From a virus, in the IMG/VR virus record IMGVR_UViG_3300042507_006854, positions 82,950-146,949 of that record: a stretch of 64,000 bases of DNA. The stretch is one strand, 5' to 3'. This document shows, piece by piece, positions 1 to 64,000 of the stretch (positions within the stretch are counted from its first letter, which is position 1; each line of letters begins with the position of its first letter). The notes below the pieces were generated by a model that did not search any database, was not told the origin of the DNA, and saw nothing but the letters and a program-made list of their open reading frames with translations. The position numbers and the translations under genes were made by a program.

Positions 1-1
1 T

Positions 2-991
2 GAACTAGTAAAACTTTCAGCCAGTAGAATCAAGACATTACAATCATGCTCTTGGATGTATTATTGCAATTATAATCTTAAATTGCCACAAAAGAATAAT
101 TCCGGAGCAATGCGTGGCACTGTAGCGCATTTAATCTTCGAAGTGTTGGCTAATCCTCGGCACGAGCATTACGTTAAAAAAATTGTAAAAAATAAAACGT
201 GCCTAAAGTCTCCAGCAGTTTTTAAATTAATTATAAAGGCCGCTAAGCGCGAAGGGCTCGATTTAGATGAAATGGTCGCACCACTTAAAAAGAGTGGGCA
301 AGAAATAACTAATCTTAAATGTATAGATGAGATGATTTTAGTTGGTTTAAAATTTGATTTTATTGGAGATTATAAACTTATTGGTTCGGAATGGGAGTTC
401 GATATTACCAGTGAGGAACCCAAGTATAGAATTGGTGGATTTGTTGACCGAATCTTTAAAGATAAAAATCAAATGATTATTCGAGATTTTAAATCTAGTA
501 AGAAGGCTTTTAAAGGAGACGAATTAGAAAGTAACCTACAAGGAATGATGTACTCTCTAGCTCTTCGTAAAAAATACAAAAAACAAAAAGATATTTTAGT
601 TAGATTCTTATTTTTAAGATATCCCGATGATCCAGAAAGAGAGTGCCCGCATTTCAATGAAGAGGAGTTAATTGGTTTTGAGCATTACCTTGAATATATT
701 AGTGAATATTTAAAAAACTTTGATGAAAAAAAGGCTCGATCAAATTTTGCTTCTAGCGAATTTAGTCGTAAATGGATGTGCAAAACAAAATCTGGATGGC
801 GTTGTCCATACTTAGATCCAATTGAATATAAGGTTCTTATAGATAAAGATGGTAAAACTATTAAATCAATTTTTGCAAATGAAGAGTTTAAAGAAAAAGA
901 TTTAAAACCCGAATATCGTATTGAAGTAAGAAAATATGAAGGATGTCCAGCTTGGAAGCAAACTCAATCAAATAATGACTTTGACTTTTAA
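2..991 (+). CDS. PD-(D/E)XK (RecB/Cas4-like) nuclease, 5'-truncated by window edge
   Basis: Frame is open from base 2 (ELVKLSASRIKTLQSCSWMYY...); motifs GTVAHLIFE, GFVDRI, IRDFKS, Q..MY and C-terminal Cys residues. Confidence 0.8.
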   Translation, partial: ELVKLSASRIKTLQSCSWMYYCNYNLKLPQKNNSGAMRGTVAHLIFEVLANPRHEHYVKKIVKNKTCLKSPAVFKLIIKAAKREGLDLDEMVAPLKKSGQEITNLKCIDEMILVGLKFDFIGDYKLIGSEWEFDITSEEPKYRIGGFVDRIFKDKNQMIIRDFKSSKKAFKGDELESNLQGMMYSLALRKKYKKQKDILVRFLFLRYPDDPERECPHFNEEELIGFEHYLEYISEYLKNFDEKKARSNFASSEFSRKWMCKTKSGWRCPYLDPIEYKVLIDKDGKTIKSIFANEEFKEKDLKPEYRIEVRKYEGCPAWKQTQSNNDFDF

Positions 992-1017
992 AAAAAGTAT
1001 TGTTAATATTAGGTTCA

Positions 1018-1767
1018 ATGCTACCAATCTTTAGATCAAACTACTCGTTGAGTTCGGTTCTTACTCTAGAGCCATATTCTCCTATAGAGAATCGTGCTTT
1101 AAACCAACCCGACTCTGTATTTGATATTTGTAAAGACTATGGTATTGAAGATGTTTTTATTGTTGATAACACCTTAACTGGAATGGTAGAAGCTTATGAA
1201 AATTCAAAAAAAGCAGGTTTAAATCTACGTTTTGGATATCGAGTAAACGTTTGTCAAGATATTGAAAATAAAACTCCAGAGTCTGAACTTACAGAAAGCA
1301 AATTTATTATTTTTGCTCTTAAAAATTCGTTTACAGATTTAATTAAATTGCATAATATTTCTACTACAAAAGGAATTTATAATGGAAAACCTCGTCTTGA
1401 TTTTAAAACTTTAAAAGAAAATTGGAGTAAAAATCTTTTGTTTGCGGTACCATTTTATGATTCATATATTTATTATAATCTTTTATATGGTCGTCAATGC
1501 GTTCCAGAATTAGATTTCACTGATCCTGTTTATTTTATTGAGAATAATGGCTTACCATTTGACGATCTTTTAAGTAGTCATATTAAAGAAACAATTAAAG
1601 ATCATGAAATCGTTTTGTCTAAAACAATTTATTATCGTGAGAGAAAAGATTTTAAATCTTATATGACGTATCGCTGTATTTTGAATCGGACAACATTCCA
1701 AAAACCAGAGCTACGTCATTTTGGAAGCCAAGAATTTTGTATGGAGGCACTGAAAGAAAATGCATAG
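1018..1767 (+). CDS. PHP-domain N-terminal part of DNA polymerase III alpha (split gene)
   Basis: S.YSL..., D..L.G....Y, G+N+.FG, L.KL....-type PHP motifs of the DnaE N-terminus; lies upstream of a DnaE lacking its PHP domain. Confidence 0.7.
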   Translation: MLPIFRSNYSLSSVLTLEPYSPIENRALNQPDSVFDICKDYGIEDVFIVDNTLTGMVEAYENSKKAGLNLRFGYRVNVCQDIENKTPESELTESKFIIFALKNSFTDLIKLHNISTTKGIYNGKPRLDFKTLKENWSKNLLFAVPFYDSYIYYNLLYGRQCVPELDFTDPVYFIENNGLPFDDLLSSHIKETIKDHEIVLSKTIYYRERKDFKSYMTYRCILNRTTFQKPELRHFGSQEFCMEALKENA

Positions 1768-2392
1768 TAATCTTCTACGTTTTAATAAAAAGCAAAAATA
1801 TATTGTTTTTGATACGGAAACCGAATCTTTAGCATTAGCTTTAACTAGGCCTTGGCAACTTTCTTGGCTAGTTTATGATGATCATAAAATTGTTAAAAAT
1901 GAAGATCACATGCTTTATTGGAAAGATTTGAATGTTTCTGCTGATGCGGCTAGAATTACAAGATTCGATTATAATAATTGGAAAGAAAAATCTGAAGACC
2001 CAAAAGAAGTTCTCCAACTTTTTGAAAGCTATCTTTACAATCCAGATTATCTAATAGTTGGCGCAAATCTTTTCGGGTTTGACATTTATGTTATAAATAC
2101 GTTACGCAGAATTTTAGGATTGAAATCAGACTTTTCATATCTTGATCGTGTTTTAGATATACAATGTATTCAAAAAGGTATATATATGGGACTGAAATCT
2201 GTTCCAGAAAATAGAACAGCTTGGCAATATCAAATGTATCATTATGTCAAGAAAGGGGTAAAGACTTCTGTTAAACATCTATGTGGTCTTTATGATATCG
2301 AATATAATGATTTAAAAGCTCACGATGCTGTTTATGATAACGAAAAGTGTCTTGAAATTTTTAAGAAACAAATTTTGACAATTGAAATATGA
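1760..2392 (+). CDS. DEDDh 3'-5' exonuclease (DnaQ/epsilon-like)
   Basis: FDTETE, N..GFD and AHDAVYD motifs. Confidence 0.85.
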   Translation: MHSNLLRFNKKQKYIVFDTETESLALALTRPWQLSWLVYDDHKIVKNEDHMLYWKDLNVSADAARITRFDYNNWKEKSEDPKEVLQLFESYLYNPDYLIVGANLFGFDIYVINTLRRILGLKSDFSYLDRVLDIQCIQKGIYMGLKSVPENRTAWQYQMYHYVKKGVKTSVKHLCGLYDIEYNDLKAHDAVYDNEKCLEIFKKQILTIEI

Positions 2393-4923
2393 AATTTTTA
2401 GAACAATTTAAAAATATTGAGATGAAAAATGTCAACCTTGTGAGGTTGCCAAATATTTCTTTTACAAAAGAAGAGAAAGGTTTATTGGCTGAAAAAGCAG
2501 AAACAAACGAACAATTCCTTCAACAATTAGTAAATGAAGGATGGAAAAAGTTTCGTGATAAGATCCCAGAGCATAAAAAGAAAATCTATCTTGATCGTAT
2601 CAAAGAAGAATTTGACATTGTCAAAGATTTAGGTTTTATTGATTACTTTCTTCTTGTTTGGCGTGTTATAAACAAAGCTCGTCAGCTTGGGGCTTTTATT
2701 GACTGGGGTCGTGGTTCAGCGGCGGGTAGTCTTATTTTCTATTTGATTGGCGTTACTGGTGTTGACCCAATCGATAAGAATCTTTTCTTTACTCGTTTTA
2801 TTTCTAAAACTCGTGCTAAAAAAGAAGTCATTGACGGAGTCACTTATATTCAAGGAGATCTTGCTCCAGATGTTGATATTAACTTGGGTGGAGTTCGTGA
2901 TGAGATTATTGAGTGGCTTAAAAAATGCTACCCGAATAAAGTTTGCAAAATTTCTTCTGTTTCTACTTTTTCTGGAAAAATTCTGGTTAAAGATGTTTTT
3001 AAAATCATGAATGAGGCCTCGGAAGAAGATGCCAGTCATTTAGCAGATACTATTGGCAAGCATTTCGGAGTTGTTGAAGATATTGAAGATTCTTATAAGA
3101 ATAGCGAGAAGTTTCGTGATTGGGCTGATCGTTACGCAGAAACTTACCAAGTAGCTTTAAAATTGCGCGGATTAATTCGTGGGAAATCTACTCATGCAAG
3201 CGGATATTTTCTTTCATATTACCCTCTTGACAAGTTTGCTCCTGTCGAGATGAATAAAGAAGGTGAGTTAACCATTTCTTATGAAATGAATACTGCGGCG
3301 AAGTTTGGTATCAAACTTGATCTTCTTGGTCTTATTAGTAATGAGATTATTAAAAATGTCTTTGAATTAATTTCAGAAAAATTTGAAGATATTAATCTTG
3401 ATGATAATCCAGAAGTTTATACTCATCTTCAACGTGAGGACTTGCTTCCATATGGACTCTATCAAATTAGTGCTGATTGTGCTTATCGTGTTTGCAAAAA
3501 CATTCGTCCAGCAAATATTGCACATTTGAGTGACGTAAATGCTATAGCCCGACCTGGAGCCCTTGCTTACGAAAAAGATTACATTAATTTTAGTGGAGAA
3601 GCTCCACATGAAAAACTCGCCCCAGTATTTGCGGAAACGCGTAATCTTCCTCTTTATCAAGAACAATTAATTCAAGCTCTTGTTACGGTTGGTTTTACTG
3701 CTGACGAGTCTGAATATATTCGTCGTATTATTGGTAAAAAGAAACGGGACGAAATGCCCAAGTGGAAAGATAAAGTTTTCGAGATCTGTGAAAAGAATGG
3801 GTTTGGAGAACAGGTTGCGGAAGCTATTTGGAAAGTCATGTTGGATTCCGCTGACTACAGTTTTAATAAATCGCATTCTTACTGTGTTGCCTATCTGGGA
3901 GCTTTAACTGTTTATCTCAAATATAAGTATCCTTTGGAATTTTTTACGGCATGTCTTAACGCTATTCAAAAGCTTCCTGATCCTATGGACGAAATCAGAC
4001 AGATCGAGAGGGAACTGCCTTATTTTAATATAAAATTGCTTCCGCCAAGCTTATTGAAGTCGGACATAGGATTTACAGTCGAGGGCAAAAATATTAGATA
4101 TGGTTTAAGCGCAATTAAAGGCGTTTCAGATAGCTCAATTGAAAAACTTATTAAATTCCGTGGAGAATATGATAATAAGATTGATTGTTTCTTAGCTGCA
4201 AAACAGGCCGGATTAAACATTGGTATTGTTTCATCCCTTATTCAAGCTGGAGCGCTTGACGATCTTGGTTCGTCACGCCCACATCTTGTTTTACAGGTTC
4301 AAGCCTTTAATCTCTTAACCGATAAAGAAAAACGTCTTGTGAAGGGTTTGCACGATGAAGGCGAAAATAAAAATATTCTTAGTATTATTCAATTGCTTGT
4401 AGATAAAAAGCAAATTAAAGAATCTCGTTTTGAGACGTTTAAGAAAAAGTATGCGTCTTATAAACAAATTTATGAGTTAAATAGTCGAAACGAGGCACTT
4501 ACAAATTATTTTTATGAAAAGAATTGTCTGGGTTTTAGTTATAGTCAAAACCTCACTGAGATCTTTAAACAAGGTAACCATAATTTTATTACTATTAAAG
4601 ACGCTTTTGAAACTAAAGAAGATAATGATAGAGTATTGTTAATTGGGGAAATTGTTGAACCACCAAGACAATCTAAATCTAGAAATGGTAATAAATTTTT
4701 TAAAGCGAATGTGGCCGATGATACCGGTAAAATTTCAGTTCTTCTTTTTGATGGTCGCTTTGGACTGTTTGAAGATTGTAAAGATAAGAATGGTGGCGCA
4801 TTCCCAGAAGAGGAAGATATTGTAATTGTTAAAGGGCGTTTAAAAGGAACAGATGCTATCTTTGCAGATGAGATAGTTAAGCAAGACTGTAAAATATATA
4901 AGAATATGAGAGACTTAAAATAA
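2389..4923 (+). CDS. dnaE: DNA polymerase III alpha subunit, catalytic part
   Basis: GRGSAAGSL, PDVDI, STHASG, KLDLLGL, YQEQ, FNKSH, RYGLSAIKGV and C-terminal OB fold. Confidence 0.95.
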   Translation: MKFLEQFKNIEMKNVNLVRLPNISFTKEEKGLLAEKAETNEQFLQQLVNEGWKKFRDKIPEHKKKIYLDRIKEEFDIVKDLGFIDYFLLVWRVINKARQLGAFIDWGRGSAAGSLIFYLIGVTGVDPIDKNLFFTRFISKTRAKKEVIDGVTYIQGDLAPDVDINLGGVRDEIIEWLKKCYPNKVCKISSVSTFSGKILVKDVFKIMNEASEEDASHLADTIGKHFGVVEDIEDSYKNSEKFRDWADRYAETYQVALKLRGLIRGKSTHASGYFLSYYPLDKFAPVEMNKEGELTISYEMNTAAKFGIKLDLLGLISNEIIKNVFELISEKFEDINLDDNPEVYTHLQREDLLPYGLYQISADCAYRVCKNIRPANIAHLSDVNAIARPGALAYEKDYINFSGEAPHEKLAPVFAETRNLPLYQEQLIQALVTVGFTADESEYIRRIIGKKKRDEMPKWKDKVFEICEKNGFGEQVAEAIWKVMLDSADYSFNKSHSYCVAYLGALTVYLKYKYPLEFFTACLNAIQKLPDPMDEIRQIERELPYFNIKLLPPSLLKSDIGFTVEGKNIRYGLSAIKGVSDSSIEKLIKFRGEYDNKIDCFLAAKQAGLNIGIVSSLIQAGALDDLGSSRPHLVLQVQAFNLLTDKEKRLVKGLHDEGENKNILSIIQLLVDKKQIKESRFETFKKKYASYKQIYELNSRNEALTNYFYEKNCLGFSYSQNLTEIFKQGNHNFITIKDAFETKEDNDRVLLIGEIVEPPRQSKSRNGNKFFKANVADDTGKISVLLFDGRFGLFEDCKDKNGGAFPEEEDIVIVKGRLKGTDAIFADEIVKQDCKIYKNMRDLK

Positions 4924-5682
4924 TTAGTATTCTTTAACAATTTCAAAAGAACCTTCTACATACCCACCGGCACTTACAGTAGACTCAGAACTTGTAAGCT
5001 TACCATTTTGAATACTCGTATTAACACCGCCGCCGCCACCACAAATAGCGCCCACGCTTACAGTCACATTGTCAGAACCAGGGCATTGAGTTACAGCACG
5101 ACCAGCATTTAAACCACGAGCGGTAATTGATTGTCTTGCGCTTCTAAAAGTAATCCCTAAAGCCGTTTGAGAACCTAGAATATAAATAGGTTCCCATTCT
5201 ATAGATGCATTATATTCAAAACCAATAGCATTAGAAATTGCGGCAGAAGCAGATCCATGTCCAATTGGGGCGTCTTGTACAGTTCCCCCTCCGCCTTGAC
5301 TCATAGGGCCACCACCAGGACCAAAAACAGTAAATGATAAAGATCCATTTACAATTGCATTTGCTTCTGCTGATAGCGTATGGCTTGTTAAATAAGCTTT
5401 TGCAAAAGATTGACCTCCAATAGAAACACTAGTTCCCTGATAAACTCCTGGATTAGCGACAATTGCTGAAAAAATACTAAAACCGGGGTCGCCAGCCGAA
5501 ATAATATAATCAATATTAATAGTTCCTTCTACCGCCCCATTTGGAATGGTAGCAATAGCATTTTTCTGACCTAGGACTCTGACGCCCTCCATAGGAACTT
5601 GGAAAGAATAACTAGCGCTATTGGCGTATAGATTAGATCCGCCAACATTTACAGAAACATTTGTATAATTAATAAGGGACAT
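4924..5682 (-). CDS. putative virion structural protein (tail tube-like, internally duplicated)
   Basis: Beta-rich two-fold repeat (..VRVLG.. / ..IYILG..); paralog of the neighbouring gene; RTGTAA motif upstream. Confidence 0.45.
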   Translation of the reverse strand: MSLINYTNVSVNVGGSNLYANSASYSFQVPMEGVRVLGQKNAIATIPNGAVEGTINIDYIISAGDPGFSIFSAIVANPGVYQGTSVSIGGQSFAKAYLTSHTLSAEANAIVNGSLSFTVFGPGGGPMSQGGGGTVQDAPIGHGSASAAISNAIGFEYNASIEWEPIYILGSQTALGITFRSARQSITARGLNAGRAVTQCPGSDNVTVSVGAICGGGGGVNTSIQNGKLTSSESTVSAGGYVEGSFEIVKEY

Positions 5683-5693
5683 ATTAATATAAT

Positions 5694-6488
5694 TTACATT
5701 AAAAATGAACGAAAGGTCAGCTCCATTGTGGTAGAATTTTCCACATCTCCGTTATAATTAGTTGAAACAAGTCTAGCGTTTGGAGCATAGAAACTTTCTA
5801 TAATTTGAGAATTATCACAATTTTTAAGATCTATAGTTATATTCTGAATATCGGGAGAACAAAGTAGTGTTTGTATATCGGGCGATTCGTAATCATCTAT
5901 TTCTAAAGTTAAATTAAAATCAATAGAAATTGGTTTTTTAAGGAAAACATCGGCGGGATCAAAACTTCCAAGTACGAATATTGGAACTCTTTCACATGAT
6001 ACATTATATTCAAATGAGGTAATACGATTAGTAGTGCCTTGATTTGCGGATACAAAAATATTACCAAAATTAGCCACATAAATTTTATCTGAATTAATGG
6101 AGGGAGTAATCGGGGTTGTTATATTACCCCCAATATTACCATATACAACAAATTCCGTATCTATATTAGCAATATCACCAACAGAACAGCTAGCATTATA
6201 ATTTACTAAATAACCGCTTTGAAAGCCAAAAGATTGATTTTTATAATTTACAAATCCATTACAGGGAGCATCTCCAGTTAAAGATTTTAAAGGATCGGCA
6301 TTAATTAAAAATCTACTAAAATTTATATTTCTAGTTAATTCTCCTTGAACTGTTGCGCCAAAGTTATTTCCTAATAAATCCACATTCTCATACGGAATGT
6401 CGATATTTCCATTAAAACTAGTAACTCCAGAAAGCTCTTGGCCATTTATAATTAGTTTTTGATCTGGATGTATTATTCTACCGTACAT
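5694..6488 (-). CDS. putative virion structural protein (tail tube-like, internally duplicated)
   Basis: Same two-fold repeat pattern (..VDLLG.. / ..IFVLG..); GTGTAA motif upstream. Confidence 0.45.
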   Translation of the reverse strand: MYGRIIHPDQKLIINGQELSGVTSFNGNIDIPYENVDLLGNNFGATVQGELTRNINFSRFLINADPLKSLTGDAPCNGFVNYKNQSFGFQSGYLVNYNASCSVGDIANIDTEFVVYGNIGGNITTPITPSINSDKIYVANFGNIFVSANQGTTNRITSFEYNVSCERVPIFVLGSFDPADVFLKKPISIDFNLTLEIDDYESPDIQTLLCSPDIQNITIDLKNCDNSQIIESFYAPNARLVSTNYNGDVENSTTMELTFRSFLM

Positions 6489-6548
6489 AACTTATTTTAC
6501 ACTTATTTAAGGGTGGCTTAATTTTTATAATTAATGTAAATTATATAT

Positions 6549-7430
6549 ATGCCGATTCCAAATCCTAAAAAATCAGAAAAACAGGGAGATTTTGTTTCTC
6601 GTTGTATGGGCGATGAAACTATGAATAAAGATTTTCCTGATCAAAAGCAACGCGCCGCAGTTTGTTATTCACAGTTTAAGAAAGCTAATGCGAGCATTGA
6701 AGCGGCAGAAAGTTTAGAAGAGTATAAGCAAGATTTTTTCAATATGTCTGTAGGGTCTTTAAATTCTATTAAAAAACATGCAGAAAATATTCTAGATTCT
6801 TTAAATGATCCGATGGTTAAAAATAATTTAACCGAATCTTGGTTACAGGGAAAAATTGCTATTACTGAAGATTACATGTTAACAATTCATAATTATGTAA
6901 TGTTTGTAGATGAAAATGGAGAGGAATCAGAAGAATCAGAAGTAGACGCTGCTGCAGAAGATCTTACTGTAGATAATCTTTATATTCCAGAAGAATCTGA
7001 ATATGTTTCTGCAGAAGAAGTAGTATTTGATGAAAATGATGTTGTAGAAATAGACATTGCAAAAGAAAGACCTGGTCTTTGGGAAAATATTAGACGTAAA
7101 AAGAAAAGAGAAGGCAAAAATTATAAGCCAGCAAAACCTGGGGATAAAGATCGCCCATCTTCAGAAGCTTGGAAAAAAGCTCAAGGCGCTGAATACCAAG
7201 GTCGAAAAGTCACTTTAAATAAACCATTCAGAACTCCAGGTGGTCCTAAAAAATTTGCCGTATATACTAAAAATCAAAGCGGTAATGTTGTAATCGTAAG
7301 ATTCGGTGACCCGAATATGAAAATTAAAAAGAATATTCCTGAGCGCAGAAAAAGTTTTCGAGCCCGACATAATTGTTCGAGTCCTGGTCCAAAATGGAAA
7401 GCTAGATATTGGGCTTGCAAAAGTTGGTAA
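6549..7430 (+). CDS. multi-module phage hypothetical protein
   Basis: Modules PNP...FVSRCM...QRAAVC, GLWENIRRK and GRKVTLNKPFRTPGGPKKFAVY...VRFGD...YWACKSW, typical of large aquatic phages. Confidence 0.7.
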   Translation: MPIPNPKKSEKQGDFVSRCMGDETMNKDFPDQKQRAAVCYSQFKKANASIEAAESLEEYKQDFFNMSVGSLNSIKKHAENILDSLNDPMVKNNLTESWLQGKIAITEDYMLTIHNYVMFVDENGEESEESEVDAAAEDLTVDNLYIPEESEYVSAEEVVFDENDVVEIDIAKERPGLWENIRRKKKREGKNYKPAKPGDKDRPSSEAWKKAQGAEYQGRKVTLNKPFRTPGGPKKFAVYTKNQSGNVVIVRFGDPNMKIKKNIPERRKSFRARHNCSSPGPKWKARYWACKSW

Positions 7431-7474
7431 ATTTTATTGACTAGTTAAAAAAATAGTTCTATCATATTGGCTAT

Positions 7475-7762
7475 ATGATAGTAACATGGACAGTAGAAGG
7501 TGTCGATTGGTCAAAAAATATAAAAGCGAGTATTGACTCCGAGCCTTCTGAAATTGCCACCCGTGGGGTAGAATCTATTTTAGAATCACTAAAAACAGAA
7601 GAAGATTCAATTCAGTTCGGCGCTATTTTGAGAGTCTTTCATAATAAAATGAAAGACGAAGGCGAGCATTGGATTATTTATGCTCCACCAATTTTAGCTA
7701 ATGCTGGTCATTATCAAGATGCCGAAGAGCTTAAGCAAGCCTCGGAAAGAGAATTCTTGTGA
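7475..7762 (+). CDS. hypothetical protein
   Basis: ORF behind TTGACT-N17-TATCAT promoter-like sequence; overlaps the next start. Confidence 0.7.
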   Translation: MIVTWTVEGVDWSKNIKASIDSEPSEIATRGVESILESLKTEEDSIQFGAILRVFHNKMKDEGEHWIIYAPPILANAGHYQDAEELKQASEREFL

Positions 7763-8997
7763 ACAAGCACCTTACATATGAAGAATACCGACAAATTTTG
7801 GAATCTCTTCTTGAGCATCATGGGGTATTTTATCAATTTTGGCGTTTGGTTAAGCCTGTTTATAGTAATGATATTCCTACTGCATGCGTTGGCTTTAATA
7901 AAGAAGGTAATTGCATTGAATTTTTAATCAATAAAAAGTTTTGGGACAAACAATCAGAACATAATAAAAAATTTATTATTGCCCATGAATGTCTTCACGT
8001 AATAAATTCTCACGGAAAACGTGCTGGTAAAAAAATGTCAAACTTGGCAAATCAAGCAATGGATATTGTTGTCAATGAAAGTCTTGTAAAATATTTTAAA
8101 TTTAATCGAAAAGAGATAGATCCAAAGACTGAATATTATTGGATGGATAATTCATTTGATAATGATCCCAATATTCTCCCATGGAATAATTTTGAGTATT
8201 ATTATAATAGGCTATTAAAAGACGCTAAATTTGTAAAGAACAAACAACTTATTAATGATCATAGTGGTCTTGGAGATTTTCCAGAAGACCATGTTCAACA
8301 GATTATTAATAATCTTTCAGAAGAAGACGCGGAAAGTCTTAAAAATATAACAGAAGATGCTCAGAAAAATTCACGTAAAAATGATGATAAATCTATAGGT
8401 AACATAAAGGGCGGGTTAATTCAAAAAATTGAAAATAAACCAACTCAATATAAAAAGAAATGGGAAAGTATTATAAGGCGTTTTGAAAAGAAAATGTCTA
8501 AAGATGAGGGTTTGGAGTCACACTGGATAATGAAAGATCGTCGTTTATATAATCTTAATTTTAATATTTTTCTTCCATCTGATATAGAACAAACATTAAG
8601 AAAAACAGAAAGTGAGAAAGTTGCTACATGGTTTTTTATGGATACTAGTGGTTCTTGTTGGGGTTTAGCTCAACGCTTTTTCCAAGCGGCCAAAAGTTTA
8701 GACCCAGAAAAATTTGATGTTAAATATTTTGCTTTTGATACGGAAGTATATGAAGTAGATTTAAAAAAACAAAAATTAGATGGCGGCGGAGGAACAAGTT
8801 TTCGTTGTATTACAGACTATATTTATAACAATAAAAAAGTAAAACCATTTGTTTGGATTTTAACTGATGGGTGGGGTTATGGCGCACAGATTCCAGAAGA
8901 CCAAAGAAAAAAATGGAATTGGTTCTTAACAGAAGATGGAACAACAGCTTATATCCCACAAGGATGTAAACTGCATGAGCTTAAGAATTTTGAATAA
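7759..8997 (+). CDS. HExxH metallopeptidase-like + VWA domain protein (MoxR partner type)
   Basis: AHECLH; MIDAS-like DTSGS, GGGT.F and LTDG motifs. Confidence 0.85.
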   Translation: MNKHLTYEEYRQILESLLEHHGVFYQFWRLVKPVYSNDIPTACVGFNKEGNCIEFLINKKFWDKQSEHNKKFIIAHECLHVINSHGKRAGKKMSNLANQAMDIVVNESLVKYFKFNRKEIDPKTEYYWMDNSFDNDPNILPWNNFEYYYNRLLKDAKFVKNKQLINDHSGLGDFPEDHVQQIINNLSEEDAESLKNITEDAQKNSRKNDDKSIGNIKGGLIQKIENKPTQYKKKWESIIRRFEKKMSKDEGLESHWIMKDRRLYNLNFNIFLPSDIEQTLRKTESEKVATWFFMDTSGSCWGLAQRFFQAAKSLDPEKFDVKYFAFDTEVYEVDLKKQKLDGGGGTSFRCITDYIYNNKKVKPFVWILTDGWGYGAQIPEDQRKKWNWFLTEDGTTAYIPQGCKLHELKNFE

Positions 8998-9000
8998 ATT

Positions 9001-9306
9001 TTAAGCATAATCCCAATCTGGATCTCCAGATAGATTATTTGGATTTCCAGGAGGATCGTTTAAAAATTTTTTCAATTCGTCTCCACAAAACTCTGCTGGC
9101 CTTGTCGCTGTCATATTTCCTTCTGAATCTGGGCCAGTTACCCTCCATTCGTCTGGATTATTTTTCATATCATCTCGAACTTTATCTAACGTATCTTGAG
9201 TGACGTTTTCACCATTATATACTGTAGCAGGATCATTTGGATTGGGTGGAAAAGTTACTTCAACGATTCTTTTGCAACATTTGGGTTTTCCAGGATGAAT
9301 TGTCAT
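9001..9306 (-). CDS. small CCxR / NPDxW / FCG family protein 4
   Basis: CCKR...NNPDEW...AEFCG, shared with three neighbours. Confidence 0.7.
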   Translation of the reverse strand: MTIHPGKPKCCKRIVEVTFPPNPNDPATVYNGENVTQDTLDKVRDDMKNNPDEWRVTGPDSEGNMTATRPAEFCGDELKKFLNDPPGNPNNLSGDPDWDYA

Positions 9307-9312
9307 AACGAG

Positions 9313-9594
9313 TTAGGGGGCAGGAATTCTTGAAAGACTACCTCCACAAAAAATACCATCTTTTATTAAAGTTATTGATCCATCTGGATTATCAACTCCA
9401 GTCCATTCATCAGGATTATTTTGTGCGTCATCAACAATACGCTCTACGTCTTGATCTCTAACATTAGAATCTTCTGATCCTTTAGAGTCTTTAGCGACAC
9501 TATATCCAGGATCGTTTTCATCATCGCTTGGAGGTTGTATATTTAAATAAATAGATCTACGACAGCAAGGTGGTGAAGGAGTATAATAAGCCAT
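9313..9594 (-). CDS. small CCxR / NPDxW / FCG family protein 3
   Basis: CCRR...NNPDEW...IFCG; ATGTAA motif upstream. Confidence 0.7.
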   Translation of the reverse strand: MAYYTPSPPCCRRSIYLNIQPPSDDENDPGYSVAKDSKGSEDSNVRDQDVERIVDDAQNNPDEWTGVDNPDGSITLIKDGIFCGGSLSRIPAP

Positions 9595-9617
9595 AATATA
9601 AATTTACATTTAAAAAA

Positions 9618-9929
9618 TTATAACCAACCGTTAAAATAACTACCGCAAAATTCAGCTTCTCTATAAAATGAACCGCCTGGATTTTGACCAGGTGGAACCG
9701 GACCACTCCATTTATCTGGATTATTTTTAAAATCATTAATTGCAGTTTGTGCCGCATGTGATGATAAAGGAGGATTTCCACCTCCTTTAGCTACATCCCA
9801 AAATTCACTACCAGGACCTGGTGGACCAACGTAAATTCTTCTTTTACAACAAATAAAAGGGCCTAAAAATCCTAATAAAAAAATACTATTAGCCAAACTG
9901 AATTCAATAATATTAATTAATGTATTCAT
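9618..9929 (-). CDS. small CCxR / NPDxW / FCG family protein 2 (hydrophobic N-terminus)
   Basis: CCKR...NNPDKW...AEFCG; GTGTAA motif upstream. Confidence 0.7.
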   Translation of the reverse strand: MNTLINIIEFSLANSIFLLGFLGPFICCKRRIYVGPPGPGSEFWDVAKGGGNPPLSSHAAQTAINDFKNNPDKWSGPVPPGQNPGGSFYREAEFCGSYFNGWL

Positions 9930-9948
9930 AATTTTTATATTACACTAG

Positions 9949-10260
9949 TTAAGAACCGAAATGTTCTATTTTTCCGCTCCCATTACAAAATGTGGCCATT
10001 CTTTGAAAAGTTTGTCGATTAGGATTTCCTGGTTTTTCAGTCCATTGATCGGGATTATCTATAAAGTCTTGCCTCATTTTTGCTTGATCTTCTTGTGATA
10101 AAGGTTCTCCGTCACCAGGTTTAGGATCATTTGGGTCACCGTTATCTCTTGAGTGCTCTGGGTCATCAAAATAATAATTTAAAGGCCCCTCATTTAACTG
10201 TTTAAATGACAAGGTTAGAAGTCTTCTACAGCAACCATCTGGAGGTCCACCAGCTTGCAT
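9949..10260 (-). CDS. small CCxR / NPDxW / FCG family protein 1
   Basis: CCRR...DNPDQW...ATFCN. Confidence 0.7.
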   Translation of the reverse strand: MQAGGPPDGCCRRLLTLSFKQLNEGPLNYYFDDPEHSRDNGDPNDPKPGDGEPLSQEDQAKMRQDFIDNPDQWTEKPGNPNRQTFQRMATFCNGSGKIEHFGS

Positions 10261-11880
10261 TTATTGATTCCTTGGTGGGTCAATACAAATGACTTGTTTA
10301 TTAGCTAATTTGAAACATCCGTAGACCCCAGATGGAATACTTTCTACTGTTTCATAATCATAAATATTCGTAGTATATAAGTTACGGAATCTTCTTGTTT
10401 TAGAATTATCTGGGAAAATTTTTATACCAGAAGGTAAATTTTTTCTTAATTGCAAATAACTATTATTAATTCCTTTTCTTAAATTATTATTTGATAATTC
10501 AATAGATTTTCTGAGATTATATGATAATCCGAACCCTCTTTTTAAGACTGGCTCTGAGATAATAAAATTTCCACTTCCCGTAGTTAAAGGATTTTTAAAA
10601 GTATTTCTTATTGTTTGATCAATGTATGAATTATCTCCGTAATTTTTATAGAAGAATCTAAATTCGTTATTTGTGCCCATACGGCCATCTTTAGTCGTGA
10701 TATATTCTAAAGTAATAGAATGTCCAGATGGTATTGTCCCATCCCATGTACCCGTCGCCAAAGTTTTATTATTTATATATAAACCACTGTAAAATTTATA
10801 GAACCACGTGTCTTTTAATGGGGTTGTTTGTTTTAATACGTTTAATAATTTATATTTATTATTAATTCCCGAATTAAAATTATCTATTATTGGGTTTAAA
10901 CTTATGCCAGAATCAAATATATTTTGACCGCTAGGTAAATATTCAGAACCAATATCTAAAATATTAACACTAATCCCAGAATTAATTTGAACATATTCAT
11001 ATTTTGGTGGTTTACCAGCAACTTTGGGTTGAATTTTTGAAAGTCTTAACTCTAAATTATCAACTATAGTATTAACAAATCTGTTTTGCACCCCGTGAGG
11101 ACTAACATAAACAATTTTTTCTGTTCCGTTTGTTGATTTTAATGATGCGACTAATAATCCATTCATGTCTTTATACATTTCAGGATATGTATAAACCGAA
11201 TCTAAAGCGATAACAGTATTTAATTGAAAAACTGGATATTGCCAAAGAGTTACGCTATTTGGGTATGGTAAATAACCTGAAACATTTTCATATTTCTTAT
11301 ATAAGAATGTATTTCTATTGTCGTAATTAATTCCGCTATTATAACCGGTAATATAATAGCCTGATGTTATAACATTGTTTTGAATAGTAATTGGTTGATA
11401 ATTAAGTTTAGCTCCTGTTAAAGATGTATTGTTTGATAGATTTGCGGGAAATTGAATTCTAGAGAAAGGTAAATTTCTATCAATACTTTTGAGATGTGTT
11501 TCTCTCGATTCTAAAAGTGGTTTAAAAAAATTGCTATTTAAAGTTTCAAATCTGATTTTATATGGAGCGAAATAAGAATAATCTCCATAGAAATTTAAGG
11601 CAAGTTCTGAAATAGTTTCATAAATTTTATTATCATTTTTAATAATAATATTTTCAAAAGCGTTTTGCTTTCTTCTACTAAAAAGAATATCATTATAAAG
11701 AGTTTTTCTTAGAACTGCTGTCGGTATAACGTTTCTTAAAGTTCCAAGATTTATTACATCAAATTTATAGTCACGAATTCTCGAATTTGGGTGTGGCTTA
11801 GTATCTATTCCAGCCCCATCAAATGCAGATGGAACAAAACTTAACCCTAATTTTTTATAATTATTTGTCGAAAGACTCAT
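10261..11880 (-). CDS. ribozyme-associated paralog A (539 aa)
   Basis: NLGTLR, KIVYVSPH, LKQTTPLKDTWFYKFYSG, TGTWDGTIPSG and GCFKL..C motifs shared with paralogs B-D. Confidence 0.8.
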   Translation of the reverse strand: MSLSTNNYKKLGLSFVPSAFDGAGIDTKPHPNSRIRDYKFDVINLGTLRNVIPTAVLRKTLYNDILFSRRKQNAFENIIIKNDNKIYETISELALNFYGDYSYFAPYKIRFETLNSNFFKPLLESRETHLKSIDRNLPFSRIQFPANLSNNTSLTGAKLNYQPITIQNNVITSGYYITGYNSGINYDNRNTFLYKKYENVSGYLPYPNSVTLWQYPVFQLNTVIALDSVYTYPEMYKDMNGLLVASLKSTNGTEKIVYVSPHGVQNRFVNTIVDNLELRLSKIQPKVAGKPPKYEYVQINSGISVNILDIGSEYLPSGQNIFDSGISLNPIIDNFNSGINNKYKLLNVLKQTTPLKDTWFYKFYSGLYINNKTLATGTWDGTIPSGHSITLEYITTKDGRMGTNNEFRFFYKNYGDNSYIDQTIRNTFKNPLTTGSGNFIISEPVLKRGFGLSYNLRKSIELSNNNLRKGINNSYLQLRKNLPSGIKIFPDNSKTRRFRNLYTTNIYDYETVESIPSGVYGCFKLANKQVICIDPPRNQ

Positions 11881-11885
11881 AGTTT

Positions 11886-11954
11886 ACCATCCCCTGTCAG
11901 ACACTATTCGGCGCTCTCTCTTGGTGAGCGCCTACTTCCGGTCTAACTGGGCAA
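11886..11954 (-). ncRNA. predicted circular RNA 1 (69 nt, or 66 nt if the terminal G is 11952)
   Basis: Lies between the ribozyme terminal G and the IGS-matched AUGGU|AAAC site; rod-like fold CCCAGUUAGAC/GUCUGACAGGG plus GGCGCUC/GAGCGCC. Confidence 0.65.
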
Positions 11955-12202
11955 CTTATGTTATCGTGCGGGAGTTTACCCCGCACATCTCTACGTCACC
12001 GTAGAGTTCAGACTATATCTTGTTTACGTTTGCACGTAAATCAGGGCGCTCGTGGGAAGATTACTGTCCGTTCTGGACTCGCTTCCTAGTCGTTACACCT
12101 TTTTCGTATTCCTACGAAACTTGGCTCGGTATTGTCTTTGCCGCGTTAGCGGCAAAGAGTTCCACCGAATTCACCCCGAAATGGCCTAAATTTTAAAAGA
12201 TC
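11955..12202 (-). ncRNA. group I ribozyme copy 1, permuted (no upstream exon, no P2)
   Basis: Minus strand: P3 UCGGGGUG/CGCCCUGA, P4 UCGGU/ACCGA, P7 ACGACUA/UAGUCU, J8/7 AAGAUA, P9 and P9.1 hairpins; IGS GCCAU at 12185-12181. Confidence 0.9.
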
Positions 12203-12236
12203 GATAATAATATTTACACGTAAATTTATGTTTTTT

Positions 12237-12947
12237 TTAAAAAATATTTAAATTTGAAGAGAATGTTTCTTCAACAATTCTTCTTGCTTCTTTATCCTCA
12301 GAATCTTTAACAGCGTAAACTAACTTATTATTATAAATACTACATTTATAAATAGAATCTCCAGCTAAGTTTTTAATTTCTTTAAAGTTGCCTTTAAAAT
12401 CAATTAAATATGAACGATAAACGCCATCCAAATCTGAAACAGTTATAATAAACCTGTCTTCTTGTTCAAAAACATTTGTTAATCTATAAATAAATTTATA
12501 TTCAAAAGGTAATTTAAATAGTTCATCGTTAACAATTAATTTATCATGACCATGTTTATGATCTATAGAAAACAATTTATTTTGAATCAAGCAAGAGCTA
12601 AACGATCTTGTTATTATGTTCATATCTCCAATAATATTTAAATTGGAATCTATAGGGATATTAATATAACAATATACAATAGGTGTATTTAAACCTTGAT
12701 TAAAACCAGCTGTATAGCCAAGATAAAGATTATTATCTTTAATTAAAATATGTGGATTACACTCTACGAGAATATCTCCATAAATGCCATATTTCGGGGT
12801 ATTAATTTCAGATTCAACATTATTCGAATCTTTCTTCCAAATTTTCCACGGAACGAGTTCGTATTCTCCGCCAAAATTTAATTTAATAGAATTTTCTGCA
12901 GAACAATATAGTAAGAAATTAGAAGATAAATAAGGTTGATGTTTCAT
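12237..12947 (-). CDS. hypothetical protein (beta-propeller-like)
   Basis: Long ORF, beta-strand-rich, with ECNP motif. Confidence 0.65.
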   Translation of the reverse strand: MKHQPYLSSNFLLYCSAENSIKLNFGGEYELVPWKIWKKDSNNVESEINTPKYGIYGDILVECNPHILIKDNNLYLGYTAGFNQGLNTPIVYCYINIPIDSNLNIIGDMNIITRSFSSCLIQNKLFSIDHKHGHDKLIVNDELFKLPFEYKFIYRLTNVFEQEDRFIITVSDLDGVYRSYLIDFKGNFKEIKNLAGDSIYKCSIYNNKLVYAVKDSEDKEARRIVEETFSSNLNIF

Positions 12948-12964
12948 TTTTTTATTAATTTTGT

Positions 12965-13711
12965 TTATTCCAATGAATCTAAAAGAATGTCCAAACTCCG
13001 TGAAGATGTAGTTGAAGGGTCATTGCCTCCACAGTTTTTTCTTAGTTCCATATACCCAGGATAAGTATAACCAGGTGGTTTAAATTTATTAGGCGGTTTA
13101 CAACTATCACCATAATTGACTCCAGCACCCGCTTCTACGAGTGAATAATTACAACCACAACCACCGCTACCATTTTGTTGATTTCTTTGAGCTTGTCGCA
13201 TAGCTCTTTCTAAAGTTGCCACTGGATCCATGTCACCCTCAAGTTGTGCAGCATCAAAAGCGTCATAGAATTCTTGTTCTCTGTCGGTTGGTCCGCCCGA
13301 TTCGCAACCTGTTAACGCACTAGCTACGGCGGCAGCGCTCCCTGCACCAGCTAACCATTTAGCCGTGCGCGCGGGACCACTTTGTTTAAGTTCTTCTGTA
13401 GCTTTATCTATCATACTATTACCAATACCATTTGCAATTTTTGACTGTAATTCTTGACAAGTGTAATTACTATCCGATCCAGGAAAAAATTTTTCATTAC
13501 TCTTGCCAGATTTAAGGTTAGTATAAGATTGATGAAATCCTCTACCACCATTCGGACCCCAATGAGAAGTTTTCCAAGAGCCACCCAAAACAATGTCATC
13601 TGGTGTTGGTAAAGCTCCACAACTATTTAATTTATCTGCCGCAGCTTTTTTAGCGCAACTTGGGAAAGCAAATCGCATGGCTTTTATAAATTCAATTACA
13701 GCTTTTATCAT
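12965..13711 (-). CDS. Ala/Gly/Cys-rich hypothetical protein (cargo of cassette B)
   Basis: Hydrophobic AGAGSAAAVASALTGC segment and GCGC motif. Confidence 0.7.
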   Translation of the reverse strand: MIKAVIEFIKAMRFAFPSCAKKAAADKLNSCGALPTPDDIVLGGSWKTSHWGPNGGRGFHQSYTNLKSGKSNEKFFPGSDSNYTCQELQSKIANGIGNSMIDKATEELKQSGPARTAKWLAGAGSAAAVASALTGCESGGPTDREQEFYDAFDAAQLEGDMDPVATLERAMRQAQRNQQNGSGGCGCNYSLVEAGAGVNYGDSCKPPNKFKPPGYTYPGYMELRKNCGGNDPSTTSSRSLDILLDSLE

Positions 13712-13713
13712 AT

Positions 13714-14649
13714 TTAAAATCTCCTATAATCGGGTTTGTTTTGAATGTTTGTAGTATTTGGTTTTAATGGGTTCATATTTAAAACTCTATTACCAAAAAC
13801 CTCTACATCAAAATATTTTCTAGTTTTTACTTCGACATATGGAAAATGAATAAAAATTATAAATTCTAACGGTTTTTGAACAATACTCTTGTCATTATTA
13901 AATTCATTTAGTAATGAAGATCTTAAACTTGAAGTTAAATTATTAAAAGTTGATGAATTCCAACTTTTCGCCGCAATATGTGGAATAATAGATCTTTGTG
14001 GTAAATTATTTATTATATTGTAAATAGATTCTATAAAAAGATATGTAATTGATCTATTAATAGATGGATCCATTAAAAATTCTATATTAGAATTTACAGG
14101 CGTATTTTTTAGAGGGCCATACCACGGATTTGTTCCGGATGGGTTCGCTGTATAATATACATCATGATAAAAACTGCCACATTTATTATTAGCAGATAAT
14201 GAATTAAAAAGTTTTTTATTTTCTAATTCATAATTAATTGTGTTAGCGAAGACCTCAAGGCTATCCCTATTAATTATTTGATTTTCTCTATTAATTGGAT
14301 AATAGAATCCTGATATTAATGATAATTTACTATTTAAATATTTAATTAAAGGATCAGGATTAGAATTTTCATTATTATTTACCAAGGTCGTGGGATATGG
14401 ACGACTAACGTCATTAGTAATATCAACTGTTATTAAACGAGATGGATAAAAATTAATATCAATATTTGCAATATTTGTTCGAAAACCTTGTTCATGATGA
14501 ACTATTGTAGACAGTTCTTCAATATTAAGACCTGTTTCAGGAGTTTTATCTAAAAAAACTACTCGGGCTGCATACCATTGAGGATTCGTTGGGCTGAATT
14601 TTTGAGTTAATGGGGTTAATGCAGTATTCATATTTATGTATAGCTCCAA
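13714..14649 (-). CDS. hypothetical protein (cargo of cassette B)
   Basis: 311-aa ORF overlapping the end of paralog B; start uncertain. Confidence 0.7.
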   Translation of the reverse strand: MELYINMNTALTPLTQKFSPTNPQWYAARVVFLDKTPETGLNIEELSTIVHHEQGFRTNIANIDINFYPSRLITVDITNDVSRPYPTTLVNNNENSNPDPLIKYLNSKLSLISGFYYPINRENQIINRDSLEVFANTINYELENKKLFNSLSANNKCGSFYHDVYYTANPSGTNPWYGPLKNTPVNSNIEFLMDPSINRSITYLFIESIYNIINNLPQRSIIPHIAAKSWNSSTFNNLTSSLRSSLLNEFNNDKSIVQKPLEFIIFIHFPYVEVKTRKYFDVEVFGNRVLNMNPLKPNTTNIQNKPDYRRF

Positions 14650-17378
14650 ACTTTAAGTGGACCTCCGTTTATAGTCGTCCAGCGGTCTAAAATTGTATAA
14701 CCATTGCCTAAAATAGGCTCAGATATATAAATATCACTACCCTGACCGCTCAATTTACAATAAATATCATTATTTGATAATTTAAAGCATCCTCCAGAAT
14801 TTGGTGGAATATTAGCGATAGAATAATAATTATAATTACCAGGTTTAATTCCAGTAAAATAATTTTCAAAATATTGTCCTATAAGAAAACTTTTAATTCT
14901 ACGGTCATTCGCGGTATAATTAACAATTTCTGGCAAAAATTTTCTTATCTTTGCAATGTAAGAATTTCTTTCAAACTTTCTATATTTTAGTTTATTTTTC
15001 CAAAAAGCTTCATTTAAAGAATTAAATGAGATACTATAAAAAGTTTTTTTTGTATTATATTCTTGTAACATCATTATCATTTTAATATAAACATCTTGTA
15101 CCGAATTAGATCCATAATAATCATGCACTAATAAAAATTCATTTGTTGTTCCACATGGATTTTCACTTGTTGATAGGTATTCAATAAATAATTGAGTACC
15201 ACTTGGTATAATTCCATTCCAAGTTCCGGTATTAAAAGTTTTACCGCCATTCCCAGTTGTATAAATTCCACTGTATAACTTATAAAACCAAGTATCTTTT
15301 ATAGGAGTTGTTTGTTTTAAATGGTCACTAATTTTATATAAATCATTATTTATTAAATGATATCCAAATATAGATTGATTAGCTTGCTCTGTAATTTGTT
15401 GGGTTGTTAAGCCTGGATATAAATTATATAATGCTGGATTTTGGGCAACCCAATCTTGAGTCACGTATCCACTTTTTGGCCAAAGACCACTACCCGTAGT
15501 AGCTGTATTAAGTCTTTCTATATATGGTTTAGAATATAATCCAGAATCTGGAAATACAAAACCACTATTATTATGAAAAGAGTCTAGGTCATACCCAAGA
15601 ATTGTAATTCCAGAAACTACTTTTCTATATTCTAAACTTGGGGCCGATAATCTTCTTATATAATCTCTTCCGATTAGTATAGTTGTTTCAATTCCGCTAT
15701 TATGAATTATATTACTCCAATATCTTTGTTGTGTAGTGTTTGTTGTTAATGCGAATCCAGACCAATTAATTCCGTTAGATGACTTAAAACCGCTAGAAGT
15801 TTGTGAATAATTGTCTGGAATAATAGTCCATTCTTTACCATCATGAGTAATTCCGGCCCAGCTTGTATTAGCTGGTAAAGTTCCTACAGACCATCCGCTA
15901 CCATTTGTAGAAGTAAGATATTGATTGCCATATGATGGTATCCCAATAAATCTTCCATTTGCAAATTGTATATCTTTAATATAAAGACTTCCTGGAAGTG
16001 AGAATTCTTGCCAATTAATCCCATTTAGAGAAATAGCTCCCATAGGAGAAGAGTAAAATCCGCCACCAGCATTATTAATAGCGACCCATTTACCATCTCC
16101 ATAAGCTAAAGATCTATAATCTGTTTGGCCAGCAGATGTTGGTAATGCTGCATTTCCACTCCAATTTACTCCGTCTGTAGAAGTAATAGTTCTATCAGAA
16201 CTATCTCTACCTAATATTACCCAACGATTGATACCATTAAAAACAATTTTTTTGAACTGCGTCATTGGGAAATATTGACCGTTATTACTTCCATTTATAT
16301 CTATTTCTGACCATGTTTGTCCATTATTAGTGGACGTAGCCCCTTTTGCAAAAGAAACATTATGAAAGGATGGAAGAGCTATCCAACGACCTGTTCCATA
16401 AGCGATATTTGCCCATAGAGCGGTATGAGGTAAAGCTTCAATACGTAATTCCCAACTTTTTCCATTTTGTGATCTAGCGAGATCTGTTGTGCTACCACCA
16501 TATTTGTTTGACCCAACTGCAATCCAATAACCACTACCATAATCAGCATCCATCCACTGCCCATCAAGCCTTGTTTCAACATCTTTTTGTTGTTTAGACA
16601 GCGAAACTTCTATATTCTCTACAATTGTATTAAAAAATTGTTTTTCGGCTTTGTGTGGGCTAATATAGACTATTTTTTGGTTAGTTGGTGTTCCCGTACT
16701 TAAAATTAATAATCCATTCATTGGGGCATTTGGTAAAAATGCATTTCTAACTAATTTTGTGGGTATATTATATTTTGGATAAGTTTGTTGGAAAATTGTT
16801 TGTGGATATGGTACATAAGCCCCAGAATAAGATACGAAATGATTTTTTTCTTCTAAAGATTTAATAATCGGGTTATTAATATTAGGAGTTTTATATGTTG
16901 TAAAATATCCTGATAATGTATTTGTATTTGATACTTTCCATTCTCTTGGAAAAGAAAATCTTGCGTAAGATTTAAGAGGGTCTGTATTTCTAACATGTGA
17001 CGCTGGTAATTTAAGCATCTTGCTATAAAATTTTTGGTCAAAAAAATCTAAATGAATTAAATTCATTTTAAAACTTTCTAGCTCCCCATATTTTTTTTCA
17101 AAAAATTCTGAAAAAGCTTTATAATAAATATCTGAAGGTAATTTATTATTTGACCATATAACTTTGCCGTAATACCCAGCACTATTACTATCATTAAAAA
17201 ATTCTATTTGTTTTTCTGCAACAATCGCATGATTTGGATTTTTTAAAGTTCCAAAATTTGCGTTTTTTGTAATGAATGACGCCAATGCCGCATTTTTATT
17301 AGGAACTAAATTTACGTTTTCAAGTAACGAAAGTGTTCCGCCTAATCCAAGATTAGTTGCATCATTATAAATACTCAT
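14634..17378 (-). CDS. ribozyme-associated paralog B (914 aa) with inserted Asp-box/beta-propeller repeats
   Basis: Family motifs (NFGTLK, KIVYISPH, LKQTTPIKDTWFYKLYSG, TFNTGTWNGIIPSG) plus repeated SxNGxxW / STDGVNW. Confidence 0.8.
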   Translation of the reverse strand: MSIYNDATNLGLGGTLSLLENVNLVPNKNAALASFITKNANFGTLKNPNHAIVAEKQIEFFNDSNSAGYYGKVIWSNNKLPSDIYYKAFSEFFEKKYGELESFKMNLIHLDFFDQKFYSKMLKLPASHVRNTDPLKSYARFSFPREWKVSNTNTLSGYFTTYKTPNINNPIIKSLEEKNHFVSYSGAYVPYPQTIFQQTYPKYNIPTKLVRNAFLPNAPMNGLLILSTGTPTNQKIVYISPHKAEKQFFNTIVENIEVSLSKQQKDVETRLDGQWMDADYGSGYWIAVGSNKYGGSTTDLARSQNGKSWELRIEALPHTALWANIAYGTGRWIALPSFHNVSFAKGATSTNNGQTWSEIDINGSNNGQYFPMTQFKKIVFNGINRWVILGRDSSDRTITSTDGVNWSGNAALPTSAGQTDYRSLAYGDGKWVAINNAGGGFYSSPMGAISLNGINWQEFSLPGSLYIKDIQFANGRFIGIPSYGNQYLTSTNGSGWSVGTLPANTSWAGITHDGKEWTIIPDNYSQTSSGFKSSNGINWSGFALTTNTTQQRYWSNIIHNSGIETTILIGRDYIRRLSAPSLEYRKVVSGITILGYDLDSFHNNSGFVFPDSGLYSKPYIERLNTATTGSGLWPKSGYVTQDWVAQNPALYNLYPGLTTQQITEQANQSIFGYHLINNDLYKISDHLKQTTPIKDTWFYKLYSGIYTTGNGGKTFNTGTWNGIIPSGTQLFIEYLSTSENPCGTTNEFLLVHDYYGSNSVQDVYIKMIMMLQEYNTKKTFYSISFNSLNEAFWKNKLKYRKFERNSYIAKIRKFLPEIVNYTANDRRIKSFLIGQYFENYFTGIKPGNYNYYSIANIPPNSGGCFKLSNNDIYCKLSGQGSDIYISEPILGNGYTILDRWTTINGGPLKVWSYT

Positions 17379-17386
17379 AAGTTTTT

Positions 17387-17452
17387 AACCAACAGAAGAA
17401 TTTTTTTTCATACCGGGATTCAATCCGGCCGAAATGATTTACTTCCACTTAT
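17387..17452 (-). ncRNA. predicted circular RNA 2 (66 nt)
   Basis: Between terminal G 17453 and the GGUU|AAAAAC site matching IGS GACC; rod-like fold. Confidence 0.65.
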
Positions 17453-17704
17453 CAACGTGTTATCGTGCGGGAGTTTACCCCGCACATCTCTACGTCACCG
17501 TAGAGTTCAGACTATATCTTGTTTACGTTTGCACGTAAATCAGGGCGCTCGTGGGAAGATTACTGTCCGTTCTGGACTCGCTTCCTAGTCGTTACACCTT
17601 TTTCGTATTCCTACGAAACTTGGCTCGGTATTGTCTTTGCCGCGTTAGCGGCAAAGAGTTCCACCGAATTCACCCCGAAAGGTCATATTAATATTTTAAA
17701 GAAC
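17453..17704 (-). ncRNA. group I ribozyme copy 2, permuted
   Basis: Core 17458-17680 reads identical to 11959-12181; IGS GACC at 17684-17681. Confidence 0.9.
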
Positions 17705-17751
17705 AGTAATAATTACACTTAAATATTTGAAATGTAGATTTTTTTATAAAA

Positions 17752-18519
17752 TTATCTTTTATATTGACTTGGAACTGGGAAATTATTACATTTTTTGGGT
17801 TCTATATCATTATTATTTAATAGTCTATAACTTTGTAGATTTACTTTATTTTTTGATTTAAATTTAATTATAGGAGAGGTAAAAACAATATCTAGATTTA
17901 AGGCATGAGGAACAATAGTCCCACGATTTCCAGTTTTTGATTCTAATTCTATTTGTTTTTGCTCGGTTGGTATACTTCCCATTGCGTAACCATAACAATC
18001 AAAATAATCTTTTTCCGGATTAGTAGCGTCAGTCCATTGGTTGTTTATATTTTTATATCTAATTAAACCAAGATTTAATTCAAGATCTTCTTTTTTATAT
18101 TCATTATTCAAGTATTTATTTAATAAAGATGAGAATTGCTTTGAAGAACGAATATCTTGATTATTTTCAGTATAATTGCTTCCTAAAGATTTAAACTCTA
18201 ACGAAAATTCTTGAAAGTCTGGTTGTGGTCCTTCCCATTTTGGGCTTTTAGGGCCGATTCTTGGAATAAAATTTGTATAGGGTTTTGTTGAGAAATTTCC
18301 AGGTTTTAAAATTTTCTTATAGTGTTGAGAGCGTACTATTTTTTGATTATAATTTTCAACAATTACCGATTCAGAATCTTGTGTTAAGATGTTAGTAATA
18401 TTTATAAATACTTGATCTGGCGGAGCCACCGAAGTCGTTTCTAAATTAATCCGTTTTCCGCCCAGAGAAATAGAAGTTCTTACACCATGTTTAAAATTTG
18501 TTGTGTCGATATTAATCAT
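17752..18519 (-). CDS. hypothetical protein (cargo of cassette C)
   Basis: 255-aa ORF; C-terminus weakly resembles 13714..14649. Confidence 0.7.
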   Translation of the reverse strand: MINIDTTNFKHGVRTSISLGGKRINLETTSVAPPDQVFINITNILTQDSESVIVENYNQKIVRSQHYKKILKPGNFSTKPYTNFIPRIGPKSPKWEGPQPDFQEFSLEFKSLGSNYTENNQDIRSSKQFSSLLNKYLNNEYKKEDLELNLGLIRYKNINNQWTDATNPEKDYFDCYGYAMGSIPTEQKQIELESKTGNRGTIVPHALNLDIVFTSPIIKFKSKNKVNLQSYRLLNNNDIEPKKCNNFPVPSQYKR

Positions 18520-18532
18520 AAATTTTATTTTT

Positions 18533-19387
18533 CTAACCTATTACTGGCCATAGTTGTGCCCCTCCGTTCTGTGAAGAATTTTGTGCTTCTCCGTCTATTT
18601 CATCTGAACAGCTATCGCCCCCATCGTCTGTTTCGTCTAAATCTTCCTCTTTTTCATCTTCTTCTTCTTCGTTTTCGTCGTCATCGTCTTTATCGGGCGG
18701 ATAATCTTTATTACGTTTTCTATTCTTATCGGGTCTTTTATCTCTACATCCTGGACAATTTGGATCATTATTACTTATTACCGTATCATCGGGATTTAGT
18801 AATTCATTTGCCAAAGCGCCTACCGCTCCTGCAGCGAGAGTCGCGGCGGCTCCAACTCCTTGAGGACTACTGAGAGCGCCATCTATCGCAGCTTTTGTAG
18901 CCGCTTTAGCTTCTGCATTTAAAGCTGTTTGCTCCATTTTTGCTAAGCCATGAGCATGCTCTCTTATAAAATTTTCTTTACGTACAGTTTGATTTAACAG
19001 GTCAGATTTTCTCACCTCGTTAAAATTTTCCATTAGAGATTTAGCGCTTGTATCTCCACGCCAAGCTGCTTGTTTAGACGCTTTATCCCATAAGCTTGCT
19101 GGAGAGGATGGTTTGAGAATGTTGTCTCTTAAATAACCTTGCATTTCGGGCCTATTAAGTTGTGCCCTTGCAGCTTGAGTTATTCCATCTCGACCAGTAT
19201 TATTTACGATAGTATTACTAACTTCACCGATTTTATATCCAGGTTTACCAACACCAGCCTTTAATCCTTGAGAAATACCTCTTGATGTTGACCACGATTT
19301 ACTTACAGCCTTTGCTGCTGCAGCCACTGCAGCGCTTTGTGTCGCAGCTCTTGCGGCGAGTCCACCTAATAGTAAAGGAAATCCCAT
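18533..19387 (-). CDS. Ala-rich protein with hydrophobic segment, CPGC motif and acidic tail (cargo of cassette C)
   Basis: Coupled to paralog C by TAATG overlap; GAAATLAAGAVGALA, CPGC, D/E-rich tract. Confidence 0.75.
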   Translation of the reverse strand: MGFPLLLGGLAARAATQSAAVAAAAKAVSKSWSTSRGISQGLKAGVGKPGYKIGEVSNTIVNNTGRDGITQAARAQLNRPEMQGYLRDNILKPSSPASLWDKASKQAAWRGDTSAKSLMENFNEVRKSDLLNQTVRKENFIREHAHGLAKMEQTALNAEAKAATKAAIDGALSSPQGVGAAATLAAGAVGALANELLNPDDTVISNNDPNCPGCRDKRPDKNRKRNKDYPPDKDDDDENEEEEDEKEEDLDETDDGGDSCSDEIDGEAQNSSQNGGAQLWPVIG

Positions 19388-21252
19388 TAGCTACCTCCCC
19401 CCGCTGCCGATGGAGCTAATTTAAAATTTGAATGTCTACGAGAAAACGTATTTAAAGAAGGATAAGCTTTCAATCTTTTTCTATTAAAAAAGGTAAGAGA
19501 TCTTTTCATGCGATTTGTTTGTGTCATAAGTAGTGGGAATTTATTTATTATATTTTTTACATATAAATTTCTTTTATATACCTCAAATTTTTGAAAATTT
19601 TTCCAAAAACCGTCCTCCATAGAATTAAAAGATATAGAGGTAAATTCTTTAGAAATACTAGTATCAAATAATAAAGATAATCCCATTGATTTTTTAATGG
19701 ACACATCTATCAAAGAATTATCTCCATAATTAGAATGAACTAGCAAAAAGTCTGCATTTGTACCGCATGGTTCTTCGTTAGTGCTAAGATATTCCATAAA
19801 AACAGTTGTTCCGCTAGGTATAATTCCATTCCAAGTACCCAAATTAAATGTTTTATTTCCGGTATATAAGCCACTATATAATTTGTAAAATAAAGTATTT
19901 TGAATCGGAATTTCTTGTTTTAAGAAATTATTTACTTTATAGACATTACAATCTAATAACATTGATACAAAATAATTTAAATTCGCCTGTTGTAAATTAT
20001 CTAAACCAGAAATAAAAGAAATATTATCTGGAGCTGGCGCGCTTCCGCTTATAAATGAATTCATAGTATTAAGATATGTTAACATTTCATTCGTAATTAA
20101 TCCGGAAATAGGCCAGGTGCTCATAATACCTGTATCTCCTAAATTAGCTAATTCCGTGGGACTTTTAGAAATCAAACCTGTTGGAAATACAAAACCATTA
20201 TTTACATATATTGAATTTACGTCTATCCCAGGAACCGAAATACCATATGATGTTTTAACATAATTTAAAATTCCTGTATAACCAGTAAATGAACATGATC
20301 TAGGATCACTTGGATTAATATATTTTTTACATCTGAAGTTATTAAATGGTTTAAAATTTTGAACACTCGTTTCGAAAGTTTCTACTACTGTATTAAAAAC
20401 TCTTGTGGATCCGCTATGTGGTGAAATATACACAATTTTCTGAGAATAATGATTACCAGTAGAAATTAGTAAAATACCATTAAGATTACTATTTGCAGAA
20501 ATAGAATTTTGAGTAATTACGGTGTCAATATTTAATCTTGGTAATTGATGCAAGTAAATTGATTGTGGATAGATTACATATCCAGAATAATCTTTATTAT
20601 AAATAAAATTATTAATGTTATTTATAGCATTTAATGTTGCTAAATTTCCAGTAACAAAAGATCTTCTTAAATTTCCAGTTAATTGTTCAAAATTATAAAC
20701 ATTTGGAGAATCGATATAATCAATAATTCCGGTCGATAAGCCAGAATTAAAAAAACCAGTTACTGGAACTGATTTAATACCAGATAAAATTTTTGTATTG
20801 TGGACGCCCCAATCTTTTGGAAATGAAAATCTTACATAATCTAATAGAGGATGGGTATCTTCATTATTAAAGTTTTTGTTTATTCTTATAAAATTAAAAA
20901 ATCCTTGATCAAGAGTATCTCTTTGAATAGGTGGAGTATCGATACTATACAATTCACCATAAAAAGTATGAGAATATTTTGAAATAGTTTTAAAATAATC
21001 TTTAACATTTAAAGGATGTTCGGTCCAAACGATTTTGCTATGATAAGCTTTTAAATTCTCATCTATAGAATTATCAATTTCTTTTTGTAGTACAAGCGCA
21101 GTGTTAGGGACTCTTAAAGTACCAAGGTTATCGATAGAAATAATATAACCATTTAATTTTGTGTTGAGAGAAGGGGTTAGATCAACGTTCTCTAACAAAT
21201 TAATAGGCCCTCCAAACCCAATTTTACTAGCATCGGAAATTAGTTGTTGCAT
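19387..21252 (-). CDS. ribozyme-associated paralog C (621 aa)
   Basis: NLGTLR, RFSFP..W, KIVYISPH, LKQEIPIQNTLFYKLYSG, TFNLGTWNGIIPSG. Confidence 0.8.
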   Translation of the reverse strand: MQQLISDASKIGFGGPINLLENVDLTPSLNTKLNGYIISIDNLGTLRVPNTALVLQKEIDNSIDENLKAYHSKIVWTEHPLNVKDYFKTISKYSHTFYGELYSIDTPPIQRDTLDQGFFNFIRINKNFNNEDTHPLLDYVRFSFPKDWGVHNTKILSGIKSVPVTGFFNSGLSTGIIDYIDSPNVYNFEQLTGNLRRSFVTGNLATLNAINNINNFIYNKDYSGYVIYPQSIYLHQLPRLNIDTVITQNSISANSNLNGILLISTGNHYSQKIVYISPHSGSTRVFNTVVETFETSVQNFKPFNNFRCKKYINPSDPRSCSFTGYTGILNYVKTSYGISVPGIDVNSIYVNNGFVFPTGLISKSPTELANLGDTGIMSTWPISGLITNEMLTYLNTMNSFISGSAPAPDNISFISGLDNLQQANLNYFVSMLLDCNVYKVNNFLKQEIPIQNTLFYKLYSGLYTGNKTFNLGTWNGIIPSGTTVFMEYLSTNEEPCGTNADFLLVHSNYGDNSLIDVSIKKSMGLSLLFDTSISKEFTSISFNSMEDGFWKNFQKFEVYKRNLYVKNIINKFPLLMTQTNRMKRSLTFFNRKRLKAYPSLNTFSRRHSNFKLAPSAAGGGS

Positions 21253-21260
21253 ATTTTTTT

Positions 21261-21331
21261 AACCAATGAATAGATTACCTGGAGCTCTAGCTTTTCTGGG
21301 TGCCGGAGCTTTATTCTTTCTATACAATTAT
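21261..21331 (-). ncRNA. predicted circular RNA 3 (71 nt)
   Basis: Between terminal G 21332 and the GGUU|AAAA site; stems UGUAUAGA/UCUAUUCA and AGCUC/GAGCU. Confidence 0.65.
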
Positions 21332-21579
21332 CAACGTGTTATCGTGCGGGAGTTTACCCCGCACATCTCTACGTCACCGTAGAGTTCAGACTATATCTTG
21401 TTTACGCTTGCGCGTAAATCAGGGCGCTCGTGGACAGTTTATTGTTTTGTGCTACTCACTGTCTAGTCGTTGCACCTTCTACTTACTATTGCACTTCAGT
21501 AGCTTGGCTCAAGATTGTCTTCTTAAAAAGAGTTTCCTTGAATTCACCCCGAAAGGTCATATTTAAATTTTTAAAGAAC
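21332..21579 (-). ncRNA. group I ribozyme copy 3, permuted
   Basis: Same core with compensatory changes (P4 UCAAG/CUUGA; P8 UUUACGC/GCGUAAA); IGS GACC at 21558-21555. Confidence 0.9.
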
Positions 21580-21644
21580 ATCCTTTATTACACATTTTTA
21601 AATAAAAACCTTGTTTTTTTTAAAAAAAACTTTATAATTCTTTT

Positions 21645-22676
21645 ATGGCTGAAAATATCAATACAATTAAAAATAAACTAAATCAATATTTTAAAATTGG
21701 TAAGAATGTATTACTTGAAGGCCGTCATGGAACTGGAAAAACAAGTCTTGTCACAGAAGTATTTAGTAAAAATTGTAAAAATTGGCTTTATTTTTCTGGG
21801 TCAACCCTCGACCCATGGGTAGATTTTGTTGGAGTTCCCAAAGAAATTAAAAAAGGGAATGATTATGTTCTTTCGTTTGTTCTTCCGGAAAAAATGGCAG
21901 ACGATAAAGTAGAAGCTATTTTTATTGATGAGTATAATCGTAGCCACAAAAAAATTCGCAATGCTACTATGGAACTTGTTCAGTTCAAAAGCATTAATGG
22001 GCGTAAATTCCCCAATCTTAAAGTTGTATGGGCTGCTATTAATCCAAGCGATGACGAAGAAGAATACGACGTAGAAGAACTAGATGGCGCACAAACAGAT
22101 CGTTTTCAAATTAGAATCAAAGTTCCATTTGTTCCTGATATTGAGTATTTCCAAAATAAATTTGGTAACGATTGGGCCAAATCAGCCCTTGAATGGTGGA
22201 ATGGAATGCCAGATAAAGCTAAAAAATTAGTATCACCACGTAGGCTTGATTATGCACTAGAAATTCATAAAGAAGGTGGGGATATCTTTGACGTTATTCC
22301 ACTAGAAACAAACCCAACAAAGTTAATTGCAACATTAAAACTCGGAAGTCTTGAAGATAAAATCAAAAGTCTTTATAAACTAAAAGATGCAAAAAAAGCT
22401 CAACAATTTTTTGAAGACGAGAATAGTTTTCAAGCTGCGTTACCAATTATTAAAAGAAAAGCTGATTACATGAAATTCTTTTTACCAACTATTGATAACG
22501 AACGCATTACTTCTCTTTTCTTCAGCGATGCACATTATAAAACATTTATTTTAGATCATGCTCCATATTTTAAACCAGCATTAGAAGAAATTTCAAAATT
22601 AAAATCTGTTAGTAAAGATGATATTCGTATGATTAATCATGCTCTTAAACAAGTGGGAAATATTACTTATTTTTAA
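21645..22676 (+). CDS. MoxR-like AAA+ ATPase
   Basis: GRHGTGKT Walker A, IFIDEYNR Walker B, WAAINP, DRF, SPRR. Confidence 0.85.
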   Translation: MAENINTIKNKLNQYFKIGKNVLLEGRHGTGKTSLVTEVFSKNCKNWLYFSGSTLDPWVDFVGVPKEIKKGNDYVLSFVLPEKMADDKVEAIFIDEYNRSHKKIRNATMELVQFKSINGRKFPNLKVVWAAINPSDDEEEYDVEELDGAQTDRFQIRIKVPFVPDIEYFQNKFGNDWAKSALEWWNGMPDKAKKLVSPRRLDYALEIHKEGGDIFDVIPLETNPTKLIATLKLGSLEDKIKSLYKLKDAKKAQQFFEDENSFQAALPIIKRKADYMKFFLPTIDNERITSLFFSDAHYKTFILDHAPYFKPALEEISKLKSVSKDDIRMINHALKQVGNITYF

Positions 22677-22885
22677 TAAAAAAATAATTCTTTATTAAAA
22701 GCCCAGCCAGTTAATACCAATAGCCCCATTTGTAAAAATGATGCCCAACAGAATGGTGGTTCTAATTTTATACCAAATCCTAAACGTATAAAAATTAAAC
22801 AAGCGGCTACAGCAAATAATGTTATTGAAACTATCAACATTAAATTGACTACTTTTTTGATGATTTTCTTAGTTTGGGTTTTCAT
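22673..22885 (-). CDS. small two-TM membrane protein (holin-like?)
   Basis: ATG at 22885; two hydrophobic helices. Confidence 0.55.
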   Translation of the reverse strand: MKTQTKKIIKKVVNLMLIVSITLFAVAACLIFIRLGFGIKLEPPFCWASFLQMGLLVLTGWAFNKELFFY

Positions 22886-23207
22886 TTCGCCTAGATTCCA
22901 GAATAGCAACCATTTGCTCTATCTGCCTCAACCTTATTTCTATAAGTTCTAATGTTTTGTTTTGCGAAAGATCTATTTGATTTTTAATTTCTAATTGGCC
23001 CAAAATAAGCTCAATTCTTTGAACCTTTTCTGAAGTTTTTTGGTATTCAGTTTTTGTAATAAAATTGTTTTGTAAATATAAACTGGCGACCATAAATGCC
23101 AAGATTGCCAATTTCCATATATTATCAAACGATAAAAAATCTGATAAATGTACGGGCTTTGGATTATTTGCTACAATTTTTTTAGTATTTTTATTAGAAG
23201 TAAGCAT
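22869..23207 (-). CDS. membrane-anchored coiled-coil protein
   Basis: One TM segment followed by a heptad-rich tail; GTGTAA motif upstream. Confidence 0.65.
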   Translation of the reverse strand: MLTSNKNTKKIVANNPKPVHLSDFLSFDNIWKLAILAFMVASLYLQNNFITKTEYQKTSEKVQRIELILGQLEIKNQIDLSQNKTLELIEIRLRQIEQMVAILESRRNENPN

Positions 23208-23241
23208 GGTAAAAACGTATGATATTATATATTACACATAA

Positions 23242-23901
23242 ATGGCATATATTAATACAGATATACCACTTTTTTCTGCTTATTTAGATACAAGTTTTTT
23301 ATATGATAAAGAATCTCGGAGTACAAATGAGTTTATTCCGGTAGAAGTGTTTGGATTTACCTCTTTAAATCGGCGTTGCGCCCTTTTTTCTGTAATGACT
23401 GAAATGGGTAGCGTACATGCTCGTGTTCCTATCCATTATTTAACAGATCTTCTGCCAGAAGAAGGTTTAACGAACTTTCCATTAGATTGGCTAGAACTTT
23501 GGGATTGTTACTCTCCATATGTTACAGTGAATAGGTACGAATATTTAAAACATAGTGCTTGTAAAATTGTATTGAAAAATCGGGAATGGCATGACGCTAC
23601 GTATTTAATGACATTTGATTGGGCTTATGGGCCGCAACACCAAACTGGCCAAAGTGAAAATCCTGGGGGTCATAAACAGGGGCATCTTCTAATTGGTAAA
23701 GGTGGTCAATATTTTTTCCAGCCTGGAAATCGTATTGTTTGGCGTGATGGGGGCGCTTTTATAGGAAAAGAATTAAAAGGGCACGAAAAATGGAAAGTAT
23801 TTAGTAAGGAATTTTCTTGCGAACAAACTGGTAGTCGCTGGTTTGCTGGTGAAGAAGAACTTTATTTTTATCAGTTTGAACCTAATAAAGATAAGTCTTG
23901 A
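23242..23901 (+). CDS. phage hypothetical protein
   Basis: LELWDCYS, YLMTFDW, HKQGH, QPGNR motifs. Confidence 0.75.
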   Translation: MAYINTDIPLFSAYLDTSFLYDKESRSTNEFIPVEVFGFTSLNRRCALFSVMTEMGSVHARVPIHYLTDLLPEEGLTNFPLDWLELWDCYSPYVTVNRYEYLKHSACKIVLKNREWHDATYLMTFDWAYGPQHQTGQSENPGGHKQGHLLIGKGGQYFFQPGNRIVWRDGGAFIGKELKGHEKWKVFSKEFSCEQTGSRWFAGEEELYFYQFEPNKDKS

Positions 23902-23934
23902 ATTTTAATTCATTTAATTATAATATATTCAACA

Positions 23935-24558
23935 ATGAATAATACTGTTGAATTAATTGGTTACTATGGTTCTGATGAAGTAATTGCCTGTTCTGCTTGG
24001 ACTTCTACTTCACGTAATTTGACAGAAGAAAAGCGCGAAAGAATTGAGGGGTTGATTAATATGCTTTGGTCTAATGGGCACGAGACTCCATTTGAAAAGG
24101 GTGTCGTTCATTTTTTAGTAAATACAGATATTGCTACTCATATTCATCTTCTCAAACATCGTATTTCGAGCATCAATGCTGAATCAGCGCGCTATAAAGA
24201 ATTAAAAGAAGATAAATATTATGTTCCTCATGATTGGCCCATTGAATGGATTGAAAAATTAGAAAACTACACATCGCAAGGATTGAAATTATACCATGAA
24301 TGCGTCGATAGTCTTACAAAGCATTATGGAATTGATCGAAAGCGCGCTAAAGAATCAGCAAGATTTTTTAGAACCTATAACACTCAAATTGAAGCAGATG
24401 TTATGTTTAATATGCGTAGTTTTGCTAATTTCTTAAAATTAAGAGATAGTGAGCACGCTCAAAAAGAAGTGCGAGACATTGCTCAGCAAATGGCGCAAGC
24501 AGTAAAGTCTATAGAAAATAGACCTTTTAAATATACTTTAAAAGTCTTTGGTTATTAA
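23935..24558 (+). CDS. thyX: flavin-dependent thymidylate synthase
   Basis: GHETPFE, KHR.SS.N.ESARY, N.RS..NFLKLR...HAQ.E. Confidence 0.92.
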   Translation: MNNTVELIGYYGSDEVIACSAWTSTSRNLTEEKRERIEGLINMLWSNGHETPFEKGVVHFLVNTDIATHIHLLKHRISSINAESARYKELKEDKYYVPHDWPIEWIEKLENYTSQGLKLYHECVDSLTKHYGIDRKRAKESARFFRTYNTQIEADVMFNMRSFANFLKLRDSEHAQKEVRDIAQQMAQAVKSIENRPFKYTLKVFGY

Positions 24559-25140
24559 TTAGGGCAAACTAATTTTAACTAAGGCGTATCCGTTTTCGTC
24601 TTTACGGCTTAAGAATTTTCCGATAACAACGATTCCGTCTGTAGCTATACGACCATTCGATCCAACGTAAGCTGCATCTCCGATATCAGGAGCACCTCCG
24701 CCGCCACCACGATTGGTTTCATCAATATCATTGATAAGAATAAGACCTCTTGTTAATACTGGAACTGCTTGAATATCTTTAATAATAACATCCATTTCAG
24801 CAGCTTTACGAGAATTAAAGATTAATTTTTCGCCATTTTCATCAAATTCACGAATATCTTTAAGTAGAACACCTATTGCTGTTGGTACATCATCATGATT
24901 AACAACAGGTTCCACTTGACCAACTAATTCAAAATTTTGCGTTACAGTATTTGTATATACAGCGCCAGGAGCGGAAGATCCTAAGTCCAAAGGCCCTGCA
25001 GTTCTTTTATCAGAAGCTCCAGTTGATTTCCAGCTTCTTTTTGGCTTAACAAGAGTTCCTTTATTTGCAATAGCTGTGCAAGCAAAAAAGTTTAAAACTT
25101 CATGTTCACTATAATCTCTAAATGGAAGTAAGTTTGGCAT
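24559..25140 (-). CDS. putative capsid decoration/structural protein
   Basis: LLPFRDYSEHEV...DENGEKL...QAVPVLTRG...IGKFL; GTGTAA motif upstream. Confidence 0.5.
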   Translation of the reverse strand: MPNLLPFRDYSEHEVLNFFACTAIANKGTLVKPKRSWKSTGASDKRTAGPLDLGSSAPGAVYTNTVTQNFELVGQVEPVVNHDDVPTAIGVLLKDIREFDENGEKLIFNSRKAAEMDVIIKDIQAVPVLTRGLILINDIDETNRGGGGGAPDIGDAAYVGSNGRIATDGIVVIGKFLSRKDENGYALVKISLP

Positions 25141-25257
25141 ATATTGATATTACACTCAAAAAATAGATTATCTACTTTTTTTTAAATTAAATTATTTAAT
25201 TTATTTACATTACACTTTTTTTTATATTTAAATAGATTATTTATATAATTTATAACA

Positions 25258-25740
25258 ATGGATTTACAACAAATTTTAAATATACAAGAATTAGAAGGGT
25301 TACATCTCGATGTAATGTTTGGAGCAGTACCTAAACGTTTAATAGGAGATGTTTCTAAAAAATTTAATAAACGTAAAACAAAAAATTTATTTTATATAAT
25401 ATTCGGAGTTTATTTAAAGGAATCTAAACAATATATTGTATTTACGAGCGTATTTAAATCTTCTAGAAAAAAAATAGAAAATCAATGGTTTTCAGAAGTA
25501 ATGGTTGATTCAGCAGTATTTGAAGACAAACAGAAAGTTCTAGATTATTTATATGATTTTATGGATAATTTTGAAGAGCACGAAAGGATTATTAATGAAG
25601 AAATTATGAGTATGGGTATGATGCCAGCCATAGAAGCTTTTCGATATTTACTCATATGGAATAGAGGAATTTTCGATTATTTCAATATTTTTATTGAAAG
25701 CGAGAATAAAAAACGATTTAAATTTTTAAAATTGTTTTAA
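25258..25740 (+). CDS. hypothetical protein
   Basis: 160-aa ORF. Confidence 0.65.
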   Translation: MDLQQILNIQELEGLHLDVMFGAVPKRLIGDVSKKFNKRKTKNLFYIIFGVYLKESKQYIVFTSVFKSSRKKIENQWFSEVMVDSAVFEDKQKVLDYLYDFMDNFEEHERIINEEIMSMGMMPAIEAFRYLLIWNRGIFDYFNIFIESENKKRFKFLKLF

Positions 25741-25772
25741 CAACCGCTCATAATAATATTATTATACTAAAT

Positions 25773-25976
25773 TTAACGACAAGACGAAGAAGATGAAGAA
25801 TAACCGTCATGGCCAGGCCTTCCATAAAAAGGACAACTTGGCCCACATTGATGAATACTTGGAGGAGATTGGGGTGGACTAATAGGCCCTAGACTAGGGG
25901 CTCCTGGAATTCCACATGGATCAGGCGGTATGCAATTATTAATGGTTGAACCTGCAGATGATGTTGAAACGCTCAT
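25773..25976 (-). CDS. Ser/Pro/Cys-rich micro-protein 2 (MSVSTSSAGSTINNCIPP...)
   Basis: ATG at 25976; N-terminus nearly identical to the upstream paralog. Confidence 0.65.
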   Translation of the reverse strand: MSVSTSSAGSTINNCIPPDPCGIPGAPSLGPISPPQSPPSIHQCGPSCPFYGRPGHDGYSSSSSSCR

Positions 25977-25981
25977 AATAT

Positions 25982-26197
25982 TTATTTTAAAGTTTTTGTA
26001 GGTGATGGAGTTGGTGGTTGAGGACCCTGTGGTGGCATACCAGGGTAAGGATAAAAAGAATCTCCAGGGTTCATTGATGGGGGCCACTCTGTACACTGCC
26101 CTTGACCTGGATAATCAGGTCCAGTACAAGAAGATGAACTTGCTGGAGGAATACAATTATTTATTGTACCCCCAGCTGATGATGAAGCGGCACTCAT
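25982..26197 (-). CDS. Ser/Pro/Cys-rich micro-protein 1 (MSAASSSAGGTINNCIPP...)
   Basis: GTGTAATAATATTATT upstream; paralog of the next ORF. Confidence 0.65.
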   Translation of the reverse strand: MSAASSSAGGTINNCIPPASSSSCTGPDYPGQGQCTEWPPSMNPGDSFYPYPGMPPQGPQPPTPSPTKTLK

Positions 26198-26255
26198 AAT
26201 AATATTATTACACTTTTTTAAAAAAAATTGACTTATTTAAATTAAATGCTATAAT

Positions 26256-26480
26256 ATGTTTATGTATTGGCCATCTATGCAAGTATTAAAAAGCAGCGAT
26301 CTTTGGAAAAAGCTCGATAAAAAAATGAAATGGACTTTTATGGGTATGTGGACTGTTGAGGATTCACAAGTTCATTCTGATAACCCAGAATATAAATTAG
26401 AGCCAAATATGGCTTATATTAACAAAAGAAAATCAGGTTTTAAACCTCGCCCGAAACGAGAAGAAGAATTTGATGATTAA
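26256..26480 (+). CDS. hypothetical protein
   Basis: TTGACT...TATAAT promoter-like sequence directly upstream. Confidence 0.6.
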   Translation: MFMYWPSMQVLKSSDLWKKLDKKMKWTFMGMWTVEDSQVHSDNPEYKLEPNMAYINKRKSGFKPRPKREEEFDD

Positions 26481-26815
26481 TTTTGATAAGTAATATAAGC
26501 AAATACTGGAGCACTACCATTAGTTGCTACCAGTCTTATATTGGCAATAGGAGAATCAAAGAAAATAGGGTCTCCATATCCAGCGCCAACTCCCGTAGCT
26601 GTATAAAAAGAAAGTGCATTTGCTACCCCACCTTCTAAAAACATAGGGTGTTGAGTTAATTCTGTTTTAGCTTGTAAATTAATATCTACACTAGAACCGC
26701 TAGCATAAATAACTACAAAACCATTTTTACATAAAGCTGTGTTAACCCATCGTCCAGTAAATGGGGCAGATTGTCCGGTTGCTAAAAATTCGGTCTTAAT
26801 AAGAGAAGGGTTCAT
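26477..26815 (-). CDS. small beta-rich putative structural protein
   Basis: GTGTAA motif upstream; beta-sandwich-like composition. Confidence 0.55.
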   Translation of the reverse strand: MNPSLIKTEFLATGQSAPFTGRWVNTALCKNGFVVIYASGSSVDINLQAKTELTQHPMFLEGGVANALSFYTATGVGAGYGDPIFFDSPIANIRLVATNGSAPVFAYITYQN

Positions 26816-26872
26816 TATTCATAATTACACATAAAATAGATAGTTTTTGTTTTAAAATTTAAAATAATACAA

Positions 26873-27280
26873 ATGAATAGACAAAAAACAATATGCTTTT
26901 TACGCCAAATCTGTTTGCAATATGAAGTTAAAGTTAGATTTCGTACCCGTTTTGATAAAGAATTAGACGGAGAAGCAGATACTGAAAAAGAAATAATTTA
27001 TATAGATAAAAAATTACCACGTAGAGCCATGGCTGAAGCGGTATTTCATGAATTGGGTCATATTTATTGTGTCCGAAAAGGTATTTGGAATAAATTCCAT
27101 AAAGAGCATGATTATTCCGCAATCAAATCATTCAAAGCAGAGAATTGGATTGAACACTGGGCCAAACGCGAATGGGATGCGTGGGGTATGAGAAAAATAT
27201 TTGGACAGTATCGATTTGTTTATTTAAAAAGCGAAAAGAAAAAATTAGTAAAATGGTTTGAAAAAAAATTCAACTTATAA
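26873..27280 (+). CDS. HExxH metallopeptidase-like (ImmA/IrrE-type) protein
   Basis: FHELGH followed by a downstream E..(W)A motif. Confidence 0.65.
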   Translation: MNRQKTICFLRQICLQYEVKVRFRTRFDKELDGEADTEKEIIYIDKKLPRRAMAEAVFHELGHIYCVRKGIWNKFHKEHDYSAIKSFKAENWIEHWAKREWDAWGMRKIFGQYRFVYLKSEKKKLVKWFEKKFNL

Positions 27281-27285
27281 ACTTA

Positions 27286-29385
27286 TCATAGGGGTGGATC
27301 AATACAAACCCCGATACCCCCAGATAGAGTAAAACATCCAAAAACTCCAGGAGGAATATCTGATATTGTTGCATAATCATAAGGCAATACTTTTTTCCAT
27401 TCTACTTTTTGTCCGGAGATAAAAGTATCTTCGATCAAATTATTATTTGTTAATCTAAAACCGGCACGAGTTGATATACCGGTTGGAAGTCCAGGGCGAT
27501 TTCTGAGAGGAATGCCAGCATATCCTGTATAAGAACATGACATTGGGTCAGAAGGGTTAATATAGGTCTTACAGTATCTACCCACACCGTCTTTTGGATT
27601 ATTTTTAACAAGATCTAAACGGCCCATCAAATCAATCATTTTTCTTACTTTTGCATTACCTTTTGTAATTCCTCTTGACCATAAATAACCATATAATCGA
27701 GATTTCGCTTGTTTACTTGCTTTTCTACTGGCTAAATAAGATGCTTCATATTGATTATTTGCACTAGCAGTAACTTTATATCCATAAAATATACCTGAAC
27801 CTAATAAACCACTAGGGTTTTCGGAATATTGATAAATTCCGCTCCCACTTTCAGAAGAAAGGATGAAAGCATTAGAGATATATACATTTAAATTTGGGGT
27901 CGTAATTTCTGAATTTTTCAATCTGACCGTTTCAATAGAAAAAGGTGTTCCGCTTGGAATTATTCCATTCCAAGTGCCAGTGTTAAAAGTATTTTTTCTA
28001 TATACTGGCTCATACAATTTATAGAACAATGTGTCCTTTAAAGGAATTTGTTGTTTTAATCGTGCCGCATCAAAATTGTAAAAACGTTTAGAAGAACCAC
28101 TTGTTATCTTAGTGATATAATTTAAGCCAGTATAATTATAATCAAAACTGGAGACGCTTGTTAAATTTCCACTTTGTAATAAATAGACATCTCTTGAATT
28201 AATTATTCTACCATTACTTCCAGTAATTGGAATACGGCTTGAAGAAGATAATTCGGCCCAAAATCCGGCGAAATTTTCAATAGCGTGAGGACTTACGTAA
28301 ACAATTTTTTTAGATGATATCCCAGTACTTACAATGATTATGTCACTAATTTTATTTCCATTATTTTCAAAAGTAATAACACTATTATATCTTAATGCTG
28401 GGTAGCTTTGAATATTATAGGAATGGGGATATGTTATCCAGTTATTATTAGCTGGAAGATTTCCACTTGTATTCCCTACAACACCATTCACAGATGAATA
28501 AATTTTATTTTTACCGTTAGAAATTCTTGTCGTTGCTAATTTAAAAAATCCTTCTAATTCAATTTCTTCTGAAACAGGTAAAGGATTTGATCCACTTGTG
28601 GAGCTTGAACCTGTAATTTGCCAATTATTTCCCGTAGGCAAAGTATTATTTCCAAGAAGAACATACAAAGGACGAAAATTTAATCTCCATTGATCTCTTT
28701 GTCTTAAAACCCATCCACTTTGCGTAGGTACAGATATAAAACCAGATATTCCAGATACAAAATTATTATTTTGAAACCAAATCATATCAACTGGTATAGA
28801 ATTAGAAGAATTTACATATCTTGTTTTATTATTTATAACCCCATTTGGAACAAAAATTCCATTAATTGGGAGGGAGGACTGACTTACTATAATATTTTGA
28901 CTTTTTGTAAAACCGGAAGACAATGCGAAAAATTTTTGCTGTTCTCCTTGCGAAATTCCAGTCACGCCACTTTGAATAGTTATAGAAGTAACTCTTGAAG
29001 ATAAACGGTTAAAACTTGCAAAAAGTGGATCATAAGGATTATTTTGATCGATTGATGAATTGCTTTGATATGTTAAGACTTGACCATTTAAAACAATTTC
29101 GCTAAGAGTTTCTTGAAAATAATATTGTGGTGCAGATTCGTTTTTTATTTCAATTGGATAGTAACCTTGCGTCTCATTATCAAAAATGACCAATTTCTCA
29201 ATCGGTTTTCTCAAAGTTCCAACGTTAATAGTTTTTAAATCTATTTTAGAATAACTATTAAAATCTTTTATCGTCTTATTTAGACTGATTGGGGTAGAAG
29301 TTGAAATTTTTTGCTCAGACTTGCGAATGTCTACTAGATAATCTTTTTTAGATAATCCTAATTTTTTCCTTTTAAAGTTATTCAT
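27286..29385 (-). CDS. ribozyme-associated paralog D (699 aa)
   Basis: NVGTLR, KIVYVSPH, LKQQIPLKDTLFYKLY, TFNTGTWNGIIPSG, GCFTL..CIDPP. Confidence 0.8.
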   Translation of the reverse strand: MNNFKRKKLGLSKKDYLVDIRKSEQKISTSTPISLNKTIKDFNSYSKIDLKTINVGTLRKPIEKLVIFDNETQGYYPIEIKNESAPQYYFQETLSEIVLNGQVLTYQSNSSIDQNNPYDPLFASFNRLSSRVTSITIQSGVTGISQGEQQKFFALSSGFTKSQNIIVSQSSLPINGIFVPNGVINNKTRYVNSSNSIPVDMIWFQNNNFVSGISGFISVPTQSGWVLRQRDQWRLNFRPLYVLLGNNTLPTGNNWQITGSSSTSGSNPLPVSEEIELEGFFKLATTRISNGKNKIYSSVNGVVGNTSGNLPANNNWITYPHSYNIQSYPALRYNSVITFENNGNKISDIIIVSTGISSKKIVYVSPHAIENFAGFWAELSSSSRIPITGSNGRIINSRDVYLLQSGNLTSVSSFDYNYTGLNYITKITSGSSKRFYNFDAARLKQQIPLKDTLFYKLYEPVYRKNTFNTGTWNGIIPSGTPFSIETVRLKNSEITTPNLNVYISNAFILSSESGSGIYQYSENPSGLLGSGIFYGYKVTASANNQYEASYLASRKASKQAKSRLYGYLWSRGITKGNAKVRKMIDLMGRLDLVKNNPKDGVGRYCKTYINPSDPMSCSYTGYAGIPLRNRPGLPTGISTRAGFRLTNNNLIEDTFISGQKVEWKKVLPYDYATISDIPPGVFGCFTLSGGIGVCIDPPL

Positions 29386-29424
29386 AATAGTATCACTATA
29401 ATATTAATAAATTATTATATGTTT

Positions 29425-29616
29425 ATCCGCCATCCAGATGTCAGTTACTAGCCCGAGTAATTCTCCGACCATGAAGAATTTTCCCAGTTGGGTCCGAATC
29501 TGGTAGGTCATTACAGCATTGCCATTGTGAATTGATTCACCATGCTCAATCCGCTATATTTATAGCTCTAATTTAAAGCGATAAAGGTAGCGGATTGAGA
29601 ATACAACGTGTCTCAT
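29425..29616 (-). ncRNA. predicted circular RNA 4 (192 nt; alternative 68 nt)
   Basis: Between terminal G 29617 and UGGCGGAU|AAAC matching IGS GUCCGUUA; multiple hairpins. Confidence 0.55.
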
Positions 29617-29859
29617 CATTGTGTTATCGTATAAGTGTTTATCTTATACATCTTTGCGTCACCGCAAAGTTCAGACTATATCTTCTTTTCTTTTGAAAAG
29701 TTCGGGCGCTCTTGGGCTATTTTATTGTTGGGACTCAACAGCCTAGTCGTTACACCTTCCATCCTATCTTTCCCAGATGGCTTGGCTCGGGATTGTCTTT
29801 TTATAAAGAGTTCCCCCGAATTCACCCGATAACGGACATTTTTTTAAATTTTAAAGAAC
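29617..29859 (-). ncRNA. group I ribozyme copy 4, permuted (most diverged)
   Basis: P3 UCGGGUG/CGCCCGA, P4 UCGGG/CCCGA, ACGACUA/UAGUCU, AAGAUAUAGUCUGAAC; IGS G at 29837. Confidence 0.88.
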
Positions 29860-29918
29860 TATTTATTTTTACACAAAATAATATTGAATACCCCAAAAAA
29901 ATTTATTATCATAATAAT

Positions 29919-30194
29919 ATGCATGAATATATAGCTGAAATTTTTGGAATAATAATGACGATCAGTTTTATGTTTTGTTATATTCCCCAAATTTTAAAGA
30001 TTTTTAAAAATCGTTCTTCTAAAGATGTTTCTTTAGCCTTGATATTAATGTCAATTTGTGGTTACATATCTGGCATGGTATATATGTTTTTGACCCAATT
30101 TGGGGTTTGGTGGTTTGCAAATTACTCAGTTGGGTTAGTAATGTGTATAATATTAGTTTACGCTTGGTTTAAATTTCAAAAAGGAGTACGGTAA
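29919..30194 (+). CDS. PQ-loop / SemiSWEET-type membrane protein
   Basis: YIPQILK...SSKDVS and three TM helices; ATG at 29919. Confidence 0.8.
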   Translation: MHEYIAEIFGIIMTISFMFCYIPQILKIFKNRSSKDVSLALILMSICGYISGMVYMFLTQFGVWWFANYSVGLVMCIILVYAWFKFQKGVR

Positions 30195-30264
30195 AGTTGG
30201 AGAGTTACATCAGACTGTAAATCTGACGCCATTGGCTTAGTAGGTTCGAATCCTATTGCTCCTA
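30182..30264 (+). tRNA. tRNA-Tyr (GTA)
   Basis: Anticodon arm TCAGA-CTGTAAA-TCTGA, long variable arm, GGTTCGAATCC. Confidence 0.85.
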
Positions 30265-30281
30265 GTTCTTTAAAATTTTAT

Positions 30282-30353
30282 GCACGGTTAGCTCAGTGGT
30301 AGAGCGGCTGCTTTACACGCAGTTGGTCGGGGGTTCAAATCCCTCACCGTGTA
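30282..30353 (+). tRNA. tRNA-Val (TAC)
   Basis: Cloverleaf; CTGC-TTTACAC-GCAG. Confidence 0.92.
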
Positions 30354-30440
30354 CGTTTTGGGATTATCTCGTAAAAGGAGCCGACTTTCCGCTGGTTGTG
30401 GTTTTCCCAGAGCAGTCGCGGGTAAACTGCTCACATTTAA

Positions 30441-30513
30441 GGGGGTGTAGCTCATCTGGTAGAGCAGGACCTTTGCAAGGTCAAGGTAGCAGGTTCGAGC
30501 CCTGTCACCTCCA
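30441..30513 (+). tRNA. tRNA-Ala (TGC)
   Basis: Cloverleaf; G3.U70 pair; TTTGCAA loop. Confidence 0.92.
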
Positions 30514-30517
30514 AAAT

Positions 30518-30599
30518 GCTGATGTGGCGTAATTGGCAGCCGCGACAGACTTAGGATCTGTTTTCTTCGGAAGTGTAGGTTCGACTCCTATCATCAGCA
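30518..30599 (+). tRNA. tRNA-Leu (TAG)
   Basis: ACAGA-CTTAGGA-TCTGT; long variable arm. Confidence 0.92.
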
Positions 30600-30665
30600 C
30601 TTTCTTCTTGATTATTAATTAATTATATGTATAATAAATAAAGCGTGTGAAGCAAGTTCTCTATT

Positions 30666-30854
30666 ATGAGCAAATTTAAAAAACCAACAAAAAAAGAGAT
30701 TAAAAGATTATCAGAAGTAATTGTTCATCTCTTCGAAAAAGATAAACATCGTGAATTTGAAAATAGTTTACACCTTGCCCTATCATCTAGTTTGCATAAA
30801 AAAGCGTTGGTTGAACAATCTATTTCAGTGGCTTTTGGTTTAGATCCTTTTTAA
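30666..30854 (+). CDS. hypothetical protein
   Basis: First ORF of an operon; abuts the next gene. Confidence 0.55.
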   Translation: MSKFKKPTKKEIKRLSEVIVHLFEKDKHREFENSLHLALSSSLHKKALVEQSISVAFGLDPF

Positions 30855-30855
30855 T

Positions 30856-32013
30856 ATGAACTCATATAGAATTCCAAAATCTAAAATGCCTGAACTTACA
30901 TTGGCTGGATTATTCCATTCAGAATTTGTTAACCCGATGGCGTTAATTACTGCCCTATCCGATGGCGAAATACCATCTTATAAAAGATACAGAGAAAATT
31001 TCTTTAAAAATAAAATTATTGACTATCTTAATAAAAATGGAGCACAACTTGTTCAAATTGGCGAAGAGGTTCTAATTTCTAAAACATTAGACGAGCTAGA
31101 ACAAGAAGAAGGAGAAGAACCATTCATGATTGGTGGGGAAGTTATTCTTCCTAGCTTTGATTATGAAGACGGCTCAATTTACTTCTATAAAGATAATTTT
31201 ATACAAATTAATTCTGAAAGTGGACGGGATAAAGATAAATGCAAATTAATGTTTTATTATCCTACCAGCAAACAATGTGTAGATGAAGAATTTAGAGAGT
31301 TTATGGATACAGATAAACGTCCAAATATTTTCATGGTAAACCAGGATTACGGTAATTTTAATTTTTCCAAATTTAATATTAACTTGCCAGAAACATTTGA
31401 TCTTGAATTAAATTATGGGGATGATTTTAAATCAGTTAGTGATAAAATGATTAAATCATTGCATGAAAATTCTTCTGGTCTATACATGCTTCATGGGATC
31501 CCTGGAACTGGTAAGACAACTTATATCAGATATCTAGCTTCAGTTCTTAAAAAAGATGTTATTTTCTTTCCAACTTCTTTTGTAGATGAAATTACAAACC
31601 CATCAATTTTGAGTTTACTAAAGAAAAAAACTGATTGCGTTATGATTCTTGAAGATGCCGAGAAAGCTCTTACAAAGCGCAGTCTTTCCGACCAGCCATC
31701 TCTTGTATCTACGCTTCTTAACATGACAGATGGTATTCTTGGGGATGTTTTAAAATTAAATGTTATTGTTACCTATAATTGTGATCGCCAAGATATTGAC
31801 GAGGCCCTTTTAAGAAAAGGGCGCTTGAAAGCAGAGTATTCGTTCCAAGGCTTGAAAAAACACCAAGCAGCAAAATTAATAAAAACACTTGACTTAGATA
31901 TCAAAGCCGACGATAATATGACTCTAGCAGATATATACTATGCTAAAAGTGACGAAGAACTTATTGGAAATATCAAAACCTTAGAAAAACCAAAAATAGG
32001 ATTTATGCCATGA
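30856..32013 (+). CDS. AAA+ ATPase
   Basis: GIPGTGKT, ILEDAE, LLNMTDG, DEALLRKGR. Confidence 0.88.
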   Translation: MNSYRIPKSKMPELTLAGLFHSEFVNPMALITALSDGEIPSYKRYRENFFKNKIIDYLNKNGAQLVQIGEEVLISKTLDELEQEEGEEPFMIGGEVILPSFDYEDGSIYFYKDNFIQINSESGRDKDKCKLMFYYPTSKQCVDEEFREFMDTDKRPNIFMVNQDYGNFNFSKFNINLPETFDLELNYGDDFKSVSDKMIKSLHENSSGLYMLHGIPGTGKTTYIRYLASVLKKDVIFFPTSFVDEITNPSILSLLKKKTDCVMILEDAEKALTKRSLSDQPSLVSTLLNMTDGILGDVLKLNVIVTYNCDRQDIDEALLRKGRLKAEYSFQGLKKHQAAKLIKTLDLDIKADDNMTLADIYYAKSDEELIGNIKTLEKPKIGFMP

Positions 32014-32666
32014 AAAAGAAACAAGTAAAAATTAAACCAAATAAAGTAATTAAGCCAACTCGTAAAATTGAAAAAATGAAAACTTATGTTAAAGACTTTG
32101 GCGCGAGCACTAAAAAAATCAATATTATTGACCCTCTTGAATACAAATCTACTTGGAAAAGTTGGTTTAATATTAATATTTGGCTTAGATGGCTAATGTT
32201 TAAAAAAAATTTCTATTATAAAATTCCATACCAAATCCGTGATGGTTGGTATAAATTTAAATGCTTTTTTAATCCAAAAAATAAAAAATATCGTGCCGCG
32301 ATTCCTAATACATGGACTGATGTATGCGTTCTAATTGAAGACGTTAATTTTGCGTTCGTAAAAGGTTTCTATGAAGATGAGTATAAAAATGGAATTGTAG
32401 ACTGGGAAGCTTCTGGAAAAGAATGCTCAAAGTTTGCAAAATGGCTTGAAAAAGCTTACGCTTATTTGACAGTAGAAAGACCTAAACTTCAAAAGGATCT
32501 TGATGCTGCATATCCACCGCTAACCGCAAAGCGTCTTACAGAAGTAAGAAGGGACTCATATGAACAAGATTACGCAGAAGTTCATCGTATTGAAACCTTA
32601 ATTAATAAAAGCGATACAAAGCTCTTGACAGAAATTGTAAAATATAGAGAATATTTTTGGACATGA
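32010..32666 (+). CDS. hypothetical protein
   Basis: Overlapping operon ORF. Confidence 0.7.
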   Translation: MKKKQVKIKPNKVIKPTRKIEKMKTYVKDFGASTKKINIIDPLEYKSTWKSWFNINIWLRWLMFKKNFYYKIPYQIRDGWYKFKCFFNPKNKKYRAAIPNTWTDVCVLIEDVNFAFVKGFYEDEYKNGIVDWEASGKECSKFAKWLEKAYAYLTVERPKLQKDLDAAYPPLTAKRLTEVRRDSYEQDYAEVHRIETLINKSDTKLLTEIVKYREYFWT

Positions 32667-33040
32667 GCGAAGATTCTCCAAAGTACGAAGTTCTCTATAA
32701 TCACAATACGCTTCTAGAAACTCGTCAGTTTAATAATAAATCAGAATCAATTTATACAATTACAATGGTTCCAGAAAAATCTGGAGAGCGTTGTCGATGT
32801 GTTGGTTTCTATACTAGGTATAGTGACGCCCTGCATTTTATAGAAAAAAATGGGATCAATGGTCTTGATGAGGGCGGATTATTTAAATATTTAATAATTG
32901 AAAAAATATCTGAAGGTATTTATGCCATGTCTGATGAATTTGAAGAGTCATGGTTTGAAGCTGATTTTAAAACCATGAAATGGAAAGAAATAAAAAAGCC
33001 AGAAAAGTTTAAAGGTGTAATTAACTTTGGGCTTGGATGA
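32663..33040 (+). CDS. hypothetical protein
   Basis: ATGA-coupled operon ORF. Confidence 0.7.
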   Translation: MSEDSPKYEVLYNHNTLLETRQFNNKSESIYTITMVPEKSGERCRCVGFYTRYSDALHFIEKNGINGLDEGGLFKYLIIEKISEGIYAMSDEFEESWFEADFKTMKWKEIKKPEKFKGVINFGLG

Positions 33041-33041
33041 T

Positions 33042-33437
33042 ATGGCTAAATACGAAAATTTTATTGTTACAAAAGATTTTTTAGACAAAAATCCGAATGC
33101 TGTATTTGTCTTTGGTGATAATCTTCGTCGGGTAGGTTATGGTGGCGCGGCGGCTTTAAGAGATCACCCACAAACATACGGGTTTATAACTAAAAAAAAT
33201 CCAGATAATATGGATGAATCTTTTTTTCGTCCTGAAAGTTACCGAATTGATTTTACCGTTCAGTCTATTGAGCTACAATTGGTTATTGAAAAAAATCCTG
33301 ATAAAATTTATTATATCTCCCAGTTAGGTGGTGGGTTAGCCAATAGATATAAAATATGGGAACAAGTTTTAAAGCCTGGATTAGAAAAAGATTTCTCACA
33401 TTACGAAAATGTTATATTCCTTTGGGATAAAGATTAA
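33042..33437 (+). CDS. phage protein with VFGDN...GG motif (macro/ADP-ribose-processing-like)
   Basis: FVFGDNL...GGAA..R and LGGGLA motifs. Confidence 0.55.
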   Translation: MAKYENFIVTKDFLDKNPNAVFVFGDNLRRVGYGGAAALRDHPQTYGFITKKNPDNMDESFFRPESYRIDFTVQSIELQLVIEKNPDKIYYISQLGGGLANRYKIWEQVLKPGLEKDFSHYENVIFLWDKD

Positions 33438-33450
33438 TGTAATTCTATGA

Positions 33451-34107
33451 ATGCAATGTAAAATATTAGCATTCTCTGATATTCACCTTGGCGATCCTGA
33501 TTGTCAACCCAAAAAAGTAATTAACGTTTTAAGAAAGGTTAAAGCCGAAAAAATAATTATTGTAGGCGATCTTTTTGATTCTAAACATCTTTCGAGATTA
33601 AAGAAAAATCATTGGCGTGTTTTGTCTACTATACGTAGCGTTAGTAAAAAATGTGAAGTAATTTATTTATTAGGTAACCATTGTTTTCTTAACATGGAAC
33701 ACATGACCCATCTTTTGGGAATTAAAACTGGTTTGGAGCATGAGGAAACAATTAATGGGAAAAAATTTATTTTTTTACATGGTGATATTTTTGATTTTTT
33801 TGTTTCAACAAAGCGTTGGAGAACGGATTTAACAACTGATTTTTATTACTGGTTAAGAACAAATTTTCCTGATCTAGCCCGTTGGGTTCGCCATGCTTGC
33901 CACAAATTAGTCTGTAAAGCAACTTATTATAAAGATAATGCAAAAAAGTATTGTACATTGAATAAAAAAGATTATATAATATGTGGACATTCGCATTTTC
34001 CAGCTATAGAAGGATGTTACGTTAATACGGGGTCTTTCTGTGAGAGAAAATTGTGTTCATACATAACAATTGACGAAAACGCAGAAATCAGACTAAACTA
34101 CATTTAA
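33451..34107 (+). CDS. calcineurin-like metallophosphoesterase (LpxH-like)
   Basis: SDIHLG, GDLFD, GNH, HGD, GHSH. Confidence 0.85.
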   Translation: MQCKILAFSDIHLGDPDCQPKKVINVLRKVKAEKIIIVGDLFDSKHLSRLKKNHWRVLSTIRSVSKKCEVIYLLGNHCFLNMEHMTHLLGIKTGLEHEETINGKKFIFLHGDIFDFFVSTKRWRTDLTTDFYYWLRTNFPDLARWVRHACHKLVCKATYYKDNAKKYCTLNKKDYIICGHSHFPAIEGCYVNTGSFCERKLCSYITIDENAEIRLNYI

Positions 34108-34109
34108 CC

Positions 34110-34898
34110 ATGAAAACTCTTATAATACCAGATATTCATCAAGATATAGCTGGGCTTAAAAAGATTTTTCAACTTGAGAAGTTAGAATCGTTTGATGAGA
34201 TTATCTTTCTTGGGGACTGGCTAGATTCTTTTTACGAGCCCCCAAAAGTTGCAAGTTTTAAAGATACTTGTCTATTTTTGCGTGATCTTGTTTGGGAAAA
34301 TGAAAAAACCGGTAAAATGGTTTTTCTTGTCGGAAACCATGATCTTGCTTATATTTATAATAACAAAAAAGGCGGCTATACTAGCGTTGCGCCAAGTATA
34401 ACCTATTGGTGTTCAGGAGTCACTAAAAGTAAAATTGGTACTTTTCGCCAAGTCTTTTACGATAAAGGTCTTAAAGATGACTGGTTTGTAAAAAACTTTA
34501 AAATTGCACATCGTTCGCAGGGATGGATTTTTTCTCATGCTGGGATGATTAATCGTCAAATTCCATATGGTTATACCGTAAATCAAATAATTGATGAGGT
34601 TATACCAGATGTTTGGCTTAACTTTAGGAATGTTGCTTACCGTCAGAACGCATTGATTTCTGCTGTTGGGGTTGCTCGTGGGGGACAAGACAATACTGGC
34701 GGACTTTTGTGGCTTGATTACTATAATGAATTTCATGCGTCACCTGATATCGGTAAGCAGGTTTTTGGGCATAGTTATGTGCCAGAGCCAACCGCTACGG
34801 CATTGAATACCGAATATGAAAGCTGGAATTTAGATACTAATCTTAAAGACTACGCAATCATTCGTGACGGTCGCTTAACAACATATAGAATACGATGA
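34110..34898 (+). CDS. calcineurin-like metallophosphoesterase
   Basis: PDIH, GDWLD, GNHD, SHAG, GHS. Confidence 0.85.
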   Translation: MKTLIIPDIHQDIAGLKKIFQLEKLESFDEIIFLGDWLDSFYEPPKVASFKDTCLFLRDLVWENEKTGKMVFLVGNHDLAYIYNNKKGGYTSVAPSITYWCSGVTKSKIGTFRQVFYDKGLKDDWFVKNFKIAHRSQGWIFSHAGMINRQIPYGYTVNQIIDEVIPDVWLNFRNVAYRQNALISAVGVARGGQDNTGGLLWLDYYNEFHASPDIGKQVFGHSYVPEPTATALNTEYESWNLDTNLKDYAIIRDGRLTTYRIR

Positions 34899-35479
34899 AT
34901 AAAAATATACAAAAATTAATATCTGATATTATGACTCAATGTATTAGGCATGGGATTAATTTTCGTTTAGAATATACGGACCAAGTTGACCAAGAAAATA
35001 TTCCTTGTAGTGGGTATTTTGATGAACAAACGCTTGCGGTTGCCACAAAAAAAGAAAAAATGCAGGACTGGCTTGATATTCTTGTTCACGAATCCTGTCA
35101 CTTGGATCAAATGTTGGAGGGTCCACCAGTTTGGATTCCAGATAAAGATTCTTTATTTATTGTTGAAGACTGGATTCATGGTAAAAACTTGTCAAAAAAA
35201 ACCCTAGAAAAAGGTTTCAAAAATGCGATCAATCTTGAGATTGATTGTGAAAAAAGAACCGTTGCAAAAATGCAAAAATACAAAATTCGTTTTAATAAAA
35301 AACAATATATACAAAAGGCAAATTCATATCTTTTTTCTTATACTTATGCTTTTGTTAATAAGGCTTGGTATCCAAAGCCATATGAAAACCCAAAAATTTA
35401 TAATAATATGCCGACAAAGTTCTTGACTGTTAATGAATATTTTGATATAAATAGCAAATACTTTCAATACTATCTATGA
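34895..35479 (+). CDS. HExxH-containing hypothetical protein
   Basis: VHESCH...E.DCE. Confidence 0.7.
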   Translation: MNKNIQKLISDIMTQCIRHGINFRLEYTDQVDQENIPCSGYFDEQTLAVATKKEKMQDWLDILVHESCHLDQMLEGPPVWIPDKDSLFIVEDWIHGKNLSKKTLEKGFKNAINLEIDCEKRTVAKMQKYKIRFNKKQYIQKANSYLFSYTYAFVNKAWYPKPYENPKIYNNMPTKFLTVNEYFDINSKYFQYYL

Positions 35480-35826
35480 AAAAAATAACTCAACCCAAAC
35501 AAGAAGAACGTGCGGAGTATTTTTCTGATTTCAGTGATAAATCTTTTGAAGGTTTTAACCCAGATGTCGAAATCAAATTTGAATTTAATTATGGGTCTGA
35601 ATTTGACGGCTCGCGTGTCGAATTCCATTTGACAGACGAAGAAGCTAAACACGTTTTAGATTTTATTCGCATGAATTTGTCTGAAGGTAAAATTACCGAA
35701 TTCAAAAATAAGTTAGAAGAAAACGAAGAATACTATGAAGAAAATATGAATGCGCGTGATTGGGAATCATGTGATCGTTTTGGTAATTGTATTTTTCTTC
35801 TTAAATATCTTTTAAATGAAAAATAA
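35476..35826 (+). CDS. hypothetical protein
   Basis: Coupled operon ORF. Confidence 0.65.
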   Translation: MKKITQPKQEERAEYFSDFSDKSFEGFNPDVEIKFEFNYGSEFDGSRVEFHLTDEEAKHVLDFIRMNLSEGKITEFKNKLEENEEYYEENMNARDWESCDRFGNCIFLLKYLLNEK

Positions 35827-36055
35827 ATATAATAAAATTAATAACCCGATTTTATATTATCATAATCTTGATATTCTAGGAAATTTATTCCGTTTTTACG
35901 GTGGAAATTCTTTATATTATATTTCAGAGTACAGAGATAAAATAAGACATATTTCTAATCAAAATATAAGAATTAAAGAAGAAATGTTTACGTATGCTGA
36001 TAATATGATAGAATTTTTAAAAATTCTTGATGAGTTTATTTTTGAAAATTTGTGA
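35816..36055 (+). CDS. hypothetical protein
   Basis: Overlapping operon ORF. Confidence 0.5.
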   Translation: MKNKYNKINNPILYYHNLDILGNLFRFYGGNSLYYISEYRDKIRHISNQNIRIKEEMFTYADNMIEFLKILDEFIFENL

Positions 36056-36255
36056 ATATAATTAATCTTAAACACCGATACGTTTTTGGCCATAATGTTC
36101 TCGTATGGTGGAACACTCATTCTGAATTTAAACTAATAAAAATAGATAATCGTATGTATAAAAAATACAGTTTATACGTGGGAAGATTTATTTTTGAAAT
36201 AGGAAAGCTTAAATATGGAACAAACAATAAATCTATATCAACAATTAGTAAATAA
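36052..36255 (+). CDS. hypothetical protein
   Basis: GTGA-coupled ORF. Confidence 0.5.
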   Translation: MNIINLKHRYVFGHNVLVWWNTHSEFKLIKIDNRMYKKYSLYVGRFIFEIGKLKYGTNNKSISTISK

Positions 36256-36577
36256 TTTAACAAATGCAATCGACCAAAATTTCCGTAATCAGCTCACCAA
36301 AGAAAAGCAAATCGAAACGCTTGACCCAAAGTGGAAAGCAGCGCGCCAAAATATCGAAAAATATTTGCAACAAATTGCCAATCAAAACATGGGGCTTGAG
36401 CCCATTCTTTTATCAGATAGGTATTTTCTTTACGAAGATGTCGCGGCTCTTTTAATTGATTTAATTTGGCAAGAGCTTCATAACAAACTAGATATAAAAG
36501 AAACTCTGTATTTTTATCGATATTATAAAATACAAATTAGTGACAAATATTTATTGACAGCACCACAAAATTCATAG
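36215..36577 (+). CDS. hypothetical protein
   Basis: Operon ORF. Confidence 0.6.
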   Translation: MEQTINLYQQLVNNLTNAIDQNFRNQLTKEKQIETLDPKWKAARQNIEKYLQQIANQNMGLEPILLSDRYFLYEDVAALLIDLIWQELHNKLDIKETLYFYRYYKIQISDKYLLTAPQNS

Positions 36578-36587
36578 ATAATAAGGT

Positions 36588-44913: not shown

Positions 44914-45459
44914 ATGATTATTGACTATGACAAAATAGAAAAAATACCATATCTAAATTCAGAAATAAATCATGAATTTAATTTAAGGTCAATCAGGGCT
45001 TTTGAAAAATTATATTTTAAGGCCCTAGATGAAAAAATAGATTTTATCCTCACTGGAGGAATGGGGTCTTTGTTATATTTCAAAAAAATTTATAGAACAT
45101 TAAATGATATAGATTTTTTAATAAATATTAAAGACTTAAATAAATGGTTTAAAGTCTTCAAAAATGGATATGATTTTTGTTATGAAGACCATTATAAACA
45201 AAACCCTAGTCAAAGAATAAAAGATTTCAAAAATAAGAAAATTAATTCATTAATATTTTTAGACAATGAGTTCAAAGTGAAAATTGAAATTATTAATAGT
45301 GAATTGTCCAAAATTTTGGATTTTTATGAAATAGAAATTAATACTTATTCTTTTAAAATAAAAGAACCACTCTATAGTTATAGAAACAAAATCACATTTA
45401 GGAGAAAAAAAGATTTTGAAGATTGGGGTTTTTTTGAAAAGTTTCTTATTAATACTTGA
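44914..45459 (+). CDS. nucleotidyltransferase-fold protein
   Basis: LTGG...R...DIDF and R.KD..D motifs; ATG at 44914. Confidence 0.65.
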   Translation: MIIDYDKIEKIPYLNSEINHEFNLRSIRAFEKLYFKALDEKIDFILTGGMGSLLYFKKIYRTLNDIDFLINIKDLNKWFKVFKNGYDFCYEDHYKQNPSQRIKDFKNKKINSLIFLDNEFKVKIEIINSELSKILDFYEIEINTYSFKIKEPLYSYRNKITFRRKKDFEDWGFFEKFLINT

Positions 45460-45492
45460 TTTCTTCTAAAAAATAACTTAAGATTTATTTAT

Positions 45493-45578
45493 GGCGGAGT
45501 GGTGTAATGGCAGCCACAACGGACTTAAAATCCGTTGGTCGCAAGACCGTGTGGGTTCGAGTCCCACCTCCGCTACCA
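45493..45578 (+). tRNA. tRNA-Leu (TAA)
   Basis: ACGGA-CTTAAAA-TCCGT; long variable arm; CCA. Confidence 0.93.
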
Positions 45579-45733
45579 AAAAGTTGAGAGAAACTCCGGT
45601 GACCCACCTGAATTCCCCTCATGTTATTAATTACATTTAGAAAATTTAAAAATACATTTTTAAAATTCTATGAATTAATTCTTGTCTTTTTTGAAAAATT
45701 ATATAGAATAAATGTAAATAAATTGAAAATATA

Positions 45734-46000
45734 ATGAAAAAGAAAAAAGAAAAATTTAAAATAACTGAGCAACAAATGTCAGGTTATCTTGGCGATTCTC
45801 AATATAACCAAGCAATTCTTTGGCTTTTGACTATTCCAAAAGAAGAACTTTCTGATTCTATGCTTTCTGCATATAATACTATGCAAAAAGAAGGCCAAAA
45901 TGAAATATGGCTTATTGATCATTTTGAACAAAAATTGTCCGAAGAAATTCGTGAATTTGTTAATTGGAATGATAATTTTCTTACTGCTAAATCTGTATGA
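45734..46000 (+). CDS. hypothetical protein
   Basis: ATGA-coupled to the next gene. Confidence 0.65.
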   Translation: MKKKKEKFKITEQQMSGYLGDSQYNQAILWLLTIPKEELSDSMLSAYNTMQKEGQNEIWLIDHFEQKLSEEIREFVNWNDNFLTAKSV

Positions 46001-46992
46001 CGCTATTAAATTCTAAATCAATTTACTACGATGATGTAAATTTGATTGCCCAACCAACAGAAGTAAAATCGCGTAAAGGCATCCCTCAAGAACTGGAGAG
46101 GGTAATGGTAAGCCCAATGCAATCAATTATTGGACTTATATTTGCATGTAGAGCTTTAACGCTTGGCCTTAGTGTTTGTTTACATCGTTTCGATTCTACA
46201 ATTGAAGAAAGGTTACAACTAATTAATAGTGTATTTATGAATACGAAAAACTCAAATAGTGTCGTCGAACGTATTTGGGTTTCTGTTGGCTTAAAAGATT
46301 TAGATAATATCGAAGCGATTATGAACCAAGGTGTTCAGAATATTATTGTTGATGTTGCTAATGGATATATGTCAGAGGTATTAGAATTTGCTTCTAAGAT
46401 TTACCATAAGTCTGAAAAACAAATTAAAAAAATGATGCTCGGTAACATACATAGTAATACTATTCTTCCAGATTATCAAACACTTTCTAATTATTTTGGT
46501 ATTCCAATTTATTTTCGTTGTGGTATTGCGAGTGGTAGTGTTTGTAACACAAAAGGAATGACTGGATATAATCGTGGACAAATTACAGAAATTGAAGAAT
46601 GTGCTAACTGGATTGAAGAAAACAATAGTAATTTAGTTCTTATTGCGGATGGCGGTATTAAAGATCCCGCTTGTGCTGCAAAGGCTTTTGGTGCTGGCGC
46701 TGATTATGTAATGATGGGTGGGTATTTTGCCCATGCGAAAGAAGCCCAACATGTAGTAGATGAACTATATAAATTTTGGGGTGGAGCTTCAGAATTTCAA
46801 CAGATTTTATCTAAAGGCGTGGCAGAAAGACACAGCGAAGGAAAAGAAAAAGATATTCACCCAGACCATCTTGAAAATCTTGATAAGCTCGTATCAGATT
46901 TATGGGGCGGGATTAGTAGTGCGGTTAGTTACAGTGGTTACCCAACTTTAACAAAATTTATTGGAAATGGAGTATTTGAAATTAAACAATAG
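45997..46992 (+). CDS. guaC: GMP reductase / IMPDH family protein
   Basis: YDDV...P, VDVANG, GIASGSVC.T, IADGG, GADYVMMGG, SEGK. Confidence 0.8.
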   Translation: MTLLNSKSIYYDDVNLIAQPTEVKSRKGIPQELERVMVSPMQSIIGLIFACRALTLGLSVCLHRFDSTIEERLQLINSVFMNTKNSNSVVERIWVSVGLKDLDNIEAIMNQGVQNIIVDVANGYMSEVLEFASKIYHKSEKQIKKMMLGNIHSNTILPDYQTLSNYFGIPIYFRCGIASGSVCNTKGMTGYNRGQITEIEECANWIEENNSNLVLIADGGIKDPACAAKAFGAGADYVMMGGYFAHAKEAQHVVDELYKFWGGASEFQQILSKGVAERHSEGKEKDIHPDHLENLDKLVSDLWGGISSAVSYSGYPTLTKFIGNGVFEIKQ

Positions 46993-47078
46993 GAAGTGTA
47001 CTCAAGTGGTTTACGAGAGCGGTTTACTAAACCGCCGAGGCTTAAACGCCTCCGTGGGTTCGAATCCCACCGCTTCCA
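46992..47078 (+). tRNA. tRNA with ACT anticodon (Ser-ACU), long variable arm
   Basis: GCGGT-TTACTAA-ACCGC; GGAAGTG/CGCTTCC acceptor. Confidence 0.85.
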
Positions 47079-47087
47079 TAATTTTAT

Positions 47088-47300
47088 ATGAAAACTAAAG
47101 ATAATACATATTATACAAAATTAACCTTCAAGGGTCGTTACTTTGATATTGGGATTCGTCCTGTTGAAAGCGATGGTTACGATATCGAAGTGCGTGTAAA
47201 AGGACCATTATCTGGCGATGATTTTCAAGCATTAAGACAATATCTTGATAGTGAAGGATACTTGGAAGCAGCTAAAGATTATTTTAATTATGAAAATTAA
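47088..47300 (+). CDS. hypothetical protein
   Basis: Operon ORF. Confidence 0.6.
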   Translation: MKTKDNTYYTKLTFKGRYFDIGIRPVESDGYDIEVRVKGPLSGDDFQALRQYLDSEGYLEAAKDYFNYEN

Positions 47301-47439
47301 AGATTTAATTGAATTATTGGAAGAAGAAAATCCAAAAGCAAAACTAATTTTAGAATTTGATAATCTAGAATTAGACATTGATGAATGGAATATCGAATCT
47401 TCTGATGAGCTTGTTACGATAAAATTCGTTGAAAAATAA
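47290..47439 (+). CDS. small hypothetical protein
   Basis: MKIKDLIELL-type phage ORF. Confidence 0.55.
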   Translation: MKIKDLIELLEEENPKAKLILEFDNLELDIDEWNIESSDELVTIKFVEK

Positions 47440-47623
47440 CTTGAAAAAATATTATCAAATCCAATCGTGGAACTGGTTATTCAAAAATTGGACAAATTTT
47501 GATTTTCATAAATATTCTTCTTTACAAGACACTAAAAAACGGATAAGCTCCTATAAAGAACACAAATTAGGAGTAAAATTTAGAATTGTAAAGACTGAAA
47601 TATTATATGAAGACAAAAAATAA
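47429..47623 (+). CDS. hypothetical protein
   Basis: Overlapping operon ORF. Confidence 0.5.
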   Translation: MKNNLKKYYQIQSWNWLFKNWTNFDFHKYSSLQDTKKRISSYKEHKLGVKFRIVKTEILYEDKK

Positions 47624-47948
47624 AACTGGAAAAGTAACTCGTTTCATGGATATGCACAGTGGCGGCAAATTAAAAACGCCATTCACCCATATTTATGTTG
47701 ATGCGCCGCTTGATGACGCTCTAAAAATATTCAAAGAAACATTCAAGCGAGACCCTAATAATGTCACTTGCAAATGTTGCGGAGAAGATTTTGTTTATGA
47801 AGAATACGGTTCTTTAGAAGAGGCTACTGCATATGACTGCAAAGCCGAATGGAGTGATATCAAACAGCGATACGATTATGATACGGCTAAAATCTCAATC
47901 GAGAAATATTTTAGTGGAAATAATAAAGTTATTTTTATTACAGAATGA
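47607..47948 (+). CDS. phage hypothetical protein
   Basis: FMDMHSGG...TCKCCGED motif. Confidence 0.7.
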   Translation: MKTKNKTGKVTRFMDMHSGGKLKTPFTHIYVDAPLDDALKIFKETFKRDPNNVTCKCCGEDFVYEEYGSLEEATAYDCKAEWSDIKQRYDYDTAKISIEKYFSGNNKVIFITE

Positions 47949-48358
47949 AAAAAACACACAAAAAATTAATTGCTTTAATTAATAAAATTAATTTTAAAAA
48001 GCACAAAAGAACCTATAGTGCTACAGTTCACTACTATGTTCAAATTAGTGGTAAATATGGAGTAAAGTTTTATAAAAGGCGGCGCGCAATGGAAGAATGT
48101 TTCTTTCGCCAACAGGCGGCACATTTCGCCGGATTTGGGCCAAAAGCCCTCTTCAAAGGAAAGAAAAAAGATTATCATTACTATGTAACAGAACACGCTG
48201 AACAGGGAAAAGGCGTTGTGAATCATGAGGAATTGGCCGAAATTCGACACTATGTTGCAAAAATGGGTTGGTCTACTTATGATCTTTACGGAGATAATGT
48301 TGGAAAAGTAAATGGGAAACCAGTACTAATTGATTTTGATACTTGTACTATAGGTTAA
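47945..48358 (+). CDS. kinase-like protein
   Basis: GVK, DL...NVG and LIDF motifs. Confidence 0.6.
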   Translation: MKKTHKKLIALINKINFKKHKRTYSATVHYYVQISGKYGVKFYKRRRAMEECFFRQQAAHFAGFGPKALFKGKKKDYHYYVTEHAEQGKGVVNHEELAEIRHYVAKMGWSTYDLYGDNVGKVNGKPVLIDFDTCTIG

Positions 48359-48371
48359 ATATAAATTATAA

Positions 48372-48533
48372 TTAATTGATTAAAGGTTCCAAACTATTTA
48401 TCAAATCCTGAAGAGATTGTGAACTAATAGATGAATTGCTTTCCGTAACTTCTGGAATGATATTTTTTTCTATATTAATAAAAGCATTTTTATCAACATT
48501 TTTATCTATCTGTTTATCAATTGAACGAACCAT
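48372..48533 (-). CDS. small hypothetical protein (not in ORF track)
   Basis: GTGTAATACAAAAG-ATG; 53 aa. Confidence 0.45.
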   Translation of the reverse strand: MVRSIDKQIDKNVDKNAFINIEKNIIPEVTESNSSISSQSLQDLINSLEPLIN

Positions 48534-48603
48534 CTTTTGTATTACACATTGTTTTTAAAAAATATTGACATTTAAATAAAAATTAATTAAATTTATATAA
48601 AAT

Positions 48604-48858
48604 ATGAAAAAACTAACCTGGAAAAAGAAACAATATGATGATTTGACCATTTGGATGGCCGAAGTTAAAACTGTTGGATGGCAATTTTCAATTGAAAAAA
48701 TAAAAGAAAAAAAATATGAAGCGTTTGTTTATTATGGGCATGGAGAAGATCATCCGATTTTTCCGCAGGGAGTGTATCTTACATGCTTAGCCGAAGCGCA
48801 AAGAGTTTGCAATGAATGGCTAGAAAATACAATCATTGGTCTTAATAAATGGATTTAA
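48604..48858 (+). CDS. hypothetical protein
   Basis: TTGACA promoter-like sequence upstream. Confidence 0.65.
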   Translation: MKKLTWKKKQYDDLTIWMAEVKTVGWQFSIEKIKEKKYEAFVYYGHGEDHPIFPQGVYLTCLAEAQRVCNEWLENTIIGLNKWI

Positions 48859-48859
48859 T

Positions 48860-49069
48860 ATGAAAACTTTTATTGAATTAAGTATGACGTTTCTAGTTGG
48901 GGTTGCGGTTGTTATCATAACCTCTTTTATTATGGGAATTCCGGTTTCATGGCTTTGGAACCTTTTTTGCCCCAAAGTTTTTGGTTTGGCGAAAATTGAC
49001 TGGATAGATGGAGCAGTATTGTATATTTTGTGCAATTTGCTATTTGCGAATGTCAAATCTTCAAAATAA
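48860..49069 (+). CDS. small membrane protein
   Basis: WLWN...P..FGL motif; two TM helices. Confidence 0.65.
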   Translation: MKTFIELSMTFLVGVAVVIITSFIMGIPVSWLWNLFCPKVFGLAKIDWIDGAVLYILCNLLFANVKSSK

Positions 49070-49470
49070 TGGAACAGAATAAAACAAGATATTTAGTGCG
49101 TTTTCGTGCATTTAACCGCGACGACAAGACACTTTATAAGTGGGATATGTTTGAAGGATACCCACTTAAAGGTGTTAATGCAACTGTTCCGCAAGAATAC
49201 ACTGGTGTTTGCGATAAGAACTTGCAGGATATTTTTGTTGGAGACATTGTTCATTACAATGGGCAAAACTATCTTGTTCGTTTTCGTTATGGTGGCTATA
49301 TGCTTTGGAAACTTGAAAATATTTCAACGCTAAAATTTTGGTGGTTCCATGATGTTTTCGATAAATTTGGAGAAATGGAAGTAGTTGGTAATACTTTTGA
49401 AAATGCGGAATATCTTGTCGATTGTCTTAATAAGCAAAATGAATTCGAAATGGGCTTGACAGATCGTTAA
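49069..49470 (+). CDS. YopX family protein
   Basis: FRA...YTG..DKN...IF.GDIV...EVVGN.FEN. Confidence 0.8.
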   Translation: MEQNKTRYLVRFRAFNRDDKTLYKWDMFEGYPLKGVNATVPQEYTGVCDKNLQDIFVGDIVHYNGQNYLVRFRYGGYMLWKLENISTLKFWWFHDVFDKFGEMEVVGNTFENAEYLVDCLNKQNEFEMGLTDR

Positions 49471-49490
49471 AATTCACTTAACATTCCCAT

Positions 49491-49772
49491 ATGAACAAAA
49501 TCTATTATACCCAAGATGGTCGCCATCCCGAAGATGTTATCTATAAGGAGCGCGAGTTTATCCGTGAGATTAACAGTATTGTAAATAGCAAGTTTGAGAA
49601 GCTTGTAAAAGACTTGCGTCTTGATGAAGCTGGGTCAGATTGGTTATTTGATTACATCTACAACTGTGACGACGAGACTATTTCATTCGACGAGTTCTTG
49701 AATGAGGCTGGCCTTGAGTACAATGATTTTGTAAAGTCACCAGTTCGCTCTTGGTGGTATCACAATGAATAA
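49491..49772 (+). CDS. hypothetical protein
   Basis: TTGACA promoter-like sequence upstream. Confidence 0.65.
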   Translation: MNKIYYTQDGRHPEDVIYKEREFIREINSIVNSKFEKLVKDLRLDEAGSDWLFDYIYNCDDETISFDEFLNEAGLEYNDFVKSPVRSWWYHNE

Positions 49773-50082
49773 AAAATTGCCTTACGATTTAACAGGGGAA
49801 GAAATAAAGGAACTACGTAAAAGAAAGAAAGAAATATACGATTACGTTATGAAAGAATTTGAGAAAGAAACAAATAAAAAATCTGGCGAGCCACATGTTT
49901 TCAAGATGACTCTTGATGATGGATGGGCTAAATATCAATATGACATAACCCTAACCGAAAATTGGTGTATGTTTGATATTCAAAATGAAATGCGCCAAAT
50001 TATGGAAAAGTATGGTGGAACTATTTCTGCTGGAGAGCTTTGCGGCGCTGGATATAAAGACAATGAAAAAGAGAAAAATTAA
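49765..50082 (+). CDS. hypothetical protein
   Basis: Overlapping operon ORF. Confidence 0.6.
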   Translation: MNKKLPYDLTGEEIKELRKRKKEIYDYVMKEFEKETNKKSGEPHVFKMTLDDGWAKYQYDITLTENWCMFDIQNEMRQIMEKYGGTISAGELCGAGYKDNEKEKN

Positions 50083-50461
50083 ATTTCGTTTCTGGTGTCC
50101 CGCTGGAAAATCGTTCGTCCGTGATTATAATTATAATGGCGCGGTAGATGAACTATTTGACGAGAAAGATTTTGATACTCTTATCCCGCAGCAATTTACG
50201 GGGTTGATTGATAAGAACGGCGTGGAAATTTATGAAGGTGATTTAATTAATTTCTCCTGCAATTACACTGTTGAGCTTGGCGATCCAGACATAATCGAAT
50301 ACAAAAATCAAGAAGTTTATTATGATGAGCGTCTTGCTGGATTTTACTTTGGCAAAGACGGATTTCAAATTCTTGATAAAATAATGGAAGATACTATTGA
50401 GGTAGTTGGTAATATAAACCTTAAAAATGATATAATCAAAGAAGTAGAGTGGAGAAGGTAA
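50063..50461 (+). CDS. YopX family protein
   Basis: KFRFW...QFTGLIDKNG.EIYEGD...EVVGNI. Confidence 0.8.
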   Translation: MKKRKIKFRFWCPAGKSFVRDYNYNGAVDELFDEKDFDTLIPQQFTGLIDKNGVEIYEGDLINFSCNYTVELGDPDIIEYKNQEVYYDERLAGFYFGKDGFQILDKIMEDTIEVVGNINLKNDIIKEVEWRR

Positions 50462-51138
50462 TGTTAAAGTATAAAATTAAAGAAGTTCTTCCTAATATCT
50501 TTGCGGTTATCGTAAAAGACAGGTATGATCGTGCCATGTTGTTTTGTCGCGCCCAAGAGTATTACGAAAGTCCAAGCACAAAGTTTCGTGGTAAAAAGTT
50601 CTCAATTTGGGACTACATGAAGTGGTATCACGAACAATATCATTGGGGTTTTAGTTATGGCGCTGATTGGTCGGGATTTAATATTCCATTGAAAACTATT
50701 CGTGAGTGTTATAATAAATTAACTAAACCCGAAAGTCCATACGATAAAGTGGTGGATGAAATTTTAAATAAATTAAAAAGCGAAAGCAATGATTGTTACT
50801 TGATCGGGGCAAAGGATACAAAAGGCGAAACCTTTAAACATGAGGTTTGTCATGCTCTTTATCATACTAATAAAGATTATAAAAAACAAATGGATACTCT
50901 TACTCATGGATTACCTAAAAAATATTATAATGTTTTTGCAAATAATCTTGTGCAAATGGGTTATACGAACAAAGTGGTTGACGATGAGATTCAAGCCTAT
51001 TTGCAGTATGGCTACGAAGAACCAAAGTTTGGAACTGGTGTTGACATTGACGTAAGAATACAGTATAGTGAAATCTATAAAGAAGCTGCTAAAGCGTATG
51101 AACTTCACACAAAGAGATATTCTAGTTTGTGCAAGTAA
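50461..51138 (+). CDS. HExxH-containing phage protein
   Basis: RAQEYYES, WSGFN, KHEVCHALY, DEIQAY. Confidence 0.75.
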   Translation: MLKYKIKEVLPNIFAVIVKDRYDRAMLFCRAQEYYESPSTKFRGKKFSIWDYMKWYHEQYHWGFSYGADWSGFNIPLKTIRECYNKLTKPESPYDKVVDEILNKLKSESNDCYLIGAKDTKGETFKHEVCHALYHTNKDYKKQMDTLTHGLPKKYYNVFANNLVQMGYTNKVVDDEIQAYLQYGYEEPKFGTGVDIDVRIQYSEIYKEAAKAYELHTKRYSSLCK

Positions 51139-51292
51139 ACGTAGATATTTTACCGCCAGAAAAGCGCGGCAAAAAAACGTTACGCCATACAAGTGCAAAA
51201 TCTGCTTTTGCTGGCATCGTTCAACCAAAAGAAAGTTACATCAACAGCACCCTTTAAAAGATCAATATAGAAAATTGAGAATGTATATTTAA
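51098..51292 (+). CDS. small Zn-finger-like protein
   Basis: C..K.R...YKC..C..WH. Confidence 0.55.
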   Translation: MNFTQRDILVCASKRRYFTARKARQKNVTPYKCKICFCWHRSTKRKLHQQHPLKDQYRKLRMYI

Positions 51293-51409
51293 TATGAAAA
51301 CACTAATGTATATAATCCTAATAATCGCAACCGTTTTTGTTTCCGGTTGTTATAGTTCAAAATCGATGGGCGACAAAGAAAAAGCCGATAAGTATTTGAT
51401 TGTTTATTA

Positions 51410-51700
51410 ATGCATTTTAAAGACATTCATAATAAGCCTATCCGCGTTGGTGATAGAGTTTTGGTCTATGTCCAAAAATATTCACGCACACTAGTCGGAG
51501 AAAACATTTATGAAGTCTATCAAGATGAACCCTATCCTGTAGCTGATGTTCCAATGGCGCGTGGGCGAGTAGAATGGAGTGAAGATGTGAACAGTTTTGT
51601 GGTGCGTTATGATTGGACTTGTGAAAGTTGGAAACATAAATCCGCTTCACAAATGGAAGGCGAAAACTACGCTTACGAAATTATACAAAATGAAAATTAA
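51410..51700 (+). CDS. hypothetical protein
   Basis: Operon ORF. Confidence 0.6.
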   Translation: MHFKDIHNKPIRVGDRVLVYVQKYSRTLVGENIYEVYQDEPYPVADVPMARGRVEWSEDVNSFVVRYDWTCESWKHKSASQMEGENYAYEIIQNEN

Positions 51701-51887
51701 ACAAAAAACAATTTATGGTGGTTATCTTGTTGATAAGTATTTCTTCATTCTAGAAGATGATACTCAAGTTCAAGTGCCATTCAGTGAGTGGGAATCCTAC
51801 AAGGCAGGAGATAATTACATTAGTAAAGAAACCAAATCTCGTTTAGATGAGTTAGCAAAAATTGCCCAAAAGAATGGGCTTTATTGA
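51690..51887 (+). CDS. hypothetical protein
   Basis: ATG at 51690. Confidence 0.55.
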   Translation: MKIKQKTIYGGYLVDKYFFILEDDTQVQVPFSEWESYKAGDNYISKETKSRLDELAKIAQKNGLY

Positions 51888-51922
51888 TTGACAAAATAAT
51901 AAAAATGATTTAAAGTGTTGGG

Positions 51923-52597
51923 ATGAAAGGTCTATTCTATCTGCCAGTCCGCGTCGAAGCCAAGAATCATGAGGTTCTTTTTTGGGGCTGTCTGCATTAT
52001 GGCCACGATCCACAGTGGGAAGTTCCTATCTGGAAGCGTAGGGGCTTTAATTCTTCCGAGGAACACGACGAAGGTATCATTCGTAATTGGAATAGCAAGG
52101 CTACAGATAAGACTGTTGGTTTCCTGCTTGGCGACACTATGTTTGGATTTGGTGGCGAGGAAAAGTTTAAAAAGCTGATGAGCCGCCTTAATTTTAGTCG
52201 CGTGTTTATTATGTCAGGAAATCACGCGGCTGGATGGAAGCAAGCATTTGAATCTCTGAAAGATAATACTCTTTACGTTGATGGTAAGTATAATAAAGAA
52301 GTAATTTTCGTGCCTAACTATCTTGAAGCCTATGTGAATGGTCAGCCTATCGTCATGTCTCATTACGCAATCGCTTCGTGGAATGGTCAGGGCAAAGGTT
52401 CGTGGATGCTTCACAGTCATTCGCATGGATCACTCTATGGGACTGATCTTGGAAACATTCTTTATAAGGCAAAGATCGCAGATGTTGGTGTTGAACGCTT
52501 CCTATATCCACCATCTTTCGGTGAGATTAAATGTAATTTTAGTAATCCAGTTGTTAGCTTTGACCATCATAATAGCAAAACAGAAAATCCGTTTTAA
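51923..52597 (+). CDS. calcineurin-like metallophosphoesterase
   Basis: GCLHYGH, LGD, GNH, SHY, HSHSHG, DVG. Confidence 0.8.
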   Translation: MKGLFYLPVRVEAKNHEVLFWGCLHYGHDPQWEVPIWKRRGFNSSEEHDEGIIRNWNSKATDKTVGFLLGDTMFGFGGEEKFKKLMSRLNFSRVFIMSGNHAAGWKQAFESLKDNTLYVDGKYNKEVIFVPNYLEAYVNGQPIVMSHYAIASWNGQGKGSWMLHSHSHGSLYGTDLGNILYKAKIADVGVERFLYPPSFGEIKCNFSNPVVSFDHHNSKTENPF

Positions 52598-52818
52598 TGA
52601 ATAAAACCCTCTTACAAACACATATTGATTTGCTCAATGAATGTCGTAGACAAAATAAAATGCTTGAGAAATTAATTGAATTAAATATGAATGATCTGCA
52701 TGAGATTGCCGATCAGCGCGACTGGTATTACGAAGAATATCAAAAGATGAAAGCTGGTAATGAAGAATTGAAAAAATTAATTGAACAGAAATGGTATAAA
52801 GATGAAATACAGAATTAA
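52597..52818 (+). CDS. coiled-coil hypothetical protein
   Basis: TAATG-coupled. Confidence 0.55.
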   Translation: MNKTLLQTHIDLLNECRRQNKMLEKLIELNMNDLHEIADQRDWYYEEYQKMKAGNEELKKLIEQKWYKDEIQN

Positions 52819-53005
52819 AGCATATCATTATAAAAAAGAATCCAGATACTATCCTCAATATAAATTTCTTTGGTTCTGGAATGATTTTGGTGGCGCTTAT
52901 CGGCCCACTCAATCTTTTTCTTCTAAAATAAAAGCACAAAAATATCTTGACGATCATATTGACAAATGTAACCCTAAAATAGAAAATATTCCTTATGAAA
53001 AGTAA
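52802..53005 (+). CDS. hypothetical protein
   Basis: MKYRI...YYPQYK..WFW motif. Confidence 0.6.
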   Translation: MKYRIKAYHYKKESRYYPQYKFLWFWNDFGGAYRPTQSFSSKIKAQKYLDDHIDKCNPKIENIPYEK

Positions 53006-53207
53006 AATGTTAGCGATGATTGACGAACAATATAAAAGCTCATATATAAAACAATTAGAAGAAGAATTGTTGCAATGCGATAAGTATAAAATCGGACATG
53101 ATCGTTACGAAAAATTGCGCCGATTAAACCTACAAGAAATGAAAGAATTGTATTTAAAACATTTGCGTAGTCTCGAAAAATTTGATACACTAGTTGATCA
53201 ATTATGA
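52995..53207 (+). CDS. hypothetical protein
   Basis: Operon ORF. Confidence 0.55.
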   Translation: MKSKMLAMIDEQYKSSYIKQLEEELLQCDKYKIGHDRYEKLRRLNLQEMKELYLKHLRSLEKFDTLVDQL

Positions 53208-54202
53208 AGCTGGCTTCAATAGAGACTATTACTGATCGTATTCATCATCCCAATGCGGACAAGTTGGATATTGTAAAAGTGCTTGGCTGGCAAGTCATTA
53301 CAAAACGTGATGAGTTTAAAAAAGGTGATAAAGTCGTCTTTATTGTAATTGATACAATTCTACCAAAAGCTCCGTGGAGTGAATTTCTTGCTGACAAAAA
53401 GAATCCAGACACACCAATTCGTTTAAAAACTGCCAAACTTCGCGCTTTTTATTCTCAAGGTCTTGTTCTTCCACTTTCTGTTTTGCCAGAGAATGTTCAA
53501 GGTTGGCATGAAGGCGCAGATGTTAGTGGTGCTCTTGGCATTAAAAAATACGAAAAAGAAATTCCTGCTCAATTATCTGGCGAAGTATTAGGTGGGTTTC
53601 CAACTTATCTTTGCGCCCAAACCGATGAGGACAATGGACTTTCAAATCCAGAATTGGTGGATGAGGTTCTGAAAAGTAAATGGATTACTGTTACCGAAAA
53701 GCTTGATGGTAGTTCCTGCACTATCATCATACAAGATCGTGAAATCAAATACGTTTGTAGTCGCCGTCTAGCACTAAAAGAAACTGAAGAAAATAGTTTT
53801 TGGAAAGCCGCTAGAAAACTTGATTTGAGTAAATGTGTTCGTGGTCGTTATGTTATTCAAGGCGAATTGATGGGACCAGGGATTCAAGGCAACCAACTTA
53901 AACTGATCGAACCAGAACTTTATGTGTTTCAAATAAGCTATGAAAATGCTTTCTATCCTTATATTGAAATGGTTTTTGAATGCCGTAATACTTTTGGCTG
54001 TAAATATGTGCGACACGTTGAGAATTTTGATACTACTGAAACTAAAATTACTACCGATTATCTTCAAGATTTGGCCGACAAACAGGCTTTACCAAGCGGT
54101 GAACCAGCGGAAGGTATCGTTGTGCGCCCATTAGACTATCACAATGCTGGCAATGGTCGCCCACTCAGTTTTAAAATCATTAATAGAAATTATAAAGATT
54201 GA
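53204..54202 (+). CDS. RNA ligase (Rnl2/DRB0094-like) with N-terminal OB domain
   Basis: HPNADKL, SQGL, TEKLDGSS, QGEL.GPGIQGN, EGIV, FKIIN. Confidence 0.9.
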   Translation: MKLASIETITDRIHHPNADKLDIVKVLGWQVITKRDEFKKGDKVVFIVIDTILPKAPWSEFLADKKNPDTPIRLKTAKLRAFYSQGLVLPLSVLPENVQGWHEGADVSGALGIKKYEKEIPAQLSGEVLGGFPTYLCAQTDEDNGLSNPELVDEVLKSKWITVTEKLDGSSCTIIIQDREIKYVCSRRLALKETEENSFWKAARKLDLSKCVRGRYVIQGELMGPGIQGNQLKLIEPELYVFQISYENAFYPYIEMVFECRNTFGCKYVRHVENFDTTETKITTDYLQDLADKQALPSGEPAEGIVVRPLDYHNAGNGRPLSFKIINRNYKD

Positions 54203-54597
54203 ACAAGATATTGACAGTAGATTTTGATGACACGATTGCGGTTACAGTTCCTACCGCGTGGGGTGGAGGCGTATTATCTCCACTCTATCGAGTTATTGAT
54301 TTTATAAAATTAAAAATTAAAGAAGGATTTGAAGTTCACATTGTTACTTTTCGCAACCATGACAATAAAAAAGAAGTCATTGATTTTTGTAAAGGCTATG
54401 ATATAAAAATTAAAAGCGTCGTTTGTACGGAAGGCAAAACAAAAACTGAATTTATTAAACAATTAAATAGTTCTCTACATATTGATGACCATGTAGAAAC
54501 TTGCACTCTTTGCACGATGGCTGGAATTGAAGTATTACTTGTAGACTGGGGTCAAGATAAACATAATACAACTGCGAAATTTTTTAATAAGATATGA
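54199..54597 (+). CDS. HAD-superfamily phosphatase
   Basis: DFDDT, VTFR, K, HIDD. Confidence 0.8.
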   Translation: MNKILTVDFDDTIAVTVPTAWGGGVLSPLYRVIDFIKLKIKEGFEVHIVTFRNHDNKKEVIDFCKGYDIKIKSVVCTEGKTKTEFIKQLNSSLHIDDHVETCTLCTMAGIEVLLVDWGQDKHNTTAKFFNKI

Positions 54598-54863
54598 AAA
54601 CTGAAGAAATTTTAAATCAAATTACAGAACTAACAGAAAAATGGTATTATTTAATCGGTAAAGATCATCACAAAGATCGTGATTGTCATTTTTATATCAA
54701 TACCGTTTGGAGTTACGGACAAACACAAAAGTATCGCGTTGAACATTATGGATATCTTTACAGAGATGTCGAAGAAACTTTCGAAACTTATAATGAAGCT
54801 GCTGAATGTTTAATGAACACCTTAAGAATAATGATCAAAAGAGAAAAAATATTGAAAAAATAA
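54594..54863 (+). CDS. hypothetical protein
   Basis: HHKDRDCH motif. Confidence 0.65.
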   Translation: MKTEEILNQITELTEKWYYLIGKDHHKDRDCHFYINTVWSYGQTQKYRVEHYGYLYRDVEETFETYNEAAECLMNTLRIMIKREKILKK

Positions 54864-54895
54864 TAGATTAATAGTGTAAATTCTTTCATATTTAT

Positions 54896-64000: not shown

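What the first reader, a model, noticed from the sequence alone, without database searches (positions are those of the whole stretch)
11886..29859. Four naturally permuted group I ribozymes predicted to make circular RNAs
Seen: four minus-strand group I cores with an intact G-binding P7 (ACGACUA/UAGUCU) and compensatory changes in P4, P7.1 and P8. Each starts only ~25-35 nt after a GTGTAA promoter-like motif, with no upstream exon, no local P1 hairpin and no P2. A G lies 14-15 nt before J3/4 in every copy, and the guide starting at that G pairs, U.G first, with a site DOWNSTREAM of the terminal G: copy 1 GCCAU with AUGGU|AAAC (11886); copies 2 and 3 GACC with GGUU|AAAA (17387, 21261); copy 4 GUCCGUUA with UGGCGGAU|AAAC (29425). 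Three different guides each match their own downstream site. In copies 2 and 3 the exon start AUA also pairs with the UAU next to the guide G (P10). Established: placing the 3' splice site before the 5' splice site (permuted intron-exon design) circularises the exon; this is an engineered method for group I introns and occurs naturally for group II introns. Inference: this is a natural, multi-copy phage circRNA-producing system. I do not know of it being described but cannot check the literature.
Basis: partly seen in the sequence, partly recalled or inferred. Interest (0 to 1): 0.96.

Follow-up and report, generated by a model that had tools for sequence, protein, structure and literature searches.

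The report
Permuted group I ribozymes in phage leaders
Four self-splicing-type RNA enzymes in this phage have their two splice sites in reversed order in front of virion-type genes, so each should cut its gene's message free and close a small RNA ring, a layout I found in print only for engineered constructs and one coral mitochondrial intron.

Summary
There are four minus-strand group I cores. Each lies 28-31 nt behind a genome-wide GTGTAA gene-start motif and has no upstream exon and no local P1. Each also has a guide at the position where a conventional relative (L092) carries its internal guide sequence.

Each guide pairs, U.G last, with a site 66, 66, 71 or 192 nt after the terminal G and 5-39 nt before the start codon of a complete gene.

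I collected 37 non-redundant homologous units from viral and metagenome contigs:
- The four core P1 pairs are canonical in all 37, and position 2 shows four different pair types.
- With site windows chosen without using the guide, own guides matched in 17 of 20 units, against a mean of 6.2 for shuffled guides (p <= 5e-5).
- The terminal G sits where ORF reconstruction places it in conventional relatives, and it is kept in 53 of 54 units.
- P10 support is weak to moderate.

No RNA or biochemical data could be obtained, so cleavage and ring formation are inferred.

I found no published natural phage or bacterial example. The closest in print are engineered self-targeting/PIE constructs and the coral ND5-717 intron. 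Earlier AI notes from this scan describe the same layout on other phage DNA.

The parts
12214..12219 (-). copy 1: GTGTAA gene-start (promoter-like) motif
   Evidence: Sequence read. Genome-wide, 19 of 76 GTGTAA are followed at 8-24 nt by the first ATG of an ORF, against 2.4% for permuted hexamers.
12179..12185 (-). copy 1: guide (IGS) GCCAUUU, begins 10 nt before GGUGAAUUC
   Evidence: same position as the IGS in conventional relative L092
11952..12178 (-). copy 1: group I core, P3 to P9.1, then GAUAACA..UUG with terminal G at 11952 (G11955 is a less likely alternative)
   Evidence: (223/226 identical to copy 2)
11886..11951 (-). copy 1: 66-nt spacer ('exon', predicted ring). It ends in the P1 substrate strand GGAUGGU, with predicted cleavage after U11886.
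   Evidence: The fold has a closing stem next to both ends; z = -4.74.
10261..11880 (-). copy 1: downstream gene (539 aa) of the KLGLGG N-terminal family
17713..17718 (-). copy 2: GTGTAA motif
17681..17684 (-). copy 2: guide GACC
17453..17680 (-). copy 2: group I core with terminal G at 17453
   Evidence: 68.3 bits to RF00028
17387..17452 (-). copy 2: 66-nt spacer ending GGUU, predicted cleavage after U17387; predicted junction UUGGUU^AUAAG
14634..17378 (-). copy 2: downstream gene (914 aa), same N-terminal family
21588..21593 (-). copy 3: GTGTAA motif
21555..21558 (-). copy 3: guide GACC
21332..21554 (-). copy 3: group I core with terminal G at 21332
   Evidence: 81.6 bits to RF00028
21261..21331 (-). 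copy 3: 71-nt spacer ending GGUU, predicted cleavage after U21261
19387..21252 (-). copy 3: downstream gene (621 aa), same N-terminal family
29869..29874 (-). copy 4: GTGTAA motif
29830..29837 (-). copy 4: guide GUCCGUUA
   Evidence: the same guide and site context occur in relatives L216 and L378
29617..29829 (-). copy 4: group I core with terminal G at 29617
   Evidence: 76 bits to RF00028
29425..29616 (-). copy 4: 192-nt structured spacer ending UGGCGGAU, predicted cleavage after U29425
   Evidence: fold z = -4.96
27286..29385 (-). copy 4: downstream gene (699 aa), same N-terminal family

Best explanation
Each unit is a natural group I ribozyme with reversed splice-site order. [quoted passage not shown]

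The inferred transcript starts shortly after GTGTAA and reads, in order: short A/U leader, guide (IGS), catalytic core P3-P9.1, terminal G (omegaG), structured spacer, P1 substrate strand ending in U, then the mRNA.

Inferred reaction:
- Step 1: free guanosine or GTP bound in P7 attacks after the U.G pair. This cuts the mRNA free 5-39 nt before its start codon and adds one G to its 5' end.
- Step 2: the new 3'-OH of that U attacks after omegaG. This closes the 66, 66, 71 or 192-nt spacer into a ring and releases the ribozyme.

Shown here: the anatomy, its conservation, and P1 covariation. Inferred: the start of transcription, both chemical steps, and what the products are for.

The most probable uses are these. 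Cleavage frees a start region that is otherwise held next to the docked P1, giving a short-leader mRNA like the phage's other messages. The retained omegaG suggests that ring closure or ribozyme release is also under selection.
For: Core: RF00028 gives 81.6, 76 and 68.3 bits. c1 is 223/226 identical to c2. Compensatory changes occur in 21 of 62 pairs.

Guide position: it equals the IGS position in conventional relative L092. There AGUGGU|GAGC pairs with GCCACU, 12 nt before GGUGAAUUC, and there is no P2.

omegaG:
- In L092 and L029, only the G of GAUAACA-N4-5-UG restores the capsid reading frame.
- That UG is present in 53 of 54 non-redundant units, including all permuted ones.

P1:
- In 37 non-redundant units, positions 1-4 pair in 37/37.
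- Position 2 is C-G 19, U-A 7, A-U 7 and G-C 4 times. Slid registers are far worse.
- Guide-independent windows: 17 of 20 own-guide hits, against a mean of 6.2 and a maximum of 13 in 20,000 guide shuffles. Random guides hit 16% of the time.

c1 and c2 share a 99% identical core but have different, mutually matching guide and site pairs.

Spacer structure:
- The spacer's closing stem puts its first nucleotides next to the P1 strand.
- In the sigma-70-promoter class, 17 of 21 spacer pairs show compensatory changes.

Downstream ORFs: they are complete and share an N-terminal domain. All four genes with that domain in the 147-kb contig have the ribozyme.

GTGTAA is a real gene-start motif, usually 8-12 nt before the ATG.
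Against:
- P1 is only 4 bp in c2, c3 and most homologs.
- P10 is weak: positions 1-2 pair in 33 and 29 of 37 units, positions 3-4 in 15 and 20 of 37, and one slid register reaches 29 and 23.
- Sites used for the per-position table were chosen with the guide. Only one search is free of that bias.
- Spacer sequences of c1-c3 are unrelated (53-63% identity). This argues against a sequence-specific role for the ring.
- Two relatives have spacers of only 22-25 nt. A ring that small is untested for group I chemistry.
- cmscan with its filters misses c1 and c2.
Confidence: 0.62

Rival explanations
1. Cleavage-only leader ribozyme. The guide-site P1 is real and guanosine attack trims the leader off the mRNA. 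The second step is inefficient or irrelevant, so the spacer stays attached to the ribozyme or is released as a linear piece, and the only selected product is the processed mRNA.
For: - The site always lies just before the start codon: 2-9 nt in most GTGTAA-class units and 2-40 nt in the other class.
- The phage's other messages have very short leaders.
- P10 is weak.
- Spacer sequences are not conserved among c1-c3.
- Spacers of 22-25 nt exist in two relatives.
Against: - omegaG, which established group I chemistry does not require for the first step, is kept in every permuted unit examined, at the position used by conventional relatives. The cores have meanwhile diverged to about 73% identity.
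- The spacer closing stem places the 3' splice site beside P1.
Confidence: 0.25
2. Conventional or trans-splicing intron. The true 5' exon lies elsewhere (an upstream gene or a separate transcript), and the downstream match to the guide is incidental.
For: c1 and c2 lie inside a run of same-strand genes, so read-through transcripts could carry upstream sequence.
Against: - Upstream ORFs end in stop codons before the GTGTAA motif, and no local P1 exists.
- Downstream ORFs start with a conserved N-terminal domain directly after the site.
- Guide and cis site covary across 37 units.
- Homologs with consensus sigma-70 promoters leave only about 10-25 nt before the guide.
Confidence: 0.04
3. Decaying intron relics with no activity. 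The similarity of the four copies reflects recent duplication only.
For: No homing endonuclease gene and no interrupted gene are present. c1 and c2 are nearly identical in the core.
Against: - Compensatory changes keep every core helix among c1/c2, c3 and c4.
- The same layout is kept in many unrelated contigs from marine, freshwater and other samples, with an intact P7, J8/7 and omegaG.
- Guide and site change together.
Confidence: 0.04

Closest known systems
[quoted passage not shown]
   Same: Same order of parts on one transcript: IGS and ribozyme first, then the segment to be circularised, then the target site complementary to the IGS. In that system P1 alone was enough for ring formation.
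   Different: Those are laboratory constructs with a T7 promoter. Here the layout is natural and multi-copy, sits in a gene's 5' leader, and the RNA 3' of the target site is a real mRNA.
Permuted intron-exon (PIE) constructs from T4 td and Anabaena group I introns (reviewed in PMC11394858)
   Same: The 3' splice site precedes the 5' splice site, and the exon is expected to become a ring.
   Different: As I recall, PIE splits the intron in a peripheral loop, so that two intron halves flank the exon. Here the core is in one piece, and only the P1 substrate strand is moved downstream.
ND5-717 giant group I intron of corallimorpharian mitochondria (PMC6545197)
   Same: A natural group I intron processed from a permuted precursor through a circular exon-containing RNA. 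It was reported as the first natural case.
   Different: It interrupts a protein gene and yields ND5 mRNA, and the permutation arises from a genome-sized insertion in P8. The phage units interrupt no gene, and their 'exon' is a short non-coding rod.
Natural circularly permuted group II introns of bacteria (PMC8637638)
   Same: Natural permuted self-splicing ribozymes that produce RNA circles.
   Different: They belong to a different ribozyme class with different chemistry (branching or hydrolysis). They are not tied to a gene's leader.
Conventional phage group I introns of the same sub-family, such as the capsid-gene introns at L092 and L029
   Same: Same core, same GGUGAAUUC / GAUAACA..UG landmarks, same IGS and omegaG positions; L092 also lacks P2.
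   Different: They sit inside ORFs, with P1 formed by the upstream exon, and splicing restores a reading frame.
Clostridioides difficile c-di-GMP-dependent allosteric group I ribozyme (Lee et al. 2010, as described in PMC3984707)
   Same: A group I ribozyme in a bacterial 5' untranslated region whose choice of cleavage site decides what precedes the start codon.
   Different: It has an upstream riboswitch aptamer and an upstream 5' splice site. No riboswitch was found in this window, and here the only 5' splice site is downstream.

Membership tests
Group I catalytic RNA (Rfam RF00028) | Conserved core: P3-P9 with the P7 guanosine-binding site and J8/7 | tested here: met
   81.6, 76 and 68.3 bits against a gathering score of 50. 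c1 is 223/226 identical to c2. Helices are kept by compensatory changes.
Group I intron (as an intervening sequence) | Interrupts a gene: upstream exon ending in U pairs with the IGS, and splicing joins two exons of one gene | tested here: not met
   There is no upstream exon or local P1. Flanking ORFs are separate and complete, and the downstream ones begin with a shared N-terminal domain.
Group I intron (as an intervening sequence) | IGS-substrate helix P1 with a U.G wobble at the cleavage site | tested here: met
   Present, but with the substrate strand downstream of the core. It pairs in 37/37 units with covariation.
Group I intron (as an intervening sequence) | Terminal guanosine (omegaG) at the 3' splice site | tested here: met
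   Position fixed by ORF reconstruction in L092 and L029. UG is kept in 53 of 54 units. For c1 the G lies one nucleotide further out than usual (+7 versus +5 or +6).
Group I intron (as an intervening sequence) | Guanosine-dependent self-splicing activity | not testable with these tools
Permuted intron-exon / self-targeting circularising ribozyme | 3' splice site upstream of the 5' splice site on one transcript | tested here: met
   Order on the DNA is guide, core, omegaG, spacer, U site. That all lie on one transcript is inferred from the GTGTAA motif.
Permuted intron-exon / self-targeting circularising ribozyme | Circular exon product with the predicted junction | not testable with these tools
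   No reads available.
Permuted intron-exon / self-targeting circularising ribozyme | P10 between the start of the exon and the 5' flank of the guide | tested here: inconclusive
   Positions 1-2 pair in 33 and 29 of 37 units, positions 3-4 in 15 and 20 of 37. One slid register reaches 29 and 23. There are 3 bp in c2 and c3, and 1-2 bp in c1 and c4.
Allosteric (riboswitch-coupled) group I ribozyme | Ligand-binding aptamer joined to the ribozyme | tested here: not met
   No riboswitch family matched anywhere in the window at gathering score or at E <= 0.1. Only about 28-31 nt lie between GTGTAA and the guide.
Lariat-capping (GIR1) ribozyme | Group I-derived core that caps a downstream mRNA by a 3-nt 2',5' lariat, without a U.G P1 site or omegaG splicing | not tested
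   Considered only as a functional analogue: a group I-like ribozyme that forms the 5' end of an mRNA (PMC3679873, listed). The units here keep an ordinary P1 with U.G and an omegaG. Its defining features come from my own knowledge.

The most novel reading that the evidence does not exclude
These units form a widespread phage gene-expression device with two functional products.

First, the docked P1 keeps the start region closed until guanosine attack. Translation of a family of virion genes would then be gated by ribozyme folding or guanosine-nucleotide supply, and the mRNA would receive a non-templated 5' G (a triphosphate end if GTP is used).

Second, the rod-shaped spacer is closed into an exonuclease-resistant ring that has a role of its own during infection, for example as a stable decoy or scaffold. 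This would explain why omegaG and the spacer stem are kept.
Probability: 0.25. Interest if true: 0.92.

Novelty: new variant of a known kind. Interest (0 to 1): 0.85.

Why it matters
If the predicted reaction occurs, it would matter in several ways.
- Phages would have a natural route to small circular RNAs by group I chemistry. This is a design that engineers arrived at independently for circular RNA production.
- It would show group I ribozymes working as stand-alone processing devices in 5' leaders rather than as introns.
- The family is large and diverse. It offers many natural guide and site pairs, compact cores without P2, and rings of 22 to 192 nt. These could be tested directly and might serve as new circularisation scaffolds.
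- It raises a testable question about phage gene control: why one family of virion-type genes (four of four in this contig) is expressed through a self-cleaving leader.

Tried and rejected
- cmscan in E-value mode found neither c1 nor c2, both over the whole window and over 11800-17800. This is a filter effect, because one search scored c2 at 68.3 bits.
- A fifth J8/7-like match at 63790-63799 lies in a GC-richer stretch without any core and was rejected as chance.
- The naive 'longest helix anywhere within 400 nt downstream' picks chance matches inside ORFs. A first cross-guide test over a 245-nt region was uninformative, with 41% cross hits. Both were replaced by narrow guide-independent windows.
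- Pattern TTCTTTAAAA..GRTGAATTC gave mostly chance hits: 95 of 107 matches had no core. In the metagenome scan, 84 of 100 stretches lacked the P7 motif, and the 14 distinct ones I printed were coding or other unrelated sequence.
- Pfam, PHROGs and the protein Atlas gave nothing for the four downstream proteins. tblastn of the 914-aa protein against cultured phages found nothing.
- Cultured-phage DNA hits to a homologous unit were conventional introns: Vibrio phage VEN terminase, Vibrio phage S4-7 polymerase, Pseudoalteromonas phage H101.
- The search for related loci failed with the N-terminal alignment A4. With A5 it returned only the known L081 contig.
- The sigma-70 and terminator scans were at chance level in this AT-rich DNA.
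- I looked for a stop-free reading frame around the c2 ring by eye and found none: all three frames hit stops.
- A helix between the omegaG region and the post-site leader is visible in the sigma-70 class, but not consistently in the window's copies. I did not use it as evidence.
Full report
WHAT IS THERE.

The window is the last 64 kb of a 146,949-bp IMG/VR viral contig with 32.6% G+C. It carries 15 tRNA genes and a tmRNA.

Four group I cores lie on the minus strand:
- Rfam RF00028 scores copy 3 at 81.6 bits and copy 4 at 76 bits.
- Copy 2 scores 68.3 bits.
- Copy 1 is 223/226 identical to copy 2 across the core.
- cmscan's filters miss copies 1 and 2.

An RNAalifold fold of the four copies recovers P3, P4, P5, P6, a P7.1-type hairpin, P8, P9 and P9.1. 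Of 62 pairs, 21 are kept through changes on both sides. P7 (CGACUA/UAGUCU) and J8/7 (AAGAUA) are invariant.

ANATOMY OF A UNIT.

On the minus strand each unit reads as follows:
- GTGTAA.
- 28-31 nt of A/U-rich leader with a conserved UUCUUUAAAA.
- The guide G.
- P3 and the rest of the core.
- GAUAACA, a few nucleotides, then UG.
- A spacer of 66, 66, 71 or 192 nt.
- A short strand complementary to the guide that ends in U.
- 5, 8, 8 or 39 nt of leader.
- The ATG of a 539, 914, 621 or 699-aa ORF.

GTGTAA is a real gene-start signal in this genome. Of 76 occurrences, 19 are followed at 8-24 nt (mostly 8-12) by the first ATG of an ORF. For 89 permuted hexamers the mean is 2.4%. Ordinary messages of this phage therefore probably have very short leaders.

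Upstream ORFs end in stop codons before GTGTAA, and nothing upstream can form a P1 with the guide.

ANCHORING THE SPLICE-SITE ASSIGNMENTS ON CONVENTIONAL RELATIVES.

A pattern scan of viral contigs returned both ordinary introns and units like these.

In L092, an intron in a capsid-type gene:
- The 5' exon end AGUGGU pairs with GCCACU, which lies 12 nt before GGUGAAUUC.
- There is no P2.
- Only the G of GAUAACA-AUCU-G gives an in-frame junction (...FQW-Y-SGYQTLNI).

L029 gives the same answer for omegaG.

So this intron sub-family normally lacks P2, carries its IGS directly before P3, and ends in UG a few nucleotides after AUAACA.

In the window's units the guide G lies 10-11 nt before GGUGAAUUC, and the UG lies 5-7 nt after AACA. 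These are the same places. UG is present in 53 of 54 non-redundant units of both kinds.

IS THE GUIDE-SITE PAIRING MORE THAN CHANCE?

For one copy with a 4-bp guide it is not. Random guides hit a narrow window 16% of the time. The case rests on homologs.

Scans of viral and metagenome contigs gave 37 non-redundant units with the same layout. They fall into two classes:
- A class with GTGTAA and UUCUUUAAAA, like this window.
- A class with near-consensus sigma-70 promoters (TTGACT, 17 nt, TATAAT) that leave only about 10-25 nt before the guide.

Guide and site pairs include:
- GGCC/GGCU
- GACC/GGUU
- GUCC(A)/(U)GGAU
- GUCCGUUA/UGGCGGAU
- GCCAUUU/GGAUGGU
- GCGUUU/GGACGU
- GGUCA/UGGCU
- GGUCC/GGACU
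- GGGC/GCCU
- GCCC/GGGU
.

At the curated sites, P1 positions 1-4 are canonical in 37/37 units. Position 2 is C-G 19, U-A 7, A-U 7 and G-C 4 times. Registers slid by 1-3 nt are far worse.

Those sites were chosen with the guide, so I also defined windows without it. These were omegaG+72..83 for the sigma-70 class and ATG-12..-2 for the other class. Own guides hit in 17 of 20 non-redundant units. Shuffled guides gave a mean of 6.2 and a maximum of 13 in 20,000 trials.

Inside this window, c1 and c2 have a 99% identical core. Even so they have different guides, each matched by its own site. Their spacers are 53% identical and their genes 64%.

SECOND STEP.

Three things speak for a retained 3' splice site.
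- omegaG is conserved across cores that have diverged to about 73% identity. By established group I chemistry, the first step does not need it.
- The spacer folds so that its first nucleotides pair next to the P1 strand, which puts the two reactive sites side by side. In the sigma-70 class, 17 of 21 spacer pairs show compensatory changes, and exon nucleotides 1-3 pair with the three nucleotides just 5' of GGCU.
- P10 gives some support. The start of the spacer can pair with the 5' flank of the guide at positions 1-2 in 33 and 29 of 37 units, and at positions 3-4 in 15 and 20 of 37. One slid register comes close, so I rate P10 as inconclusive.

Against a sequence-specific role for the ring:
- The spacers of c1-c3 are unrelated in sequence.
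- Two relatives have spacers of only 22-25 nt.

WHAT THE UNITS SERVE.

The four downstream proteins have no Pfam or PHROG match. They share an N-terminal domain of about 100 aa (KLGLGG ... N.GTLR.PN) with the proteins behind homologous units in other contigs.

One such homolog (L081, 1481 aa) has a concanavalin-like lectin domain and matches virion-structural and baseplate PHROGs.

In the 147-kb contig exactly four genes carry this domain, and all four have the ribozyme.

The sigma-70 class precedes a different, conserved, lysine-rich protein of about 130 aa with unknown function.

MECHANISM I COMMIT TO.

- Guanosine or GTP attack after the U.G pair releases the mRNA with one added 5' G and a leader of a few nucleotides.
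- The freed 3'-OH then attacks after omegaG, closing the spacer into a ring and freeing the ribozyme.

My odds for the anatomy as a functional P1 with first-step cleavage are about 0.85. For the full two-step reaction with ring formation they are about 0.6. What the ring or the extra G is for is unknown.

The idea that cleavage un-gates translation is inference from the site lying 2-9 nt from the ATG in most GTGTAA-class units.

COMPARISON WITH WHAT IS KNOWN.

- The topology equals the engineered self-targeting-and-splicing design with the Tetrahymena ribozyme, where P1 alone sufficed (PMC10457212).
- As I recall, it differs from classic PIE, which splits the intron.
- The one natural permuted group I case I found is the coral ND5-717 intron, which still interrupts a gene (PMC6545197).
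- Natural permuted group II introns make circles in bacteria (PMC8637638).
- The C. difficile allosteric ribozyme is a precedent for a group I ribozyme in a 5' untranslated region controlling what precedes the start codon (PMC3984707).
- Seven full-text searches found no natural phage or bacterial permuted group I ribozyme (and the listing).
- The library lacks most subscription journals, so absence of a report is not proven.
- Earlier AI notes from this scan describe the same layout on other phage genomes. I treated them as leads only.

LIMITS.

There are no RNA reads, no mapped transcription start and no biochemistry. For c1, omegaG could be G11952 (preferred) or G11955.

Noticed in passing
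window 29549-29560 and 29595-29606 (minus strand), inside the copy 4 spacer: Copy 4 has a second 8-bp match to its guide (UAGCGGAU, ending 68 nt after omegaG). It is buried in a perfect 12-bp hairpin whose other strand (CUCAAUCCGCUA) resembles the guide. Relatives L216 and L378 lack it. It could be a decoy, a regulatory alternative or chance.
   Followed up: partly
genome-wide; in the window for example 9945, 6502, 26213, 26830 (minus strand): GTGTAA preceded by A/T-rich sequence marks gene starts, with the ATG usually only 8-12 nt downstream. This implies near-leaderless messages and a -10-only type of promoter.
   Followed up: partly
window 12191-12200, 17694-17703, 21569-21578, 29849-29858 (minus strand): A conserved (G)UUCUUUAAAA lies between GTGTAA and the guide in all four copies (UCUUUUAAAA in c1) and in related contigs (L081, L020, L130, L216, L225, L308). 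Its role is unexplained. It is common in this AT-rich genome, so the motif alone is not specific.
   Followed up: partly
window 38549-39000 (minus strand): A phage-borne tmRNA scores 141.5 bits to RF00023, with a long insertion in the tag region of the alignment. ARAGORN did not call it.
   Followed up: no
window 30182-61008 (plus strand): There are fifteen tRNA genes. They include a 94-nt tRNA-Ile(UAU) call and a tRNA-Ser with anticodon ACU.
   Followed up: no
window 63700-64000: The last 300 bases of the contig are 49% G+C, against about 33% elsewhere. They contain a chance AGATATAGTC match. This may be a different genomic module or an assembly join.
   Followed up: partly
L010, L017, L022, L030, L041, L051, L054, L055, L063, L068, L071, L072, L078, L085, L088, L329, L352: A second class of the same permuted ribozyme sits behind near-consensus sigma-70 promoters. 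It has a 75-80-nt spacer with a strongly covarying rod structure. It precedes a conserved, lysine-rich protein of about 130 aa (..QTHG..TLDQIWGD..) that has no family match.
   Followed up: partly
L293:4300-4321 (minus strand); also L130 and L243: In these relatives the spacer between omegaG and the guide-matched site is only 22-25 nt. This would be a very small ring, or a cleavage-only variant.
   Followed up: no
L010, L022, L041, L068, L071, L072, L078 (sigma-70 class): The omegaG region (for example AAUUG|GAU) is complementary to the leader just after the cleavage site (for example AUCCAAUU), with changes on both sides such as CUGG with CCAG. The same leader could instead pair with the guide region. 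This may be a conformational switch (read by eye).
   Followed up: no
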